Assembly (NCBI RefSeq): GCF_000014265.1
Contig: NC_008312.1
Location: forward strand, 4,260,001 to 4,292,000
Direction of reading: 5' to 3'
Length of the DNA stretch: 32,000 nucleotides
Source of the DNA: Trichodesmium erythraeum IMS101
GTDB taxonomy: Bacteria; Cyanobacteriota; Cyanobacteriia; Cyanobacteriales; Microcoleaceae
Made by a program: the position numbers and the translations under genes
Shown: positions 1 through 32,000 of the stretch, one piece after another
Numbering within the stretch: position 1 is the first letter of the stretch
How the letters are laid out: every line of letters begins with the position of its first letter
The notes under the pieces: generated by a model
Databases searched by the model: none
Told to the model about the DNA's origin: nothing
Seen by the model: the letters and a program-made list of their open reading frames with translations, nothing else

Positions 1-618
1 AGTGTTAATGATTACGCTCTAGGTCGTCATCCAGAATTATTAAGTATAGTAGGGCAAAATATTAGTGATAATTATGAAATTAAACAGAAAGAAGTTAAGG
101 AAATAGAGGATAGTTCTTTATTAGTGTTCAACAATATTAATGCTGTCAGTAATAGAAAAATAATTCCAGACTATCGACTGAAATTTAAAGAATTACAGGG
201 AAATATTGGAATTTTATGCAATGGTAAGGGTTTAACAATGGCTACTGTAGATATGGTTATACAAGCTCAGGGAAAACCAGCTAATTTTCTAAATATTAAG
301 CTAGGTGATTATTTGGAAGTTAAGAATAGTTTACGATCGCAAATGTTTACAGCTTTGGATTTAGTTAGTCAAAGAGACAATATTAAGGTGGTTTTAATAA
401 ACGTTATAGGTATAGTTGAAACAAGTGATGAGTTAATTACTATAGTATATGAATATTTGAATAAATTAACAAGTATAGACCAGAAAAAAATTCGGTTTGT
501 GCTGCGTTTATTAGGAGGTAGAATTAGCAAAGCTAGGGAACGTTTATCAGATCTACCTGTAGAGGTTATAGAAAACTTAGAGGATGCAGTGAGCCAGGCT
601 GTTTATTTGTCTAAATAG
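1..618 (+). CDS. sucC: Succinyl-CoA synthetase beta-subunit-like protein, C-terminal CoA-ligase domain (5' end lies upstream of the window; motifs degenerate)
   Basis: Frame 1 is open from base 1 (SVNDYALGRHPELL...) with no stop before the GTG at 124, so the gene enters from upstream. GNIGILCNGKGLTMATVDMV...KPANFLNI aligns with E. coli SucC [20 protein letters not shown]...EPANFLDV. The glycine motifs are eroded: IKLGD replaces VGGGA and NVIGIV replaces NIFGGI. Confidence 0.65.
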   Translation, partial: SVNDYALGRHPELLSIVGQNISDNYEIKQKEVKEIEDSSLLVFNNINAVSNRKIIPDYRLKFKELQGNIGILCNGKGLTMATVDMVIQAQGKPANFLNIKLGDYLEVKNSLRSQMFTALDLVSQRDNIKVVLINVIGIVETSDELITIVYEYLNKLTSIDQKKIRFVLRLLGGRISKARERLSDLPVEVIENLEDAVSQAVYLSK

Positions 619-1157
619 TGATAAGCACCTACACAAAATACTTGATAGAGTTTAATGTTTGCACAAGGATTGGATGTAGACTTCAATCAATATATAATTT
701 ATCTTATGTACTTGTTTAAAAAGAGAATAAATTACATGTAAATAATTTGAACTCAAATATAATTGATAGGTTATATAATTGCTGTTGCGTTATTATTTTC
801 TTGTTCTAATTAGGACTTGCTGAATATATTTATGGGTGAGGGTAAGAGGTATAGACCTACGAAATATTAAGGATCACCAGGCACGAACAATGGGAATGAC
901 GAACAATTTTTATGCCTTTAATAGCTCAAAATTAATTATTTTGAGACTTGTTTGTCCTAAAGACTGAACATTACATTTTTTCGACAAAAAAAAGCTCAAG
1001 TAATATTTGAGTAAGTGTTTTCCAGTTTTTTTGAGCTCATTCTCATTATTTGAGCTCATAAGAAGGCCAAGAATGTAGCTTGTATAGATGTGTAACTGAC
1101 TATTTAGTAATTTCCATATTGGTAATGTACACCTATTTGTTTTTTGCGTAGTAGTAG

Positions 1158-1184
1158 GTAGGGAAGTTGCTGCAACTTCCCTAC
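1158..1184. repeat. Perfect palindrome GTAGGGAAGTTGC-T-GCAACTTCCCTAC (13-bp arms) in the 690-bp sucC/sucD spacer
   Basis: Read directly from the sequence. No flanking T-run on either strand, so it is not a canonical intrinsic terminator. The TAGGGA(A/G) motif also recurs at 8635-8651 and 17375-17391 (CTAGGGAGTAGGGA). Confidence 0.6.
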
Positions 1185-1307
1185 GGTGATAATAGAAAAG
1201 AAAAAATAACTTTACCTCAGTAGCTTGAGAAATGCTATAAATAAAAACCTTTGATATGATAAATGATTGTTTGTGTAATAAATGCCTATATAAATAATGG
1301 CTAAAGT

Positions 1308-2180
1308 ATGATGAATTTAACTAAATATAGCAAAGTTATAGTTCAGGGTGTTACAGAAAAAATATCTACCCAGATAGCTTTAACAATGAGGTCTTGTGGG
1401 ACAAATGTGGTGGCAGGTATTAGTCCAGGAGAAGGGGGAGAAGAATGGCTAGGTATTCCTGTCTTTAGTTTGGTAGAGCAGGCAGTGGCAAAGATGGGTG
1501 TAATTGATACTAGCGTAATAGTTATGCCTGCTTATCAGGTATTAGATGCTGCTTTAGAGGCGATCACTTCGGGTCTCAAACAAATTGTGATTATTACAGA
1601 AGGTGTGCCTCCCCTGGATATGGTTAAGCTATTAAGAAAAGCTGAGACTACGGAAACTTTGATTGTTGGGCCAAACTGTGCAGGTATTATTATACCAGAG
1701 AAGCTGTTACTGGGTACTCATCCAACTCAGTTTTATACTCCAGGTCCAATAGGCATCATTAGTCGTAGCAATACTCTGACTTATGAGGTTGCCTGGGAAC
1801 TAACAAGGTCAAGGTTGGGACAGTCTATTTGTGTGAGTCTTGGTTGCGATCCAATTGTAGGTTCTTCTTTCTTGCAGTGGTTGCAAATATTAGATGAGGA
1901 TGACCAGACAGAGTTAATTGTGTTAGTGGGAGAAGTTGGTGGTGTAGCTGAAGAACTAGCAGCTTCTTATATTTCAGAGACAATTGATAAACCTGTAATT
2001 GCTTATATTGCTGGTACTTGCGCTCCGATAAATCAAAATTATAGTCCTGTTAATTGTTTAATTAGTAATAAAGTTGTTCGTGAAATTGAAAGTGAAAGAA
2101 CTGGAGCTTTTGAAGGAGCTAATATACCAGTTGCAAAGCGACCCTCTGATATTCCAAGTTTAGTTAGAAATTTACTGTAA
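1308..2180 (+). CDS. sucD: Succinyl-CoA synthetase alpha-subunit-like protein lacking the phosphohistidine loop
   Basis: KVIVQGVT..., NVVAGISPGEGG..GIPVF, IVGPNCAGII and VSLGCDP follow the SucD fold. GxTGxxG is GVTEKIS. The position of the MGHAGA phosphohistidine loop reads YSPVNC. Confidence 0.7.
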   Translation: MMNLTKYSKVIVQGVTEKISTQIALTMRSCGTNVVAGISPGEGGEEWLGIPVFSLVEQAVAKMGVIDTSVIVMPAYQVLDAALEAITSGLKQIVIITEGVPPLDMVKLLRKAETTETLIVGPNCAGIIIPEKLLLGTHPTQFYTPGPIGIISRSNTLTYEVAWELTRSRLGQSICVSLGCDPIVGSSFLQWLQILDEDDQTELIVLVGEVGGVAEELAASYISETIDKPVIAYIAGTCAPINQNYSPVNCLISNKVVREIESERTGAFEGANIPVAKRPSDIPSLVRNLL

Positions 2181-2903
2181 AAGAATTACATTTAATACTA
2201 TTGAATATGGTGTTTAGTTGAGTGGTTATTATTCATAACGATAGAAGATTAACACTAGAATATGTTCATGAATTTTAAGGGGACAAGGTTTATGAGTATA
2301 TTTAGGATCATTCTCATAATTTTTGTTATTAAGTTTAGTTCAACTTGCACACTTATTTATCTAAAAAATTCACCACAATTTTACTGTCAATAATTCCCTA
2401 ATGTATTGCAAAATTTAATTTGTTTTTATATCTCATTAGTCCTCACACATTAATTATTTTACAGGGATAAAAAATCATGTTATGAATAATAAGGGCGTAT
2501 CAATTGACTTTACAGGATATGTCTCTTTGAGTAATAGGATAAATTATAATCTAAAAAATTAGATCGAAGCTATTCCCTTATGACTCTTGAATCCTAACTT
2601 ATCAAGGATTACCTAACTATTTGTAGTAAATATTTATCACTTTTTGGATTATAGAAACCGGGTTTATGGAAGATAGATTTAAGTGTGTTAGGACATCTAA
2701 TAAAAAACTGTTTTGTTTTATTGATCTATCTTTCAGGTAGACTATACTTGTAATGATTTTGGGTTAATTTACAATGAGTCAATTTGAGCATTAAACTATA
2801 TATAGATCCTGATTTAAATTGACTGAATGTTTAACTTTAGCATTATCTTGCTTTAGATTGATCATAATGTCAATCAAAATTCCTGTAGAAATTGTTGATT
2901 TAA

Positions 2904-2935
2904 TCGTCAAACTTTTAGTTGAAATTTTCGTCAAA
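2904..2935 (+). promoter_or_regulatory. Putative operator: direct repeat TCGTCAAA (2904-2911 and 2928-2935) upstream of the XRE regulator gene
   Basis: Two exact 8-mers spaced 24 bp apart, 35-65 bp upstream of the GTG start at 2970. The position fits autoregulation by an HTH repressor. No other support. Confidence 0.2.
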
Positions 2936-2969
2936 GTAGTCTAAAATACAGACCAGGAGGTAGAAAGTC

Positions 2970-3311
2970 GTGGGAAAGAGTTTTGGAAAGCTAATTAGAA
3001 AAGTCCGGAAGGACAAAGGATATTCCCAAAGGGAGTTGGCCAAGCACTTAGGAGTGGACTTCACCTATTTGTCCAAGCTAGAAAACGATCGCGCTGACTA
3101 TGCGCCAAAAGAAGAAGTGATTCGCGGATTAGCGAAGAATCTCAATTTGAATCCAGAGGAATTGATTTTCCTGGCTGGTAGAATTCCTCAACAGTATGAG
3201 GAGGTTCTCAAACAAAACCCAAGAGAGATGCAAGTATTATTTCAACGAATGAAAGAAAATCCTGAGTTTGCTTATGAAATATCTCAAACGGCAAGGGAGA
3301 ATAAGCGATGA
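2970..3311 (+). CDS. XRE/Cro-family helix-turn-helix transcriptional regulator
   Basis: GTG start preceded by AGGAGG about 10 nt upstream. KLIRKVRKDKGYSQRELAKHLGVDFTYLSKLENDR is a textbook HTH_3 motif. Confidence 0.85.
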   Translation: MGKSFGKLIRKVRKDKGYSQRELAKHLGVDFTYLSKLENDRADYAPKEEVIRGLAKNLNLNPEELIFLAGRIPQQYEEVLKQNPREMQVLFQRMKENPEFAYEISQTARENKR

Positions 3312-3880
3312 GTATCCTCAAACCCTATAGCTTTTATGTCAAAGAGTTGATTTAGTATCAGGTAAATTATTTTCTGACGGGAATGCACAAAAGCACAAAT
3401 TTTTCTCCCAAATGGCCTTTTCATGCTTCTTTAGTGGCTGATTTTTGGGATTTGGGAGTAGTTTAGAATTATATTCCCCCTGATGAAGGGGCAGCGATCG
3501 CTGCTTGAATATTAAGAACTAAACAAGTTATTGAAATCAATGAGGAAATTTTAGAAAAGTATCAATGGTTTCAAGAATCAACTTTTGCTTATAAAATTAG
3601 TAATTGGGTGCTACATCTGAATCTAGACAAAGGATAGGTGCTTGTAGAACACTTAAAACTCGATTTCAATGATTATGGAAAAGCAAAAGAGTCAGAACAA
3701 GCTCGCGGTGTAGAAGGCAATAAAATAGACTCTGTTGAATGGCAAGCACAATATTTTGTAAGTTGTTTATTAATGCCAAAATCAATTCTGAAAGAGAAAA
3801 GAGAAAGCAGGAACTTAAGTAAGTGGTCAAAGCTTGATGAAATCAAAGATGAGATAGGTGTAAGTACTTCTAAAATTTAA
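3308..3880 (+). pseudogene. ImmA/IrrE-family (DUF955) metallopeptidase pseudogene, partner of the XRE gene
   Basis: ATG at 3308 overlaps the XRE stop (ATGA). One continuous frame runs 3308-3880 but has four in-frame stops: TAG 3353-3355, TAG 3464-3466, TGA 3506-3508, TAG 3635-3637. The expected Zn-binding HEIGHWVLH reads YKISNWVLH (about 3590-3616). The downstream EWQAQYFVSCLLMP matches the family's E-x2-A-N-x-FA-x2-LLMP motif. Confidence 0.65.
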
Positions 3881-4766
3881 TACTCTCAATAATACTTTTT
3901 GTTTTTCACAAAAGTTACTGTTACCTTTTTTGTCTAGATTGGCAAGGTAAATTGGTATAATGTGATAGTGATTAACTAGGCAGACAACTAATAAATTTAC
4001 GACACTAAATTTAGTCTAATCTAATCATTAGATACAACTCTTCATTTTTTTTAAAGGTCTGATTAACCTAATCTTTGAAAGTAGGAAACTATAAGTTTTA
4101 AAACTTGATTTGCTGATCTGATAAAAATCTTTGTAAATTCTAGAGACTCGTCTCAAATTGAATATATTTTTGTATTTTATTAGCCCAAGTTTCCCAGAGT
4201 ATTCACCTATAGTTTTGGAGTAGAACAATTAAATTTTTTAAATTATCTAGATATTACTGGTTAATTGATTTTAATTATGTTTATGGTATTATGAAAATAA
4301 TTTATTTATTATTATTAAATAATTATTGTTGACAAAAACTAGGCTTATGTTTTGGTTAATCCTGAATATTGAGTACTTTTGAACTCTTTTGTTATCTATC
4401 TAATTGTGGGAGCAATTCCTGTTAAACTACTGCCTTCAATGTGAGCCTGTAGAACTGTATACATTTGTTAAGGTTGAATTTTTCTGCTATGGTATTAAAC
4501 TGTCGAAAGCGTTACTGAAATTGGTTGACATTTAAGATAATAATATATTTGACTTTCTTGACTCCATGTATCAGAGATTTGTGATGGCCACGTGTAGAAC
4601 ATTTCATGATGATTGAAAGTATTTGTTGACAATGATTATATGATCATTCCCAAACTTTCTTAATGCACTATCCTAGTTTCTAAGTTGCTTGAAAACAATA
4701 TATAGGAGTATTTTTTTGGTGATGACATAATTGATTTACTTATAGAATATGAAAAGTTATTAATGG

Positions 4767-5138
4767 TTAACTCAAAGATAGAGGTAAATCTTCAGAAACA
4801 ATATTTTTTAAGTCTAACATTAGGTTTTCATTACTTCTGTGAGCTTCCCAAATTCCAGAATTAAATCTATTTATTAGCCATTGCCCCTGGATAAAATTTT
4901 CATCTTCAGAAATAGTCCCAACATAATTAATAATGTATTGTGAACCTATGAGATATTGCTTTGCAAAATTAATCTTATGTCCAATAACTTTACCGCTTAA
5001 TGTAGCTTCTCCTAGATAATTACCGTCTAGAATATTGCCACTTAAGGTATTACCACCTTGAATAAAGGTAGCTTCAAATCTTGTAGGATTTGTTTGTTGC
5101 CAATAAGTACCTAGCCAAGTTCCACTTAAATTTGCCAT
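4767..5138 (-). CDS. Hypothetical small beta-rich protein (start placed at MANLSGTW...)
   Basis: ORF 4767..5216. The repeated G-x-W/G-x-Y beta-strand pattern (SGTWLGTYWQ ... IQGQWLI ... SGIWEAHR) begins at the internal Met at 5138. The upstream 26 codons look like non-coding read-through. No family name recognised. Confidence 0.45.
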   Translation of the reverse strand: MANLSGTWLGTYWQQTNPTRFEATFIQGGNTLSGNILDGNYLGEATLSGKVIGHKINFAKQYLIGSQYIINYVGTISEDENFIQGQWLINRFNSGIWEAHRSNENLMLDLKNIVSEDLPLSLS

Positions 5139-6019
5139 GATAACTGAATTTGTATTTAATACAAAATTGGAAATTCGAAAAATAAGCTTACAGCAGTTTT
5201 TGTGATATTGGTACAACCAAAAAAGGACTACTATAAGTATCTATATAGAACTATAGGGCAATTCATTTAACTAGTCTTAAGAGTAAGGAAGCAAAATATA
5301 ATTATATACTTAAGCAGGAGATATAAAAATAATTTGATTTAGTTATAGTAATTTGCCCATTGGTGGTGATAATTTTTATAATGGTTAATTTGAACTAAAA
5401 ACCTTTAAAATTAAGACGATAACTTCTAATTTTGTACATGATATCTTAATAAATATATTAATGGAAATAGATTATAGTAGAAAGACTATTTGCTGTTCCT
5501 AGGAAATTTTTGATAATTATCCTCAGTCAATCAAGTATTTTCTCTTATTTAATTTAATATATGTATAAAGTTTTGAATTTGATGGCAGATTTTAATCCGC
5601 CAGAGATGTTGAACAAAATATAAAATTTCAATCTTTCCCTTTTCAGGGGATGAAAAAATCTAACTCTAATTTTTCTTGGTTTCAGTTTTAGAGGTCGGTA
5701 CTGATAATTAAAATGACGCCTAGAAAAAATTTTACTACTACAGCTAAGTTGATAAATAGGGCATTTTGGCCAAAAAACTCAATATAGATTCGGGTAGAGA
5801 AGTACTTATACTATAATCTAGTAGCCATAATTAATTAAAACCTTAATCAATTTTTATATTTTATTCTCAAGTCGGATATTATAAAATATAGGGTGCAAAC
5901 TCCTGTCGTATAATTTATTCCTAGTGAAAACCAAAGTATAAAAATCAGGTACAGTTAATCTTAAATATAAAAATCAAGAAAGTTTAAATTATCTTTAAAA
6001 ATAAATTATTGAGAGAAAA

Positions 6020-6961
6020 ATGAGCAGAAATAAACAATTATTAAATCAACATAAACAATTATCTGAACCTCAAGAAAGTGATTTTTTGAAAGCATTTAGT
6101 CAGGCTCCAATAGGTGCATCAACTTGGAATTGGATTTTAAGTCATCCTCGTACTGAAAAAAATCAAATGTTCCTACCTATGTCGACAATATCTGACTTGA
6201 CGACAGATTATGAACCATTATTTTTATTGAAACTTTCTTCAGGGAAAAGTTGGGATTTAGAAAGTCCTTTGAAAGTGACTGCTAAAGCTGGAGTTTTTTT
6301 CACAAAAGTAGGCTCTATTTCTGTTGCACCACTACATGTTCTATTCCAGTTATCGGGAAATGATTATATTTATCAAGTTTGGATTAATCATTATGGAGGA
6401 AATATTTTACCAACTCCATTGGATAAGTTGGAAAAAATGCCATATTTAACTTTATTGTTAATAGAAGATAAGTCTAAGCCAGAAAGGTTGATTAAAATTG
6501 AGAATCAAATAAATTGGTCATATTTGAAAGCTCAAATAGAATCAGTTGCATCTTGGAATTTGGAAGCTTTTAATGCAGTAAAATCTCTAGGATATTCTGC
6601 TCAAAAATTATGGGACAGAATAACAGAGAAAGAAGTTAGGCAAAGAACAATAACTAAGTTAAATGATCGCTTTAGGAATGGAGATAAAAGTCTGGGAGAA
6701 TATAAAATGAGTCGGCAAGTATTAGCATTGTCGAGAAAAAAACAAAAAGAACTATTTAAAGAAATTCAAGATTTTTGTGATTTTACACCTGAAAATGACC
6801 CTGAGGGTCAACATGAAATGGGTAAAGTGATGATGGATGGTGTGGAATATGTTTGGAAAATTGACTATCTAGATACAAGTATGATTATGTTATCAGATGT
6901 ACCAGAAGATATAAATAGAACTACTAGGGTATTGTTAGTAATACGAGAGGATGAATGTTGA
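6020..6961 (+). CDS. Hypothetical protein with C-terminal DUF3768-like domain
   Basis: C-terminus FCDFTPENDPEGQHEMGKVMMDGVEYVWKIDYLD...DVPEDINRTTRVLLVIREDE matches the DUF3768 signature as I recall it (F-x-F-x-p-d-NDP-x-GEHDFG ... FWKIDYYD ... DPxD...TxRVLTIML). The N-terminal ~230 aa are unrecognised. Confidence 0.55.
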   Translation: MSRNKQLLNQHKQLSEPQESDFLKAFSQAPIGASTWNWILSHPRTEKNQMFLPMSTISDLTTDYEPLFLLKLSSGKSWDLESPLKVTAKAGVFFTKVGSISVAPLHVLFQLSGNDYIYQVWINHYGGNILPTPLDKLEKMPYLTLLLIEDKSKPERLIKIENQINWSYLKAQIESVASWNLEAFNAVKSLGYSAQKLWDRITEKEVRQRTITKLNDRFRNGDKSLGEYKMSRQVLALSRKKQKELFKEIQDFCDFTPENDPEGQHEMGKVMMDGVEYVWKIDYLDTSMIMLSDVPEDINRTTRVLLVIREDEC

Positions 6962-7521
6962 TATCACGCACTTATGGCTGAGGTCAGAAGTCATAGCTCA
7001 GAAGTTAAATTGGCAGTATTGACTATGTTTGGAGAAGATTGAGAATGTTCTAAAGGTTATGGCAACTGCTATATTTGACGGCTTGAAATTAATGGTTAGT
7101 ATTCGGTGGAAAAGGAAAAAAAAGAAGTATCTTATTGCTTAGAAAATTTATGTTTTAGTACAAATAAATTTTTTGATAACGTTGTCGTTGTTCTCCAAAT
7201 CATTTCTGATTTTTCTATATATTTTCTACCTGATCTAAAAAGAATTAATTATCTTGATGTATAAACATTCAGTTTTGAGTCCTTAGCTATTGATACTTAA
7301 ACATTTTCTGGTTGAAAAAATGAGCAAAGTTTAGTCTAATTACTTCAATGGTAAAAAAATTGTTATAACCTTTGCTCTCTTTGGGTTTATATCTTTTTTA
7401 GTTCAAAGGTTTTGTCTGTTTATATTTGAGCCTATTTTCTGACTCCATGGCGGTTTTTGTCCGAGTATTAGTTTCATCGCCATATTCATATGTATATATA
7501 ATTAATGAGGGTTGAAAAAAA

Positions 7522-8625
7522 GTGATTTTAGGAAAAGCTACAGCAATAAAAACTAAGCATTATTCTGAACTTCATCAAATAGAATGTCTGCCAGAACACT
7601 TCCGAGAATTTAATAATTTTACTGCTAGTTCAATAGGTATCGGTACATATCTAGGTTCTTCGGATACAGCTACAGATAATTTAGTGACAGAAGCTATTCT
7701 TAAATCAGTAAAAGGTGGAATAAATTTAATAGATACTGCTATAAATTATCGGTCTCAGCACGGGGAAATAAGTCTAAAAAAAGCTCTACTTAAATTAATA
7801 GAATCAAAAACTGTATCACGAGAAGAATTAGTTATTTGTTCTAAAGGTGGTTTTATTCCTAACCGAGCAAGAGAAGAGTGGTTTAAAGGAGAATATATAA
7901 ATAACTCTAAGTTTAATATTCAAGAAACAGATCTGGTGGCGGGAATTCACTGTATGCACCCAGAATATATTCAAGACCAGCTAGAACGCAGCTTAATTAA
8001 TTTGGGTATAGAAACTATTGATGTTTATTACTTGCATAACCCAGAAACTCAGTTAGGAATTATTTCTACGGATGAATTTTATCGTCGTCTGAAAGCAGTT
8101 TTTTCAGTGCTAGAAAAGGCTGCTCATGCTGGTAAAATAACTTCTTATGGCATAGCTACTTGGCAAGGTTTTCGGGTGCAGCCAACTGATCCAAAACATA
8201 TTGACTTAAGTAAAACTAAGTCTATTGCTCAAGAAGTAGCAGGGGGAAAAGGCGATCACTTCCAATTCATTCAACTACCAGTTAATTTAGCAATGTTGGA
8301 AGCTGTTATTACTCCTACTCAATTTGTAGATGGCAAAATTTTACCGGCTATTACTGCAGCCAATAAACTTGGGATAAATGCGATCGCTAGTGCTTCTATT
8401 GCTCAAGCTAAAAACTTCGAGCAGTTGCCAAAAAAAATTATGACTGCCCTTAGTAAGAGCCTGAAAACAGATGCGCTATCTGCTCTCCAGTTTACCCGTA
8501 GTGTTCCTGGTTTATGTTCGGCTCTGGTGGGGATGAAGTCTCCTGAGCATGTGGCGGAAAATTTAACATTAACTAGTATTCCTCTATTAAATGCTGCTGA
8601 CTTTGCTGAGTTGATAGGTGAATAG
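7522..8625 (+). CDS. Aldo/keto reductase family oxidoreductase
   Basis: IGIGTYLG, GINLIDTAINY, ELVICSKGG, IDVYYLHNPE and SALVGMKSPEHVAENL are typical AKR motifs. GTG start. Confidence 0.85.
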   Translation: MILGKATAIKTKHYSELHQIECLPEHFREFNNFTASSIGIGTYLGSSDTATDNLVTEAILKSVKGGINLIDTAINYRSQHGEISLKKALLKLIESKTVSREELVICSKGGFIPNRAREEWFKGEYINNSKFNIQETDLVAGIHCMHPEYIQDQLERSLINLGIETIDVYYLHNPETQLGIISTDEFYRRLKAVFSVLEKAAHAGKITSYGIATWQGFRVQPTDPKHIDLSKTKSIAQEVAGGKGDHFQFIQLPVNLAMLEAVITPTQFVDGKILPAITAANKLGINAIASASIAQAKNFEQLPKKIMTALSKSLKTDALSALQFTRSVPGLCSALVGMKSPEHVAENLTLTSIPLLNAADFAELIGE

Positions 8626-8905
8626 GTTAAGAACTAGGGAGTAGGGAGCAATTTGTGGTGTTGGATCTTACTGGGTATATTTGTATCTCACGGCTAGCGG
8701 TAAGTCCTTTATTATTATGGGAAATTAAAGAAGGTAGCGATCGCGCACCTCACTCTCACAGTAAGCATTCAATAGTAGGAATATTTGCATCCTTGCTGAA
8801 TATGAAATATTTTTTTTACGAAATTAAGTAAATTTGATATCATATAAAAATATGAATTAACCAATTTGTTAATCTATAAATTATGTAGCTGAAGTCGACA
8901 CTAAG

Positions 8906-9508
8906 ATGTCTTATAGTCAATTTAATCTAGAAACAGTTGAACAAACTTTTGGGCTGAATATTCTTGAAAGTCTGGAACTTTTCGCTACAATTCCAGAGGT
9001 AAAAATTAGCGATTTCTTAAAACAATGTCTGCAATATAATACTCCTATTGCTTTAGAAATTGCTACGGAAAAAGCTAGATCAGAAATGATTATTACACCA
9101 ATTTTGATTGAGTTAAAAAAACAATTTGAGTCAAATATTAGTCTGTTTTCTGGTAGAGAATTTAATGTGGATAGTCAATTAGGATTGATTGGTTATTGTG
9201 ATTTTATTATCAGTAAATCTCCTTCTCAATTAATAATTAAATCTCCGGTTGCTATAATTTTGGAAGCCAAAAATGATAATATTCAATCAGGTTTAGGTCA
9301 GTGTATTGCTGAGATGGTAGCAGCACAAATATTTAATCGACGGCAAAACAAGAATTATACAATTTATGGCTGTGTTACTACTGGTACTAACTGGAAATTT
9401 ATGAAGTTATTTGATCAAGTAGTAAGGGTTGATCCTAATGAGTATTTCTTGAATAATATTGGTAAGTTGATGGGAATTTTAAGAAGTTTTATTGAGTCAG
9501 AAGGTTAA
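8906..9508 (+). CDS. PD-(D/E)XK-type (HsdR-N-like) putative nuclease-fold protein, paralogue of 23570..24199
   Basis: GYCDFIIS...VAIILEAKN...Q gives a D-x(n)-E-x-K arrangement. It is collinear with the 209-aa protein at 23570 (GKIDILVY...WVLVIEAKR...Q; both start with L-x2-x-FGL and end with G-x-VT-x-G-x2-[WF]-x-F-x-KL). Confidence 0.55.
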   Translation: MSYSQFNLETVEQTFGLNILESLELFATIPEVKISDFLKQCLQYNTPIALEIATEKARSEMIITPILIELKKQFESNISLFSGREFNVDSQLGLIGYCDFIISKSPSQLIIKSPVAIILEAKNDNIQSGLGQCIAEMVAAQIFNRRQNKNYTIYGCVTTGTNWKFMKLFDQVVRVDPNEYFLNNIGKLMGILRSFIESEG

Positions 9509-10000
9509 GATTAGATAGGAATTATATTATTTATCAAAATCTTTTTTACATTTTATTGAGCAGAAAAGTATGGAAGTATTGAGGTAGAGGTAAAAGTAAA
9601 TATAATAATAATTAATATTAACTTAGCTTAAATTATTAATAAGGTGATTTTGCTTGTATTAATTCTTGAATAAATTTGGTAATTGGTATTACCCATCTAC
9701 TACGAAAGTATTGACTTGAGATTACTATTCTGATGGACTACGGCTGGAACTCTGTCCCTGGTAATGACAAAAATATATTTTAGGGTATAAGTTCTGATGA
9801 TAATTAATTTCCTGGTATGTAGGAATGTATATTAGTTGATTTTGAATTAAGTTTAGTTGAAGTTTATGGTGGACAATAGGAGAAAATCTAGATTTGCAAT
9901 TATTCTGCAGCGGGGAAAGTGATGGCTAATTAGGGTTTGTTGAAAAAGTCTTTTTAAGGAGCCGAAAACCCACTTTTAACTTTTCCTGGGAAGGCTAGTT

Positions 10001-10079
10001 GGATATATTTGTCTCTTGATTTTTCTGGCATTGTTAGCCCAAAATGCTATTTTTTTAACTTTGAAAAACCGAAAACCAG
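10001..10079 (+). repeat. Left arm of an imperfect ~80-bp inverted repeat flanking the DUF4332-like gene
   Basis: GGATATATTT...CTTGATTTTT...AGCCCA...CTTTGAAAAACCGAAAACCAG matches the reverse complement of 11218-11297 (GGATATATTT...CTTAATTTTT...AGCCCA...CCTTGAAAACCGAAAATCAG). Roughly 70% identity by eye, best at both ends. Confidence 0.45.
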
Positions 10080-10483
10080 GGACTTTTTTTGACTAGGAAA
10101 AGGCTAGTACCTTTATGTGTTAATGCTTTGATGTTTAATCAGGAAGCCCTAATTACAGTATGGAATTTCAATATGTTTTTTGTTTTTGTATAAGAGGAGG
10201 TTATGGCTAAAGTCAGAAAGTAGGAATTTAGAATTTAGAAGTCAGGTTATTAAGTTGTTAAAGGACTTATAGCTGGTTTTGGGCAAATGATGTGGGGAGA
10301 TCTTGCCCTGGTAGGCGTGTCCTATAAACCTGAAATATGCTGTCTGTAGGGAAACCCAGAAATCCAGTTTTTTTTGCTAAAGTATTCTGAAAAAACAATG
10401 ATTTATCGTAAAAACTGGTTTTTTTTGGTTGGTCCTAGTTTTAATGATGATCGATAAAAAATTCAAAAATACAATAAATAAAT

Positions 10484-10948
10484 ATGAAAAAGTCATTAGA
10501 AATTTCATCAATAAAATCTCAAAGTTGGTCTATTGAAAAGTTGCCTGGTTTAAGTAAAAAGGATCAAATATTACTAACAAAAAATGGTATTAATACTACT
10601 AGAAAATTATTGGAAATAACTAAAACTTCTGAAGAAAAATTAATCCTAGCAAGTCAATTAAAAATTAATGTTCAATCTGTAAAAAAATGGGTTGCATTAG
10701 CAGATTTAGCTAGAGTTCCTACTGTTGGTTGTGAATATTGCGGACTACTACTTCATGGGGGTATTGTTTCAGTTTCTCAACTATCTCAAACTTCTGTCCA
10801 TAAATTGCATCAACAAATACTTAAGCTACAAATATCAACTATGCAACGTCGTGACCTTTCTCCGGCGTTAGATTTAGTTAATAAATGGATTCAACAAGCT
10901 CAGTTTTTATCGCTCTATAGCAGGTTAAGGAAGAAAAAAGAGGTTTAA
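10484..10948 (+). CDS. DUF4332-like (helix-hairpin-helix) domain protein
   Basis: KLPGLSKKDQILLTKNGINTTRKLL and LADLARVPTVGCEYCGLLLHGGIVSVSQL resemble the two HhH-like units of small cyanobacterial DUF4332 proteins. Confidence 0.45.
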   Translation: MKKSLEISSIKSQSWSIEKLPGLSKKDQILLTKNGINTTRKLLEITKTSEEKLILASQLKINVQSVKKWVALADLARVPTVGCEYCGLLLHGGIVSVSQLSQTSVHKLHQQILKLQISTMQRRDLSPALDLVNKWIQQAQFLSLYSRLRKKKEV

Positions 10949-11217
10949 AAATCAGAAAAAGACTTCAATTTGCAGTGGATATTTTCCAGACACTTAAAAT
11001 TTTTCATGAGCTTGTTTCGACGGGGGAAAAAAATTTGTAGTAATGCTGGATATCGCTTTTGCTATATTGCTAAGGTAAGCCTCTGCGATCGCTGCTTGTG
11101 CAATTTACCCAATAATAGGGCGGTTGTCATTAGAGTAGGGGCTTTCTGGCTATTCGCTTTTGTTTGGTTTTACTTATGACTATGTGGTTGATAAATCTGA
11201 AAAGTGCTGTAAAGTGT

Positions 11218-11297
11218 CTGATTTTCGGTTTTCAAGGTCACCTATTTTAATTATTGTGGGCTGATCATGGCATAAAAATTAAGGGGTAAATATATCC
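11218..11297 (-). repeat. Right arm of the ~80-bp inverted repeat (partner of 10001-10079)
   Basis: See the left arm. The arms enclose about 1.14 kb. Confidence 0.45.
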
Positions 11298-11498
11298 GAC
11301 TTCCTCTTCTATAAATTGTCTGTTCCTTAGTAAAAACCTTGCATGCAACGTCCCTGCTTTTGTAATTAAAAAATGACAAAGTAAGATTTTTAGGACTTAC
11401 ACAAACTTGTAGATAATACACTATCTGTAGAGGGCAAATGCTATCTGAGGAGGGTAAATACTATTTGCCTCTACTGGAGGTTCTGCCTAAATTCCTGG

Positions 11499-11957
11499 CA
11501 GGGATGATTTTATCGCTCCCATAAGTACATTAATATTTGTTTTCTGTTTGTTAATGTTTAAACCTAAAACCTAAAACCTAAAACTTAAAACCTAAAATTA
11601 GCGATCGCTCCCATAAGTACATTGATATTTGTTTTCTGTTTGTTAATGTTTAAACCTAAAACCTAAAACCTAACACCTAAAACCTTAAATTAGCGATCGC
11701 TCCCATAAGTACATTGATATTTGTTTTCTGTTTGTTAATTTTTAAACCTAAAACCTAAAACCTAAAACTTCAAACCTAAAATTAGCGATCGCTCCCATAA
11801 GTACATTGATATTTGTTTTCTGTTTGTTAATGTTTAAACCTAAAACCTAAAACCTAAAACTTAAAACCTAAAATTAGCGATCGCTCCCATAAGTACATTG
11901 ATATTTGTTTTCTGTTTGTTAATTTTTAAACCTAAAACCTAAAACCTAAAACCTAAC
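11499..11957 (+). repeat. Tandem array: five head-to-tail copies of a 91-92-bp unit, each with a HIP1 site and a nested heptamer tract (AACCTAA)n
   Basis: CTCCCATAAGTAC recurs at 11516, 11608, 11700, 11792 and 11883. Each unit is GCGATCGC + CTCCCATAAGTACATTGATATTTGTTTTCTGTTTGTTAAT(G/T)TTT + 4-5 heptamers (CCTAAAA). The array ends 11 nt from the stop codon of the minus-strand gene at 11969. Confidence 0.9.
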
Positions 11958-11968
11958 TTGGCTTTGTT

Positions 11969-13429
11969 TCATTTGAGTCCGGGCAATTTCCACTCGCGGA
12001 TAGTTTTGGTAACGGCATCGCGAGTAGCCTCAGCTCCAAAACCCCAAGCTAGCAGAGCAAAATAATCTGTCCAAAGATTTGCTCCAAAGGTGGGTTGAGT
12101 GACATAAAGTTGTCTAAAGCCTGCACCCGCCAGGAGGAAAATTGCAATTGTATAACTTAATAATTGAAACAAAAATAGATTGCGGGCAGACCCTACAGGA
12201 TTAAGTTGTAGAGGTTGAACATCAGGAACTGGGTTAGGAAGGCGGGCAGGATAGGTGCTACTAACACCCCTGGAAGTTATGCTGAGGTTACTTTGAGCTT
12301 CATTGTTGGAAATTTGTTGTTGTTTAATGGCTTGGTCTAGTTGTTTGAGTTCATTATCAATCTCCTGCTCCCATCTTTGGAAAGCTTCTAGCTCAGTTGG
12401 AGAAAGATTATTTAATTCCTGCTGCAAGTATTGAGATATATCTCTAAGTGCTTGCTCTTGTTGTGCTGACCCAGTTAACTCATTTCTAAGATTATCGAAT
12501 CTCTCTAGTTTAGCTTCACCTCCCAGGTAACGAACCAGTTGTTGCCGCAAATCATTTAACTCTTTCCTCAACTGTTCGGGATTTTCTTTATCAGCTGTTT
12601 GTCGCTTAATATTCTCTAAGTAGCTACCTACTGTTTGTACATAGGGAGCATCAGTGGTGAGATTATCTAGATCTAGAAAGGAAGACTCAAATTCGGATAA
12701 AGCTAACCAGTCTTCTCTACTTTTTCGCCATTTATCCCAAGTTGTTTGAGCTTTTGCTACAGCTTGCTTTGCCTCATCCCATCGCTTGTTTGTTAAATCG
12801 GTGTCTACATCAATTAGATATCCATTGATTTTTACCTGAAATGATTTTACTAGTTCTGGGTCAGCTTTCATCTGAGTGCGAATGCGGCTAACTAGCACCA
12901 CAATTTCATCACGGTTTCTGCCATCAGTACGGTAGGCAGACATGCCAATACTTACCATAACGCCTAATAGCAAGAGGAATATTGGTCCCAGCCAATGATC
13001 TTTTACTCGTACAATTATAGGTATAACCAGTTGTCCATCAGAATGGATGGCTAGTAAAACACCACTAAATTCACCACTTTTGGCATCGTTTAAGTTGAAT
13101 TCAACTGGGATAGTCAGTGGTTGATTTGGTTCCACTGAGGTTGTGGACAAAATTGGATTAATCGCGCTACCTTGTAAAACGGTGGTTCCATCGGTTCGAT
13201 CCAAATCTAGGCTGAGTATTTGTAAGTTTGCGATGGCCTGATTAGTTTGTAAAACTAGACGGCGCTTCAGGACAGGACAGTAAAAAAAAACTGGACATTT
13301 AGTTCCTACTACGGTTAAATTGGATGGGGTTATGGTAACTTTTGGTTCAGCTTTCACAGGAGGTGCTACCAATACCAAGTTTAGAGCTAGACTCAATAGT
13401 ACCATCATAGTTTTTTGACCGCGCATCAT
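11969..13429 (-). CDS. Secreted/membrane protein: signal peptide, beta-rich ectodomain, TM helix, long cytoplasmic coiled coil, two C-terminal TM helices
   Basis: ORF 11969..13462. The ATG at 13429 (MMRGQKTMMVLLSLALNLVLVAPPVKA/EP) has AGGAG about 8 nt upstream and gives a canonical signal peptide. TM helix LGPIFLLLLGVMVSIGMSAY. Q/E/L-rich heptad region (LRKELNDLRQQLVRYL, ELKQLDQAIKQQQ). C-terminal hydrophobic helices LFLFQLLSYTIAIFLLAGAGF and YFALLAWGFGAEA. Confidence 0.7.
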   Translation of the reverse strand: MMRGQKTMMVLLSLALNLVLVAPPVKAEPKVTITPSNLTVVGTKCPVFFYCPVLKRRLVLQTNQAIANLQILSLDLDRTDGTTVLQGSAINPILSTTSVEPNQPLTIPVEFNLNDAKSGEFSGVLLAIHSDGQLVIPIIVRVKDHWLGPIFLLLLGVMVSIGMSAYRTDGRNRDEIVVLVSRIRTQMKADPELVKSFQVKINGYLIDVDTDLTNKRWDEAKQAVAKAQTTWDKWRKSREDWLALSEFESSFLDLDNLTTDAPYVQTVGSYLENIKRQTADKENPEQLRKELNDLRQQLVRYLGGEAKLERFDNLRNELTGSAQQEQALRDISQYLQQELNNLSPTELEAFQRWEQEIDNELKQLDQAIKQQQISNNEAQSNLSITSRGVSSTYPARLPNPVPDVQPLQLNPVGSARNLFLFQLLSYTIAIFLLAGAGFRQLYVTQPTFGANLWTDYFALLAWGFGAEATRDAVTKTIREWKLPGLK

Positions 13430-13669
13430 ACTAGTTCTCCTGATTCTTTGATTACCTAACATTTTGTTAAAGTATAATTATTATCTGTTATGATACCCCA
13501 GTTTTCCTGCACGGTAAATCATGGTAGGGAGGTTGCATTTATGGAGGTTTCGCTATGGGATATGAAACGCATTTTTGTGATGCAAGGTCCGTACAAAGTT
13601 TTAGTTATGGCGATGTTGTTTATCAATTTGAAAAGGGCTGTAAGTTTAGTTTTTGATAATTATCTTTGT

Positions 13670-14851
13670 TTAATCATGGCTATAGCGATAATCTGCAACT
13701 ATCATATCCCCTAGTCCTTCTGTCTTGGCAGTTGGTTCTTGAATTTCTTCATCATTCTCGATACTCCAACGACGAAGACTATGGAGCACATAAGTCTTAA
13801 GATCGTCTACAGTCACGAAACCCTTTTTCTCCCGGTCTGCATCACCGCTGAGTCCTTCTATTAGGTAGTGGGTGAAGACTCCAGAATTTTTCTCTGGTGA
13901 CTCTAGGGCTTTTTGCTGTGCTGTACTCGCGGCAATTAAGGCAAAACCTTCAGCTAATTCATAAGCATTTTGAATGAATTGGGGCTCGTCAATTCCTCGT
14001 CCGGTTTCGACTCCCATATGACAAGCATCCAATGTCAGTACTAAACGTCTTGCTTTGCTAGAATGCATGGATTTTTTTATGTCGGCTAGAGACAAACCTG
14101 TTTTTTCGATGGTTGGTAAACGGGTATCCCTGACTATGAGCATAGGTTGTTCATCGCGCCCAAGTTTACCGTGACAAGCAAAATACACCAGCAATAGGTC
14201 ATCTACATCGACCATATTGCATAGGTTAATTAATTCAGCTTCTATATTGTTGTGGATGGGGAAGCGGCGGCTATCAGATTCAAGATCATCATGTAAACAC
14301 ATGACTGTGTATCCAAGTTCTTTGAGTTTCTTTTCTAATTTTTGCACATCTTTTACACAGAATTTTAACTTGTGAACTCCTGGATCATTATAGCGGTTGA
14401 CTCCTACCAAAAAAGCCCAACGATTTTTTATGGGTTGACGTTTTTCTTCTTCGAGCTTTCTTTTTTTTGTGCCTCGAATTGTAGTTTCTGTCTTGGTTTC
14501 TGGTTTAAGGTTATCCAGAGTTGAGTTATCTGCAAAAGCATTTTCCAGTTCTATAATTAGATTGACTAGTTGTTGGTGACGTTGATCTTCTTCTTCGATT
14601 AAATCTTTTAAGAGACGTAACAGTAAGACAAGAGCATTTTCTTTGGTGTCACTGTGATATTTGTTATGTAAATAGCTAATTACTAAGTTTACTCTACTGG
14701 CCATACTGTTGGCTTGGGGTAAAAAACGCCAAGGTCTTAGTGGTTGATAAGTGGAAACAATAGACTGAAGGGCGCGATCGCTCTCAAATTGTTCACAGTC
14801 TAACAGAAATTGACGCAATTTTTGATATAGTTCAGGGGGAATGCCAGCCAT
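13670..14851 (-). CDS. Caspase-family (peptidase C14, orthocaspase/metacaspase-like) protease with N-terminal Death-like effector-associated adaptor domain (EAD-type)
   Basis: Intact His-Cys dyad: VYFACHGKLG (His codon 14170-14172) and LTLDACHMG (Cys codon 14011-14013). WAFLVGVNRYN is a typical p20 start. The N-terminal ~85 aa (14597-14851) are homologous to the C-terminus of the 500-aa protein and the N-terminus of the 372-aa protein. Confidence 0.85.
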   Translation of the reverse strand: MAGIPPELYQKLRQFLLDCEQFESDRALQSIVSTYQPLRPWRFLPQANSMASRVNLVISYLHNKYHSDTKENALVLLLRLLKDLIEEEDQRHQQLVNLIIELENAFADNSTLDNLKPETKTETTIRGTKKRKLEEEKRQPIKNRWAFLVGVNRYNDPGVHKLKFCVKDVQKLEKKLKELGYTVMCLHDDLESDSRRFPIHNNIEAELINLCNMVDVDDLLLVYFACHGKLGRDEQPMLIVRDTRLPTIEKTGLSLADIKKSMHSSKARRLVLTLDACHMGVETGRGIDEPQFIQNAYELAEGFALIAASTAQQKALESPEKNSGVFTHYLIEGLSGDADREKKGFVTVDDLKTYVLHSLRRWSIENDEEIQEPTAKTEGLGDMIVADYRYSHD

Positions 14852-15063
14852 ATTATAAGTCTATCAAGGAATTTTGCCTATAGGACTGCCGCTATTATCG
14901 GACAATTTAACGCTGAGATGAATTTCAACCAGCAAGTTAATTGAGCGATACGCGAAACATTTTTTTTTACGTTGTATATTTTATCAAATTCTGAGATAAT
15001 TTAACACTAGTAGTGATTATTTTAACTGAGTATAAACTTATATGAATATTAAAAAAAATAAGG

Positions 15064-15153
15064 GTTTAGTCTTAATATCTTTAGAGGGACTAAAGTCGAA
15101 CTACAAGCCGAATTAATCTATGTTGGGTTTTGTGGCTTCAACCCAACCTACAA
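15064..15153 (+). repeat. Dispersed ~85-nt element, copy A (AATATC(T/C)TTAGAGG(G/A)A(C/A)TAAAGTC...GCCGAATTAATC(T/C)ATGTTGGGTT-N10-AACCCAAC)
   Basis: Collinear with 23041-23124 and 24310-24390. The 3' part forms a hairpin: GTTGGGTT / AACCCAAC with a 10-nt loop. Confidence 0.7.
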
Positions 15154-15186
15154 CTACTATGAGTTGCTGACGGCCTATTTGCTATA

Positions 15187-15582
15187 TTATTTTGTTGAAA
15201 AAAAACTACCAATAATATCAATGCCTCTACTGATCAGGGTTTTCCCTTTTTTTGATAGTTCTGATTCTTTTGACTCGCTGCTCTCAATAACCAAGTTTTC
15301 GATTATCTCCTTGGTTTCCTTTCCTGTGAGAGGAGTAGCACGACCATTTGCAGCTCGAGGATCTGGAATGCTATTAATGCGGATATTAAGAAAAGCATCT
15401 CGAATTTGCGGATGTTCATTACACCAGAGGGCTATGGCATCAGAGATTTTTTCAACATTATCTGGAAGCTTTTGAAGCAACTGCCGCAAATTAGTGCGTT
15501 CTTTTTCTTTGAATAAATTAGGTTGTTTTTTTATTAGGTCGACAAACTTTATTATATTTTCTTCGTATTTAGATAATGACAT
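15187..15582 (-). CDS. Small helical hypothetical protein (131 aa) of the caspase/CHAT module
   Basis: ATG at 15582 preceded by AGGAGG 5 nt upstream (GTCAATAGGAGGAAAAATG). It has the same orientation as all neighbouring genes. No family recognised. Confidence 0.6.
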   Translation of the reverse strand: MSLSKYEENIIKFVDLIKKQPNLFKEKERTNLRQLLQKLPDNVEKISDAIALWCNEHPQIRDAFLNIRINSIPDPRAANGRATPLTGKETKEIIENLVIESSESKESELSKKGKTLISRGIDIIGSFFSTK

Positions 15583-15777
15583 TTTTCCTCCTATTGACTA
15601 ATAGTACAAAATACAACTCAGTAAAAGGGCGATTCAAAGGGCCGAGCGTTCTCTGACATTTTACAGCATATTTCAGATTTATCAGGTACCCCCAAACCGT
15701 CAATATACTGGTAATATATGATTTTTAGCATTTACCCTGTACATCATTCGCCCGAAATCTGCTGTGTCTATATTTTT

Positions 15778-17280
15778 TTATAAACAATACTTAAGCTTTT
15801 CTGCTAATTCAGATAAAGTTTGATTCCGAGTATCTGCTGGATCAATTGTACTACTAAGGGAGTTTACCAAAATAACCAGTACATTCTCATTGGTATCGCT
15901 ACGATACTTATTTACTAAAAAGCCAATCACTAGTCTGACTCGTTGGGCCGTATTTTTACCTTCTGGTAAGCTATTGGCCCAAGGAGAGAGCCGAGCCTGA
16001 CCTTTGAAAAAACTTTGTAGTTCTTGATTAGTTTCAAATTGGTCACACTCTAACAGAGCTTTATACAGTTGATGACGAAGTTCGTCAGTAATTCCTCGGG
16101 TCTTGTTGCCAGAAGGTGTCTGAGTAAGGTTTTCCTTTATTGCGGCTTTTAGATTTTGCAGGTGAGTACGCTTAGGACTCAGGAATTCCAGATCTGCTTG
16201 AATTTGACTTTGCAATTTTTTGCGGATGTAATTTAAAAAATCTTCCCACAAACTTAAGTCAGTATCGGGTAGCTCCCCTAGCTTTTCTAGTTTCATCCTA
16301 TAATTTTTTTCATTAGTAGCAATGGTATTTTTGTGGGCTTCCAATTCCTCTAAGTAGTCAGCATACTTAATATCTATATCCTGTAATTCTACAAGTAATG
16401 GTCTAAGTTGTTCTTGCCTATTTGGTGATCGGGAAATTTGACGGAAGCTTTTCTTGTGCTGTTCTATTTTGCTATACAGTTGTTTGAGCTGACCCTCGCA
16501 CCCGCGAGATTGATGATAGATATACTGTATCTTATGACGACACCACAAAAGAAGAAGTATTAACTCGGATGCCTTATCCATTTTCTTTTCCTCTGGATCC
16601 AGATTTTGGCATTTCAACCAAACTAGAATATGAAGTCGCTGACTAGGGTCTTTATGTCGGCTTTCATATTCAAAAATCGGGTTTCCCAGTAAATGACCTG
16701 TATTTATTAGCTCAGTTCTATTTGTTGTTGGCAGTAATTTAGCAACACAAGCATCTGCAAAATCTTGATGGTTTTCCTGTAATTCACTTGGTTGTCCAAA
16801 AAGTAATAGGGTTTGCCCTAGAGAAGCTTGAATTTGTGAGGGGAGTAGTAGGTATTGGGGATTAAGTTGAGCTAGTTGAGATAGGAAAAAAGTGCTTTGA
16901 GAATGTAGGGTGAAATCTATTGCATAAGTATCGTGTACTCGGTATGGACAGAGTAATCCTTGAAGTTGCCTATCACCAGACTTGGAGGTTATTTCAAAGT
17001 CTAATTTGGTTTGTTGATTAGGTAATAAAATTTCATATTCACTTTCTAGGTTATCTTCTGCTGCGGGAAAATACTGGTTATTTTGATAACTAATTAGTTG
17101 TTGTTGCAGATTTTGCAGTTCTGGAATATTCAGCTTATTTCCCAAATCTACTAACTGTTCCCACAACCGGGGTGCTTTTGAAGTAGGTTTTAATCCCTGG
17201 TTGATACTGTTGCGCAGATGGAAAGCATAGAGTACAAGACTGGGACTATGCAGTCCTATGGTCTGGGGTATTTCTTTCAT
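15778..17280 (-). CDS. Hypothetical protein: unknown ~270-aa N-domain, coiled coil, C-terminal EAD-type adaptor domain
   Basis: The C-terminal 105 aa (15781-16095) read GITDELRHQLYKALLECDQFETNQELQSFFKGQARLSPWANSLPEGKNTAQRVRLVIGFLVNKYRSDTNENVLVILVNSL. They align with the caspase N-terminus at roughly 40% identity by eye. The middle region is heptad-rich (KYADYLEELEAHKNTIATNEKNYRMKLEKL). Confidence 0.7.
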   Translation of the reverse strand: MKEIPQTIGLHSPSLVLYAFHLRNSINQGLKPTSKAPRLWEQLVDLGNKLNIPELQNLQQQLISYQNNQYFPAAEDNLESEYEILLPNQQTKLDFEITSKSGDRQLQGLLCPYRVHDTYAIDFTLHSQSTFFLSQLAQLNPQYLLLPSQIQASLGQTLLLFGQPSELQENHQDFADACVAKLLPTTNRTELINTGHLLGNPIFEYESRHKDPSQRLHILVWLKCQNLDPEEKKMDKASELILLLLWCRHKIQYIYHQSRGCEGQLKQLYSKIEQHKKSFRQISRSPNRQEQLRPLLVELQDIDIKYADYLEELEAHKNTIATNEKNYRMKLEKLGELPDTDLSLWEDFLNYIRKKLQSQIQADLEFLSPKRTHLQNLKAAIKENLTQTPSGNKTRGITDELRHQLYKALLECDQFETNQELQSFFKGQARLSPWANSLPEGKNTAQRVRLVIGFLVNKYRSDTNENVLVILVNSLSSTIDPADTRNQTLSELAEKLKYCL

Positions 17281-17464
17281 TATTTGGGCAGTTTGGACTG
17301 GTAATCTTAAGTATTTATTGTATTATAATTTTCCAGAAAAGAGGAGGTAGGTAGGAAGTTTACATCTAACCTCCCTAGGGAGTAGGGAAGTAATTGATGA
17401 TTTCTGTGGTATAATTGACTAGATTTTTTCTTATTGGAGATGTGTGATTGAAGTTTTTTCATTA

Positions 17465-20400
17465 TTAGCCGATCGCGCAAAACCCTGCCCAGTAGAATGG
17501 TGATTCAAAGGGCTGATACTTATCTGACATTTGATGCAAACGACAGGCTAGATTCATTTCCAGGGTTGGACTCAGGGGGATTTTATTTTCTAAAATCCAT
17601 TTTTCCAACTCTTTTTTGGTTAGGTCTCGCAGCCAAAGTTGAGCTTGGTTAAGAGCGATCGCTACATTAGTCTGCTCCTGGGAATTTAGCAAATTTTTAT
17701 ACAACTGAATCATCAAAAGGGCTGTGGAGAGGTCATTAACAGTCCAGAGACTACTAACCACACTTGGACTCCCTGCATAGAGAAAACCGCTGGGCAGACC
17801 AATATATTCATCCCCAAGGGATTTAAAATCGCTCAGGCCTGTTTCGCAGGCGGAGAGGCTGGTGAGGCGACATTGACGCAAGTCTAAGGCGAAAATATCC
17901 CCTAAAGTTAGGCATTTTTCCAAATTAATCCCATTTCCATCTGCAGTTTCCTGAGGAGTTGGAGTTGTACTCCCTGCCAACAGCAGAGCAGAATCAATAG
18001 GCGATTTAAAATTAAAATAACCGCGACAGGCAAAATGAGCCACGTTGGTTTCAGCCAGACGTTCCTGGGTGAGGGCAGTTTTGGTAGCTTGTTGTCGTTC
18101 TAAGACGTCATCGTTAGGATAAAAGTCAGCGCGAATAGTGGCAACTTCTGGCTCGGTAAAACTGAGGTCTTCTGTAGGGTTCGTGACACTGAAAAAATGT
18201 TTGAGTGAGGAACGGTTCCAGGTTTGACTCAGTTGCAGCAGTTGGAGGCTGGGAGCATAGCTGAGACTTCCAGGAAAGCGCTCCATGAGTAAATCTCCAT
18301 TGGCTAAAGGCATGGCATGGAGGGGAAATAGGTGTAGGAACCGATGGGGAATGAGGATGAGGCGGTCGCATTTCTTTCCTTGCTGGTAAAAAATCTCGCC
18401 GACCTGGGTGAGGAGGCCATCGATATCAAGAATCTCGGCCAACCTTTTGAGGTTGGAGGCTAAATGGTCTTGCCACTGTTTTTTGTCTTCTTGCAAATAT
18501 GCAGTCAAATAATCATCTCCCCAATTTACTAAGGCTTCAAGCGTTTTTTTGTCAGTTTGTTTGACTAGCAGACTGTTGGCGGTCAGAATAAAGGTGATAA
18601 TTTTATCCTTCGTAATATACCACTCAATTATGGTAGTGCTTTCATCAATTCGACTTTGGGTATCACTCCAAGAAATCGGCTCTACCCTCTGAGTCAGGCT
18701 GAAGCTGGAGTCTATAGGCTTGATCCGTTCAAGTGTCTCCTCTAGCTGTTGCCTTGATAGCTGCAATTCTTGTTGTAGCTGTTGCTGTGATGCCATGAGC
18801 GATCGCCGCTGGGGTTCTTCTGGTGGGCTTGTATTTCCAGATAGTCGCTCTAGAACTCCTTGTAACCGCCTTTCTAGTGATGGAATGGTGCTTCGTAGTC
18901 GATCTAGCTCGGCGATGATCTCTTGGGGAACATCGCCTTTAGGATAGATGTCGCGCTTGGCTAGAAGTTCGACTAGGTTGCGAGTTTTGCTGCGTTCGGC
19001 TGTTTTGAAGGCTTGATCCCATTGCTCTAAATTGATGTATGTTTGCACCAGATTTTGATAAACTGATATTGCTTCTGCTATAATCTCTTGGCGGCGTTTG
19101 TCGGTAGTTGCCCAACTGCGGCTGAGTTCCACTGCAGCTATGGCTTTTTCATAGTTGTCGGCTGCGAGTTGCCAGTTTTGGTTGTCGAAATATAGGTAGC
19201 CTAAGTTGTTGGTGGTTTGTAGATGGTCGATGGGGTTTGCTTCCAGGGTACGCACCAGCAAAGCTTGTTGGAATGCAGCAATGGCGACTTCAATATTTTC
19301 GGCTTTTTCTCCCCTTATTCTGTAAATGTAGGCAGCGCCGAGATTATTTTGAGTCATTGCCCAGTCCATGGGGAAGTCAGTTTGGGTGAGTACCTGTAAA
19401 GCTTGTTGGTATTCAGCAATGGCAGCTTCAATATTTTCGGCTTTGTCTCCCCTTATTCTGTAAATGTAGGCAGCGCCGAGATTATTTTGAGTTGTTGCCC
19501 AGTCCATGGGGAAGTCTGTTTGGGTGCGCACCAGCAAAGCTTGTTGGTATGCAGCAATGGCGGCTTCAATATTTTCGGCTTTGTCTCCCCTTATTCTGTA
19601 AATGTAGGCATTGCCGAGATTATTTTGAGTTCTTGCCCAGTCCATGGGTAAGTCAGTTTGGGTGTACACCAGCAAAGCTTGTTGGTATGCAGCAATGGCA
19701 GATTCAATATTTTCGGTTTTGTCTCCCCTTATTCTGTCACTGTAGGCAGCGCCGAGATGATTTTGAGTCATTGCCCAGTCGATGGGTAAGTCAGTTTGGG
19801 TGCGCACCAGCAAAGCTTGTTGGCATGCAGCAATGGCAGCTTCAATATTTTCGGCTTTGTCTCCCCTTATTCTGTAAATGTAGGCAACGCCGAGATTATT
19901 TTGAGTCATTGCCCAGTCGATGGGTAAGTCAGTTTGGGTGCGCACCAGCAAAGCTTGTTGGCATGCAGCAATGGCAGCTTCAATATTTTCGGCTTTGTCT
20001 CCCCTTATTCTGTAAATGTAGGCAACGCCGAGATTATTTTGAGTCATTGCCCAGTCCATGGGTAAGTCAGTTTGGGTGAACACCAGCAAAGCTTGTTGGC
20101 ATGCAGCAATAGCAGCTTCAATATTTTCGGCTTTGTCTCCCCTTATTCTTTCTCTGTAGGCATTGCCGAGATTGTTTTGAGTTCCTGCCCAGTTGATGGG
20201 GAAGTCAGTTTGGGTGTACACCAGCAAAGCTTGTTGGCATGCAGCAATGGCAGCTTCAATATTTTCGGCTTTGTCTCCCCTTATTCTGTAAATGTAGGCA
20301 ACGCCGAGATGATTTTGAGTTCCTGCCCAGTCCACGGGGAAGTCAGTTTGGGTGCGCACCAGCAAAGCTTGTTGGCATGCAGCAATGGCAGCTTCAATAT

Positions 20401-22600
20401 TTTCGGCTTTGTCTCCCCTTATTCTTTCACAGTAGGCAATGCCGAGATGATTTTGAGTCATTGCCCAGTCCATGGGGAAGTCAGTTTGGGTGCGCACCAG
20501 CAAAGCTTGTTGGAATGCAGCAATGGCGGCTTCAATATTTTCGGCTTTGTCTCCCCTTATTCTTTCTCTGTAGGCATTGCCGAGATTATTTTGAGTTCCT
20601 GCCCAGTCCATGGGGAAGTCTGTTTGGGTGCGTACCAGCAAAGCTTGTTGGAATGCAGCAATGGCGGCTTCAATATTTTCGGCTTTGTCTCCCCTTATTC
20701 TGTCACTGTAGGCAATGCCGAGATTATTTTGAGTTCCTGCCCAGTCCATGGGGAAGTCTGTTTGGGTGAACACCAGCAAAGCTTGTTGGCATGCAGCAAT
20801 AGCAGCTTCAATATTTTCGGCTTTGTCTCCCCTTATTCTGTTACTGTAGGCAAGGCCGAGATTATTTTGAGTTTTTGCCCAGTCGATGGGGAAGTCAGTT
20901 TGGCTGTGCACCAGCAAAGCTTGTTCGTATGCAGCAATGGCAGTTTCAATATTTTCGGCTTTGTCTCCCCTTATTCTGTCACTGTAGGCATTGCCGAGAT
21001 TATTTTGAGTCATTGCCCAGTCCATGGGGAAGTCAGTTTGGGTGCGCACCAGCAAAGCTTGTTGGTATGCAGCAATGGCGGCTTCAATATTTTCGGCTTT
21101 GTCTCCCCTTATTCTGTTACTGTAGGCAATGCCTAGATTATTTTGAGTTGCTGCCCAGTCGATGGGGAAGTCAGTTTGGGTGCGCACCAGCAAAGCTTGT
21201 TGGCATGCAGCAATGGCAGCTTCAATATTTTGGGCTTTGTCTCCCCTTATTCTGTCTCTGTAGGCAACGCCGAGATTATTTTGAGTCATTGCCCAAATTT
21301 CCCGGTGACTCTTAGAGGTAAAGACTTTTAGCACGACTTCATAACCTGCAATACTAATTTCCATGTTGTTTGCTTTGTTACCCAGAGGAAATTCCTGAAT
21401 GAGGCCACTGAAATAACCAATAGACATAGCCATATCTTCTGCTACATCCGCCTCCACTTCAGAAAATATAGCAGTTGCCCGGTGTCGCAATATATCAGCA
21501 CAGTTACCATCAAGCTTATCTAAGTTTTGTTCTAGGAGTGGGTAAACAACTTTCGAGTTACCTTTGCTTTGTCTGGTTGCCTGCAATACCTCTCCCAAAA
21601 ACTTCAAATAATTTTGTTTGTCTATATCAGTTTTAATAGTACTTTTTAGTTCTTCAATGTCATTATTTGATTTTTGATTAGCTAATTTAACAGTCTCAAG
21701 CAACATCTCGTTTATCAGAGTGGGGACTTTAGAGAGATCTACTCCTAGATTTTCCAGAACCCTTACAGCTACTCCTTCTCCTTCTCGAATTAAACCCAAA
21801 AGTAAATGCTCTGTCCCAATATAATTATGTCCTAATTGCTGTGCTTCCTCCAAAGAGAATTCTAAAACTGTTTTAGCTCTAGGAGCAAATGGAATTTCTG
21901 CTTCTACATCTCCCGAACCACGGCCAATTATTTTTTCCACTTCAATCCGAGCATCCTTTAGGTTTACGCCCATATATTTTAGGACTTTGGCCGCTACCCC
22001 TGTTCCTTCTCCAATTAAACCCAGAAGGATTTGTTCTGTCTCTACAAAGTCATGTCCCAAGCGACGGGCCTCATCCTGGGCCAACATGATCGCTTTGATT
22101 GGTTTTTCGGTGAAGCGATCAAACATACTTTTAGACCTCTGACGAATATCCACCTCTACCTCATCAGTCTCAAGCAACATCTCGTTTATCAGAGTGGGGA
22201 CTTTAGAGAGATCTACTCCTAGATTTTCCAGAACCCTTACAGCTACTCCTTCTCCTTCTCGAATTAAACCCAAAAGTAAATGCTCTGTCCCAATATAATT
22301 ATGTCCTAATTGCTGTGCTTCCTCCGAAGAGAATTCTAAAACTGTTTTAGCTCTAGGAGCAAATGGAATTTCTGCTTCTACATCTCCTGAACCACGGCCA
22401 ATTATTTTTTCCACTTCAATCCGAGCATCCTTTAGGCTTACGCCCATAGATTTTAGGACTTTGGCTGCTACCCCTGTTCCTTCTCCAATTAAACCCAGAA
22501 GGATTTGTTCTGTATCTACAAAGTTATGTCCCAAACGACCAGCCTCATGCTGGGCCAACATTATCGCTTTGATTGGTTTTTCGGTGAAGCGTTCAAACAT
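17465..22600 (-). CDS. Giant 1711-aa protein: 2 x ClpC-type Clp_N domain, lead-in domain, ~15 x 46-aa TPR-like repeats, linker, C-terminal CHAT (caspase-like) domain with His-to-Arg at the catalytic His position
   Basis: N-terminus [50 protein letters not shown]... is the ClpC/ClpB N-domain signature and occurs twice. The repeat unit is [46 protein letters not shown]. CHAT motifs are [10 protein letters not shown] (expected HxxxHG) and [10 protein letters not shown], then [19 protein letters not shown] and [10 protein letters not shown]. Confidence 0.9.
19240..21300 (-). repeat. Intragenic array of ~15 near-identical 138-bp (46-codon) TPR-like repeats
   Basis: RIRG(D/E)K counted 15 times in the translation. 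The period matches the 138 bp measured directly in the homologous array of the neighbouring gene (CCATGG at 24792, 24930, 25068). Confidence 0.9.
21692..22600 (-). repeat. Tandem 474-bp duplication encoding the Clp_N module (copy 1 22166-22600, copy 2 21692-22126, 39-bp linker)
   Basis: AGTCTCAAGCAACATCTCG... starts at 21692 and again at 22166. The 145-aa copies differ at 8 residues (E3D, H18D, G21R, N26D, D29E, S51Y, S55N, S92L). The promoter-distal ~230 nt differ at only 2 nt by eye. Confidence 0.9.
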
Positions 22601-22671
22601 ATTTTCAGACTTTCGTTAGGGTTTCTAGCAAATATAACTACTATGATTTCGCTTAAAACGACATAATTCAG

Positions 22672-22696
22672 TTATCAATTAATTATCAATTATCAA
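22672..22696 (-). promoter_or_regulatory. Three direct TTGATAA heptamers 72-96 nt upstream of the giant CHAT gene start (possible -35 or operator cluster)
   Basis: The plus strand reads TTATCAA at 22672, 22683 and 22690. On the coding strand this is TTGATAATTGATAATTAATTGATAA. No convincing -10 box was identified. Confidence 0.2.
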
Positions 22697-23040
22697 TTTA
22701 TTATCCCATTTTGAGATGGCTTCGGGGTGTTGATGGCCTTCCCATTAGTGGCCCTCAATATATTCTCTCTCATAATAACAATATTTTACACAATTAAACA
22801 ACAGAAATTTGCGATCGCTTCACGAACTACATTCATTATTTCCTTTAATTGTTAAATTAATAATTTCGGGCAATGTAAAATGATTAATTATTTATTCTAA
22901 TTTATTTACAGGTTGAACCAGAGATAGTTTTGCAATATTGCCAAAAATTTTTTGTTGAGAATTATAGGTTTTGTTAGATTTTTGATGATGTTGGGGAACG
23001 GAAATATTTTTTATACACAAAAAGAAGTTTATAATTGAAA

Positions 23041-23124
23041 CTTAGTCCTAATATCCTTAGAGGGAATAAAGTCGTACGAGCCGAATTAATCCATGTTGGG
23101 TTTCCTTACCTCAACCCTACCTAG
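23041..23124 (+). repeat. Dispersed ~85-nt element, copy B
   Basis: CCTAATATCCTTAGAGGGAATAAAGTCG-TACGAGCCGAATTAATCCATGTTGGGTTTCCTTACCTCAACCCTACC is collinear with copies A and C. Confidence 0.7.
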
Positions 23125-23176
23125 GACTGACTAAAACCTATAAATTAGGGGATAGCCAGACAAGGACTATGGCATC

Positions 23177-23285
23177 CAGGGATGATTTTGGGGTCAGTTT
23201 AGAAAAGCAAATTGATACTTATTATCTGGTTGTTAATCTTTAAACCTAAAACCTAAAACCTAACACCTAAAACCTAAAACCTAAC
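23177..23285 (+). repeat. Solo copy of the 92-bp heptamer-bearing unit, same orientation as the 11499-11957 array
   Basis: CAGGGATGATTTT...ATTGATACTTATTATCTGGTTGTTAATCTTTAAACCTAAAACCTAAAACCTAACACCTAAAACCTAAAACCTAAC parallels 11499-11600 (CAGGGATGATTTT...ATTAATATTTGTTTTCTGTTTGTTAATGTTTAAACCTAAAACC...). Confidence 0.65.
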
Positions 23286-23290
23286 GCTTC

Positions 23291-23326
23291 ATTGTTGGGT
23301 TTCCTTGCCTCAACCCAGCCTACAAA
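23291..23326 (+). repeat. Partial copy (hairpin half only) of the dispersed ~85-nt element
   Basis: ATTGTTGGGTTTCCTTGCCTCAACCCAGCCTACAA matches the 3' half of copies A-C. Confidence 0.55.
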
Positions 23327-23569
23327 TAAGAGATAGATTTATTTATAGAAATTGGTTAGCGATCGCCCCTCAATTCAGTAATAATTTTTGTTCTAATTAA
23401 CTAACAAACTGATATAATATAAGTAAGAGTTAGCCATTAGGAAAGAGATTTGGAGGCTTGAGATTGCTATCATGACAGACTGCAACCGGAACCCTGTTCC
23501 TCCCAATGACAGAAATGCCTTGCCCGTAGGTAAGTCCTGATCAAGTTCAAAAATAATCAAAAAAATATT

Positions 23570-24199
23570 ATGGTTAAAACAATACCAGCTAGTCAAATTG
23601 ACCTATATTCTTTAGAAGAAAATTTTGGTTTAAAACGGGCATACGAACCCACTTTTTTCCCGGAATGGCAAGAAAATTTACCAGAATTGACGGAATTGGA
23701 AAAACAAGAATTAGTGCAGCTTAAAGCGGATTATTTGCGTCTTTCTAAACGTCCCATGTTAGAACCTCTGGTAAAAATGGTGGTATTATCACCTTTATTG
23801 AGGGCAGCAGGTTTTTATCGGGAACCCTTTTTTCTCTCCGCTGAAAAACAGATAAAAATTACTTCCGAAGATGGGGGAGCGATCGTTACAGGTAAAATTG
23901 ATATATTGGTTTATACCCCTCAATTTTGGGTATTAGTAATTGAGGCGAAACGGGTTGAATATTCATTACAAGTAGGTATTCCTCAAATATTGGCTTATAT
24001 GTTAGACTCTCCAGAAATCGAACAATCTGCTTTTGGATTTGTGACAAATGGTAGTGAGTTTAGATTTGTTAAACTACTTAAAAGAGATACTATCCAATAT
24101 GGATTATCTCGTTTATTTTCCATAGATAGTGGGGAAGATTTATATACTGTTGTGAGTATTTTTAAGAGCCTCGCTCAATTCGTGATTCAGCAAAATTAA
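23570..24199 (+). CDS. PD-(D/E)XK-type (HsdR-N-like) putative nuclease-fold protein, paralogue of 8906..9508
   Basis: GKIDILVY...WVLVIEAKRVEYSLQVGIPQILAYM gives a D...E-x-K...Q arrangement. It is the only plus-strand gene inside the island and sits between the two repeat-array genes. Confidence 0.55.
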   Translation: MVKTIPASQIDLYSLEENFGLKRAYEPTFFPEWQENLPELTELEKQELVQLKADYLRLSKRPMLEPLVKMVVLSPLLRAAGFYREPFFLSAEKQIKITSEDGGAIVTGKIDILVYTPQFWVLVIEAKRVEYSLQVGIPQILAYMLDSPEIEQSAFGFVTNGSEFRFVKLLKRDTIQYGLSRLFSIDSGEDLYTVVSIFKSLAQFVIQQN

Positions 24200-24309
24200 T
24201 GGCGCTTATATTATGTTTTAAGAATCTAGAGTATTTATGAAAAAACTTAGAAAAAATTGGGGTAGTCCTGCATATATTAGTAGCTTTGTTGTCTGAAAGT
24301 AGCGATCGG

Positions 24310-24390
24310 CAATATCCTTAGAGGAACTAAAGTCCAACTACGAGCCGAATTAATCTATGTTGGGTTTCGTTGCCTCAACCTAGTCTACAA
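24310..24390 (+). repeat. Dispersed ~85-nt element, copy C
   Basis: CAATATCCTTAGAGGAACTAAAGTCCAACTACGAGCCGAATTAATCTATGTTGGGTTTCGTTGCCTCAACCTAGTCTACAA. Confidence 0.7.
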
Positions 24391-24495
24391 TCTTGAACAA
24401 GAGTCAAATAAGATCTTCAAAATTACTATTTATTAAATTAAGTAGAGTGAGCAAAGATTGATCAACCCTACAAAACTATTATCTCAACAATTGAT

Positions 24496-27400
24496 TCAAG
24501 GATTTAATACTTCTTTTACACCTTCAATAAGGAACTGAGCAACAGGATGATCAATCATTTTTTCTAAAGCTGCTAAACCTCCTGCTTTTAATCCTCGGAT
24601 AATTCGATATTTTAACTGAGGATTTTTATCAACTTCATCCATAGCTTTAGCACTTAAAACTCTATAACTATCGTTAGGATAATCTTCTGAAAGTTGATTG
24701 AGTAGATTTTTAATATCTTTAGCTGCTTGTGCTAGGTCTTGATTAATTTTTCTGTAGGCATTGCCGAGATTATTTTGAATTGTTGCCCATTCCATGGGGA
24801 AGTCAGTTTGGGTGTACACCAGCAAAGCTTGTTCGTATGCAGCAATGGCGGCTTCAATATTTTCCGCTTTGTCTCCCCTTATTCTGTTTCTGTAGGCATT
24901 GCCGAGATTATTTTGAATTGTTGCCCATTCCATGGGGAAGTCAGTTTGGGTGTACACCAGCAAAGCTTGTTCGTATGCAGCAATGGCAGCTTCAATATTT
25001 TCGGCTTTGTCTCCCCTTATTCTGTAAATGTAGGCAGCGCCGAGATTATTTTGAGTTGTTGCCCAGTCCATGGGGAAGTCTGTTTGGGTGCGCACCAGCA
25101 AAGCTTGTTGGTATGCAGCAATGGCAGCTTCAATATTTTCGGCTTTGTCTCCCCTTATTCTGTTACTGTAGGCATTGCCGAGATTATTTTGAATTGTTGC
25201 CCATTCCATGGGGAAGTCAGTTTGGGTGTACACCAGCAAAGCTTGTTGGTATGCAGCAATGGCAGCTTCAATATTTTCGGCTTTGTCTCCCCTTATTCTG
25301 TCACTGTAGGCATTGCCGAGATTATTTTGAGTTGTTGCCCAGTCCATGGGGAAGTCTGTTTGGGTGCGCACCAGCAAAGCTTGTTGGTATGCAGCAATGG
25401 CAGCTTCAATATTTTCGGCTTTGTCTCCCCTTATTCTGTCACTGTAGGCAATGCCGAGATTATATTGAGTTCCTGCCCAGTCCATGGGGAAGTCTGTTTG
25501 GGTGCGCACCAGCAAAGCTTGTTGGTATGCAGCAATGGCAGCTTCAATATTTTCGGCTTTGTCTCCCCTTATTCTGTCACTGTAGGCATTGCCGAGATTA
25601 TTTTGAGTTGTTGCCCAGTCCATGGGGAAGTCAGTTTGGGTGTACACCAGCAAAGCTTGTTGGAATGCAGCAATGGCAGCTTCAATATTTTCGGCTTTGT
25701 CTCCCCTTATTCTGTCACTATAGGCATTGCCGAGATTATTTTGAGTTCCGGCCCAGTCGATGGGGAAGTCAGTTTGGGTGCTTACCTGCAAAGCTCGTTT
25801 GTATGCAGCAATGGCGGCTTCAATATTTTCGGCTTTGTCTCCCCTTATTCTGTCTCTGTAGGCATTGCCGAGATTATTTTGAGTCATTGCCCAGTTGATG
25901 GGGAAGTCAGTTTGGGTGCGCACCAGCAAAGCTTGTTGGTATGCAGCAATGGCAGCTTCAATATTTTCGGCTTTGTCTCCCCTTATTCTGTTACTGTAGG
26001 CATTGCCGAGATTATTTTGAGTCATTGCCCAGTTGATGGGGAAGTCAGTTTGGGTGTACACCAGCAAAGCTTGTTGGTATGCAGCAATGGCGGCTTCAAT
26101 ATTTTCGGCTTTGTCTCCCCTTATTCTGTTTCTGTAGGCAATGCCGAGATTATTTTGAGTATTTGCCCAGTCCATGGGGAAGTCAGTTTGGGTGTACACC
26201 AGCAAAGCTTGTTGGTATGCAGCAATGGCAGCTTCAATATTTTCGGCTTTGTCTCCCCTTATTCTGTCACTGTAGGCAGCGCCGAGATTATTTTGAGTCA
26301 TTGCCCAGTCCATGGGGAAGTCAGTTTGGGTGTACACCAGCAAAGCTTGTTGGTATGCAGCAATGGCAGCTTCAATATTTTGGGCTTTGTCTCCCCTTAT
26401 TCTGTCTCTGTGGGCATTGCCGAGATTATTTTGAGTCATTGCCCAGTCCATGGGGAAGTCAGTTTGGGTGTACACCAGCAAAGCTTGTTCGTATGCAGCA
26501 ATGGCAACTTCAATATTTTCGGCTTTGTCTCCCCTTATTCTCTCACTGTACCCATTGCCGAGGCTATTTTGAGTTGCTGCCCATTCAAAGGGGAAGTCAG
26601 TTTGGGTAAGCACCATCAAAGCTTGTTGGCATGCAGCAATAGCCGATTCAATATTCTGGGCTTTGTCTCCTCTTATTCTGTTACTGTAGGCAATGCCGAG
26701 ATGATTTTGAATAATTCCCCACTCTTTAGGAAACTCTTCTCGTCGAAAAATTTGACAAGCAATCTGATATCCAGTAATAGCAATTTCTAAGTTTATCGCT
26801 ATATTTCCCAATGTAAAATTGCCTAATAAATTGCTAAATCTAGTAAGAGATGAACCAATTCTATGTAATTCAACTGGTTCCGTATTTAACAGTATATTAG
26901 TTGACCATTCTTGTAATAACCCAATTAAATCTTCATTTAACCTCTCTAGATTTGCTTCCAAAAATGGATAAATTTTCCATTGAGGATTATCATCATTATC
27001 AGAAACAATATTTAGTAACTCTTCGAGGAAAGACAACTCAACAGAAATTAGAGGAATTTCATCAGGAATTGACAAACTAACTCCAGCAATTTTAACTTGA
27101 CGTTCCCACCTAGAAAGCTGAGAGAATTGTTTTGTTGCACCCTCCAAATCTCCACTCGTAAAAGACACCATTCCACGGGCGTAGGTAATCAGTGGTGGTT
27201 CAAATTCCGCTAAAGCAGTTGGAAAACTTTCTATAAATAACCCAAATCTAAACAACTCCTTCCAGTTTTTCTGCTTCAATCTCTCTTCAATAGCCAGTGC
27301 CAGTTTATGATTAAGCTGATTAGGCTGACTACAAGCAAGGGACATCCAATACTCAGCCGTTCCTAAGTCTCTCCTCCTCAAATCATCACCATCAAGTTGC

Positions 27401-27747
27401 TGTTTCACATAGTTACTGTAGAAATCTGCTAGTTCTTTTAACCGAGGCTTATCAAAACGCTTATCTTCCTTCAACTCTTGCAACAACAAATTTCGGACAT
27501 TTACATCCATTTCATAAAGCTCATAGCCTACCTCACGGCACAAGCGAGATAAAAGTATGCGAGCAACTGCCGTCCAAGGAGCTTGGGGGACAAAGCGAAG
27601 CCAAATTTGGTAGAGCAAATCAGGAGTAAGTGTCTGTGGAAACGCTGCATGACAAGCTAAATCAAGATGTGTACCGTCGAATTGTTGGGCAAATCCTACC
27701 ACCCTCTCAACAGCTATTTCCGAATCTATTGCTTTAGTTGAATTCAT
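24496..27747 (-). CDS. 1083-aa vWA-MoxR-associated protein: ~230-aa helical N-domain, lead-in domain, ~14.5 x 46-aa TPR-like repeats, ~85-aa helical C-terminal tail
   Basis: The ATG at 27747 overlaps the vWA stop (ATGA). The repeats use the same consensus as the CHAT protein, and RIRGDK was counted 14 times plus one truncated unit. The lead-in (FLEELL...YPFLEANLERL...FTLGNIAINLEIAITGYQ) is homologous to the CHAT protein's (FLGEVL...[11 protein letters not shown]...[18 protein letters not shown]). Confidence 0.85.
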   Translation of the reverse strand: MNSTKAIDSEIAVERVVGFAQQFDGTHLDLACHAAFPQTLTPDLLYQIWLRFVPQAPWTAVARILLSRLCREVGYELYEMDVNVRNLLLQELKEDKRFDKPRLKELADFYSNYVKQQLDGDDLRRRDLGTAEYWMSLACSQPNQLNHKLALAIEERLKQKNWKELFRFGLFIESFPTALAEFEPPLITYARGMVSFTSGDLEGATKQFSQLSRWERQVKIAGVSLSIPDEIPLISVELSFLEELLNIVSDNDDNPQWKIYPFLEANLERLNEDLIGLLQEWSTNILLNTEPVELHRIGSSLTRFSNLLGNFTLGNIAINLEIAITGYQIACQIFRREEFPKEWGIIQNHLGIAYSNRIRGDKAQNIESAIAACQQALMVLTQTDFPFEWAATQNSLGNGYSERIRGDKAENIEVAIAAYEQALLVYTQTDFPMDWAMTQNNLGNAHRDRIRGDKAQNIEAAIAAYQQALLVYTQTDFPMDWAMTQNNLGAAYSDRIRGDKAENIEAAIAAYQQALLVYTQTDFPMDWANTQNNLGIAYRNRIRGDKAENIEAAIAAYQQALLVYTQTDFPINWAMTQNNLGNAYSNRIRGDKAENIEAAIAAYQQALLVRTQTDFPINWAMTQNNLGNAYRDRIRGDKAENIEAAIAAYKRALQVSTQTDFPIDWAGTQNNLGNAYSDRIRGDKAENIEAAIAAFQQALLVYTQTDFPMDWATTQNNLGNAYSDRIRGDKAENIEAAIAAYQQALLVRTQTDFPMDWAGTQYNLGIAYSDRIRGDKAENIEAAIAAYQQALLVRTQTDFPMDWATTQNNLGNAYSDRIRGDKAENIEAAIAAYQQALLVYTQTDFPMEWATIQNNLGNAYSNRIRGDKAENIEAAIAAYQQALLVRTQTDFPMDWATTQNNLGAAYIYRIRGDKAENIEAAIAAYEQALLVYTQTDFPMEWATIQNNLGNAYRNRIRGDKAENIEAAIAAYEQALLVYTQTDFPMEWATIQNNLGNAYRKINQDLAQAAKDIKNLLNQLSEDYPNDSYRVLSAKAMDEVDKNPQLKYRIIRGLKAGGLAALEKMIDHPVAQFLIEGVKEVLNP
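24745..26745 (-). repeat. Intragenic array of ~14.5 near-identical 138-bp repeats, cross-identical to the array at 19240-21300
   Basis: Exact 138-bp period (CCATGG at 24792 / 24930 / 25068). Units are above 90% identical to each other and to those of the CHAT gene by eye. Confidence 0.9.
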
Positions 27748-28979
27748 AATGATTTTTGCCGGCTCAACTCATAAAAATCTTTCCCATACACATAGCGACC
27801 ACGCAAAGCATTGATAGCAGCATTAAATCCTTGAGGACTCATCTCAAACATTGGCACAAACCGAGCAATTTCCCCAGCAGTCGTGCCTTGCCAACTATCA
27901 TTAGGCATAGGATTTAGCCAAGCATAATAACGGACTGACTGCCGAAGTTGTTCAATAAACCTCTGGGTGCACTCAATTCGCTCTGGGTTATAATTACTCC
28001 TGGCAGCTCCAGCATCACTGACCATAAGTACTCCTGCTCTTTCATCGATAGCTCCTAAAATATCTGTAATTAGTTGAGCTTTGAGGCGAGTTGGGTCACT
28101 ATAAAAATATATTTCAGGATAATTATAAAAATAATAAACACTCGCCTGCTCAATATTTCCACCCCGTCGAGCTTTATCTATTAATTGACGGGATAAATGA
28201 TGAAAAGGAATCATTGAGCCACCTTGATCAACCAGTAACACAAGTTTAACTCGATTTACATAATTTGGCATCAGCACCGCTTCAATTAAGATGCATTGCT
28301 GACAAATCTTGGCTACCGTAGCTGGTACATTCAACTTGTCCGATATACCTTGGGGGACTGAACGACTTAAAAAACGCCAACTCTGCTTAATCTGCCGAGG
28401 GGTCACTGGCAGGTATTGAGCAGCTAGATCTTGGTATTCAGAAATCATTTCATTAGACCTATTATAATGTCGGATAGCTTGAATGACCAGTTCTGGTTCA
28501 TCTATTTCTAGGGGAATATCAGTCAATGGACTCGGTTTTGACACAGGTATTTCTGGCTCTTTTAATGGAGCTTTTTCCTCAAGTTGCTCAGATATGTTGC
28601 GAACAGGCGTCGCTGTAGATGGTAAAGTCGAAGAGTCCATAACTTCCTCAGACTCCTTTGATACAGGTCTAGTTGAAGCGCTAGTTGGGGAGGGATTCGG
28701 TGTATCTTCGACAGGTTGTGGTAATTCAGCAGAAGAAGGAGCATTGGTTATTGCCCGACCTAGAAGTTGATGTAACAGGCGGGCCTCCTGTTCAGATTTT
28801 GTCCACAAAGTACAACATAGTCGTTCTAAAGAGTCGCGATCGCCTATACCAAACCCACCTTGCAATGCCCTCAGCACTAACATATAGTCTTCAACTCCCA
28901 AAGGCAAGCCATATTGGCGCAAACTGTAAAAAAGAGACAGTAAGACCTTCAACAAAGGTACTTCTTCAACGACATTCAT
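27744..28979 (-). CDS. von Willebrand factor A (vWA, CoxE-like) domain protein with Pro/Ser-rich linker
   Basis: The ATG at 28979 overlaps the MoxR stop (ATGA), with AGGAGG 7 nt upstream. LVLLVDQGGSM is a MIDAS-position motif (DxGxS where DxSxS is canonical). VLMVSDAGAA is a typical later vWA strand. The N-terminal helical region resembles CoxE-type proteins. Confidence 0.75.
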   Translation of the reverse strand: MNVVEEVPLLKVLLSLFYSLRQYGLPLGVEDYMLVLRALQGGFGIGDRDSLERLCCTLWTKSEQEARLLHQLLGRAITNAPSSAELPQPVEDTPNPSPTSASTRPVSKESEEVMDSSTLPSTATPVRNISEQLEEKAPLKEPEIPVSKPSPLTDIPLEIDEPELVIQAIRHYNRSNEMISEYQDLAAQYLPVTPRQIKQSWRFLSRSVPQGISDKLNVPATVAKICQQCILIEAVLMPNYVNRVKLVLLVDQGGSMIPFHHLSRQLIDKARRGGNIEQASVYYFYNYPEIYFYSDPTRLKAQLITDILGAIDERAGVLMVSDAGAARSNYNPERIECTQRFIEQLRQSVRYYAWLNPMPNDSWQGTTAGEIARFVPMFEMSPQGFNAAINALRGRYVYGKDFYELSRQKSL

Positions 28980-29923
28980 TTTCTTTCCTCCTGGGAGGAG
29001 TATAAATATTCTCTATAATCATGCCAATACTTAAGTAGAACTTGAGCAAAAGGCAGTTCACCGTTTAGCTTCCCTAATACCTCCTCTTCAGGATATTGTC
29101 GTAGAATGGTAAACCAATCAATTAACTCACTGGTACTTACCTTTTTACCAGTTTTGCCACTATCTCTCTCCATCTGTTTTCTCAGTTCACCAAAGCGCCA
29201 TACTGCTTTTCTCATAACCTCCGGTGCTGCCTCTGGAAAATGAGCCTTAACAATGTTAACCAATTCAGCTTCATTAGGAAATTCGATATAATAAAAAAGA
29301 CAACGACGTAAGAAAGCATCTGGTAAATCTTTTTCTTCATTACTGGTAATAAATATAATTGGTGGTTCTTTAGCCTTAATTTCGTATTCTTTCTCTACTT
29401 CTTTTTCTTGACTTTTTATCTCTGGTATGGTAAAGCGCTTTTCATCTAGCACCTGAAGCAAATCATTAGGGAAGTCAATATCAGCCTTATCAATTTCATC
29501 AATTAGAATTACAGTACGCTGGGAATTTTCAAAAGCACGACCCAGTGGCCCTAGTTTAATATAATTCCAAAGATTATCAACCCTAGAGAGTTTCTGTCCA
29601 TCAAGACGGGCTAGTTGGGCATCGTGGAGGCGAGCGATCGCATCGTAAGTGTAACAACCATCTTTAGCCTTGCTTGTAGACTGAATATACCAAGGTTCGT
29701 AGGGTAAACCTAGCTCATAAGCCACAGCCCTCGCCAAGCGAGTTTTACCACTACCAGGTTCCCCCTTCAACAATAAAGGACGTTTTTGTAAAAAAATAGT
29801 CAGATTAACTGCCTCAACCAACTCTGGTGAAGGTATATAAGGTTCAAGTCCATGCAGTTCGCACTCCTGTTCCGAAGGTTGTCTTTCCCCCGTATAGAGG
29901 CGAGGAATCACTGAATCAACCAT
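28976..29923 (-). CDS. MoxR-type AAA+ ATPase
   Basis: Walker A LLKGEPGSGKTRLA, Walker B VILIDEIDKAD, and sensor/Arg region ITSNEEKDLPDAFLRRC. The ORF track starts at a TTG (29944). I prefer the ATG at 29923 because AGGAGGG lies 9 nt upstream (29932-29938). Either start overlaps the upstream gene's end. Confidence 0.85.
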   Translation of the reverse strand: MVDSVIPRLYTGERQPSEQECELHGLEPYIPSPELVEAVNLTIFLQKRPLLLKGEPGSGKTRLARAVAYELGLPYEPWYIQSTSKAKDGCYTYDAIARLHDAQLARLDGQKLSRVDNLWNYIKLGPLGRAFENSQRTVILIDEIDKADIDFPNDLLQVLDEKRFTIPEIKSQEKEVEKEYEIKAKEPPIIFITSNEEKDLPDAFLRRCLFYYIEFPNEAELVNIVKAHFPEAAPEVMRKAVWRFGELRKQMERDSGKTGKKVSTSELIDWFTILRQYPEEEVLGKLNGELPFAQVLLKYWHDYREYLYSSQEERK

Positions 29924-31026
29924 TTGGCCAACCCTCCTTCCCAACTACGGCCACAGTAATCACAAATTTGTCTATAAACCAGCTCAGGAACACCTCCTTG
30001 AGATTTTTGGAGTAATTCATCAACAGATATACTCTCAGGTACCATATTTTTTCGTACAACACTATTTTTCCATGTTTCTAAATGATAGTATGAAAATTTA
30101 CCAGTTTCAGGTAAGCATAAAGGGTCCTTAGGATATTTTGAATTTTCAAACTTCCAAGTTAGGGAAACTCCTGATTTACAAACTATTCCTTTATCATCAA
30201 CCAAAAACATTAATAAATAAGTTTTTTGGTGAGTAGCTTTTTCGACTATTGGCCACCAAAATTTTTTAATTAAATCTGGTAAAAAACCTGTAAAAGTACG
30301 GTGGAGTCCTGAAAAAATAAAAATTAAATTTTGAGTTTCTAAACATTGTAAAATTGCATTAATAACCTGTTCGTCTGTAGTATTTGAACCAAAAAATTCA
30401 GAAGAAATTTTTCCCCATAATTCCCTAATATCGCTCATCCGAGTTAAATCCCTTTGGATTTTACGTCCATTACTTAATTCTGGCAATTTACGTAATAGCC
30501 TAGTAAGCAGAGCTTTCTGACCACAATTTTCATCATACCCATCAATCAGAAAAGCTCCCGTTCGTTTGTGTGATTTTTGGCATTTTATAGCTTTTCTAAC
30601 AGTATCTTCTTGTTCTGAAAAATCAATATCAATTATTGATTGAAACAACTGGCTGTTATTATTATTGCCTAAAGATGTTGATGAATTTAAGGGTAAAGAT
30701 GGATTTTCTAATTCTTTTTTAACCTTGTTCCATAAATTATTAATTCTATGCCACATCTCGTCTTCTTCATAGTATTCATCTCTCAAATTTTCCAAAAAAA
30801 TTATAAATATACACCCATATTCTTGATGTCTTGTTTTTATTAAAATATCCAGATTTAACATCACTAATAACCCTGGTGTATTAGCTTCTTTCAGTTTATT
30901 TGATACCACATTTAATTCCTTAATTGCCCCGCAAAAACTACGCAAGTATTGAAAATTGGTAAAAATGTCGCATTCTAAAAGAACATCCCTGCATTCTTTA
31001 TAAAGTTCTCCTGGTAGCCCACTCAT
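29908..31026 (-). CDS. EAD-type adaptor domain fused to a degenerate (probably inactive) P-loop NTPase-like domain
   Basis: N-terminus MSGLPGELYKECRDVLLECDIFTNFQYLRSF shares the ELY-x5-LL-[DE]-C-[DE]-x-F...L-x-S signature with the caspase N-terminus. The Walker-A position reads FLIDGYDENCGQKALL (no GK[ST]). The Walker-B position reads LIFIFSGLH (no Asp). It is the first gene of the MoxR-vWA operon. Confidence 0.65.
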   Translation of the reverse strand: MSGLPGELYKECRDVLLECDIFTNFQYLRSFCGAIKELNVVSNKLKEANTPGLLVMLNLDILIKTRHQEYGCIFIIFLENLRDEYYEEDEMWHRINNLWNKVKKELENPSLPLNSSTSLGNNNNSQLFQSIIDIDFSEQEDTVRKAIKCQKSHKRTGAFLIDGYDENCGQKALLTRLLRKLPELSNGRKIQRDLTRMSDIRELWGKISSEFFGSNTTDEQVINAILQCLETQNLIFIFSGLHRTFTGFLPDLIKKFWWPIVEKATHQKTYLLMFLVDDKGIVCKSGVSLTWKFENSKYPKDPLCLPETGKFSYYHLETWKNSVVRKNMVPESISVDELLQKSQGGVPELVYRQICDYCGRSWEGGLAKWLIQ

Positions 31027-31520
31027 ACAATTTTTTATAAAGATTGTATTACACTATTAATATATAATAATAGAAATCTACACCTATAGCATTTTTTTGG
31101 CAAACCCAGTTAAAAACCATCTTGATAATTTTGTCCCAACCTTTGAATTTCTTGCCCAGTCACATACCAAAAACTTACAGCAGGTCTACCATGCAGGAAA
31201 ACTGCTATATGATAATTTTCTGCAATCTTTTCTTAATATTCAACAGTTCTTGTCACAAGATATTATATTCATGACTTACCCAGAACTGCCATATCTAGCA
31301 TTTACCCCCTATGGTATTTGCCACCTACAGATAGCGCATTATCTAAGAGTTTGTGTAGGTCCTGTATATTTTAGTCATTTTTTTTTGATAATGACACTAC
31401 ATTTACTGTCATAGCCTAAGTCTTGTTAGAAAATGTTCTTGAGTTGCACTACCGCTTAACCAAACCTGTGATACTATCACTTTTTTATTCAAAATATTTG
31501 AAATTACTTCAAGTTATCAA

Positions 31521-32000
31521 CTACTCAGAATTCGAGCATTTCACCTTTGCTTCTTCAGGTGTTGAAAATTTGTCAGGAATAAACATGAAACCGGACGGCT
31601 GACTCGGACAACGATAAACCCGAATTGAGTTCAACGGTACTTTTTGACGATCGCCAGTCCCTGATTTAAATATAATTTCTCCTGTAGCCCCCTGAACGAT
31701 GAAATTTTCATCTGCCAATGTCTTCTGAATTCCTTTGCTAGTAGGGCGAGTACCTTGTTCCTGAATACCTTTAAGAATTACCTGCATTGCGTCATAGCTA
31801 AAAGCTGTACGGGCGCTAACATAACCTTCCCAAAGTTTGACAGCGGTATCAAAAAAATCAGAATTGTTGAGAGGATGCCCAGGAACAATCAAAATCAGTT
31901 TTTCTAGGAGTTGATATCGTGTTTCTTGGGATTGATCTTGAGCAATTTTCAAGGTTCTCGGGCTATAAACTGACCAATTAGCTACTATCCAATTTTGACC
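31521..32000 (-). CDS. Periplasmic substrate-binding protein (LivK/Peripla_BP_6-like), C-terminal part; 5' end beyond the window
   Basis: The frame stays open from 31952 to base 32000 (GQNWIVANWSVYSPRTLKIAQDQ...). AFSYDAMQVILKGIQEQG and VQGATGEIIFKSGTGDR match the family's C-lobe motifs. Confidence 0.55.
   Translation of the reverse strand, partial: GQNWIVANWSVYSPRTLKIAQDQSQETRYQLLEKLILIVPGHPLNNSDFFDTAVKLWEGYVSARTAFSYDAMQVILKGIQEQGTRPTSKGIQKTLADENFIVQGATGEIIFKSGTGDRQKVPLNSIRVYRCPSQPSGFMFIPDKFSTPEEAKVKCSNSE

Follow-up and report, generated by a model that had tools for sequence, protein, structure and literature searches.

The question raised by this locus of Trichodesmium erythraeum IMS101 (Tery_2763 down to about Tery_2759) is whether five neighbouring genes form a single functional module. 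The first-pass annotation had described them as a second module whose two proteases recall a proteolytic cascade, with Csx29 of type III-E CRISPR systems and the bacterial gasdermins as parallels. Its domain calls, its functional grouping of the genes and the pairing of TPR-CHAT with another protease held up; an autonomous second module, a single unit of five genes, a cascade from CHAT to the caspase and the parallels did not. The five genes are two separable conserved cassettes rather than one module. Cassette A comprises Tery_2763, Tery_2762 and Tery_2761, and cassette B comprises a bDLD1-C14 caspase and a membrane protein. Both are predicted cell-suicide/immunity systems of filamentous cyanobacteria.

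Gene content of the locus

The window is the whole stretch of DNA that was analysed (32,000 nt). The five co-oriented minus-strand genes were found at exactly the ORF positions given before (Table 1), with gaps of 184, 195, 335 and 207 bp between successive genes.

Table 1. Coordinates of the genes and the spacer in the window
Feature	Position	Strand	Basis
Tery_2763, TPR-CHAT protein, 1711 aa	17465–22600	(-)	Pfam; identical to ABG51946.1
Tery_2762, N-domain + bDLD1 protein, 500 aa	15778–17280	(-)	Pfam, AF2
Tery_2761, small helical protein, 131 aa	15187–15582	(-)	homologue clusters, alignment
bDLD1-C14 caspase, 393 aa, ABG51943.1 (Tery_2760 by gene order)	13670–14851	(-)	Pfam, NCBIfam, PADLOC
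Membrane protein, 497 aa	11969–13462	(-)	AF2, Foldseek, homologues
Tery_2768, bDLD1 + iSTAND	29908–31026	(-)	Pfam
MoxR-like AAA+ ATPase	28976–29944	(-)	Pfam AAA_5/AAA, motifs
vWA (CoxE-like) component	27744–28979	(-)	weak Pfam VWA_CoxE match
1083-aa TPR protein	24496–27747	(-)	Pfam TPR, tandem repeat
Spacer between the two gene groups	22601–24495	no strand	Pfam, PADLOC, six-frame HMM scan

The domain calls were reproduced by Pfam. Tery_2763 matched four Clp_N repeats (4.9e-70), a TPR_10 array (2.8e-41) and CHAT (5e-45), Tery_2762 a C-terminal bDLD1 (5.8e-08) and the caspase both bDLD1 (6.3e-10) and Peptidase_C14 (1.3e-16). In the relevant passages of Kaur et al. 2020 (PMC7159879), bDLD1 appears as EAD3, and the label 'EAD-tailed' for Tery_2762 was correct. 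The membrane protein had no real Pfam match. As had been stated, Pfam, PADLOC and NCBIfam found no gasdermin, CRISPR or nucleotide-signalling gene in the 14 larger ORFs scanned.

Trichodesmium sp. MAG_R01, which represents a second Trichodesmium clade, has all five in synteny, and dozens of further cyanobacterial loci contain one or the other sub-cassette. Hence, the grouping is not due to chance. Co-occurrence in relatives, whose absence the annotation had named as evidence against it, is strongly conserved.

The group earlier called module I lies beyond the spacer. Tery_2768 (iSTAND 2.2e-18, bDLD1 1.7e-11 in Pfam) is the third component of a vWA-MoxR ternary system, and a motif check found no Walker A motif in it. 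In the MoxR-like ATPase, Walker A (GEPGSGKT) and Walker B (VILIDE) are both intact. Its orthologues (67–72% identical) come after iSTAND in three other loci (L003, L004 and L007), and orthologues of the vWA component (identity 57–59%; VWA_CoxE match of 3.7e-05 in IMS101) hold the same position there. The 1083-aa protein begins with a vWA-linker-like N-terminal domain of ~235 aa, continues with a TPR array (14 copies at a 138-nt period) and closes with an 85-aa tail. It has no CHAT domain, whereas its positional equivalents in most other genomes examined carry one. The vWA-linker-like domain recurs after vWA genes, where it is fused to a TPR-CHAT or N-domain protein.

The spacer (1.9 kb) contains a plus-strand PD-(D/E)xK/HSDR_N-like gene (23570–24199), bracketed by ~70-nt direct repeats (23050–23116 and 24311–24380). 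An HMM scan of its six-frame stretches found no CHAT or other system remnants.

Cassette A and the CHAT catalytic site

Tery_2763 carries two ClpA/B/C-type N-domains, ~20 TPR units and the CHAT caspase-like domain (about 17468–18415), in this order. The gene has tandem repeats of 474 nt (1.9 copies) and 138 nt (14.9 copies); the four Clp_N repeats arose through tandem duplication. At the catalytic His position of CHAT stands Arg1526 (codon CGC, 18023–18025), and the catalytic Cys1585 (17846–17848) is retained. Among the 118 CHAT domains aligned, 114 carry the His. Besides IMS101, three T. erythraeum-type assemblies have the Arg allele (four in total), whereas His is intact in MAG_R01, and the dyad is intact both there and in other genera. 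This makes a two-protease cascade unlikely in T. erythraeum. To judge from these residues, its CHAT domain probably acts only as a scaffold or sensor, and the C14 caspase would be the sole protease still active.

In the AF2 model of Tery_2762 (pLDDT 89.6), the N-domain (nt 16123–17280) comprises an alpha+beta domain (aa 1–225) and three long helices (aa 231–386), followed by a flexible linker (aa 387–398) and a six-helix death-like bDLD1 (aa 396–500, nt 15781–16095). The family has 228 homologues with differing C-termini and 267 genomic relatives, with the invariant motifs HDTYAxDxT, SLGQT and GxPIFEY. The N-domain matched no model in Pfam, NCBIfam or PADLOC, and PDB and BFVD searches with Tery_2762 gave no match at E<1e-3.

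Tery_2761 is helical and has a low-complexity tail; its Trp53 is invariant and an R-x-P/A-G-G stretch is conserved. It had no match in Pfam, NCBIfam, PADLOC or PDB. Its family (length ~115 aa; 116 clusters in a representative library of 1.8 billion proteins) completes the CHAT/N-domain triad as its constant third member, with homologues in all related loci (identity 47–62%). In P0061, the small protein is appended C-terminally to the N-domain-bDLD1 protein, and in L003, L018 and L020 it is fused to TPR-CHAT proteins.

We divided the related loci into class A, with an N-domain-bDLD1 protein, and class B, whose N-domain proteins mostly end in a TM tail (60 of 63). Other N-domain proteins carry in this C-terminal slot bDLD1 alone or bDLD1 with a trypsin, metallophosphoesterase, PNP or SAVED domain; the output slot of Tery_2762 holds bDLD1 only. 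Among the 49 class-B loci with upstream sequence, the only ones taken into the triad counts, the order CHAT, small protein, N-domain was complete in 41. In class A, the CHAT gene was directly upstream in 11 of 12 loci.

The pairing of TPR-CHAT with a second protease is recurrent: most homologues of Tery_2762 have a trypsin fused in cis after bDLD1, and others have a bDLD1-caspase encoded in trans. An active TPR-CHAT protein could start a two-protease cascade: it would cleave and activate either the C14 caspase or the EAD proteins, and these would then act on targets downstream. Two caspase-superfamily proteases are encoded together here, MAG_R01 (the sister lineage) and other genera have an intact dyad, multi-peptidase arrangements (CHAT with a cis-fused trypsin) dominate the family and peptidase cascades are explicitly discussed in passages of Kaur et al. 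(PMC7159879/PMC8195603). Nevertheless, we consider such a cascade highly improbable. Apart from the Arg allele in all four T. erythraeum-type assemblies, no second protease was detected in 41 of the 49 class-B loci, meaning that the natural partners of CHAT are the N-domain and small proteins and not the caspase.

Cassette A is a caspase ternary system that fits CATRA/CATASP as known from published names and short descriptions. On this basis, Tery_2762 is probably the 'CATRA' protein and Tery_2761 probably 'CATASP'; no library model matches either. Both arrangements have three neighbouring genes (a TPR + CHAT protein, a larger protein whose C-terminal 'effector position' varies, and a small protein), are phyletically restricted and are predicted to be protease-gated. 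The IMS101 cassette differs in that its effector position holds only the bDLD1 adaptor, with no TM tail or enzyme, in the two N-terminal ClpN domains and the Arg of the CHAT protein, and in the gene order (CHAT, N-domain, small protein instead of CHAT, small protein, N-domain).

Type III-E Craspase (gRAMP, TPR-CHAT Csx29 and Csx30/31) is more distant. It shares the TPR-CHAT architecture and a small neighbouring protein that is a possible protease substrate or regulator. However, Cas7-11/gRAMP, a CRISPR array, Csx30 and Csx31 are absent from the IMS101 locus, its CHAT lacks the catalytic His, the Csx29 NCBIfam model scored 63 bits on Tery_2763 against a cut-off of 300, and PDB Csx29 chains gave only fragmentary matches (E about 4e-4).

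Cassette B: the caspase and its membrane partner

The caspase ABG51943.1 has an N-terminal bDLD1 (aa 2–96) and a C14 p20 caspase/orthocaspase domain (aa 144–373) with an intact His227/Cys278 dyad. It matched a PADLOC caspase model (9e-15), and its best NCBIfam match was the 'caspase, EACC1-associated type', at 107.8 bits and thus under the cut-off of 140.

The AF2 model of the membrane protein (pLDDT 82.9) starts with a signal peptide. A PapD/ASH-like beta-sandwich outside the cytoplasm (aa 40–154) and TM1 (about 158–180) come next, followed by a cytoplasmic helical bundle (aa 206–389), a disordered linker (aa 390–424) and a TM hairpin (aa 425–490). The earlier label 'multi-TM coiled-coil' was accordingly right. 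Only the Ig-like domain gave Foldseek matches. Met12–19 may be the true start of the protein.

A bDLD1-caspase gene immediately precedes that of the membrane protein in L009, L010, L016, L089–L091 and L169; the pair occurs in Rivularia, Nostoc, Plectonema and metagenomes. Around the membrane-protein homologues, 34 C14 genes were counted per 616 kb, compared with 2 per 996 kb in control loci. However, a C14 gene was ≤3 kb away in only 25 of 80 loci, and GAF-histidine kinases adjoin distant homologues. The protein could therefore be a sensor or scaffold and not an effector.

As a sensor, its Ig-like domain would detect envelope perturbation or phage adsorption and signal via the bundle to the caspase, whose real substrates would be elsewhere (Tery_2762, Tery_2761 or housekeeping proteins). 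The receptor-like build (periplasmic domain, TM, cytoplasmic helical bundle) and the kinase neighbours speak for this, and passages of Kaur et al. 2020 (PMC7159879) suggested that the EACC1 TM protein paired with caspases is a sensor. We regard it as unlikely. Among the 220 homologues, the invariant residues concentrate in the Gly-rich C-terminal TM hairpin and not in the extracytoplasmic domain, and the caspase's own recruitment domain, bDLD1, points to cytoplasmic sensors. Moreover, EACC1 itself, the earlier proposed sensor, proved to be a small membrane effector that is cleaved by the caspase and then forms pores (Evans et al. 2025 preprint, bioRxiv 10.1101/2025.11.14.688446).

This is an experimental precedent for a caspase that cuts its neighbour to release a pore-forming fragment, and cassette B likewise has a C14-type caspase gene beside a membrane-active partner. 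The differences are considerable. EACC1 is a ~110-aa, single-TM protein encoded upstream of the caspase, whereas the IMS101 partner (signal peptide and three TM helices) is encoded downstream and showed no detectable sequence similarity to it. The IMS101 caspase is short and bDLD1-tagged, not sensor-fused. The IMS101 membrane protein is also constitutively membrane-inserted, unlike latent soluble pore-formers, which counts against an effector mechanism.

A probable bDLD1-wired locus

The three bDLD1 copies in the window (Tery_2762, the caspase and Tery_2768) belong to one Pfam family. The closest pair is the caspase and Tery_2762 copies (45% identity); the iSTAND copy is 29–30% identical to the other two. 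Wherever an N-domain-bDLD1 protein had no cis enzyme and the flanks were long enough (the window, L001/L012, L016, L004+L009 and L007), a trans bDLD1 enzyme was encoded nearby. The EAD principle and bDLD1-iSTAND systems are described in passages of PMC7159879 and PMC8195603.

In Nostocales and Oscillatoriales, cassette A usually adjoins a bDLD1-iSTAND/MoxR/vWA system, so modules I and II are most likely one bDLD1-wired network. An autonomous second module does not agree with this: most class-A relatives place the triad beside a core like module I, and iSTAND-MoxR-vWA directly follows the N-domain-bDLD1 gene in 10 of 14 class-A loci. Moreover, several genomes (P0061, L017 and L021) have the vWA-linker domain and the N-domain in one fusion protein, and the TPR arrays of the 1083-aa protein and Tery_2763 share 76–82% protein identity, which implies ongoing exchange between the groups.

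These observations, with the shared Pfam family of the bDLD1 copies, make it rather unlikely that the five genes are self-contained, with the TPR, ClpN and N-domain parts as the only sensors and iSTAND as a separate tenant. Such independence would agree with the low identity of the iSTAND bDLD1 and with the spacer and its opposite-strand gene. CHAT, N-domain-bDLD1 and small-protein genes also occur with no iSTAND system ≤10 kb away in L001/L012, L016 and L025, the first two of which also contain the bDLD1-caspase; in L010, the caspase-membrane pair is accompanied by other bDLD1-STAND proteins. Because the cassette genes of L001, L010 and L016 lack an iSTAND system at ≤10 kb, they need not be coupled to module I.

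The locus may be in partial decay, as indicated by the His-to-Arg change and the CHAT-less 1083-aa protein. The T. erythraeum genome is known for its low coding density, and the canonical gene order is rearranged, with a repeat-flanked insertion in between. That the locus is a non-functional remnant is nonetheless quite improbable. All nine ORFs are full-length, including the long repeat protein, and four independent assemblies, each from a different ocean region, retain the Arg allele in an ORF that is intact otherwise. Ocean metagenomes contribute 123 near-identical members to the caspase cluster, the catalytic motifs of caspase and MoxR are intact, and Tery_2760 is transcribed and regulated (PMC7947765).

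The closest parallels come from the Aravind laboratory, which defined the CATRA, iSTAND-ternary and EAD/bDLD systems computationally (PMC7159879, PMC8195603), and from the protease/membrane-effector logic of EACC1. According to passages of these two papers, the vWA-MoxR-iSTAND systems likewise have an N-terminal bDLD1 on iSTAND beside MoxR and vWA genes, a separate vWA-linker + repeat protein and nearby bDLD1 proteins bearing proteases; adjacent EAD copies are most alike, and the systems are enriched in multicellular cyanobacteria. The partner in these passages is a bDLD1-trypsin, whereas the partners in IMS101 are the C14 caspase and the CATRA-like protein, and the IMS101 post-vWA protein lost, or never had, CHAT. 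The passages do not describe the CHAT triad and the iSTAND core as systematically interleaved. Apoptosomes, inflammasomes and bacterial gasdermin systems would share a STAND/repeat sensor, a death-fold adaptor, proximity activation of a caspase and a membrane-damaging substrate. However, the IMS101 locus has no gasdermin, its sensor is an inactive STAND gated by MoxR-vWA and bDLD1 is only distantly related to CARD/Death.

With moderate confidence, we read the locus as a composite immunity/programmed-cell-death locus, in which the two cassettes and the iSTAND/MoxR/vWA system share bDLD1 and the caspase is predicted to act on the membrane protein. The whole mechanism is pieced together from domain content and gene neighbourhood. 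One or more of the repeat arrays, ClpN, the N-domain and the iSTAND-MoxR-vWA switch would sense a trigger (possibly an invader or proteotoxic/nutrient stress). The sensing proteins would then oligomerise, and their bDLD1 would recruit the bDLD1-caspase through homotypic death-fold interaction. The recruited caspase would be activated by induced proximity, like CARD-caspases on apoptosomes and inflammasomes, and would cut the membrane protein in its cytoplasmic bundle or linker. The cut may free or rearrange the Gly-rich TM hairpin and damage the membrane, and this would lead to the death or growth arrest of the infected or stressed filament cell.

Genes and repeats of the five-gene set

The ORF listing returned the five minus-strand genes of the first-pass annotation at exactly the same coordinates, with gaps of 184, 195, 335 and 207 bp, and its domain calls were borne out by the Pfam scan. 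Tery_2763 (1711 aa) combined TPRs with a caspase-superfamily domain: it carried four Clp_N repeats, corresponding to two complete ClpA/B/C-type N-domains, a long TPR_10 array (2.8e-41) and a C-terminal CHAT domain (5e-45). Tery_2762 (500 aa) had a bDLD1 domain at its C-terminal end, and the 393-aa protein comprised bDLD1 and Peptidase_C14. As bDLD1 is the EAD3 of Kaur et al. 2020, the earlier 'EAD' labels were right. No Pfam family matched the 131-aa and 497-aa proteins.

Exact-sequence matches placed the window in Trichodesmium erythraeum IMS101 and identified the CHAT protein as Tery_2763, the 500-aa protein as Tery_2762, the 131-aa protein (the small protein) as Tery_2761 and the iSTAND protein of the adjacent module I as Tery_2768. 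The caspase was ABG51943.1 by exact sequence and Tery_2760 by gene order. The N-domain (first ~385 aa of Tery_2762), the small protein, the 497-aa membrane protein and both ends of the 1083-aa TPR protein of module I (a vWA-linker-like domain and an 85-aa tail) matched no Pfam, NCBIfam or PADLOC family, even at E-values up to 1–10.

The two ClpN N-domains of Tery_2763 arose by a recent tandem duplication, judging from a tandem 474-nt unit (x1.9, 96% identity). Both TPR genes contained arrays of a 138-nt (46-aa) unit (14–15 copies each, 92–93% identity), and the two arrays were 76–82% identical in protein. This likeness suggests that the arrays of the two gene groups have evolved in concert or exchanged sequence by gene conversion. 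Long plus-strand ORFs over the arrays, including those at 19.4–21.3 kb, were rejected as genes, since they read the 138-nt TPR repeat in antisense. Scans for promoters (36 vs 30 expected) and terminators (7 vs 12) did no better than chance and were uninformative on transcription units, and the Rfam scan of the window gave no RNA family.

Positions of genes, repeats and sites in the window
Feature	Position	Strand	Remark
Low-GC region	1-11900		GC 27-37%, few ORFs
Succinyl-CoA-ligase-like gene	1308-2180
DUF3768 protein	6020-6961
Aldo/keto reductase	7522-8625
DUF4332 protein	10484-10948
Arg1526 codon of Tery_2763	18023-18025	-	CGC (His codon: CAC or CAT)
138-nt array, Tery_2763	19246-21295	-
Rejected ORF	19492-21315	+
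Tandem 474-nt unit	21691-22610	-	Tery_2763 ClpN region
~70-nt direct repeat, first copy	23050-23116
AAACCTA microsatellite, x 6.1	23242-23284		in spacer
~70-nt repeat, partial third copy	23274-23315
PD-(D/E)xK / HSDR_N-like gene	23570-24199	opposite to the two gene groups	in spacer
~70-nt direct repeat, second copy	24311-24380
85-aa tail of 1083-aa protein	24496-24750	-
1083-aa TPR protein	24496-27747	-	Pfam
Rejected ORF	24739-26790	+
138-nt array, 1083-aa protein	24752-26710	-
vWA protein	27744-28979	-	VWA_CoxE 3.7e-05, weak (Pfam)
MoxR-like AAA+ ATPase	28976-29944	-	AAA_5 2.2e-12 (Pfam)
bDLD1-iSTAND, Tery_2768	29908-31026	-	iSTAND PF19995 2.2e-18 (Pfam)

The N-domain family and its neighbours

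The N-domain carried invariant HDTYAxDxT, SLGQT and GxPIFEY motifs. Its family was nearly confined to filamentous cyanobacteria, with a few members in Desulfobacteraceae and Parabeggiatoa. Close relatives (class A) ended either in bDLD1 itself or in a further part after it: trypsin, metallophosphoesterase, nucleoside phosphorylase or metallophosphoesterase-SAVED. In the more distant relatives of class B the tail was hydrophobic, and TM segments were predicted in 60 of 63 of them vs 0 of 16 class A proteins. In the AF2 model of Tery_2762 (pLDDT 89.6), an alpha+beta domain preceded three long helices, and a flexible linker led from these to a six-helix bDLD1. In Foldseek searches of PDB and BFVD, the N-domain model had no match at E<1e-3; matches of the YwmB, CorA and ClyA type were weak (TM-scores 0.2–0.4) and were given no weight. 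The small-protein profile found nothing credible in the PDB.

Many N-domain-bDLD1 fusions had a Met immediately ahead of the G-I/L-P motif with which bDLD1 opens (...NDMPGIP..., ...DNMRGLP...; alignment A1, columns about 712–720). The free-standing caspase and iSTAND proteins have their start Met one residue before this motif (MAGIP, MSGLP). The retained Met looks like a gene-fusion scar.

The neighbourhood survey covered 78 genomic loci found via the family alignment and 10 loci from exact-protein look-ups (comparison loci, L numbers), scanned with iterated HMMs from the window proteins. Among the 49 class B loci with enough sequence, a CHAT gene lay ≤1.5 kb upstream in 45, a small-protein homologue (~115 aa) immediately upstream in 42 and both were present in 41, the triad order being TPR-CHAT, small protein, N-domain-TM. 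For class A, a CHAT gene was directly upstream in 11/12 loci, and bDLD1-iSTAND, MoxR and vWA genes followed directly after the N-domain gene in 10/14. Past the vWA gene, there was usually a vWA-linker-TPR-CHAT protein and a small protein, the latter being present in 12/14 class A loci. Some genomes have no iSTAND gene nearby, and the five genes might act independently of module I. Partners were found fused. In P0061, an N-domain-bDLD1 homologue, the small protein was joined to the C-terminus (50% identity, E 8e-32). Small proteins were also fused to TPR-CHAT proteins in L003, L018 and L020. P0061, L017 and L021 had the vWA-linker-like domain joined to the N-domain. The genes of the two groups are habitual partners. 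The first-pass annotation had staked its gene grouping on co-occurrence in related genomes, and the conserved triad, the iSTAND neighbourhood and the fusions therefore uphold it.

Module I lay upstream of the five genes on the same strand. The vWA-MoxR-iSTAND ternary core (iSTAND, MoxR and vWA genes in a row) was present in the window, with intact MoxR Walker motifs, and orthologues (57–72% identical) had the same order in L003, L004 and L007. The opening ~235 aa of the 1083-aa protein (putatively vWA-linker-like) was seen again downstream of vWA genes and at the start of P0061. At the place of its 85-aa tail, the positional equivalents in most other genomes examined carried CHAT; the sole look-alike of the tail among the fetched loci was an ORF in L031 (1137–2384).

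A 1.9-kb spacer with the opposite-strand PD-(D/E)xK gene separated the two gene groups. Direct repeats of ~70 nt (92–93% identical) bracketed a 1.26-kb segment with this gene, and the repeat core TGTTGGGTTTCNTTNCCTCAACC occurred three times in the window, always in the spacer (0 expected by chance). The bracketed segment is possibly a small element, mobile or recombinogenic, which broke up the ancestral gene order. Pseudogene fragments of CHAT or other system genes were sought in the spacer, and none were found. In Trichodesmium MAG_R01 (L169), the five-gene set was likewise flanked by DUF4332 and aldo/keto reductase genes and one unannotated 200-aa gene, so the island boundary is conserved on the side of window positions 1–11900.

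CATRA likeness and the CHAT active site

The CATRA/CATASP system was reportedly defined by Burroughs and Aravind in 2020. The literature names a 'caspase-dependent CATRA ternary conflict system', and a passage of PMC8195603 mentions a variable 'effector position'. By published description alone ('caspase and TPR repeat-associated', variable effector position), the triad of TPR-CHAT, small and N-domain proteins resembles CATRA. This fit makes it probable that the triad is a CATRA ternary system; we go no further than probable because neither the N-domain nor the small protein matched a profile in the Pfam, NCBIfam and PADLOC libraries. Adjacent to the N-domain gene in most class B loci, the small protein is the candidate for CATASP, which is described as a small protein constantly associated with CATRA. 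Tery_2763 shares TPR and CHAT with the CATRA system, but its catalytic His1526 is replaced by Arg.

The motif H-F-S/A-C-H-G was found in 114 of 118 aligned CHAT domains and reads HFACRG in the window. The Cys motif (LSACETG) was intact. The Arg allele was also found in T. erythraeum GBRTRLIN201, Trichodesmium sp. ALOHA_ZT_67 and one ENA contig. A sequencing error was ruled out, as four independent assemblies share the Arg. The substitution is thus real and lineage-wide, and the 1711-aa ORF is intact apart from it. The CHAT protein of Trichodesmium sp. MAG_R01 (97% identical) kept the His. Because caspase-fold proteolysis rests on a His-Cys dyad, the substitution should, by analogy, abolish or cripple proteolysis by Tery_2763. 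The CHAT protein in T. erythraeum would then be a scaffold or sensor only. A proteolytic cascade with an active CHAT protein acting on the caspase is accordingly disfavoured in this species. Tery_2763 is a predicted natural pseudo-protease allele with a wild-type comparator in MAG_R01. The locus as a whole may be decaying, but the ORFs are intact, retention is population-wide and passages of PMC7947765 report that Tery_2760 is transcribed and regulated.

Proposed bDLD1 wiring, the caspase–membrane protein pair and a candidate circuit

Pfam found bDLD1 on Tery_2768 (1.7e-11), the caspase (6.3e-10) and Tery_2762 (5.8e-08), so the window holds three copies, which the iterated HMM recovered at E-values of 1e-32 to 1e-35. 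The caspase and Tery_2762 copies were 45% identical, and each was 29–30% identical to the iSTAND copy. Every sufficiently long locus with an N-domain-bDLD1 protein lacking a cis enzyme had a trans bDLD1 enzyme nearby. In L007 the trans enzyme was a second N-domain-bDLD1-metallophosphoesterase-SAVED protein; in the window and in L001/L012, L016 and L004+L009 it was a caspase. Loci with a cis-fused trypsin or metallophosphoesterase showed no bDLD1-caspase. The presence of a trans enzyme where the cis enzyme is missing suggests that the caspase fills the slot held by a fused protease in Nostocales. A cis/trans pattern of this kind is what the 'EAD principle' (PMC7159879, PMC8195603) would predict. 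Other defence genes at the related loci support a defence-island context: the SAVED protein of L007 (19433–21512), Cas1, reverse transcriptase and Cas_APE2256 genes with a group II intron RT in L001 (1–3312), and a CHAT-nSTAND1-WD40 giant protein in L009 (17370–21416).

The C14 caspase (PF00656, 1.3e-16) had an intact His-Cys dyad (YFACH227G, LDAC278H) and qualifies as an orthocaspase/C14 p20 caspase homologue. Tery_2760 appears among the T. erythraeum p20 sequences in a passage of PMC7475262, and a passage of PMC2853523 gives T. erythraeum the largest metacaspase complement of 33 cyanobacterial genomes surveyed. The 497-aa membrane protein belongs to a ~485-aa family. Its AF2 model (pLDDT 83) began with a signal peptide and a PapD/ASH-like beta-sandwich. 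TM1 then led to a cytoplasmic helical bundle, which a disordered linker joined to a TM hairpin. Invariant residues clustered in the Gly-rich hairpin, and Foldseek matched the Ig-like domain alone.

A bDLD1-C14 caspase was directly upstream of the membrane protein in L009 (Rivularia, about 5 kb beyond the iSTAND system of the same genome), L010 (Nostoc TCL240-02, flanked by bDLD1-NB-ARC and bDLD1-AAA proteins), L016 (Plectonema), three metagenomic contigs (L089–L091) and L169 (Trichodesmium MAG_R01). A C14 gene adjoined a membrane-protein homologue within 3 kb in 25 of 80 metagenomic loci, and C14 genes numbered 34 per 616 kb around these homologues vs 2 per 996 kb in control cyanobacterial loci. 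The link to caspases was not universal, and the family serves more than one signalling context. GAF-histidine kinase genes, not caspases, were directly upstream of distant homologues (about 28–31% identity) in L133, L137, L142, L145 and L149, and a CHAT-EAD7 protein was in this position in L132.

Domain identities, synteny, fusions, the bDLD1 similarity pattern and active-site states are observed, and from them we infer the following steps. The TPR/ClpN arrays, the N-domain and/or the iSTAND-MoxR-vWA switch would sense an invader or stress and then oligomerise. Homotypic bDLD1 contacts would recruit the C14 caspase, which would be activated by proximity. The caspase would cut the cytoplasmic part of the membrane protein, freeing the conserved hairpin to damage the membrane. 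Alternatively, the membrane protein may be a sensor and not an effector. The precedent for the cleavage step is EACC1, for which a sensor role was first proposed (a passage of PMC7159879) and which is now shown to be a caspase-activated pore-former (bioRxiv 10.1101/2025.11.14.688446).

EACC1 is a small single-TM protein encoded 5' of its caspase, whereas the partner here has 497 aa and lies 3'. No product showed similarity to EACC1, not even the TM hairpin when E-values as high as 10 were allowed, and the hairpin was rejected as an EACC1 relative. The window caspase scored 107.8 bits against the EACC1-associated subfamily NF047832 (curated cut-off 140) and is related, below threshold. The ClpN fusion of Tery_2763, also seen on TPR-CHAT in L057, parallels the chaperone fusions noted in EACC1 systems and hints, by analogy, at sensing of misfolded or tagged proteins. 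Csx29, the TPR-CHAT protein of the type III-E Craspase, has gRAMP/Cas7-11, Csx30, Csx31 and a CRISPR array as neighbours; against its model (NF041237), Tery_2763 reached 63 bits (cut-off 300). Pfam, PADLOC, NCBIfam, repeat and Rfam scans gave no Cas protein or CRISPR array in the window, and no gasdermin family matched in the 14 ORFs scanned with Pfam, PADLOC and NCBIfam, in agreement with the first-pass annotation on both counts.

The iSTAND ternary, EAD/bDLD1 and probably CATRA components are of kinds known by computational prediction. The passages retrieved by term search contain no description of a CHAT triad regularly interleaved with, and fused to, the iSTAND core, of bDLD1 in the effector slot of a CATRA-like protein, of the bDLD1-caspase/membrane-protein pair, of the ClpN-TPR-CHAT architecture or of natural loss of the CHAT catalytic His. 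Tentatively, and at rather long odds, the caspase and membrane protein would be an undescribed protease-gated membrane death effector pair with gasdermin/EACC1-like function, which an apoptosome-like bDLD1 hub in filamentous cyanobacteria would merge with the CATRA-type triad and the iSTAND/MoxR/vWA switch into one decision circuit.

This wiring predicts bDLD1-bDLD1 pairing and caspase cleavage of the neighbouring membrane protein. For the natural CHAT His-to-Arg allele, loss of activity is predicted, with MAG_R01 as the natural His control. Two computationally defined systems, the CATRA-like triad and the iSTAND ternary system, regularly lie interleaved, and even fusions between them occur. 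Should the wiring prove real, it would be a compact bacterial counterpart of animal death-fold signalling, from sensor via adaptor and caspase to membrane damage. Caspase-like activity has for a long time been associated with the collapse of Trichodesmium blooms, and we know of no pathway behind it. The locus bears on Trichodesmium cell death: if the model is true, the circuit could belong to the caspase-dependent programmed cell death implicated in bloom collapse.

Follow-up and report, generated by a model that had tools for sequence, protein, structure and literature searches.

Genes Tery_2760 to Tery_2768 of Trichodesmium erythraeum IMS101, at 13.67–31.03 kb of the 32,000-nucleotide stretch of DNA that we analyzed (the window), probably form one iSTAND-class MoxR–vWA ternary conflict system in which three bDLD1 (EAD3) adaptor domains link the parts to one another. 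The operon formed by the bDLD1–iSTAND, MoxR, vWA and TPR genes is the published "iSTAND ternary system", an iSTAND-type MoxR–vWA conflict system with bDLD1/EAD3 known from computational prediction (Kaur et al., eLife 2020, PMC7159879; Kaur et al., eLife 2021, PMC8195603). The island is predicted to be a bacterial immune or cell-death system of an already predicted kind, with the immune role proposed by analogy only. We found no published experiments on either bDLD1 or iSTAND, in agreement with the original prediction made from this DNA. PADLOC has no model for an iSTAND–MoxR–vWA–bDLD1 system, and its system models left the present proteins unrecognized.

Three copies of the bDLD1 domain

The open reading frames, coordinates and translations of the original prediction all proved accurate, as did its proposal that the caspase N-terminus (segment a), the C-terminus of a 500-aa protein (b) and the N-terminus of a 372-aa protein (c) are homologous. 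Judged by BLASTP, this homology is far beyond chance: a and b share 43–45% identity (caspase residues 1–100: 45% over 97 aa, E 2e-26), slightly more than the roughly 40% first estimated by eye, a and c share 29% over 99 aa (E 5e-10), and b and c share 30% over 80 aa (E 1e-7). Each segment exceeds the gathering score of Pfam PF20689 bDLD1 (25 bits), both within its full protein (Table 1) and in isolation (43.1, 37.2 and 47.9 bits for a, b and c). This agrees with their earlier assignment to the effector-associated domains of Kaur et al., of which bDLD1 is EAD3 (PMC7159879). When all six frames of the entire window were scanned with the HMM, exactly these three copies emerged, all on the minus strand, and no others.

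Residues nearly invariant in bDLD1 include Cys19, Phe22, Trp41 and Asn72 (caspase numbering). An AF2 model yields a confident six-helix bundle (pLDDT 89.6), matching the five- to six-helix bundle that had been expected. The Death-like fold that had also been claimed received no significant support: Foldseek returned no significant match of the model to the Death fold (best TM-scores 0.39–0.48, E above 1) or to any solved structure, with no bacterial CARD entry among the 50 matches listed, and HMMER detected no Death, CARD, PYD or DED membership. A census of bDLD1 gave 1444 clusters at 50% identity; among 80 representatives scanned, the domain occupies the termini of caspases (9), trypsins (6), CHAT (5), Metallophos (4) and PNP (3) proteins, and STAND/Roc-COR NTPases also carry a terminal copy, a distribution expected of a coupling adaptor. 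The domains cluster by protein class, not by genome.

Table 1. Island genes and sequence features, with positions in the window
Feature	Position	Strand	Evidence or remark
497-aa protein: signal peptide or TM, coiled coil, C-terminal TM segments	11969..13462	-	directly downstream of caspase
Tery_2760: bDLD1 (aa 2-96) + Peptidase_C14 orthocaspase (aa 144-373), 393 aa	13670..14851	-	Pfam bDLD1 39.7, Peptidase_C14 61.5 bits
bDLD1 copy a	14558-14851	-	six-frame HMM scan
Tery_2761: 131 aa, no known domain	15187..15582	-	companion conserved with X and CHAT proteins
Tery_2762: X domain + C-terminal bDLD1 (aa 396-499), 500 aa	15778..17280	-	Pfam bDLD1 33.4 bits
bDLD1 copy b	15781-16098 (HMM scan 15805-16098)	-	six-frame HMM scan, Pfam
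1711-aa protein: Clp_N x4, ~15 TPR units, CHAT	17465..22600	-	Pfam Clp_N 232, CHAT 154.6 bits
209-aa PD-(D/E)xK / HSDR_N-like nuclease-fold protein	23570..24199	+	Pfam HSDR_N 29.8 bits; PADLOC PD_DExK E 2.1e-8
1083-aa N-domain-TPR protein	24496..27747	-	TPR_10 158.6 bits
TPR tandem array of 1083-aa gene	24752-26710		period 138 bp
CoxE-like vWA protein, 411 aa	27744..28979	-	Pfam VWA_CoxE E 3.7e-5; NCBIfam MadC-VWA E 1.4e-3
MoxR-type AAA+ ATPase	28976..29944	-	Pfam AAA_5 47.6 bits
Tery_2768: bDLD1 (aa 3-95) + inactive STAND (aa 134-276), 372 aa	29908..31026	-	Pfam bDLD1 44.8, iSTAND 67.6 bits
bDLD1 copy c	30745-31026	-	six-frame HMM scan

The iSTAND operon and the caspase block

Tery_2768, whose identity as ABG51951 of IMS101 we established, is the operon's first gene, as anticipated for the 372-aa protein, and its core "third component"; neighboring genes of the operon overlap by 4 nt and 16–37 nt. 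The protein had been described as an NTPase-like subunit. Motif inspection found neither a GK[ST] P-loop nor an acidic Walker B in its STAND domain, so it is instead an inactive STAND, and the operon's ATPase, judged by its motifs, is MoxR, supplied in trans. The MoxR gene overlaps the end of the iSTAND gene, and its product retains intact Walker A (GEPGSGKT, aa 61–68) and Walker B (VILIDE, aa 145–150) motifs, is 64–70% identical to MoxR of Nostocales loci, and has midasin AAA modules as its nearest solved relatives. The vWA protein, which scores 23.7 bits against VWA_CoxE, below the Pfam cutoff of 26.4, carries a variant MIDAS motif DQGGS (aa 251–255) that is kept in its orthologues, which are 58% identical and hold the same position in related loci; its gene has 4-nt ATGA-type overlaps with both neighbors. 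Next, in the effector/sensor position after vWA, lies the gene of the 1083-aa protein, in which a conserved N-terminal region of ~330 aa, a candidate vWA-L linker, precedes ~14 tandem 46-aa TPR_10 units. From residue 1 its N-terminus is 57–60% identical to the post-vWA gene of five related loci (L013, L016, L018, L020 and L023).

A second block consists of the TPR–CHAT, X–bDLD1, 131-aa and bDLD1–caspase genes. The caspase Tery_2760 has an intact catalytic dyad, His227/Cys277 (motifs ACHG and DACH), in keeping with its earlier reading as an effector, and its transcripts are reported to be regulated (PMC7947765). The 500-aa protein Tery_2762, first described as an unknown coiled-coil protein, is no bystander: its family is conserved, and the members normally bear the protease themselves. 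Its X domain comprises an alpha/beta domain (aa 9–222) and three long helices (aa 231–386; AF2 pLDDT 88.9 for the protein), and homologues are built as X–bDLD1 followed by trypsin, Metallophos or PNP, most with a protease domain; Tery_2762 has no effector domain. X homologues in which two TM helices replace bDLD1 also exist (X-2TM; L021 and L022).

In six of six related cyanobacterial loci (L013, L016, L017, L018, L020 and L023), an X–bDLD1 homologue lies just upstream, on the same strand, of the bDLD1–iSTAND–MoxR–vWA–TPR genes. It is usually fused as X–bDLD1–trypsin, and the layout runs TPR–CHAT, X–bDLD1–trypsin, a 363-aa protein, bDLD1–iSTAND, MoxR, vWA, N-domain–TPR(–CHAT) and a 131-like protein. 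In Trichodesmium X–bDLD1 and effector are split, the latter being a free-standing bDLD1–caspase encoded close by, 16 kb from iSTAND and with an opposite-strand gene between caspase and iSTAND. Locus L014 shows the same split form, X–bDLD1 with a small protein and a bDLD1–caspase 60% identical to Tery_2760, adjoining a bDLD1–NACHT NTPase and with no MoxR–vWA within 10 kb. The conserved synteny supports wiring of the X–bDLD1 effector family to iSTAND–MoxR–vWA, and the fused and split forms, read as a Rosetta stone, suggest that a bDLD1–bDLD1 contact replaces a peptide bond. The predicted link from sensor operon to caspase stands to this extent; its direct form is weakened because the caspase bDLD1, by sequence identity, shares a subtype with the Tery_2762 copy, unlike that of iSTAND (29%), so that the direct partner of the caspase may be the 500-aa protein and not the sensor operon. 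Since bDLD1s group by protein class and the iSTAND copy is 29–30% identical to the other two, an iSTAND–caspase pairing is not specifically indicated.

Proposed mechanism and competing readings

We propose that a trigger, most likely an invader molecule, would be sensed by iSTAND and/or the hypervariable TPR arrays, and that the MoxR/vWA chaperone pair would spend ATP to remodel or license an oligomeric assembly. Clustered bDLD1s of iSTAND and the coiled-coil X protein would then recruit the bDLD1–caspase by homotypic binding, and the resulting proximity would activate the protease, which may cut cellular or system proteins, so that the infected cell of the filament would stop growing or die.

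It is unlikely, though worth serious weight, that two separate systems lie side by side, an autonomous second block in which the coiled-coil X protein is its own oligomerizing hub and recruits the caspase through closely related bDLD1s, and an iSTAND operon that uses its divergent bDLD1 elsewhere. The subtype difference between the bDLD1 copies fits such a division, as do the opposite-strand gene between the blocks, the absence of MoxR–vWA near the L014 genes, and the occurrence of the TPR–CHAT, 131-like and X genes without iSTAND–MoxR–vWA and without bDLD1 in the X-2TM loci. The six-locus synteny argues the other way; in L014 the bDLD1–NACHT NTPase stands in for iSTAND, so that among the bDLD1-form loci examined X–bDLD1 always accompanies a bDLD1-bearing (i)STAND core, and the post-vWA CHAT is also found followed by, or fused to, a 131-like protein, interleaving both modules. 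We regard as improbable a reading in which bDLD1 is not a homotypic adaptor but a shared regulatory module, such as an autoinhibitory pro-domain, a ligand- or second-messenger-binding domain or a protease recognition tag, whose carriers respond in parallel to one signal. The near-invariant residues could form a ligand site, and Foldseek places the model in the Death fold without significance; against this, many unrelated effectors, and NTPase cores too, have bDLD1 at their very ends, other EAD families fill the same position in sister systems (PMC7159879), and the fused and split X–bDLD1 forms are most simply explained by two copies binding each other.

Very little probability attaches to the island being in decay, a remnant without function in a genome whose coding density is known to be low. 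Such decay could account for the catalytic His to Arg substitution in CHAT, the X–bDLD1 protein without the protease domain of most homologues, the gene fragments and long AT-rich gaps in the left third of the window, and a layout rearranged and interrupted by the PD-(D/E)xK gene. All nine open reading frames are nevertheless long and unbroken, two of them running through repeat arrays for 1711 and 1083 aa, many Trichodesmium strains and metagenomes encode identical or almost identical proteins (clusters of 88–123 members), the MoxR and caspase catalytic motifs are preserved and the caspase gene is reported to be regulated. The effector-less X–bDLD1 with a bDLD1–caspase recurs in L014, and dyad-less CHATs also occupy the post-vWA position of Nostocales loci. 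The reading as one coupled system is the one we carry forward.

Known systems and accessory genes

As in the published iSTAND system, bDLD1 is joined to the N-terminus of an inactive STAND, MoxR and a CoxE-like vWA protein come next, a TPR "superstructure" module takes the effector position, a peptidase bears another bDLD1, and the host is filamentous and multicellular; the island differs in that the peptidase-borne copy is on a caspase 16 kb away and a third copy is on the effector-less X-domain protein. This exact class of architecture was published in 2020/2021. The arrangement also resembles the animal apoptosome and inflammasome (Apaf-1 or NLR CARD/PYD with CARD-caspases) in pairing a STAND-family platform bearing a small six-helix adaptor with the same adaptor on a caspase-family protease, presumably activated by induced proximity. 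It differs in that the STAND lacks a P-loop and leaves the use of ATP to MoxR/vWA, HMMER does not detect the adaptor as Death/CARD/PYD/DED and Foldseek does not do so significantly, and the protease is an orthocaspase. Orthocaspases are expected to be Arg/Lys-specific, not Asp-specific. The coupling of NLR-like ATPases to proteases through homotypic CARD-like domains has experimental precedent in analogous bacterial CARD–NLR systems, type II gasdermin (Wein et al., PMC10312443) and Caulobacter LypABC (Banks et al. 2026, PMC13236601), where a Death-fold-like adaptor on the protease and an NLR-like ATPase are both needed for protease-driven death or lysis. Those systems share the multi-gene plan and protease-borne adaptor that we read here from genes, but their peptidases are of the trypsin/subtilisin type, their NLR-like ATPase is active, and they lack a MoxR–vWA pair.

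The 1711-aa protein shares a TPR + CHAT architecture with Csx29 of type III-E CRISPR (Craspase), although the NCBIfam Csx29 model scores far below cutoff (E 2e-17). Its gene precedes an X-protein gene in every related locus, an order reminiscent of a protease–substrate pair; that X is the substrate is speculation. Unlike Csx29, it has no CRISPR context, carries N-terminal Clp_N repeats (the four forming a duplicated pair), and has lost the catalytic His. Alignment with nine CHAT homologues places Arg there (R1526, CGC at 18023–18025) and retains Cys1585; the codon is the same in the independent assemblies L007 and L008, and given the dyad-less CHATs of Nostocales the domain looks like a conserved pseudo-protease. 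The 46-aa TPR units form two arrays, with 92% identical DNA within and between genes, and variation concentrated at ~7 positions per unit; diversifying selection is only suggested, as the choice of positions is circular. Hypervariable repeat arrays with high internal conservation also mark fungal and bacterial NLR-type receptors, though here they are carried by polypeptides other than the NTPase.

The 209-aa PD-(D/E)xK gene has no counterpart in the related loci and is probably an insertion, not a conserved member. Membership of the 497-aa protein is uncertain: its gene is on the same strand as the caspase gene and always adjacent to it in Trichodesmium contigs (L007–L012), but the protein matches no Pfam family and has no homologue in non-Trichodesmium loci.

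New side findings are the CHAT His to Arg change, the X-2TM homologues and a conserved TPR–CHAT/131-aa/X-protein trio; neither PMC7159879 nor PMC8195603 mentions the X domain, the 131-aa partner or the His-less CHAT in its main text. Homologues of the 131-aa protein adjoin X–bDLD1 in L014 and L017 and X-2TM in L022, and follow CHAT in L013 and L020; in L016 one is fused to the C-terminus of the TPR–CHAT protein (aa 1344–1451).

The bDLD1 adaptor and its predicted fold

Three proteins of the Trichodesmium erythraeum IMS101 island had been predicted to share one Death-like adaptor that wires a MoxR–vWA sensor operon to a caspase: the caspase Tery_2760 at its N-terminus, the 500-aa protein Tery_2762 at its C-terminus and the 372-aa protein Tery_2768 at its N-terminus. 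Pairwise BLASTP confirmed that these three terminal segments, which lie at the positions first given for them, are homologous, with caspase residues 1–100 and the 500-aa C-terminus 45% identical across 97 aa (E 2e-26), the caspase and Tery_2768 segments aligning at 29% over 99 aa (E 5e-10), and the Tery_2762 and Tery_2768 segments aligning at 30% over 80 aa (E 1e-7). Profile comparison against the Pfam effector-associated domain (EAD) models assigned all three to bDLD1 (PF20689, EAD3 of Kaur et al. 2020), each surpassing the gathering score of 25 bits as an isolated segment (caspase 43.1, 500-aa protein 37.2, 372-aa protein 47.9 bits) and scoring 39.7, 33.4 and 44.8 bits in the respective full proteins. 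Six-frame scanning with an HMM derived from the window copies and related domains located three copies in the 32 kb and no more. The architectural rule for EADs, a terminal copy on a core component together with terminal copies on nearby effector or signalling proteins, holds in the window, where bDLD1 is N-terminal in the inactive STAND (iSTAND) protein and in the caspase and C-terminal in the 500-aa protein (hereafter the X protein, which has a ~390-aa N-terminal X domain), and likewise in seven related loci.

Exhaustive profile searching recovered 1444 bDLD1 clusters (50% identity) with E ≤ 1e-3, 756 of them with E ≤ 1e-10. Among 80 representatives tallied for partner domains, in which bDLD1 is N- or C-terminal, the partners were AAA_16 STAND-type ATPases (10), caspase (9), EAD7 (8), trypsin (6), CHAT (5), Metallophos, AAA_35 and Roc-COR GTPase (4 each), and PNP, FGE-sulfatase, nSTAND1 and EAD2 (3 each), the spread of sequence associations that a coupling adaptor would be expected to show. 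In P0121 and P0122 the caspase is N-terminal and four bDLD1 stretches follow it in tandem, which puts an array of adaptors on one protease. Tery_2762 itself bears the UniRef label 'Bacterial Death-like domain-containing protein'.

AF2 modeling of caspase residues 1–100 from a 17-sequence alignment returned a confident six-helix bundle (pLDDT 89.6), in line with the five to six helices anticipated, and the model of the 500-aa protein contains an equivalent six-helix unit at aa 399–499; by these models bDLD1 is a small all-alpha, non-catalytic domain of ~100 aa. Foldseek comparison of the bDLD1 model with the PDB gave nothing at E ≤ 0.001, and the match with the best TM score, the Death domain of NF-κB p100 (2d96; equal-highest TMq among the 50 PDB matches listed), is non-significant at TM 0.39 and E 6.9. 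The best BFVD match, a poxvirus 'IFN-inducible protein' that is probably of pyrin type, is likewise non-significant (TM 0.48, E 1.9). The segments did not match Death-superfamily models: HMMER against Pfam at E ≤ 10 gave only bDLD1 and a weak EAD8 hit and no link to Death, CARD, DED or PYD families, and the bDLD1 profile searched against all PDB sequences gave only noise (E ≥ 0.27) and no Death-fold protein. Because neither Foldseek nor HMMER provides a significant link, we use 'Death-like' solely as the published name of the family, with which the modeled fold is compatible.

An iSTAND–MoxR–vWA–TPR operon with repeat arrays

The island is a run of long ORFs on the minus strand between 11.9 and 31.0 kb of the window. 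As originally predicted, the 372-aa protein heads a MoxR–vWA operon: the iSTAND, MoxR, CoxE-like vWA and TPR genes overlap by 4 to 37 nt and therefore form one translationally coupled unit. A promoter and terminator scan of the window gave no more signal than shuffled sequence and was for that reason not used to set operon borders. Tery_2768 has no GK[ST] anywhere and no acidic Walker B, the Walker B position reading LIFIFSGL, and is the third component, with an iSTAND module and eroded NTP-binding motifs. The closest solved relatives of the island MoxR are midasin AAA modules. The putative vWA protein scores 23.7 bits against VWA_CoxE, under the 26.4-bit cutoff, and its position and 4-nt overlap with MoxR fit the assignment; PDB sequence searches with it gave no match. 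At aa 251–255 it carries DQGGS in place of the canonical DxSxS MIDAS, and since the Nostocales orthologues checked have the same residues, the variant is conserved and does not reflect decay. Directly after the vWA gene, again with a 4-nt overlap, the 1083-aa gene is a candidate for the variable effector or 'superstructure' module, which in such systems is C-terminal to vWA or encoded by an adjacent vWA-L gene.

Genes, repeat arrays and smaller features in the window
Feature	Position	Strand	Content
(i) Tery_2768, 372 aa		minus	bDLD1 + iSTAND (iSTAND 67.6 bits, cutoff 24)
(ii) MoxR-type AAA+		minus	AAA_5 47.6 bits; GEPGSGKT and VILIDE intact; overlaps iSTAND gene end
(iii) CoxE-like vWA protein, 411 aa	27744–28979	minus	VWA_CoxE E 3.7e-5
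(iv) 1083-aa protein		minus	conserved N-terminal ~330 aa + ~14 tandem 46-aa TPR_10 units
(v) PD-(D/E)xK / HSDR_N-like gene, 209 aa	23570–24199	plus	between the two TPR genes
(vi) 1711-aa protein		minus	Clp_N x4-TPR-CHAT
(vii) Tery_2762, 500 aa	15778–17280	minus	X domain + C-terminal bDLD1
(viii) Tery_2761, 131 aa	15187–15582	minus	no known domain
(ix) Tery_2760		minus	bDLD1 + Peptidase_C14 (61.5 bits)
(x) 497-aa protein	11969–13462	minus	N-terminal signal/TM segment, long coiled coil, C-terminal TM helices
TPR arrays	19246–21295 and 24752–26710		in two different genes
ORFs antisense to TPR arrays	19400–21320 and 24739–26790	plus	up to 683 aa, repetitive
474-bp repeat unit	21691–22610		1.9 copies, 96% identity
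CHAT domain of 1711-aa protein	~17465–18500	minus
CHAT Arg codon	18023–18025		CGC
Ligase_CoA fragment	124–618
Succinyl-CoA-ligase-alpha-like ORF	1308–2180
HTH_3 ORF	2970–3311
M78/IrrE-like fragment	3638–3880		short
Aldo/keto reductase	7522–8625		partial
DUF3768, DUF4332	within 1–11000

This gene set places the island, very probably, in a published and purely computational class, and the original prediction essentially restates the logic of that work. Kaur et al. (eLife 2020, PMC7159879) described iSTAND ternary systems in which an iSTAND third component accompanies MoxR, a CoxE-type vWA protein and variable effectors; they tied an N-terminal helical domain on a subset of iSTAND proteins to the Death-like fold by profile–profile search, named it bDLD1/EAD3, and suggested that homotypic contacts between EADs connect effectors with core components. 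By exact-sequence look-up the window proteins are identical to T. erythraeum IMS101 entries; IMS101 is scored as multicellular in their own table, in keeping with the multicellular or filamentous hosts of the class, and their supplement lists it only as a multicellular organism (PMC7159879). Compared with the class, the island has a caspase in place of trypsin, its effector is split, the adaptor occurs three times and the gene order is rearranged. Full-text literature searches turned up no experimental work on bDLD1 or iSTAND; the closest experimentally studied analogues are the bacterial CARD–NLR-like type II gasdermin systems (PMC10312443) and Caulobacter LypABC (PMC13236601), and the combination of MoxR–vWA–iSTAND with Death-like adaptors (2020/2021 prediction) has been proposed as a prokaryotic forerunner of apoptosome and inflammasome wiring. 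We also considered a MADS system and rejected it, with MadB and MadC similarity far under cutoff and no PADLOC system-level match; in PADLOC the island MoxR has weak generic AAA matches only.

The two TPR genes contain arrays of 14 and 13 in-register 46-aa (138-bp) units with a mean DNA identity of 91.9% within arrays and 91.5% between them, the best between-array pair reaching 99.3%, and short-read assemblies break at these near-identical arrays for that reason. Variation is focused at unit positions 17, 24, 31, 35, 42, 45 and 46; these seven codons have dN 0.56 and dS 0.18 compared with 0.029 and 0.079 at the other codons, a contrast that is suggestive only, because the choice of positions is circular. 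The pattern is suggestive of homogenised, diversifying recognition repeats, in which concerted evolution would accompany diversification of a recognition surface. The plus-strand ORFs running antisense through both arrays are mechanical shadows of the repeats and not genes.

The CHAT domain of the 1711-aa TPR-CHAT protein reads HFACRGYF where seven of nine aligned homologues have HF[AS][CSG]H[GS], so that Arg replaces the catalytic His, with the catalytic Cys kept in LSACETG; the Arg codon is the same in two independent Trichodesmium assemblies (L007 and L008). Post-vWA CHAT domains in Okeanomitos (L013) and Nostoc (L016) also lack dyad residues, and from their sequences the CHATs of the three loci look like conserved pseudo-proteases or scaffolds. 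On that reading Tery_2760, which keeps its catalytic dyad (His227 in ACHG, Cys277 in DACH), remains the sole evidently active protease; as an orthocaspase it is expected to have Arg/Lys specificity. The 474-bp repeat in the 1711-aa gene duplicates a Clp_N pair to give four Clp_N repeats, and this N-terminal region had no match in the aligned TPR-CHAT homologues of related loci.

Layout of related loci and the partner of the caspase

Six loci outside Trichodesmium share one same-strand order of TPR-CHAT, X-bDLD1-trypsin, a 363-aa gene, bDLD1-iSTAND, MoxR, vWA, N-domain-TPR(-CHAT) and a homologue of the 131-aa Tery_2761 (131-like). They come from Okeanomitos (L013), Nostoc (L016), Sphaerospermopsis (L017), a Nostoc MAG (L018), Nostocales LEGE 12452 (L020) and a metagenome (L023), encode proteins 43–70% identical to those of the window, and carry an N-terminal bDLD1 on every iSTAND. 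The sample is small, these six informative loci plus L014, pattern-based scans of genomes and metagenomes with the iSTAND alignment having gained only five further loci. In L013 (CP150886) the called iSTAND gene (13655–14617, 320 aa) misses an in-frame upstream bDLD1 at 13493–13789, and its true start probably lies further upstream than annotated. Nothing in the window is homologous to the 363-aa gene that Nostocales loci have between X-bDLD1-trypsin and iSTAND; conversely, the 209-aa PD-(D/E)xK gene lacks a counterpart in the syntenic loci and was probably inserted, breaking up an ancestral layout.

The X family is cyanobacterial, and a typical member of ~800 aa joins the ~390-aa X domain to bDLD1 and a C-terminal trypsin-like peptidase, less often Metallophos or PNP_UDP_1. 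Set against these fused proteins, the X-bDLD1 and bDLD1-caspase pair of Trichodesmium is a split version, and of the sequence-level arguments for binding between two bDLD1 domains this Rosetta-stone pattern is the strongest; the contrast with Nostocales is a natural experiment that predicts which adaptor pair binds. L014 shows a comparable arrangement, in which the nearest relative of the 500-aa protein (P0002, 67% identity), likewise effector-less, comes before a 131-like gene and a bDLD1-caspase 60% identical to the window caspase, and a bDLD1-NACHT NTPase stands in the place of iSTAND.

The caspase and X-protein copies form one subtype, 43–45% identical to each other and 39–54% identical to X-type or caspase-type copies in other loci; the Tery_2768 copy belongs to a second subtype, 36–37% identical to other iSTAND copies and only 29% identical to its same-genome partners. 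The proposal of wiring by one adaptor stands insofar as all three copies are bDLD1 homologues, but they fall into two subtypes, and the caspase copy is nearer to that of the X protein than to that of iSTAND, so any iSTAND–caspase contact would join paralogous subtypes. By sequence, the predicted nearest partner of the caspase is the X protein.

The model of Tery_2762 (pLDDT 88.9) comprises an alpha/beta domain at aa 9–222, three very long helices at aa 231–386 and the six-helix bDLD1, and its top structural matches in Foldseek are weak (YwmB, E 5.6e-3; CorA cytosolic domains). We rejected CorA membership of the X domain given E values of 0.04–0.6, TM ≤ 0.40 and a Tery_2762 sequence without TM helices. 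Distant X homologues (P0067–P0120) lack bDLD1 and instead finish with two predicted TM helices; their tail alignment shows no GMN motif, and the resemblance of the X family to CorA is one of architecture only (alpha/beta domain, long helices, two TM helices). These two-TM homologues, a family apparently without a published description, lie directly downstream of TPR-CHAT genes in L021 and L022, in L022 after a 131-like gene at 7651–8004. EACC1 was rejected as the N-terminal domain of the 500-aa protein: EACC1 is a single-TM domain, and the NCBIfam hit 'caspase, EACC1-associated type' that had suggested it is under cutoff (107.8 vs 140 bits).

A homologue search with the 131-aa protein gave close relatives only. 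Its 131-like relatives stand beside X proteins in L014, L017 and L022 and after CHAT genes in L013 and L020, and in L016 the post-vWA TPR-CHAT protein (L016 16856–21232) has one fused at its C-terminal end. In every Trichodesmium contig the 497-aa gene is the next one downstream of the caspase; no homologue of it occurs in the other loci, and its product could be a lineage-specific membrane partner or target.

Proposed coupling of the operon to the caspase

These arrangements point, with somewhat better than even confidence, to bDLD1–bDLD1 recruitment as the coupling mechanism. An invader-derived or stress signal would be recognised by iSTAND, the TPR arrays or both; MoxR and vWA would remodel the complex and impose an ATP-dependent threshold; iSTAND and the coiled-coil X protein would oligomerise and cluster their bDLD1 domains; and the bDLD1-caspase would be recruited and activated by proximity, proteolysing cellular or system proteins so that the affected cell arrests or dies. 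We place lower confidence in the specific route from iSTAND to the caspase as opposed to one from the X protein. The main rival explanation holds that the island is two modules side by side, with a TPR-CHAT, 131-like and X set apart from iSTAND–MoxR–vWA, and it draws on the fact that this conserved trio can occur without iSTAND–MoxR–vWA; however, a bDLD1-bearing (i)STAND core adjoins the X protein in every bDLD1-form X locus examined.

A broader reading, which we consider unlikely, would unite both sets, with X as an undescribed family of oligomerising hubs or effectors in a two-armed complex converging on one orthocaspase. Within it, the X protein, an alpha/beta domain on a three-helix stalk, would be a dedicated partner and possibly a substrate of TPR-CHAT together with the 131-aa protein; the two-TM branch would be a membrane-disrupting effector, and the other branch would have exchanged its TM helices for a Death-like adaptor through which soluble proteases are recruited. 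The MoxR/vWA/iSTAND arm and the TPR-(pseudo)CHAT arm might then meet through bDLD1 by analogy with a death-inducing signalling complex. If this two-armed scheme were true, the island would hold the activator that has long been sought upstream of caspase-like programmed cell death in the bloom-forming diazotroph Trichodesmium.

The host, T. erythraeum IMS101, is a nitrogen fixer of global importance that is in culture and for which reports describe caspase-like cell death during iron starvation and at high light, as summarised in PMC2853523. This caspase-linked death has no known upstream activator, and the island ties one of the host's orthocaspases, Tery_2760, whose appearances in the literature are confined to phylogenies of orthocaspases and a single expression figure, to a defined set of sensor and ATPase genes and offers concrete, testable constructs. 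If the adaptors bind and activate the caspase, the EAD principle, and with it a Death-like adaptor–caspase axis in cyanobacteria, would gain its first functional support. The island is not categorically new, and follow-up is worthwhile for a class known from computation in a host whose caspase-linked death lacks a known activator.

No Rfam family and no tRNA turned up in scans of the whole window. Positions 1–11000 have a G+C content of 27–38%, low coding density and short or fragmentary ORFs, consistent with the gene-poor, pseudogene-rich genome of Trichodesmium.

Follow-up and report, generated by a model that had tools for sequence, protein, structure and literature searches.

The 32,000-nucleotide stretch of DNA analysed here (the window), from the marine cyanobacterium Trichodesmium erythraeum, holds two neighboring genes with long arrays of near-identical repeats, and the question it raises is what keeps a few positions of the repeat different while the rest is uniform. 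The sequence-only reading had proposed that some 29 units vary almost only at six positions per 46 residues, as a signature of diversifying selection on a binding surface. Our analysis leads us to favor, with somewhat better than even confidence, the view that the arrays are putative recombining ligand-sensor grooves under diversity-enhancing selection, and they are best read as members of an established class, the highly internally conserved (HIC) repeat receptors.

The two genes and their parts were located as follows:
17465-22600, minus strand: gene 1, 1711 aa (ORF and translation)
21691-22600, minus strand: Clp_N region at the gene 1 N-terminus, built as a tandem duplication of 474 bp (96% identity)
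21311-21685, minus strand: helical pre-array domain of gene 1, homologous to its gene 2 counterpart
19241-21310, minus strand: array 1, 15 in-frame 138-bp units inside gene 1
17468-18415, minus strand: CHAT (caspase-like) protease domain (Pfam CHAT, residues 1396-1711)
24496-27747, minus strand: gene 2, 1083 aa (ORF and translation)
24805-26736, minus strand: array 2, 14 in-frame 138-bp units inside gene 2
24748-24804, minus strand: truncated fifteenth unit of array 2, [19 protein letters not shown], from translation

Tandem Repeats Finder (TRF) recovered a 138-bp period in both arrays, at 19246-21295 (14.9 copies, 92% matches, score 3302) and at 24752-26710 (14.2 copies, 93%). Cutting the units at the RIRG[DE]K anchor gave 15 + 14 = 29, spaced always by exactly 46 codons, in agreement with the earlier count and with its extension of the pattern to 24745-26745. 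Unit k of array 1, numbered from the N-terminus, runs from 21310-138(k-1) down to 21173-138(k-1), and codon j of a unit with upper coordinate hi occupies hi-3(j-1)-2 to hi-3(j-1); the variable codons are j = 4, 5, 8, 15, 18, 19, 36, and 43. Both arrays remain in frame over ~2 kb with zero stops, inside intact host ORFs, and in array 2 units 3-14 are highly conserved and units 1-2 divergent.

Gene 1 encodes, in order, four Clp_N stretches, the helical pre-array domain, the 15 46-aa TPR units, capping TPRs, and the CHAT protease (Pfam: Clp_N 4.9e-70, CHAT 5e-45, TPR_10 2.8e-41). Its N-terminal duplication (TRF period 474, 1.9 copies) consists of copies that are each one double Clp_N module, together covering the four Pfam stretches. 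This is probably T. erythraeum Tery_2763/Q110X8_TRIEI, a name that UniRef ties to a Clp_N-TPR-CHAT homologue from Microcystis, and the proteins encoded next to it are identical to those of IMS101. At E <1e-50 it had more than 3300 homologues, nearly all annotated as CHAT plus TPR, and six of eight complete ORFs with the 46-residue unit elsewhere have CHAT at the end. The protease domain retains a SACET cysteine motif, while the histidine motif reads HFACRG in place of the usual H..HG, which renders protease activity uncertain. Gene 2 comprises a promiscuous N-terminal domain, a helical pre-array domain, 14 units plus the truncated one, and an 83-aa tail; homologues of its N-domain are fused to FGE-sulfatase, receiver, GUN4, lipase, trypsin, and AAA modules. 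Gene 2 has no recognizable effector domain. Classification of either gene as an NLR was ruled out because both proteins lack a NOD/STAND ATPase.

Variation among the units is strongly site-specific, with a nonsynonymous excess at six codons. Amino acid entropy peaked at position 8 (2.41 bits), followed by 15 (1.99), 43 (1.92), 19 (1.91), 18 (1.66), 4 (1.63), 36 (1.36), and 5 (1.24), and was at most 0.93 bits at all remaining positions. The six codons named beforehand (8, 15, 18, 19, 36, and 43; 13% of the unit) carried 24 of 59 nonsynonymous events under minimal counting (binomial p = 1e-7 against 6/46) and between 49% (all units) and 59% (core units) of pairwise nucleotide differences, such that the proposed concentration is strong but "almost only" overstates it; the eight variable codons accounted for 60-67%. 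At the six codons, pN was 0.396 against a scaffold pS of 0.086, a 4.6-fold ratio (bootstrap 95% interval 3.3-6.8) that is a pairwise Nei-Gojobori value for recombining paralogous units rather than a formal or phylogenetic site test, with synonymous sites possibly constrained; by the same measure, pN/pS for the scaffold alone was ~0.4. The sequence-only reading gave the consensus and every residue set correctly, to which I (position 8) and L/S (position 43) can be added, and its plus-strand hexamers for positions 18-19 are indeed the reverse complements of AGTGAC, AGTAAC, AGAGAC, AGAAAC, and ATTTAC. Its statement that synonymous changes are almost absent went too far: in addition to the scaffold pS, at least 20 synonymous events were found in total, with toggles recurring at codons 31 (GCT/GCC 17:7), 46 (ACT/ACA 22:6), 32, and 42.

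Mean pairwise DNA identity over the 29 units was 90.4%, bearing out the value above 90% judged by eye; it was 92.3% without the four terminal units and rose to 97.0% with the eight variable codons masked (unit-to-unit identity being 83-84% for protein and 90-92% for DNA). All 29 units were unique, as were all 29 eight-position haplotypes, and 11 units had one identical 38-residue scaffold in common. In six unit pairs the 114-nt scaffold was identical, yet as many as 11 of the 24 bases in the variable codons differed (lowest Fisher p, 4e-10). The same eight positions were most variable in 15 arrays of other genomes, and among 114 cyanobacterial TPR-CHAT homologues seven of the eight were in the top eight, position 36 ranking ninth, behind 31.

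The unit is a 46-residue TPR, which by HMMER alignment to SPINDLY corresponds to a 34-residue TPR with six residues added in the A-B loop and six in the B-A' loop. In this alignment, unit positions 8, 15, 18, 19, and 5 equal TPR positions 2, 9, 12, 13, and 33, and the invariant Asn11-Asn12 pair equals TPR 5/6. Magliery and Regan described seven hypervariable TPR positions that make up the concave ligand face (PMC1261162), and these unit positions match five of the seven. An AF2 model of moderate confidence (mean pLDDT 71.5, pTM 0.63) placed helix A at roughly residues 3-19 and helix B at roughly residues 25-44, with an RIRGD loop between them; on a helical wheel, positions 4, 5, 8, 11, 12, 15, 18, and 19 fell inside a 140-degree arc, with the invariant core residues all opposite. 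The top Foldseek matches were LGN/Pins TPR domains with a peptide in the inner groove (TM-score 0.69-0.85, E ~1e-11), and in LGN helix A is turned inward and the ligand peptide lies along the inner groove (PMC6525239). However, position 36, in helix B, aligns to the conserved core aromatic TPR-24, and positions 36 and 43 are in phase with the helix B hydrophobic stripe I29/A32/I33/A39/L40. From alignment and helical phase, both are therefore probably not exposed, and the six sites would not all lie on one face. The proposal of diversifying selection on a binding surface is accordingly supported in part: positions 8, 15, 18, and 19, and also 5, map to the predicted concave face, and 36 and 43 probably do not lie there. 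Variability at the latter two calls for another cause, for example tuning of groove shape or curvature.

Homogenization of the arrays indicates exchange between the genes. Scaffold distance was 3.5 per 114 nt between genes and 3.1-3.8 within genes, although the flanking pre-array domains are 34% identical (BLASTP, 33/97) and gave zero blastn matches to each other. The longest exact in-register match between the arrays, which exceeds one unit and includes variable codons, was 148 nt, compared with a mean of 89 and a maximum of 123 in 200 codon-shuffled replicates:
19414-19561: 148-nt tract in array 1, identical to 24978-25125
24978-25125: its partner in array 2
Moreover, 176 of 276 site pairs failed the four-gamete test, and linkage was limited to neighboring variable sites. 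Between strains, unit 1 had a pS of 0.10-0.35, versus 0.023 in the adjacent N-domain.

The genomic neighborhood comprised the following genes:
13670-14851, minus strand: bDLD1-caspase (Peptidase_C14; Pfam C14 1.3e-16, bDLD1 6.3e-10; NCBIfam caspase 5e-31), identical to ABG51943.1
15778-17280, minus strand: 500-aa protein with C-terminal bDLD1, Tery_2762 (Pfam bDLD1 5.8e-8)
27744-28979, minus strand: vWA-like protein (Pfam VWA_CoxE 3.7e-5, below the family cut-off), identical to ABG51949.1 of T. erythraeum IMS101
28976-29944, minus strand: MoxR/AAA_5-type ATPase (Pfam AAA_5 2.2e-12; NCBIfam MadB-like 1.9e-23)
29908-31026, minus strand: bDLD1 (bacterial Death-like domain) plus inactive STAND (Pfam iSTAND 2.2e-18, bDLD1 1.7e-11)
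Gene 2, the start of which overlaps the vWA-like gene by 4 nt, closes the bDLD1-iSTAND/MoxR/vWA operon, near the bDLD1-caspase. This context matches the published ternary conflict systems (PMC7159879, PMC8195603).

We propose that each array would form a TPR superhelix of unusual 46-residue units in which helix A faces the inner groove, presenting an exposed semicircle of Asn11-Asn12 plus variable residues 4, 5, 8, 15, 18, and 19. The Asn ladder may grip the backbone of an extended polypeptide and the variable residues may set specificity, each unit being a different pocket. The units could recombine, duplicate, and convert within and between both genes because their scaffold DNA is near-identical, with selection presumably holding the contact residues different as the rest is homogenized. 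In gene 1, ligand binding would lead to release or assembly of the fused CHAT protease, while the gene 2 operon could draw in the bDLD1-caspase and the bDLD1 protein encoded nearby via Death-like domain contacts. The likely outcome would be that an invader triggers death or arrest of cells in the filament.

Several other explanations were weighed against this proposal. That the arrays are structural or scaffolding solenoids in concerted evolution, with variable sites that are merely the least constrained surface and no ligand-driven selection, we consider unlikely. Kaur et al. regard the TPRs of such systems mostly as modules for scaffolding or for forming superstructures, the variable unit positions are generically variable TPR positions (PMC1261162), and recombination by itself can assemble new haplotypes while the scaffold stays identical. 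Yet unconstrained sites should not exceed synonymous diversity, and even the lowest bootstrap resample placed the ratio of pN to scaffold pS at 2.8; homogenization should, furthermore, also wipe out neutral differences a few bases away, but every haplotype is unique. We hold it to be similarly improbable that the grooves recognize self or developmental targets instead of invaders, whether to regulate a protease in the manner of HetF, to recognize kin or the colony, or to monitor the Clp system of the cell itself. HetF, after which CHAT is named, is a developmental protease, the four Clp_N modules are detached from any AAA+ domain, allorecognition genes are among the fungal HIC receptors (PMC4986451), and PADLOC matched genes 1 and 2 to none of its experimentally grounded defense models. 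A fixed endogenous target, however, predicts neither diversity-enhancing variation nor rapid between-strain turnover, and a neighborhood of bDLD1, iSTAND, MoxR-vWA, and caspase genes is of the type assigned to conflict systems.

An assembly artefact in the order, number, or content of interior units, by collapse or misordering, appears very unlikely. Every short-read assembly with the flanking genes breaks inside the arrays, none spanning either one, so that independent confirmation covers the first ~3 units of array 2 and the last ~2.5 units of array 1; a near-identical assembly differs at two residues, both toward the consensus as is typical of repeat mixing, and exact look-up of the full-length proteins found neither. 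Against this, both arrays are open throughout, their edges agree with independent assemblies at 99.9-100%, the finished IMS101 chromosome (7.75 Mb) encodes identical flanking proteins, and more than 100 homologues, some from complete genomes, show the same site pattern; an artefact could alter unit order but could not produce that pattern. We regard as the least credible explanation the writing of the variable codons by targeted mutagenesis, whether by a diversity-generating retroelement (DGR), which is rejected on the evidence of the window, or by an unknown codon-targeted process. DGRs do diversify conflict-system sensors of multicellular bacteria, MoxR-vWA systems included, and codons 15 (AAT/ATT/GCT/GTT/CTT), 36 (TAC/TGC/TTC), and 43 have a superficial likeness to AAY/TAC codons altered by adenine mutagenesis. 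However, variable columns (minor allele at least 3) were without adenine bias (A 7/46, G 8/30, C 7/35, T 4/27), the A-rich codons AGA ATA, AAA, and AAT ATT GAA were invariant in all 29 units, and the small recurring palette of states with neighbor linkage is what recombination predicts. TRF found no third unit copy able to serve as a template, and no reverse-transcriptase-like ORF was seen in the window (Pfam on ORFs 11969-31026; ORFs 1-11500 by eye).

The favored ligand-sensor reading can be set against several known systems. The best structural matches, the TPRs of LGN/Pins and kinesin light chain (40-42 residues, binding extended peptides in the inner groove), resemble the units in that their helices are longer than canonical, helix A carries an NLG-type motif, and the groove is lined by helix A, but sequence identity is 17-19%, and LGN has eight dissimilar repeats with one fixed partner set and neither internal conservation nor hypervariability. 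In length, the 46-residue unit differs from the 42-residue unit of Podospora anserina 42PR, reportedly described by Marold et al. in 2015 as a natural variant of TPR length whose helices are extended and whose repeats are nearly identical to one another.

Gene 1 has the architecture of cyanobacterial TPR-CHAT proteins (CHAT, Caspase HetF Associated with Tprs), and its CHAT domain matches the model of Csx29 from type III-E CRISPR at 2e-17 and Csx29 structures at 4e-4, paralleling the working principle of Craspase, in which a TPR module regulates a caspase-like protease. Unlike Csx29, gene 1 has Clp_N modules and high internal conservation, it scores 63 bits, far under the 300-bit cut-off, and CRISPR/gRAMP genes are missing here; its catalytic histidine motif is atypical. 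The operon of bDLD1-iSTAND, MoxR-type AAA, and vWA-like genes, the extra bDLD1 copies nearby (with a caspase and a second protein as fusion partners), and the promiscuous gene 2 N-domain resemble the MoxR-vWA ternary systems (Kaur, Burroughs, Iyer and Aravind 2020, 2021), although the vWA match here is under the Pfam cut-off. Those papers describe diversification via DGRs or module swapping, and hypervariable internally conserved TPR arrays were not found in the passages searched. DGR-diversified putative antigen sensors (PNAS 2024, PMC10907252) are likewise hypervariable sensors of conflict systems in multicellular bacteria, with overlap in organisms and system types, but the Trichodesmium diversity lies in 29 recombining units rather than one variable region and comes without a reverse transcriptase (in the window), template repeat, or adenine-specific pattern.

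The analogy first drawn with fungal NLR arrays is sound in three respects, namely internal conservation, hypervariability at specific sites, and exchange among paralogues, all of which characterize fungal HIC repeats (PMC4986451). HIC WD40, ANK, and TPR repeats are those of fungal NLRs such as the Podospora nwd/het-e/het-d families (Paoletti 2007, Dyrka 2014), and later surveys record HIC repeats in bacteria and archaea too. In contrast to the fungal receptors, the Trichodesmium polypeptides lack NACHT or NB-ARC, array 1 is fused to a CHAT protease and array 2 lies in a MoxR-vWA-iSTAND operon, each repeat measures 46 residues rather than 42 or 34, and RIP mutation, invoked in fungi, is inapplicable. 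The likeness lies in few hypervariable positions with nonsynonymous excess, most on the concave TPR face, in unit exchange within and between paralogous genes, and in a gene context predicted to serve cell death or immunity. What was known before from immune receptors of fungi is here found in a bacterial gene cluster that is linked to a protease and putatively to cell death.

Two genes on the minus strand carried arrays of a 138-bp repeat that encodes a 46-residue unit, and both open reading frames (ORFs) proved stop-free on translation. Tandem Repeats Finder placed 14.9 copies (92% matches) at 19246-21295, array 1, and 14.2 copies (93% matches) at 24752-26710, array 2. The features were as follows:

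17465-22600, minus strand: gene 1 ORF, 1711 aa
19241-21310, minus strand: array 1, 15 units at exact 46-codon spacing, anchored on RIRG[DE]K
24496-27747, minus strand: gene 2 ORF, 1083 aa
24805-26736, minus strand: array 2, 14 units at exact 46-codon spacing, anchored on RIRG[DE]K
29908-31026: inactive STAND, encoded apart from genes 1 and 2

Codon-by-codon slicing bore out the unit consensus, residue lists, and hexamers quoted in the sequence-only reading. Its estimate that the units are more than 90% alike in DNA also held, with a mean pairwise identity of 90.4% over all 29 units and 92.3% over the 25 core units left when the four terminal ones are set aside. With eight variable codons masked, the mean rose to 97.0%; between units, identity was 83-84% for amino acids and 90-92% for DNA. 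The same reading had confined variation almost entirely to six positions of the unit (8, 15, 18, 19, 36, and 43). These six codons, 13% of the unit, did account for 49-59% of pairwise nucleotide differences and for 24 of 59 non-synonymous events (minimal counting, p = 1e-7), but the wording was too strong in that positions 4 and 5 were also variable; the eight codons together accounted for 60-67% of the differences. Amino-acid entropy was 1.24-2.41 bits at positions 8, 15, 43, 19, 18, 4, 36, and 5, and at most 0.93 bits at every remaining position. The claim that synonymous changes were almost absent was overstated: codons 31, 32, 42, and 46 toggled recurrently, and the scaffold, that is, the other 38 residues (114 nt) of the unit, had a pS of 0.086. 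The G+C fraction of the arrays was 0.46-0.47 (19001-21000 and 25001-26000) versus 0.27-0.41 across most of the window, of which Ala-rich composition or foreign origin could be the cause.

At the six codons, pN was 0.396, or 4.6 times the scaffold pS (bootstrap 95% interval over units, 3.3-6.8; no resample below 2.8), while scaffold pN/pS was approximately 0.4. Per-codon ratios were 2.3-6.3 at positions 4, 5, 8, 15, 18, 19, 36, and 43. The predicted non-synonymous excess at the named codons was therefore found, as measured by pairwise counts. A pN so far above pS at the six codons is more than relaxed constraint alone can yield. Six pairs of units shared an identical 114-nt scaffold, yet as many as 11 of their 24 variable-codon bases differed (Fisher p as low as 4e-10). 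All 29 eight-position haplotypes were unique, and a single scaffold sequence was common to 11 units. Adenine-targeted mutagenesis of the DGR type was rejected because the variable columns had no adenine bias, A-rich codons were invariant, and neither a reverse-transcriptase-like ORF (Pfam on ORFs at 11969-31026; 1-11500 by eye) nor a third unit copy that could serve as template (Tandem Repeats Finder) was seen in the window.

Assembly error was a further consideration, in that it could alter the order of units in the arrays, but it could not create a site-specific pattern of variation. Exact-protein look-ups of neighboring genes recovered 15 loci from other assemblies (L001-L015), 14 of which ended inside the arrays; independent confirmation is limited to the array edges because every short-read contig breaks there. 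No exact match was returned for the complete proteins of genes 1 and 2 or for the mechanically called TTG-start MoxR ORF, and the unit core had no exact DNA match in JGI metagenome contigs. Units 2 and 3 of array 2 were replaced by different units in contigs with 97-98% identical flanks. Between strains, pS in the N-terminal domain of gene 2 was 0.023, versus a pS of 0.10-0.35 and a pN of 0.06-0.125 in the first unit. A Trichodesmium MAG homologue had approximately 24 units.

The non-repeat N-domain of gene 2 had a pN/pS of 0.55-0.82 against L001, L004, L005, L008, and L009, which fits a fast-evolving conflict gene. One of these loci, the ENA metagenome contig L001 (11233-14445, flanks 97% identical), held a gene 2 counterpart with the same N-domain, followed by about eight much less similar units, a hydrolase-like region (GHPWGTW...HSMGG), and a C-terminal bDLD1 85% identical to that of the caspase in the window. 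This sequence could be a genuine alternative allele that carries an effector and an adaptor, or else a chimera created in assembly.

Exchange between units was evident within and between the arrays. Scaffold differences per 114 nt were 3.8 and 3.1 within the two genes and 3.5 between them, and the pre-array domains of the two proteins were 34% identical with no match in DNA. The two arrays had in common an identical 148-nt tract, which exceeded one unit in length and took in variable codons; the longest such tract in 200 codon shuffles measured 123 nt. The four-gamete test was failed by 176 of 276 informative site pairs, and association between variable sites was seen only among neighbors. Structural covariation of the variable sites was rejected on this basis, as association restricted to physically adjacent sites is more in keeping with linkage than with structural contact. 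Compared with Trichodesmium MAG_R02, concerted evolution held for this genome (3.5 differences within, versus 6.4-7.1 between genomes); the units of MAG_R02 differed among themselves by 7.2-8.4, such that the test failed there and the comparison is only partly informative. Units are exchanged and evolve in concert within and between the paralogues, as in highly internally conserved (HIC) repeats, and two differently wired systems draw on one pool of units.

One possible consequence, which we regard as improbable at present, is that the array of the CHAT protease gene and that of gene 2, which has no effector, 3.5 kb apart, form a two-locus cassette pool from which recombination re-deals contact haplotypes. 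Under such a scheme, the near-identical scaffold would allow homologous recombination to redistribute haplotypes of contact residues continually within and between arrays, and a population, or even a single filament with its multicopy genomes, would carry a repertoire of receptor variants. If true, a bacterial immune sensor would be diversified by recombination and in anticipation, through a mechanism that differs from that of DGRs and resembles in principle the diversification of vertebrate receptors by gene conversion.

With respect to fold, Pfam assigned TPR_10 (2.8e-41 and 1.7e-47) and TPR_12 (5.7e-19 and 2.5e-25) to the two arrays, all past cut-offs. HMMER alignment to the TPRs of SPINDLY rendered the unit a 34-residue TPR with six additional residues per loop, in which L13, G14, Y17, A32, Y36, and A39 occupied signature positions 7, 8, 11, 20, 24, and 27, and NNLG occupied positions 5-8. 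In the same alignment, unit positions 8, 15, 18, and 19 corresponded to TPR positions 2, 9, 12, and 13, unit positions 4 and 5 to 32 and 33, Y/C/F36 to the core aromatic at 24, and position 43 to 31. TPR positions 2, 5, 9, 12, 13, 33, and 34 are hypervariable on the concave ligand face (Magliery and Regan, PMC1261162), and unit positions 5, 8, 15, 18, and 19 are predicted to fall on concave-face positions 33, 2, 9, 12, and 13.

An AlphaFold (AF2) model of eight units, built from an input alignment of shifted windows of both arrays, contained 16 helices with moderate confidence only (mean pLDDT 71.5). Helix A spanned approximately residues 3-19 of the unit and helix B approximately 25-44. The best Foldseek matches were LGN/Pins TPR crystal structures in which a peptide occupies the inner groove (TM-score 0.69-0.85); kinesin light chains ranked next. 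A PDB sequence search returned weak TPR matches only (SPINDLY and LGN), indicating that there is no close solved relative. Together, the sequence signature and the modeled right-handed alpha-solenoid of antiparallel helix pairs place the arrays in the TPR superfamily. In LGN, helix A faces the interior of the superhelix, which is lined by the ligand peptide (PMC6525239). On a helix A wheel, positions 4, 5, 8, 11, 12, 15, 18, and 19 shared one 140-degree arc, with the invariant W6, A7, T9, Q10, L13, G14, A16, and Y17 on the other. Given this arc and the geometry of LGN, the six variable positions of helix A and the conserved Asn pair plausibly line the groove, and we name positions 4, 5, 8, 15, 18, and 19, next to the Asn11-Asn12 ladder, as probable specificity residues. 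On helix B, positions 36 and 43 lay within the hydrophobic stripe I29/A32/I33/A39/L40 and are more likely to be packing residues. Hence, the idea that all six originally named sites line one face appears to hold for 8, 15, 18, and 19, on predicted concave TPR positions, and probably not for 36 and 43.

The two arrays were embedded in dissimilar proteins. Gene 1 encoded four Clp_N modules and a helical domain, followed by the array and capping TPRs, and ended in a CHAT protease; the Clp_N-TPR-CHAT architecture was also found in Microcystis homologues. The four Clp_N modules were two copies of a two-module domain in a 474-bp tandem duplication (21691-22610, 96% identity) at the N-terminal end. 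Because these modules had no AAA+ partner, they might act as bait that mimics the N-domain of host ClpC. The CHAT profile (PF12770) matched at 5e-45, and the Cys motif SACET was intact and aligned with GACET of Csx29. The His region read HFACRG (gene 1 residues 1522-1527, window 18019-18036) versus the H..HG usual in CHAT proteases, while two Trichodesmium CHAT paralogues had HHATS and HHAQS; the catalytic His could not be placed from Csx29 structures, in which the alignment skipped this segment. To judge by these motifs, gene 1 may encode an inactive protease or one that relies on another histidine. Identity with Csx29 of the type III-E Craspase was rejected (NCBIfam score of 63 bits, with the cut-off at 300), and no cas genes were present among the ORFs of the window.

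The start of gene 2 overlapped the stop region of a vWA-like gene by 4 nt, and ahead of that vWA-like gene came, in order, a bDLD1-iSTAND gene and a MoxR-type AAA gene. Downstream of gene 1 were a protein with a C-terminal bDLD1 and a bDLD1-caspase. Pfam supported AAA_5 (2.2e-12), iSTAND (2.2e-18), and bDLD1 in three proteins, including the caspase. Such a layout is that of conflict systems in which MoxR, vWA, and iSTAND proteins are combined with Death-like adaptor domains (PMC7159879, PMC8195603). By domain content, the neighborhood is a ternary system of this kind, with a weak vWA assignment (3.7e-5, below cut-off). Neighboring proteins were identical to T. erythraeum IMS101 ABG51949, Tery_2762, and ABG51943. 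No STAND ATPase, NACHT, or NB-ARC NOD was detected in gene 1 or gene 2, and PADLOC had no defense-system assignment or model for either.

The first approximately 220 residues of gene 2 (within 26737-27747, residues 1-337) formed an N-domain that belonged to no Pfam family, and at E values up to 1 none was found for the N-domain, tail, or pre-array regions. In other filamentous cyanobacteria, this N-domain was fused to FGE-sulfatase, receiver, GUN4, AAA-like, lipase, trypsin, HTH, sigma-70, and NB-ARC modules, a swapping that is typical of conflict systems. Between the TPR genes, on the plus strand, a 209-aa ORF (23570-24199) had a weak match (6.8e-7) to HSDR_N, the N-terminal domain of the type I restriction enzyme R protein, and a separate run of six AAACCTA heptamers was located at 23242-23284. 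About five such heptamers occurred per copy of a 92-bp unit (4.8 copies, 96% identity) at 11512-11956, directly downstream of a 497-aa ORF (11969-13462).

Homologues were numerous, with more than 3300 at <1e-50. The 11-residue peptide [11 protein letters not shown] recurred at 138-nt spacing in 53 stretches across genomes, and hosts of this core included Okeania, Microcoleus, Nostoc, Trichodesmium, Crocosphaera, Chloroflexota, and Methanosarcinales. Eight complete ORFs were available from these loci, and six had CHAT at the end. Averaged over 15 arrays from other genomes, the eight most variable positions were identical to those in the window, and entropy in 114 homologues ranked positions 8, 15, 18, 19, 5, 4, 43, 31, and 36. 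Median internal identity in these 114 was 0.67, and the highest value was 0.91, versus 0.83-0.84 for the window arrays, which fell in about the top 10% of the family. The same 46-residue unit with an identical core was present in a Methanosarcinales MAG (L068), Methanotrichaceae (L026), and Chloroflexota (L053/L049), where the proteins also ended in CHAT. The archaeal and Chloroflexota occurrences suggest horizontal spread of the module.

Caspase-like programmed cell death has been named as the cause of bloom collapse in T. erythraeum. Genes 1 and 2 adjoin a metacaspase in this species, and, in light of that link, the arrays are concrete candidates for the upstream trigger of cell death, a role open to binding and protease assays.

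For the TPRs of fungal NLRs, HIC repeats whose concave-face positions are under positive selection are an established finding (PMC4986451). HIC repeats have been noted in bacterial NLRs, without per-site analysis, and surveyed in all domains of life, ATPase-less proteins included (PMC13449251). The window arrays bear every evolutionary HIC hallmark testable here. The likeness to fungal NLR arrays that had been proposed from sequence held for internal conservation, at the approximately 80-90% expected, for non-synonymous excess at few positions (pairwise counts), and for exchange; it did not extend to NLR architecture, as the NOD module is absent from the same protein. The window offers a clean, quantifiable bacterial case of the fungal-NLR regime of conserved scaffold and varying contact residues, set in a family of protease-coupled receptors that are not NLRs. 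Filamentous cyanobacteria have this family in great abundance, and homologous arrays are present in Chloroflexota and methanogenic archaea. The case differs from the fungal arrays, moreover, in its 46-residue unit, which is common to a CHAT protease and a MoxR-vWA operon.

Follow-up and report, generated by a model that had tools for sequence, protein, structure and literature searches.

Architecture of the locus

Tery_2763 of Trichodesmium erythraeum IMS101 is a 1711-aa TPR-CHAT protein with a ClpC-type N-terminus, encoded by an ORF at 17465..22600 on the minus strand of the 32,000-nt stretch of DNA analysed here (the window). Its parts and the genes that surround it are collected in Table 1.

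Table 1. Features of Tery_2763 and of its neighbours, in coordinates of the window.
Feature	Coordinates	Strand	Remarks
bDLD1-caspase, orthocaspase ABG51943.1 (Tery_2760 by numbering)	13670..14851	-	Pfam bDLD1 + Peptidase_C14
Conserved 131-aa ORF downstream of X	15187..15582	-	alignable proteins in the same position in loci L028 and L030
X-bDLD1, TPR-CHAT partner	15778..17280	-	novel alpha/beta domain, three long helices, C-terminal bDLD1
CHAT (caspase-like) domain, aa 1396-1711	17468..18415	-	Pfam CHAT, E 5e-45, 154.6 bits
Cys1585, catalytic, retained (LSACETG)	17846..17848	-	column is Cys in 147/151 homologues
Arg1526 (codon CGC) at the catalytic-His position (HFACRGYF)	18023..18025	-	column is His in 149/151 homologues
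Helical middle region, aa 1161-1395	18416..19120	-	covered by CHAT-family homologue alignments
TPR_10-type array, ~15 units of 46 aa (138 nt)	19121..21295	-	Pfam TPR_10/TPR_12
Helical cap before the TPR array, aa 304-435	21296..21691	-	common to ordinary cyanobacterial TPR-CHAT proteins
ClpC-type N-domain, copy 2	21692..22126	-	aa 159-303 of Tery_2763
Inter-copy linker, 13 aa	22127..22165	-	between N-domain copies 1 and 2
ClpC-type N-domain, copy 1	22166..22600	-	aa 1-145 of Tery_2763; Pfam Clp_N
1083-aa protein: unknown N-domain, 46-aa TPR array, C-terminal tail	24496..27747	-	start overlaps the vWA stop
CoxE-like vWA protein	27744..28979	-	VWA_CoxE 23.7 bits, a weak match below the 26.4-bit cut-off
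MoxR-like AAA+ ATPase	28976..29944	-	AAA_5, E 2.2e-12, 47.6 bits
bDLD1-iSTAND protein, core "third component" of the iSTAND ternary system	29908..31026	-	iSTAND E 2.2e-18, 67.6 bits; bDLD1 E 1.7e-11

The first 303 residues of Tery_2763 contain four Clp_N half-repeats that make up two full N-domains (Pfam, E 4.9e-70), and a custom NTD HMM matches the protein twice over its positions 1-145, at 255 and 257 bits. The two copies differ at 8 of 145 residues and at 13 of 435 nt, with E18H, R21G, G29D, N55S and L92S specific to copy 1 and E3D, E18D, N26D, G29E and S51Y specific to copy 2; TRF describes the same region (21691-22610) as 1.9 copies of a 474-nt period. These N-domains are of the ClpC type far beyond chance and resemble ClpC more than they do the N-domains of other Hsp100 proteins. 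Their best PDB match by phmmer is the NTD of chloroplast ClpC1 (5gui; 229 bits, E 1e-67), with ~165 bits to the Mtb ClpC1 NTD and 31 bits to ClpB, and each copy is 84.8% identical to the NTD of Trichodesmium ClpC itself. Pfam finds no AAA domain anywhere in the 1711 residues, and the layout of a ClpC unfoldase, in which D1, D2 and the M-domain accompany the NTD, is replaced by an NTD, a second NTD and a TPR array. The original prediction had read residues 1-145 and 159-303 as two complete Clp_N modules differing at eight positions, close to ClpC and not to generic Clp_N families, devoid of an AAA+ module and fused to a TPR-CHAT protein; all of this is borne out, including by the comparison with Trichodesmium ClpC.

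All 13 nucleotide differences between the copies fall within the first 275 nt (P = 0.0026 under a uniform spread), and the last 160 nt are identical (21692-21851 in copy 2, 22166-22325 in copy 1), which points to conversion or recombination. The type of linker that separates them also lies between the modules of the related proteins P0121, P0011 and P0003. A duplication unit that included the 5' leader of Tery_2763 was considered and ruled out, the leader being unlike the inter-copy linker. Scanning the 5' region of the gene for promoters and terminators gave nothing above shuffle expectation.

A TPR-CHAT body with a polymorphic active site

Scans with the cap region identified 27 genome and 11 metagenome loci that are related at 42-70% identity over the best segment, none being closer than 70%. 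Clp_N is found in 0 of these 38 cap-bearing loci, which have a short helical leader of the MDEQRIEAY type instead; to judge from this set, the Clp_N graft is restricted to one lineage among related loci with this cap. TRF resolves the TPR array as 14.9 copies of a 138-nt period (19246-21295), and the array is 91-92% identical at the nucleotide level to that of the neighbouring 1083-aa gene. The CHAT domain has 947 representative homologues at E<=1e-30.

The catalytic Cys-His dyad of this domain is incomplete in IMS101, where Cys1585 is present and the His has become Arg1526 by what amounts to a single transition (CAC for His, CGC for Arg). The change first looked private to IMS101 from the comparison with L030, a view that is ruled out by its occurrence in several genomes: the Arg allele is also found in the GBRTRLIN201 MAG, in the ALOHA_ZT_67 MAG and on one ENA contig, and the His allele in MAG_R01, in L030 and on another ENA contig. 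The Arg allele persists, side by side with His alleles, across genomes of 94-99.6% identity, which argues for a polymorphism that is maintained rather than for an isolated lesion. The IMS101 protein is probably either a non-catalytic scaffold, that is, a pseudo-protease, or a loss-of-function allele segregating in nature. The carrier, earlier called a protease, has the CHAT fold and Cys1585, but in IMS101 the catalytic His is Arg as part of a natural polymorphism.

The surrounding death-like-domain genes

The partner gene X encodes a protein whose bDLD1 (bacterial death-like domain 1) lies at aa 396-477 by Pfam, and bDLD1 is the one domain that Pfam and PADLOC report in it. The AF2 model of X has a pLDDT of 90.8, and Foldseek gives no significant PDB match for the fold (best E 0.008, TM 0.16-0.33). 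In six Nostocales loci, and also in L028, the gene directly downstream of TPR-CHAT encodes a homologue of X. The bDLD1-caspase Tery_2760 has an intact catalytic dyad (FACHG and LDACH motifs). Gene order shows the TPR-CHAT gene, X-bDLD1, the small ORF and the bDLD1-caspase to form a conserved module, to which Tery_2763 belongs.

The window also encodes, together and in overlapping ORFs (27744-31026), a MoxR ATPase, a vWA protein (a weak match) and an iSTAND protein, the combination that defines the iSTAND ternary system of Kaur et al. 2020 (PMC7159879); the vWA gene overlaps each of its neighbours by 4 nt. One and the same EAD, bDLD1, is carried by the iSTAND protein, the caspase and X, and Tery_2763, which has no bDLD1 of its own, is tied to the bDLD1 proteins through its conserved partner X-bDLD1. 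On this evidence Tery_2763 sits in a predicted death-like-domain conflict island. The iSTAND operon (iSTAND/MoxR/vWA/TPR, the last being the 1083-aa gene) is set apart from Tery_2763 by an opposite-strand gene and a gap of ~1.9 kb, and the iSTAND, MoxR and vWA genes were not found at related TPR-CHAT/X loci, L028 carrying a bDLD1-STAND NTPase rather than these three. Given this separation and the composition of the related loci, the argument for functional coupling between Tery_2763 and the operon is confined to the shared bDLD1 domains.

Clp_N was also considered as a homotypic adaptor, that is, as an EAD in its own right, and this was ruled out: the window contains no other Clp_N, and in other proteins EAD1 and EAD7 themselves have Clp_N pairs attached, which makes Clp_N the cargo and not the adaptor.

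Reality and age of the tandem array

A near-identical 474-nt tandem repeat is the sort of sequence that assemblers mishandle, and several ENA relatives terminate in adapter-derived sequence; both observations favour an assembly or annotation artefact, in which the head would be a chimeric join or a repeat collapsed or expanded in assembly. Against this, the IMS101 genome is finished (7.75-Mb contig), and aa 1-525 of Tery_2763, two-copy head included, are matched at 99.8% identity by P0543 from a different assembly, the T. erythraeum GBRTRLIN201 MAG. The Clp_N-to-TPR junction is spanned again in P0003 (Trichodesmium St18_bin1 MAG) and P0009, and P0003, P0009, P0011 and P0121 between them show both the junction and the tandem modules independently. 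The artefact explanation is effectively refuted, and the risk of a chimera that the original prediction had raised against itself is met by other assemblies that reproduce both copies and the junction.

The same relatives bear on the age of the duplication. Clp_N is present in one copy in P0009, in two in IMS101 and P0543 and in at least three in P0121, and the copies in P0003 and P0011 are diverged. The tandem array is, as these proteins suggest, older than the present pair and dynamic, or unstable, in the Trichodesmium lineage. The earlier description of the head as recently duplicated holds for the two copies now present (dS 0.05) but not for the array, whose relatives have one, two or at least three copies, some of them diverged.

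Origin of the modules and their rate of evolution

At synonymous sites the modules resemble the clpC gene of their own genus. Against Trichodesmium clpC, pS is 0.40 and dS ~0.57, and 69% of the codons for conserved residues are identical; three clpC genes from other cyanobacteria, one of which has a GC3 of 0.19, give a pS of 0.80-0.89 with 33-40% identical codons, the same level of synonymous similarity as that between Trichodesmium clpC and those three genes. Because this similarity is specific to Trichodesmium clpC, it shows, on codon-level evidence, that the clpC of the lineage itself was the source of the Clp_N module, and the copied stretch is shown to run from the clpC start codon to the NTD-D1 linker. 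The premise of a host-derived bait is strengthened accordingly, since the modules share synonymous sites specifically with their own clpC.

Between ClpC proteins dN is 0.012-0.056 with dS saturated, whereas dN/dS is 0.15 between module and clpC and 0.36-0.49 between module and module. By these estimates the module is shown to be evolving now much faster, and under much weaker constraint, than ClpC; its dN/dS stays below 1 and so gives no positive sign of an arms race.

A rival reading makes the head an evolutionary by-product in decay, that is, a neutral recombination product in a repeat-rich and pseudogene-rich genome whose gene is losing its function. The IMS101 copies are the most diverged from ClpC in their clade (84.8% identity, against 88-90% for P0011_m1 and P0003_m2), conserved pocket residues are lost, the CHAT His is Arg, and the locus is full of near-identical, recombining repeats. 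We nevertheless consider decay improbable: the 5.1-kb ORF is intact, dN/dS lies at 0.15-0.49 and not near 1, the two-copy head is conserved at 99.8% in an independent wild MAG, the Arg allele persists beside His alleles in closely related genomes, and ClpC NTDs have been joined to CHAT and to a caspase in other lineages.

These other fusions are diverse. P0109 joins an actinobacterial-type NTD pair to CHAT and adjoins CHAT-TPR and TIR-STAND-TPR genes; P0029 joins a caspase to an NTD pair and adjoins Csx3, HD and WYL genes; P0055 combines EAD7 with an NTD pair, P0075 an NTD pair with EAD1, and P0026 is a kinase fusion. P0300 and P0368 are older TPR-CHAT proteins with a single NTD. Fusions of the ClpC NTD to conflict domains are recurrent, and some of them, at least P0109, are clearly independent. 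Recurrence across CHAT, caspase, EAD and kinase partners is more suggestive of a general principle than of a single event.

Ligand pockets and possible functions of the head

Pocket residues were taken as T7, E32 and E106 (Bs/Sa numbering), together with K85, F80 and T99 of ClpC2; the pocket role of T81 is deduced from the result with ClpC2 T99A and from the pseudo-symmetric position of T6. In a set of 259 AAA-less modules, 98% keep E31, 93% G29, 93% E106, 89% T81 and 86% T6, the mean being 65%, and the ligand pockets are, by this count, among the most conserved positions family-wide. Conservation of these residues had been named as a check on the original prediction, and the outcome is divided: T6, T30, E31, T105, E106, F2, F80, K85 and E89 are kept in both copies of Tery_2763, but T81 is Ala in both and G29 is Asp in copy 1 and Glu in copy 2. 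E31 and T81 are also lost in P0300 and P0368, so a pArg-type pocket is not obligatory in CHAT fusions.

Our preferred reading, which is tentative and to which we give a probability of roughly 0.45, is that Tery_2763 is a TPR-CHAT conflict protein in which a ClpC-NTD tandem pair has replaced the usual short leader and acts as a bait or sensor head. The pair would mimic the regulatory docking platform of ClpC, and the head would capture a ligand whose usual docking site is the ClpC NTD; the candidates are an NblA- or ClpS-type adaptor (phage-encoded ones included), a phospho-tag-like ligand or a peptide that targets the NTD. Such binding may then be relayed through the TPR-CHAT scaffold and, via X-bDLD1, to the caspase hub, which could lead, within the trichome, to suicide of the cell or to immunity; on the EAD principle as published, the death-like domains that they share would wire the proteins of the island into one signalling hub. 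Several observations count against a bait. The loss in both copies of T81 and G29, so widely conserved in AAA-less modules, would speak against it, and so do the carrier, which is of the effector type and not an NTPase receptor, the catalytic His that is Arg, and a dN/dS below 1.

The head might instead dock substrates or adaptors, recruiting proteins with ClpC degrons (bearing pArg-like tags, bound to adaptors or unfolded) to CHAT for cleavage and so redirecting ClpC clients. [quoted passage not shown] We nonetheless find substrate docking rather unlikely. T81A and G29D/E occur in both copies, P0300 and P0368 do without E31 and T81, and NTD pairs are also found on the non-proteolytic partners EAD1, EAD7 and kinase. 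The catalytic His is absent from the IMS101 allele and from several wild genomes, and client cleavage therefore cannot be the function in the genomes that have the Arg allele.

Still less do we favour a role directed at ClpC itself, in which the NTD pair would titrate ClpC adaptors or putatively dock on the M-domains or AAA1, so that ClpCP proteostasis would be deregulated or shut down, or CHAT tethered to ClpC, once the system is activated. In the resting state of ClpC the NTD touches the M-domains and AAA1 via the pArg pockets and K85 (PMC12583610), NTD pairs are cargo on EAD1 and EAD7 in a slot usually held by effector or signalling domains, and many AAA-less Clp_N arrays stand alone, all of which would suit an effector or regulator of this kind. 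T81A and G29D/E, though, would weaken exactly the contacts with the M-domains and AAA1, and we regard the proposal as quite improbable.

A stronger version of the bait reading makes the head a true integrated decoy that guards ClpC. NblA, which acts through ClpC, is widely encoded by phages (PMC12695635); cyanophages would hijack ClpC with NblA-type adaptors of their own, a viral factor of this sort that bound the head would trigger death of the infected filament cell through TPR-CHAT, X-bDLD1 and the caspase, and the fusions elsewhere would represent a general "guard the unfoldase" strategy of bacterial immunity. We consider this version doubtful. If the head is indeed a bait, the locus would provide a bacterial example of integrated-decoy immunity with ClpC as the guarded target and with viral or host NblA, ClpS and phospho-tags as concrete candidates.

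Bloom collapse in Trichodesmium proceeds by caspase-associated programmed cell death, and the genus has many orthocaspases. The locus described here is predicted to tie one of these, Tery_2760, via death-like domains both to an iSTAND/MoxR/vWA switch and to a TPR-CHAT protein whose head was copied from the ClpC docking domain of the cell itself. The His/Arg polymorphism at the CHAT catalytic site offers field and laboratory work a natural on/off contrast.

Comparison with known systems

Mycobacterial (actinobacterial) ClpC2 is the published precedent for reading the head as a ClpC mimic. It is an AAA-less homologue of the ClpC1 NTD that senses cyclomarin, rufomycin and pArg, acts as a sponge, and responds to ligand binding with a protective response (PMC13345244). 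The head of Tery_2763 is likewise a ClpC N-domain without an ATPase, and 9p2p and 8ad9 are among its PDB matches. ClpC2, however, is a small repressor of transcription whose single NTD-like domain is ~40% identical to ClpC1, whereas Tery_2763, in its death-domain conflict island, has two modules, each 85% identical to ClpC, on a 1400-aa TPR-CHAT body; its order of NTD, NTD, TPR and CHAT includes no DNA-binding or repressor part.

Plant NLR integrated decoys follow the same logic: a host protein that pathogens plausibly target supplies a domain, and the copy is placed into an immune or cell-death protein. The synonymous sites mark the head of Tery_2763 as such a host-derived domain. The analogy is one of logic only, the carrier being of the effector type and not an NLR/STAND or NTPase receptor.

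With Csx29 of the type III-E CRISPR system (Craspase), Tery_2763 has in common a TPR scaffold joined to a CHAT caspase-like domain with an alignable Cys motif, and an adjacent conserved partner gene, X, in the position expected of a substrate or partner. The resemblance in sequence is weak (E 4e-4) and a CRISPR effector is absent; the head is ClpC-derived, and the catalytic His is Arg in IMS101.

The island as a whole resembles the systems of Kaur, Burroughs, Iyer and Aravind (2020, 2021), with which it shares the bDLD1-iSTAND protein, MoxR, the CoxE-like vWA protein, the bDLD1-caspase, a further bDLD1 protein and a multicellular cyanobacterial host. It differs in where the ClpN pair sits, an effector-type protein carrying it here instead of the vWA component; a search of the 2020 and 2021 papers for Clp terms found no description of ClpN repeats on TPR-CHAT or of the TPR-CHAT/X-bDLD1 pairing.

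Clp_N has been reported in 2 of 473 cyanobacterial orthocaspases, with no interpretation given (PMC8283722), and P0029 and P0069 are of this kind. New with respect to such reports are the CHAT fusion and the origin from the lineage's own clpC, which had not been noted. Plant ClpT1 and ClpT2 also have Clp_N without AAA+ and appear as distant matches (4y0b and 4y0c, E 1e-9 to 1e-7); unlike the TPR-CHAT-fused head, ClpT proteins assist the assembly of the ClpP core.

Architecture and reality of the fusion

Tery_2763 (ABG51946.1), whose sole annotation is 'TPR repeat containing protein', combines two known kinds of protein, a death-domain conflict-system TPR-CHAT effector and a mimic of the ClpC N-terminal domain (NTD), and we regard the feature as real and interesting. 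Four Clp_N half-repeats, which make up two complete N-domains (Pfam, E 4.9e-70), precede a long TPR_10/TPR_12 array and a C-terminal CHAT domain (Pfam, E 5e-45). The original prediction had placed both Clp_N copies accurately to the base; TRF independently finds a 474-nt tandem repeat, and there is no third copy elsewhere in the 32,000-nt window. Between the copies, 8 of 145 residues and 13 of 435 nucleotides are different. None of the 13 nucleotide differences lies in the last 160 nt, all being confined to the first 275 nt (P = 0.0026, uniform model), a pattern that speaks for a tract of conversion or recombination rather than simple post-duplication divergence.

An assembly chimera is excluded by three retrieved proteins: P0543, from the independent MAG GBRTRLIN201, is 99.8% identical to residues 1-525 and covers both copies and the junction; P0003 (Trichodesmium St18_bin1 MAG) holds two diverged copies and the TPR cap, the helical region preceding the array, in one protein; and P0009 joins a single copy to a cap like that of Tery_2763.

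Features of the window discussed in the text
Feature	Window position	Strand	Description
Tery_2763 ORF	17465-22600	minus	1711 aa
Clp_N copy 1	22166-22600	minus	residues 1-145; Pfam
Clp_N copy 2	21692-22126	minus	residues 159-303; Pfam
Inter-copy linker		minus	13 aa, between copies 1 and 2
Arg1526 codon	18023-18025		CGC
TPR array, Tery_2763	19246-21295		46-aa (138-nt) repeats
TPR array, 1083-aa protein	24752-26710		46-aa (138-nt) repeats
Antisense ORF	19403-21315	plus	artefact
Antisense ORF	24739-26790	plus	artefact
Gene X	15778-17280		C-terminal bDLD1
ABG51947.1	23570-24199	plus	209 aa
497-aa protein	11969-13462	minus	downstream of caspase
CoA-ligase fragment	124-618		apparently truncated
sucD	1308-2180		
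Sparse region	1-11000		GC ~0.27-0.38

Origin and evolution of the head

As predicted, the domain is closer to ClpC than to generic Clp_N families: its nearest solved structures are the NTDs of chloroplast ClpC1 (229 bits), Mtb ClpC1 (~165) and B. subtilis ClpC (~153), against 31 bits for ClpB, and the NTD of Trichodesmium ClpC (P0132) is 84.8% identical to each copy. Because cyanobacterial ClpC NTDs are almost invariant in protein sequence, we traced the source of the module at synonymous sites. The window copies stand at pS 0.40 (dS ~0.57, 69% identical codons at conserved residues) to Trichodesmium clpC and at pS 0.80-0.89 (33-40% identical codons) to three other cyanobacterial clpC genes (GC3 0.19, 0.49 and 0.66), from which Trichodesmium clpC is itself equally saturated; this codon pattern firmly indicates that the lineage's own clpC was the source of the head. 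What was copied extends from the start codon as far as the 'ETAEV' NTD-D1 linker, with the Met kept at the start of copy 2.

The captured NTD has been amplified in tandem. Module number ranges from one in P0009, through two in the window and P0543, to at least three in P0121, and the counts from P0009, P0011, P0121 and P0123 (ENA) are lower bounds or possibly collapsed, since adapter contamination truncates their contigs, the C-termini (CLLYTSPSPRD..., CLLYTSDAADD... or LSLIHISEPTRP...) being translated sequencing adapter. The linkers of P0121 match the type in Tery_2763, the single module of P0009 is copy 1-like in its 5' part and copy 2-like in its 3' part, and in P0003 and P0011 the copies have diverged. 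The predicted recent duplication therefore holds for the window pair (dS 0.05; two Trichodesmium clpC alleles differ by dS 0.068) but not for the array, which is older and unstable, as its varying copy numbers show.

Comparisons among ClpC proteins give dN 0.012-0.056 with saturated dS, module against clpC gives dN/dS 0.15, and module against module 0.36-0.49, values indicating a constraint that is strongly relaxed but real; no module comparison has dN/dS above 1. Substitutions relative to ClpC lie at positions 9, 12, 18, 21, 26 and 29 of the N-terminal part (first half-repeat), at 73-76 (FVAV to DVEA), at 81, 86, 90, 92 and 96 (start of the second half-repeat) and at 135-143, the C-terminal end of the module. 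Neutral decay is unlikely, since the ORF is intact, dN/dS stays under 1, wild genomes conserve the head and ClpC NTDs have been fused repeatedly in other lineages.

The TPR-CHAT carrier and its catalytic site

Junction and cap scans of genomes and metagenomes yielded 38 related TPR(-CHAT) loci from Okeania, Dapis, Moorena, Nostocales and Trichodesmium MAG_R03; none carries Clp_N, and all begin with a short helical leader (MDEQRIEAY...). These loci indicate clearly that the Clp_N pair replaced the leader and that the graft is restricted to the Trichodesmium lineage. In two proteins among the 150 nearest CHAT representatives (P0300 and P0368), one far more diverged Clp_N, without E31 and T81, precedes the usual leader.

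When Tery_2763 was aligned with these 150 representatives and P0109, its catalytic Cys proved to be kept, and the catalytic His (motif HFSCHGYFN), present in 149 of 151 homologues, was Arg1526, whose codon is one transition from CAC. The Arg might have been private to one strain, as contig L030 (97% identical) carries His; this is ruled out by its occurrence in several Trichodesmium genomes. Arg alleles are found in IMS101, GBRTRLIN201 (99.6% identical), ALOHA_ZT_67 (93.9%) and one ENA contig, and His alleles in MAG_R01 (97.0%), L030 and another ENA contig, so that His/Arg is a natural polymorphism among Trichodesmium genomes. The His alleles show the ancestral Tery_2763-type protein to have been intact as a protease. 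The allele of IMS101 probably has no catalytic activity and would serve as a pseudo-protease or scaffold, or else represent a segregating loss-of-function variant.

Tery_2763 and the 1083-aa protein of the iSTAND operon have TPR arrays that match over ~2 kb in several registers at 91-92% DNA identity. This similarity suggests that the two genes evolve in concert or exchange sequence; the proteins perhaps share a partner or co-assemble. The long ORFs antisense to these arrays (up to 683 aa) are repeat-generated artefacts, not genes.

Docking-pocket residues

In ClpC, pArg is bound by T7, E32 and E106 (Bs/Sa numbering; T6, E31 and E106 in Tery_2763), and cyclic peptides, MdfA and unfolded substrate by K85, F80 and the hydrophobic groove (PMC12583610, PMC13345244); in ClpC2, pArg binding is lost on T99A substitution, at the counterpart of T6 (PMC13345244). 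In a set of 259 modules (110 AAA-less multi-Clp_N proteins), pocket and groove residues rank with the best conserved positions (E31 98%, E106 93%, G29 93%, F2 91%, T81 89%, T30 88%, T6 86%, K85 82%; all-position mean 65%). Both window copies retain T6, T30, E31, T105, E106, F2, F80, K85 and E89; T81, pseudo-symmetric to T6, is Ala in both, and G29 is Asp in copy 1 and Glu in copy 2. Both T81 and G29 persist in the nearest relatives (P0011 module 1, P0003 and P0121). The decoy or substrate-docking interpretation is accordingly upheld in part: the ClpC-type domain and the fusion stand, and the pocket residues give a mixed picture. That the head recruits ClpC-type clients to the TPR-CHAT protease is unlikely: in the IMS101 allele, the lost pocket residues and the Arg at the catalytic site tell mainly against it.

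AAA-less ClpC-NTD fusions elsewhere

Tandem ClpC-NTD arrays without AAA+ occur commonly. Among 240 retrieved proteins plus the window protein, 113 of 241 sequences contain two to four modules. Fusions of ClpC NTDs are recurrent, with caspase (P0029, P0069), CHAT (P0109, whose NTD pair is actinobacterial-type), EAD7 (P0055), EAD1 (P0075), Ser/Thr kinase (P0026) and TPR (P0074) partners; P0029 adjoins Csx3, HD and WYL genes, and P0109 adjoins CHAT-TPR and TIR-STAND-TPR genes. The literature on AAA-less Clp_N fusions consists of passing mentions, such as the listing of Clp_N among the accessory domains of cyanobacterial orthocaspases, for 2 of 473 (PMC8283722), and none of the literature searched links Clp_N to a CHAT domain.

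Six Chloroflexota-type proteins (P0093, P0094, P0101, P0106, P0112, P0113) join an AAA-less Clp_N pair to a ClpX-type zinc finger (PF06689), that is, the docking heads of two unfoldases without an ATPase. In the P0005/P0122 entry, P0005 has three ClpC-NTD modules with the start of D1 (TPTLDEFG...VVGR) kept between them, a remnant which indicates that the 5' end of clpC was captured more than once. P0035, in appearance a ClpC paralogue, has two N-domains before a real AAA+ D1. Seven Papaver (poppy) proteins of 620-810 aa (P0007, P0008, P0012-P0016) carry multiple Clp_N without AAA+ in the precomputed Pfam list, so AAA-less arrays are not limited to bacteria.

Neighbourhood and proposed mechanism

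Tery_2763 sits in a conflict island. Overlapping ORFs upstream encode a bDLD1-iSTAND protein, a MoxR-like AAA+, a CoxE-like vWA (sub-threshold) and the 1083-aa TPR protein, the first three matching the iSTAND ternary system (Kaur et al., PMC7159879). Downstream lies a bDLD1-caspase with an intact dyad, one of several known IMS101 orthocaspases (ABG51943.1, Tery_2760 by numbering). Homologues of gene X stand directly 3' of TPR-CHAT genes in six Nostocales loci, and the 131-aa ORF after X is conserved as well; the order in L028 is CHAT, TPR-CHAT, X-bDLD1, small ORF, 54-aa ORF, bDLD1-STAND NTPase, bDLD1-caspase. The TPR-CHAT/X pairing is conserved, and through X Tery_2763 is tied to the bDLD1 proteins, of which the three in the window should assemble by the published EAD principle. 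The X model (pLDDT 90.8) comprises an alpha/beta domain, three long helices forming a bundle and the bDLD1, and its fold has no significant relative in the PDB. In the X family (P0391-P0510) bDLD1 is often followed by a trypsin-like, calcineurin-like or nucleoside phosphorylase effector domain; X may represent a conflict-system domain not described before, with TPR-CHAT as its partner.

We propose that the head mimics the docking platform of ClpC, that its ligand would be something that normally docks there, and that a bound ligand would be sensed through coupling of the head to both the TPR-CHAT scaffold and the bDLD1 hub. The direct precedent is mycobacterial ClpC2, likewise an AAA-less ClpC-NTD homologue, which acts as sensor and sponge for ClpC-targeting ligands (PMC13345244). 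NblA acts through ClpC and is encoded by phages (PMC12695635), which makes phage-encoded NblA a plausible candidate trigger class in cyanobacteria, its ClpC-NTD-specific binding being putative. Action of Tery_2763 on ClpC itself is unlikely.

Between the iSTAND operon and Tery_2763, on the opposite strand, lies the PD-(D/E)xK/HSDR_N-like gene ABG51947.1, which matches a CRISPR-associated PD_DExK model (PADLOC, E 2e-8) and is widespread in Trichodesmium (53 cluster members). The 497-aa protein belongs to no Pfam family; its coiled-coil/SMC-like matches (JetC, LmuB) are weak, and it may be an additional island component. The low-GC region at the start of the window has few ORFs, among them the CoA-ligase fragment ahead of sucD and HTH, DUF3768, aldo-keto reductase and DUF4332 genes; its sparseness fits the high non-coding fraction of the IMS101 genome.

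Follow-up and report, generated by a model that had tools for sequence, protein, structure and literature searches.

Four consecutive open reading frames, Tery_2768 to Tery_2765, lie on the minus strand of the window, a 32,000-nt stretch of the genome of Trichodesmium erythraeum IMS101. They form the core of the locus, with the following features.

29908..31026 (-): gene 1, Tery_2768, 372 aa; bDLD1/EAD3 plus inactive STAND (iSTAND) domain
30742-31020 (-): bDLD1/EAD3 death-like adaptor of gene 1 (Pfam bDLD1, E 1.7e-11)
30199-30627 (-): iSTAND domain of gene 1 (Pfam E 2.2e-18, 67.6 bits against a cut-off of 24)
30511-30540 (-): eroded Walker A of gene 1, GYDENCGQKA, on the Walker A position of the Pfam iSTAND match
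30307-30324 (-): eroded Walker B of gene 1, IFIFSG, on the Walker B position of the Pfam iSTAND match
28976..29923 (-): gene 2, MoxR-clade AAA+ ATPase, 315 aa (NCBI name, MoxR family ATPase)
29741-29764 (-): Walker A of MoxR, GEPGSGKT
29483-29509 (-): Walker B of MoxR, ILIDEIDKA
27744..28979 (-): gene 3, Tery_2766, vWA protein, 411 aa, with an ATGA overlap at each end
28212-28232 (-): MIDAS-like D-Q-G-G-S-M of gene 3
27999-28019 (-): SDAGAAR of gene 3
24496-27747 (-): gene 4, Tery_2765, 1083 aa; N-module plus TPR array
27052..27747 (-): N-module of gene 4, aa 1-232, mainly alpha-helical
26746-27036 (-): leader of gene 4, ~100 aa, between N-module and TPR array
24811..26742 (-): TPR array of gene 4, 14 units of 46 aa (138 nt)
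24499-24810 (-): tail of gene 4, 104 aa, without a family match

Consecutive core genes overlap by 16, 4 and 4 nt. The stop codon of gene 1 (TGA, 29910-29908) and the start of MoxR (ATG, 29923-29921) produce the 16-nt overlap, and this ATG lies 8 nt downstream of a Shine-Dalgarno sequence, AGGAGGG, at 29938-29932; ATGA is found at the junctions of MoxR with vWA (28976-28979) and of vWA with gene 4 (27744-27747). The MoxR start is TTG 29944 in the ORF listing and the ATG of the 315-aa form in the NCBI annotation. An earlier note, made from the DNA letters, had described these overlapping minus-strand genes as a translationally coupled operon of the vWA-MoxR ternary conflict type. The ORFs, overlaps, ATGA sites and AGGAGGG were all recovered, and family searches, motif alignments and synteny agree with that description.

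In gene 1, the effector-associated domain proposed in the earlier note is bDLD1 (EAD3) by Pfam, and the proposed P-loop-like core with eroded Walker motifs is Pfam iSTAND. In an alignment of five loci this core is a constant, conserved element, in which neither the P-loop Lys nor the Walker-B Asp is conserved. The MoxR protein, with AAA_5 as its best Pfam match (E 2e-12), has both Walker motifs intact as claimed, invariant across five loci (57-76% identity), and its closest solved relatives in a profile search are midasin AAA domains (E 1e-19). The proposal of a VMAP-type system has to be abandoned: no VMAP domain was detected in any protein of the locus, the third component is an iSTAND with an N-terminal bDLD1, and the N-terminal motifs WxhapG and PsWRxa of VMAP-type MoxR are absent from this MoxR. 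According to Kaur et al. (2020, eLife 9:e52696), MoxR of the iSTAND type does not carry the Trp/Arg N-terminal motifs found in the VMAP type. By its domain content, the locus is classed as a MoxR-vWA ternary system of the iSTAND and not of the VMAP subtype.

The protein of gene 3 consists of a conserved N-terminal helical block of ~75 aa, a variable linker rich in P/S/T/E, and a divergent CoxE-type vWA domain. Its Pfam VWA_CoxE score is 23.7 bits, under the cut-off of 26.4; PF05762 (VWA_CoxE) is recorded for 119/119 homologues among the 120 closest vWA matches. D251, S255 and D322, including both MIDAS aspartates, are invariant in the alignment, but conservation does not extend to the first Ser of DxSxS; a search by sequence found no solved structure related to this domain. 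Since all 119 homologues in the top 120 matches are short, the split vWA arrangement looks like the rule in this cyanobacterial clade, though it has been called the minority form (Kaur et al. 2021, eLife 10:e70394). Fusion of a vWA domain with the N-module of gene 4 occurs neither among 120 vWA homologues nor among the best 150 homologues of the module.

This N-module had been described as an unrecognised helical domain of ~230 aa. It is indeed helical, ~232 aa long and without a match in Pfam and NCBIfam, but it belongs to a widespread module family, a large cyanobacterial one with 1,895 representative clusters. Its AF2 model is mostly helical (pLDDT 89) and matches no PDB fold. In the best 150 of the 1,895 clusters the module lies no more than ~80 residues from the N-terminus, and its C-terminal partners are highly variable across the family; in Microseira protein P0008 it is fused directly to X, a module found also in Tery_2762 (below). 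Since 7/7 sampled homologues are encoded directly 3' of an iSTAND-MoxR-vWA triad, gene 4 fits the split "vWA-L + variable domain" arrangement, and its N-module is probably the published split-off 'vWA-L' linker with a variable C-terminal domain.

In T. erythraeum the variable domain is the TPR array (Pfam TPR_10, E 1.7e-47), for which TRF gives a period of 138 nt (46 aa), 14.2 copies, 93% matches and 0 indels. The array had been called hypervariable, which is true for about eight of the 46 positions per unit (6, 7, 10, 17, 20, 21, 38 and 45), on which the variation is centred, and not for the scaffold positions, whose nucleotide identity is about 92%. In the twin array of Tery_2763 (below), too, variation falls on ~8 positions. 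These eight codons contain 77% of the non-synonymous differences. With the caveat that the units compared are paralogues, exchange sequence with one another and are non-independent, dN/dS is 3.2 at the eight positions vs 0.35 elsewhere, with cross-validated values of 1.63 and 2.64 when positions picked in one array are measured in the other, and omega for the scaffold codons of the arrays is 0.35-0.5, indicating purifying selection. Such variation suits a binding surface that diversifies under selection, and not a passive scaffold. In homologues the variable slot can hold FGE/CLec domains in place of the TPR array; in related systems these are DGR-diversified putative antigen sensors (PMC10907252).

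The core genes are real, but the locus extends past the four-gene unit proposed earlier and includes three flanking bDLD1 proteins and a ClpN-TPR-CHAT protein.

31521..32000 (-): 3' end of the Metallophos-PBP gene (981 aa in full), which runs past the window edge; full gene in L001
23570..24199 (+): Tery_2764, DUF450/HSDR_N, PD-(D/E)xK-like (Pfam HSDR_N, PADLOC PD_DExK)
17465..22600 (-): Tery_2763, 1711 aa; Clp_N, TPR_10 and CHAT by Pfam
21641-22600 (-): four Clp_N repeats of Tery_2763
19250-21316 (-): twin TPR array of Tery_2763, 15 units (TRF)
17468-18415 (-): CHAT caspase-like domain of Tery_2763
18020-18037 (-): HFACRG of Tery_2763, with Arg at the catalytic His position
17837-17854 (-): Cys motif of Tery_2763, SACETG, kept
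15778..17280 (-): Tery_2762, 500 aa; X module and C-terminal bDLD1
16111-17280 (-): X module of Tery_2762, no family name
15850-16095 (-): bDLD1 of Tery_2762 (Pfam E 5.8e-8)
13670..14851 (-): Tery_2760, orthocaspase, 393 aa; bDLD1 and Peptidase_C14
14564-14848 (-): bDLD1 of Tery_2760 (Pfam E 6e-10)
13733-14422 (-): Peptidase_C14 of Tery_2760 (Pfam E 1e-16)
14165-14182 (-): catalytic His motif of Tery_2760, FACHGK, intact
14012-14029 (-): catalytic Cys motif of Tery_2760, DACHMG, intact

The earlier note had placed the core next to proteases; its neighbours include the orthocaspase Tery_2760 and the caspase-like ClpN-TPR-CHAT protein. Tery_2760 is catalogued among the orthocaspases of T. erythraeum (PMC7475262) and is transcribed, at levels that respond to growth conditions (PMC7947765). 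The upstream gene joins a bDLD1 to a Metallophos (calcineurin-like phosphoesterase) and a periplasmic-binding-protein domain (Pfam Metallophos, ANF_receptor and Peripla_BP_6); over its first ~100 aa it shares 56% identity with the bDLD1 of Tery_2762 (E 3e-36), and its orthologue in Nostoc (locus L010) is a fusion of X, bDLD1 and Metallophos. The X family has 249 matches in filamentous cyanobacteria, in which X is followed by bDLD1, by bDLD1 and Metallophos, by bDLD1 and trypsin, or by PNP; the AF2 model of the module in Tery_2762 has an alpha/beta part and three long helices, with a weak CorA-like fold match. The leader of Tery_2763 is homologous to that of gene 4 (E 2e-17), and the TPR units of the two proteins interleave as nearest neighbours; the Nostoc locus L010 also pairs a TPR-CHAT gene with a module-TPR gene. 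Tery_2764, bracketed by direct repeats of 67-70 nt (23050-23116 and 24311-24380), is probably an inserted cassette outside the system. PADLOC recognised no defence system at the locus. The genome around the locus is rich in repeats.

The seven sampled loci, which come from Nostoc, Scytonema and further filamentous cyanobacteria, all have the order iSTAND, MoxR, vWA and N-module gene, so that the core is syntenic in at least seven other genomes, and an iSTAND/MoxR overlap of 13-16 nt is kept in L008-L011 and L014. Neither the N-domain of gene 4 nor the 372-aa protein matches any housekeeping family. Because the Pfam E-values are 2e-18 (iSTAND), 2e-11 (bDLD1) and 2e-12 (AAA_5), and because seven other loci from cyanobacteria show the four genes in the same order, the architecture is judged not to be due to chance. 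The link of iSTAND to a caspase, which in T. erythraeum would run from bDLD1 to bDLD1, is a direct fusion with Peptidase_C14 in Scytonema L011. A CHAT gene lies inside L008, L009 and L014, adjoining iSTAND in the first two; TIR-bDLD1 adjoins bDLD1-iSTAND in L012, and EAD8-PNP adjoins EAD8-iSTAND in L013. Hub and client subtypes of bDLD1 are kept between Trichodesmium and Nostoc, and the contexts of the family are enriched for conflict-system genes (TIR, PNP, nucleases, STAND NTPases). Uma2-type nucleases interrupt or abut homologous loci L011 and L014.

These features correspond to the vWA-MoxR-iSTAND systems ('subsystem 2' of Kaur et al. 2020), which have the same gene order, the same eroded-Walker iSTAND with N-terminal bDLD1/EAD3, a MoxR without VMAP-type extensions, a CoxE-like vWA with a conserved N-terminal helical block, the adaptor on extra neighbourhood effectors, and likewise a filamentous cyanobacterial host; in the split vWA-L layout of Kaur et al. 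(2021), too, the vWA gene is followed by the variable arm. No categorical difference separates them from the Trichodesmium locus. Specific to the latter is that one core is surrounded by four bDLD1 proteins, that the bDLD1 of hub and clients belong to distinct subtypes, that the TPR arm has its twin array in the neighbouring ClpN-TPR-CHAT gene, and that the clients are caspase, X-module and Metallophos-PBP proteins, whereas the bDLD1 example of Kaur et al. had a trypsin client. The vWA-MoxR-VMAP systems have in common with the locus the MoxR-vWA core, the EAD logic, overlapping effectors and enrichment in multicellular bacteria, and differ in their VMAP domain, in WxhapG/PsWRxa on MoxR and in having no iSTAND as third component.

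The metazoan apoptosome with CARD-caspase-9, and death-fold signalosomes, offer a functional analogy. Each has a STAND platform with an N-terminal death-fold adaptor, a caspase-fold protease bearing the matching adaptor, and a repeat array, here a candidate ligand sensor. The CARDs of Apaf-1 and caspase-9 differ in sequence, as do the hub and client adaptors of the locus. Unlike the apoptosome, however, the locus has its sensor repeats on a separate polypeptide and a STAND predicted to be unable to hydrolyse NTP, with a MoxR-vWA pair, encoded separately, apparently taking over the energy or threshold step. Kaur et al. claim a distant homology between bDLD1 and Death/CARD, at profile level only. 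TPR-type sensor arrays occur also in antiviral STAND NTPases (Avs, bNACHT) and in fungal NLRs whose TPR/ANK/WD repeats are strongly conserved internally, but these proteins carry effector, active NTPase and sensor in one polypeptide, which the locus spreads over at least four proteins with an inactive STAND. The repeats of fungal HET-type NLRs are reportedly near-identical, with few hypervariable positions under positive selection and with repeat shuffling, a pattern that matches the variation and dN/dS of the Trichodesmium array. The only experimentally supported relative found in the literature is the Esr pathway of Actinomycetales, with beta-propeller MoxR-vWA threat sensing (2026 preprint, bioRxiv 10.64898/2026.09.08.750141). 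Its MoxR-vWA pair, as proposed for the locus, is downstream of a sequence-divergent repeat sensor, but this is a surface-exposed beta-propeller with a kinase/FHA phosphorelay and Esx secretion as output, and iSTAND, death-like adaptors and caspase are absent. Tery_2763 shares its TPR and CHAT architecture with the type III-E CRISPR Craspase protein Csx29, its closest solved CHAT relative (sub-threshold NCBIfam match, E 2e-17). It differs by its N-terminal Clp_N repeats and the Arg in place of the catalytic His, and no gRAMP/Cas7-11 gene or CRISPR array is present in the window.

With a probability of about 0.6, the core is a vWA-MoxR-iSTAND ternary conflict system whose vWA C-terminal arm is a separate, coupled fourth gene, and which works as follows, each step being drawn from domain logic and conserved context. 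The 14-unit TPR array would bind a protein ligand, derived from an invader or from cell damage, via the ~8 diversifying residues per unit, and the helical N-module would link the array to the vWA protein, whose MIDAS-type site (D251/S255/D322) may grip a partner peptide. The MoxR AAA+ ring would then spend ATP to remodel or release the complex, setting an activation threshold. The hydrolysis-dead iSTAND would serve as assembly platform and, once licensed, oligomerise and cluster its N-terminal 'hub' bDLD1, drawing in the 'client' bDLD1 of Tery_2760, Tery_2762 and the Metallophos-PBP protein. Such clustering could activate the caspase by proximity, as in the CARD-caspase pair on the apoptosome, leading to proteolysis and then to death or arrest of the affected filament cell. 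The ClpN-TPR-CHAT protein and gene 4 share one pool of TPR units, and the former is probably a catalytically dead co-sensor or decoy in T. erythraeum. A literature search found no experimental work on any iSTAND system.

The same machinery may run with reverse signal flow, a tentative reading that comes next in probability: iSTAND would sense the invader, for example as a nucleic-acid receptor, and the TPR protein of the vWA arm would be an effector or scaffold that forms superstructures, is released or assembled once MoxR has acted, and is processed by the bDLD1-caspase. This is the published model of Kaur et al., who place the sensor in iSTAND and treat vWA-arm repeats as effectors, about 70% of vWA arms bearing superstructure-forming repeats so classed. 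The constancy of the iSTAND core and the near-identical units (about 92% nucleotide identity), which would suit a regular scaffold, agree with it. However, dN/dS above 1 with non-synonymous change centred on eight positions per unit, and the occupation of the same slot by FGE/CLec domains in homologues, argue against it.

Rather doubtful, though compatible with an anti-invader role, is an endogenous cell-death or signalling pathway triggered by stress or development, in which the same assembly logic would activate Tery_2760 when nutrient or oxidative stress brings on the programmed cell death of Trichodesmium bloom collapse. Caspase-associated programmed cell death is studied in Trichodesmium as a model organism, Tery_2760 is a catalogued orthocaspase whose transcript levels vary with growth conditions, and the ligand domain of the upstream bDLD1 protein suggests small-molecule sensing. 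On the other hand, the TPR array shows diversifying selection and the module family exchanges its C-terminal domains at a very high rate, both of which are arms-race signatures, and the family is enriched in conflict contexts.

It is very improbable that the locus is a partly decayed, non-functional remnant in T. erythraeum with arrays that are mere recombination-prone repeats. The catalytic residue of CHAT is Arg in T. erythraeum-type sequences and His in Trichodesmium MAG_R01, and therefore part of the locus may be decaying; in addition, the DUF450 gene with its direct repeats sits on the opposite strand between gene 4 and the CHAT gene, in repeat-rich surroundings. Against this, all 10 ORFs at the locus are intact, the 1711-aa and 1083-aa repeat genes have no frameshift, many Trichodesmium samples have the four core proteins in identical or almost identical form, the array scaffold is under purifying selection, and the MoxR and caspase motifs are preserved. 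Least probable of all is a housekeeping MoxR-vWA chaperone or metal-insertase pair for a metabolic enzyme (CoxD/CoxE- or RavA/ViaA-like) with its neighbours there by chance, since, although the vWA domain is of CoxE type and MoxR-vWA pairs are classically chaperones, the cluster has no candidate client enzyme, iSTAND precedes and a variable-domain gene follows the pair in 7/7 loci, and the neighbours are caspases, CHAT, TIR, PNP and death-like adaptors.

Overall, the locus adds to a described family and is not a new kind of system. Judged from its sequence, it reads as a textbook example of the computationally predicted "immune/cell-death" module, tied by death-like adaptors to the neighbouring caspase.

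The locus is built around four overlapping open reading frames:

29908-31026, minus strand: gene 1 (Tery_2768), 372 aa
28976-29944 or 28976-29923, minus strand: gene 2 (MoxR), 322 or 315 aa
27744-28979, minus strand: gene 3 (vWA, Tery_2766), 411 aa
24496-27747, minus strand: gene 4 (Tery_2765), 1083 aa

When the first junction is read directly, the stop codon of gene 1 (TGA, 29910-29908) lies beyond the MoxR ATG (29923-29921), so that the two genes overlap; AGGAGGG at 29938-29932 precedes this ATG, which is the start annotated by NCBI. ATGA overlaps occur at both downstream junctions (MoxR/vWA and vWA/gene 4). Since frames and junctions read as stated, the earlier note's description of four overlapping minus-strand genes is accurate in each testable detail. 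Exact-sequence matches were obtained for Tery_2768, the MoxR family ATPase (WP_044136805), ABG51949, Tery_2763, Tery_2762, and the caspase Tery_2760. Promoter and terminator scans gave chance-level results and carry no information on the operon, and no Rfam family or tRNA was found within the window.

Kaur et al. (2020, eLife 9:e52696), whose genome set includes IMS101 (supplement), defined four MoxR-vWA ternary systems. In subsystem 2, the third component is an inactive STAND protein, often with an N-terminal EAD (bDLD1/EAD3 included), MoxR is without VMAP-type extensions, and vWA carries a CoxE-like N-terminal helical domain. Judged by their domains and motifs, the Trichodesmium genes appear to fit subsystem 2 point by point and would constitute a vWA-MoxR-iSTAND ternary system. 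The proposed vWA-MoxR ternary assignment therefore stands for the general class, whereas the VMAP subtype gives way to iSTAND. None of the VMAP families (VMAP-N, VMAP-M, and VMAP-C) was found in any locus protein by hmmscan, and Pfam presumably holds VMAP models. The Pfam library includes models for iSTAND, bpMoxR, bDLD1, and EAD8 that come from the papers describing these systems. At system level PADLOC returned nothing, its matches being generic ones to AAA, caspase, and PD-DExK, and all NCBIfam matches (MadB_ATPase, SAV_2336_NTERM, Csx29, and caspase_w_EACC1) were sub-threshold. That vWA-MoxR-iSTAND systems act in conflict (immunity or abortive cell death) is predicted by the source papers; the literature yielded no experimental work on an iSTAND system, and the sole experimental support for threat sensing by MoxR-vWA is a 2026 preprint on the beta-propeller type (bioRxiv 10.64898/2026.09.08.750141).

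The iSTAND gene lies immediately 5' of MoxR, and its product consists of bDLD1 (aa 3-95, E = 1.7e-11) and iSTAND (PF19995; aa 134-276, E = 2.2e-18, 67.6 bits against a cut-off of 24) according to Pfam. When gene 1 is aligned with homologues taken from four other loci, G-x(4-6)-G-Q-[K/R/Q] stands at the Walker-A position, or this position is absent, and the Walker-B acidic position reads S/Y/D/Y/D, with an acidic residue in two of the five sequences. The P-loop Lys and a conserved Walker-B Asp are thus missing across the five loci, and the earlier view of gene 1 as a dead P-loop protein holds. An active STAND or NLR-type NTPase (Avs, bNACHT, or AP-ATPase) was rejected, as a functional GxxxxGK[ST] and Walker B are lacking; on the isolated domain, NACHT reached E = 0.097 only. 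A scan of genome contigs for iSTAND recovered one other Trichodesmium MAG only, since the pattern search reaches close relatives only. Sequence-profile searches of the PDB with the iSTAND and vWA proteins found no relatives of either.

The best Pfam match of gene 2 is AAA_5. Its GEPGxGKT and LIDE[I/M]DKA motifs are invariant across the five loci, with 57-76% identity between genera. Because midasin AAA domains are its closest solved relatives by profile search (E = 1e-19), gene 2 falls into the MoxR/midasin clade. Trp is missing from the 53 residues before Walker A, as are WxhapG and PsWRxa, the N-terminal motifs of VMAP-type MoxR. The VWA_CoxE score of gene 3 is just below threshold (23.7 versus 26.4 bits), and PF05762 is on record in all 119 homologues among its 120 closest matches. 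The MIDAS aspartates D251 and D322 and also S255 are invariant in the five loci, the first Ser of DxSxS is variable, and the N-terminus carries a conserved block of ~75 aa in the five-locus alignment, a candidate for the CoxE-like four-helix domain. The vWA homologue of Nostoc punctiforme (5676-7004 of its locus, L008) has a hydrophobic TM-like insert, WMFWSFLLVIALSGGYVLFQWLA, in the variable linker, which the Trichodesmium protein is without; this agrees with the published figure of about 28% membrane-anchored vWA proteins in iSTAND systems.

No family match was found for aa 1-330 of gene 4. A sequence search with this region gave 192 relatives, nearly all from filamentous cyanobacteria, which have the first ~225 residues in common at 42-70% identity and diverge completely afterwards. 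The C-terminal partners of this N-module (aa ~1-232) include FGE-sulfatase, GUN4, receiver, TPR, WD40, HEAT, AAA_35, and DO-GTPase2, as well as lipase, S1, TGS, ARC6, and HTH, and the effector list of Kaur et al. (2021, eLife 10:e70394) matches this partner list. A profile search of 1.84 billion representatives showed a family of 1,895 clusters, and all 150 best matches have the module within ~80 residues of the N-terminus. Its AF2 model is confident (pLDDT 89, pTM 0.81) and mostly helical with two small hairpins, and a fold search of the PDB found no solved relative (best E = 0.27). Homologues lie directly 3' of an iSTAND-AAA-vWA triad in seven of seven sampled contexts (Nostoc punctiforme, Nostoc sp. 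TCL240-02, a Nostoc MAG, Scytonema hofmannii, and three others). Position, helicity, variable partners, and synteny match the description of vWA-L, the linker of Kaur et al., and the N-module is therefore a candidate vWA-L. Fusion of the module behind a vWA domain was found in none of the 120 vWA and 150 module homologues. Since the closest 119 vWA homologues are uniformly short (about 240-430 aa), it appears that a split between vWA and variable arm is the rule in this clade.

The minus strand holds additional components on either side of the core:

13670-14851, minus strand: Tery_2760, bDLD1 and Peptidase_C14 with an intact His/Cys dyad
15778-17280, minus strand: Tery_2762, an unnamed X module of ~390 aa (aa 1-390) and bDLD1
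17465-22600, minus strand: Tery_2763, four Clp_N repeats, a TPR array, and CHAT
31521-31952, minus strand: last 143 codons of the upstream gene, which as a whole encodes bDLD1, Metallophos, and a periplasmic-binding-protein (PBP) domain

Four bDLD1 proteins (iSTAND, caspase, X-module, and Metallophos-PBP) surround one MoxR-vWA core, and the bDLD1 of the upstream gene, which a gap of 494 nt separates from Tery_2768, is 56% identical to that of Tery_2762. In line with the EAD principle, the identical adaptor type is found on the third component of the core and on neighbouring effectors; in two other cyanobacterial loci, TIR-bDLD1 is paired with bDLD1-iSTAND (L012) and EAD8-PNP with EAD8-iSTAND (L013). 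The closest other locus, in Nostoc (L010), contains TPR-CHAT, then one protein with X, bDLD1, and Metallophos, and then bDLD1-iSTAND, MoxR, vWA, and module-TPR, so that the whole neighbourhood is conserved between genera. Within these two genomes, hub-type bDLD1 copies (on iSTAND) score 111 between genera, and client-type copies (on effectors) are 40-58% identical (scores 184-261), whereas hub and client copies are only 23-37% identical (scores 49-92). The copies fall into two subtypes older than the Trichodesmium-Nostoc split, as judged from two genomes.

The X family gave 249 matches in filamentous cyanobacteria and one Desulfobacteraceae. Its fold is an alpha/beta part followed by three helices of ~45 aa, and its partners are bDLD1, bDLD1 + Metallophos, bDLD1 + trypsin, PNP, or the gene-4 N-module directly. 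A CorA-like identity of X was rejected (a weak match to the CorA cytoplasmic domain only, E = 1.5e-3, TM about 0.2). An EACC1-caspase two-gene system was also rejected, with caspase_w_EACC1 at 107.8 against 140 in NCBIfam and the 131-aa ORF 5' of the caspase gene having neither a TM segment nor a family match. The next gene downstream of the caspase gene (11969-13462, minus strand) encodes a 497-aa protein without a family match. This protein has a signal/TM segment, then a beta-rich region, one further TM segment, a long coiled coil, and TM segments at the C-terminus; it may belong to the system as a membrane effector or partner, or be unrelated. Directly 3' of its gene, at 11512-11956, is a non-coding tandem array of 92-nt units (4.8 copies, 96%), each with about five copies of the heptamer AAACCTA, which forms a run again at 23242-23284; neither array nor heptamer has an Rfam match. 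Positions 1-11000 are AT-rich (27-37% GC) and ORF-poor, typical of the non-coding-rich Trichodesmium genome, and contain the sucC 3' end and sucD-like CoA-ligase ORFs (124-618 and 1308-2180), an XRE HTH gene (2970-3311), and genes for DUF3768, an aldo-keto reductase, and DUF4332.

Beyond its N-terminal part, gene 4 is a TPR_10-type array (Pfam, E = 1.7e-47). TPR-like units of 46 aa (138 nt) are present 14 times in gene 4 (24811-26742) and 15 times in Tery_2763 (19250-21316), with 92-93% matches and zero indels in both arrays. Amino-acid changes cluster at positions 6, 7, 10, 17, 20, 21, 38, and 45 of the unit, and these eight codons account for 77% of the non-synonymous differences between pairs of units; nearly each codon type there encodes a different amino acid. 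The Nei-Gojobori dN/dS is 3.2 at these positions, chosen post hoc, versus 0.35 elsewhere. Because the positions had been picked after seeing the data, the comparison was repeated with the positions taken from one array and the measurement made on the other, giving omega of 1.63 and 2.64 at the chosen sites versus 0.54 and 0.42 elsewhere. Positive selection on the units is suggested but inconclusive, since the units are paralogous and non-independent. Judging from TPR_12/KLC-type geometry, the hypervariable residues would line the concave helix-A face.

Nucleotide identity of the units is 91.6% between the arrays and 91.6-92.7% within them, nearest-neighbour units interleave between gene 4 and Tery_2763, and a leader of ~100 aa before the array is common to both (E = 2e-17). 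Therefore, it appears that the two arrays draw on a common pool of units maintained by recombination. Nostoc arrays have an equal period and far more diverged units, so homogenisation or expansion is lineage-specific. As each short-read contig with the operon in the public Trichodesmium assemblies (L001-L006) stops inside the gene 4 array, and a collection of 15 billion proteins does not contain the exact gene 4 protein, such arrays are systematically lost or collapsed in metagenome assemblies. Plus-strand ORFs inside both arrays (24739-26790, 683 aa; 24780-25898; 20072-21136, 354 aa; 19492-20079) were rejected as genes, being antisense artefacts of stop-free repeats.

In the CHAT domain of Tery_2763, Arg stands in place of the catalytic His in the caspase-fold HG motif (HFACRG, 18020-18037), and the SACETG Cys motif is intact. 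The Arg is common to T. erythraeum GBRTRLIN201, ALOHA_ZT_67, and an ENA contig; the His is kept in Trichodesmium MAG_R01 and another contig, and Nostoc and other relatives have H..HG. This CHAT domain has probably become a pseudo-protease in this lineage. At the 5' end of the gene (21691-22610), a 474-nt tandem duplication of 96% identity doubles a Clp_N pair to four; it is recent and affects an N-terminal domain for substrate or adaptor binding that is fused to TPR-CHAT. A Type III-E Craspase was rejected, with no cas matches in PADLOC, NCBIfam, or Pfam, no gRAMP/Cas7-11, and no CRISPR-like repeats. The minus-strand cluster is interrupted by a plus-strand DUF450/HSDR_N nuclease-like gene (23570-24199). 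On either side of it, at 23050-23116 and 24311-24380, lie direct repeats of ~67-70 nt with 92-93% identity, which suggests an inserted cassette; the repeat core GTTGGGTTTCNTTNCCTCAACC occurs three times in the window versus zero expected. Uma2-type nuclease genes interrupt or abut the homologous loci in Scytonema (L011) and one other cyanobacterium (L014).

The best-supported model joins published logic to what the sequences show, namely which domains are present and whether their motifs are intact, the order of the genes, the fusions, and the patterns of selection; all interactions in it and the signalling direction are inferred. The TPR arm of gene 4 would sense a ligand, and the N-module would couple this arm to vWA, with the ATP-hydrolysing MoxR setting the threshold. 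The hydrolysis-dead iSTAND may then oligomerise and present its hub bDLD1, which would recruit the client bDLD1 of the orthocaspase, of the X-module protein, and of the phosphoesterase, with proteolysis and cell death or arrest as the predicted outcome. Domain fusions support this wiring, since the caspase is fused directly to iSTAND in Scytonema (L011) and the gene-4 N-module directly to X in a Microseira protein (P0008), and the matched adaptor pairs of L012 and L013 point the same way.

The main rival reverses the roles, as in Kaur et al., so that iSTAND is the sensor and the TPR protein the scaffold or effector; however, the selection pattern of the TPR arrays argues against it, as do the DGR-diversified FGE/CLec domains that fill the same slot in related systems (PMC10907252). 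A role in stress-triggered programmed cell death is compatible with this model and not exclusive of it, and is favoured by Tery_2760 being a catalogued, differentially expressed orthocaspase (PMC7475262, PMC7947765). The most far-reaching reading is a bacterial apoptosome by parts, which would act as the upstream activation platform of caspase-dependent programmed cell death in Trichodesmium: gene-converting, positively selected TPR receptors (Tery_2765 and Tery_2763) would detect phage or damage, MoxR-vWA would energise the dead STAND, and the hub bDLD1 would nucleate clients, activating Tery_2760, the phosphoesterase, and the coiled-coil effector. As a whole, we hold this reading to be improbable. 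A housekeeping MoxR-vWA chaperone (CoxD/CoxE or RavA/ViaA) and a decayed remnant are both unlikely, because Pfam, NCBIfam, and the cluster itself show no linked client enzyme or complex gene (the conserved partners of the pair in seven loci are iSTAND and the variable-arm gene), the long ORFs are all intact, and scaffold codons are under purifying selection.

The locus exemplifies and details an existing conceptual picture without changing it, and is to a specialist useful and unsurprising. Since vWA-MoxR-iSTAND systems exist as computational predictions only, it is useful to have a complete, clean case from an organism that is in culture and matters ecologically. It ties Tery_2760 to a defined upstream module via matching death-like adaptors, with five or six proteins to reconstitute, and makes three questions addressable: how bacterial caspases are activated, whether recruitment of clients by hubs does run through bacterial death-fold domains, and whether a MoxR-vWA pair can take over the NTPase role in a STAND platform. 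What is added is the link to the Trichodesmium orthocaspase, the split of bDLD1 into hub and client, the X family with its alternating attachment to N-module or bDLD1, and the twin diversifying TPR arrays. Receptor diversification by repeat shuffling is known from fungal NLRs, and the twin arrays may be a bacterial case of it.
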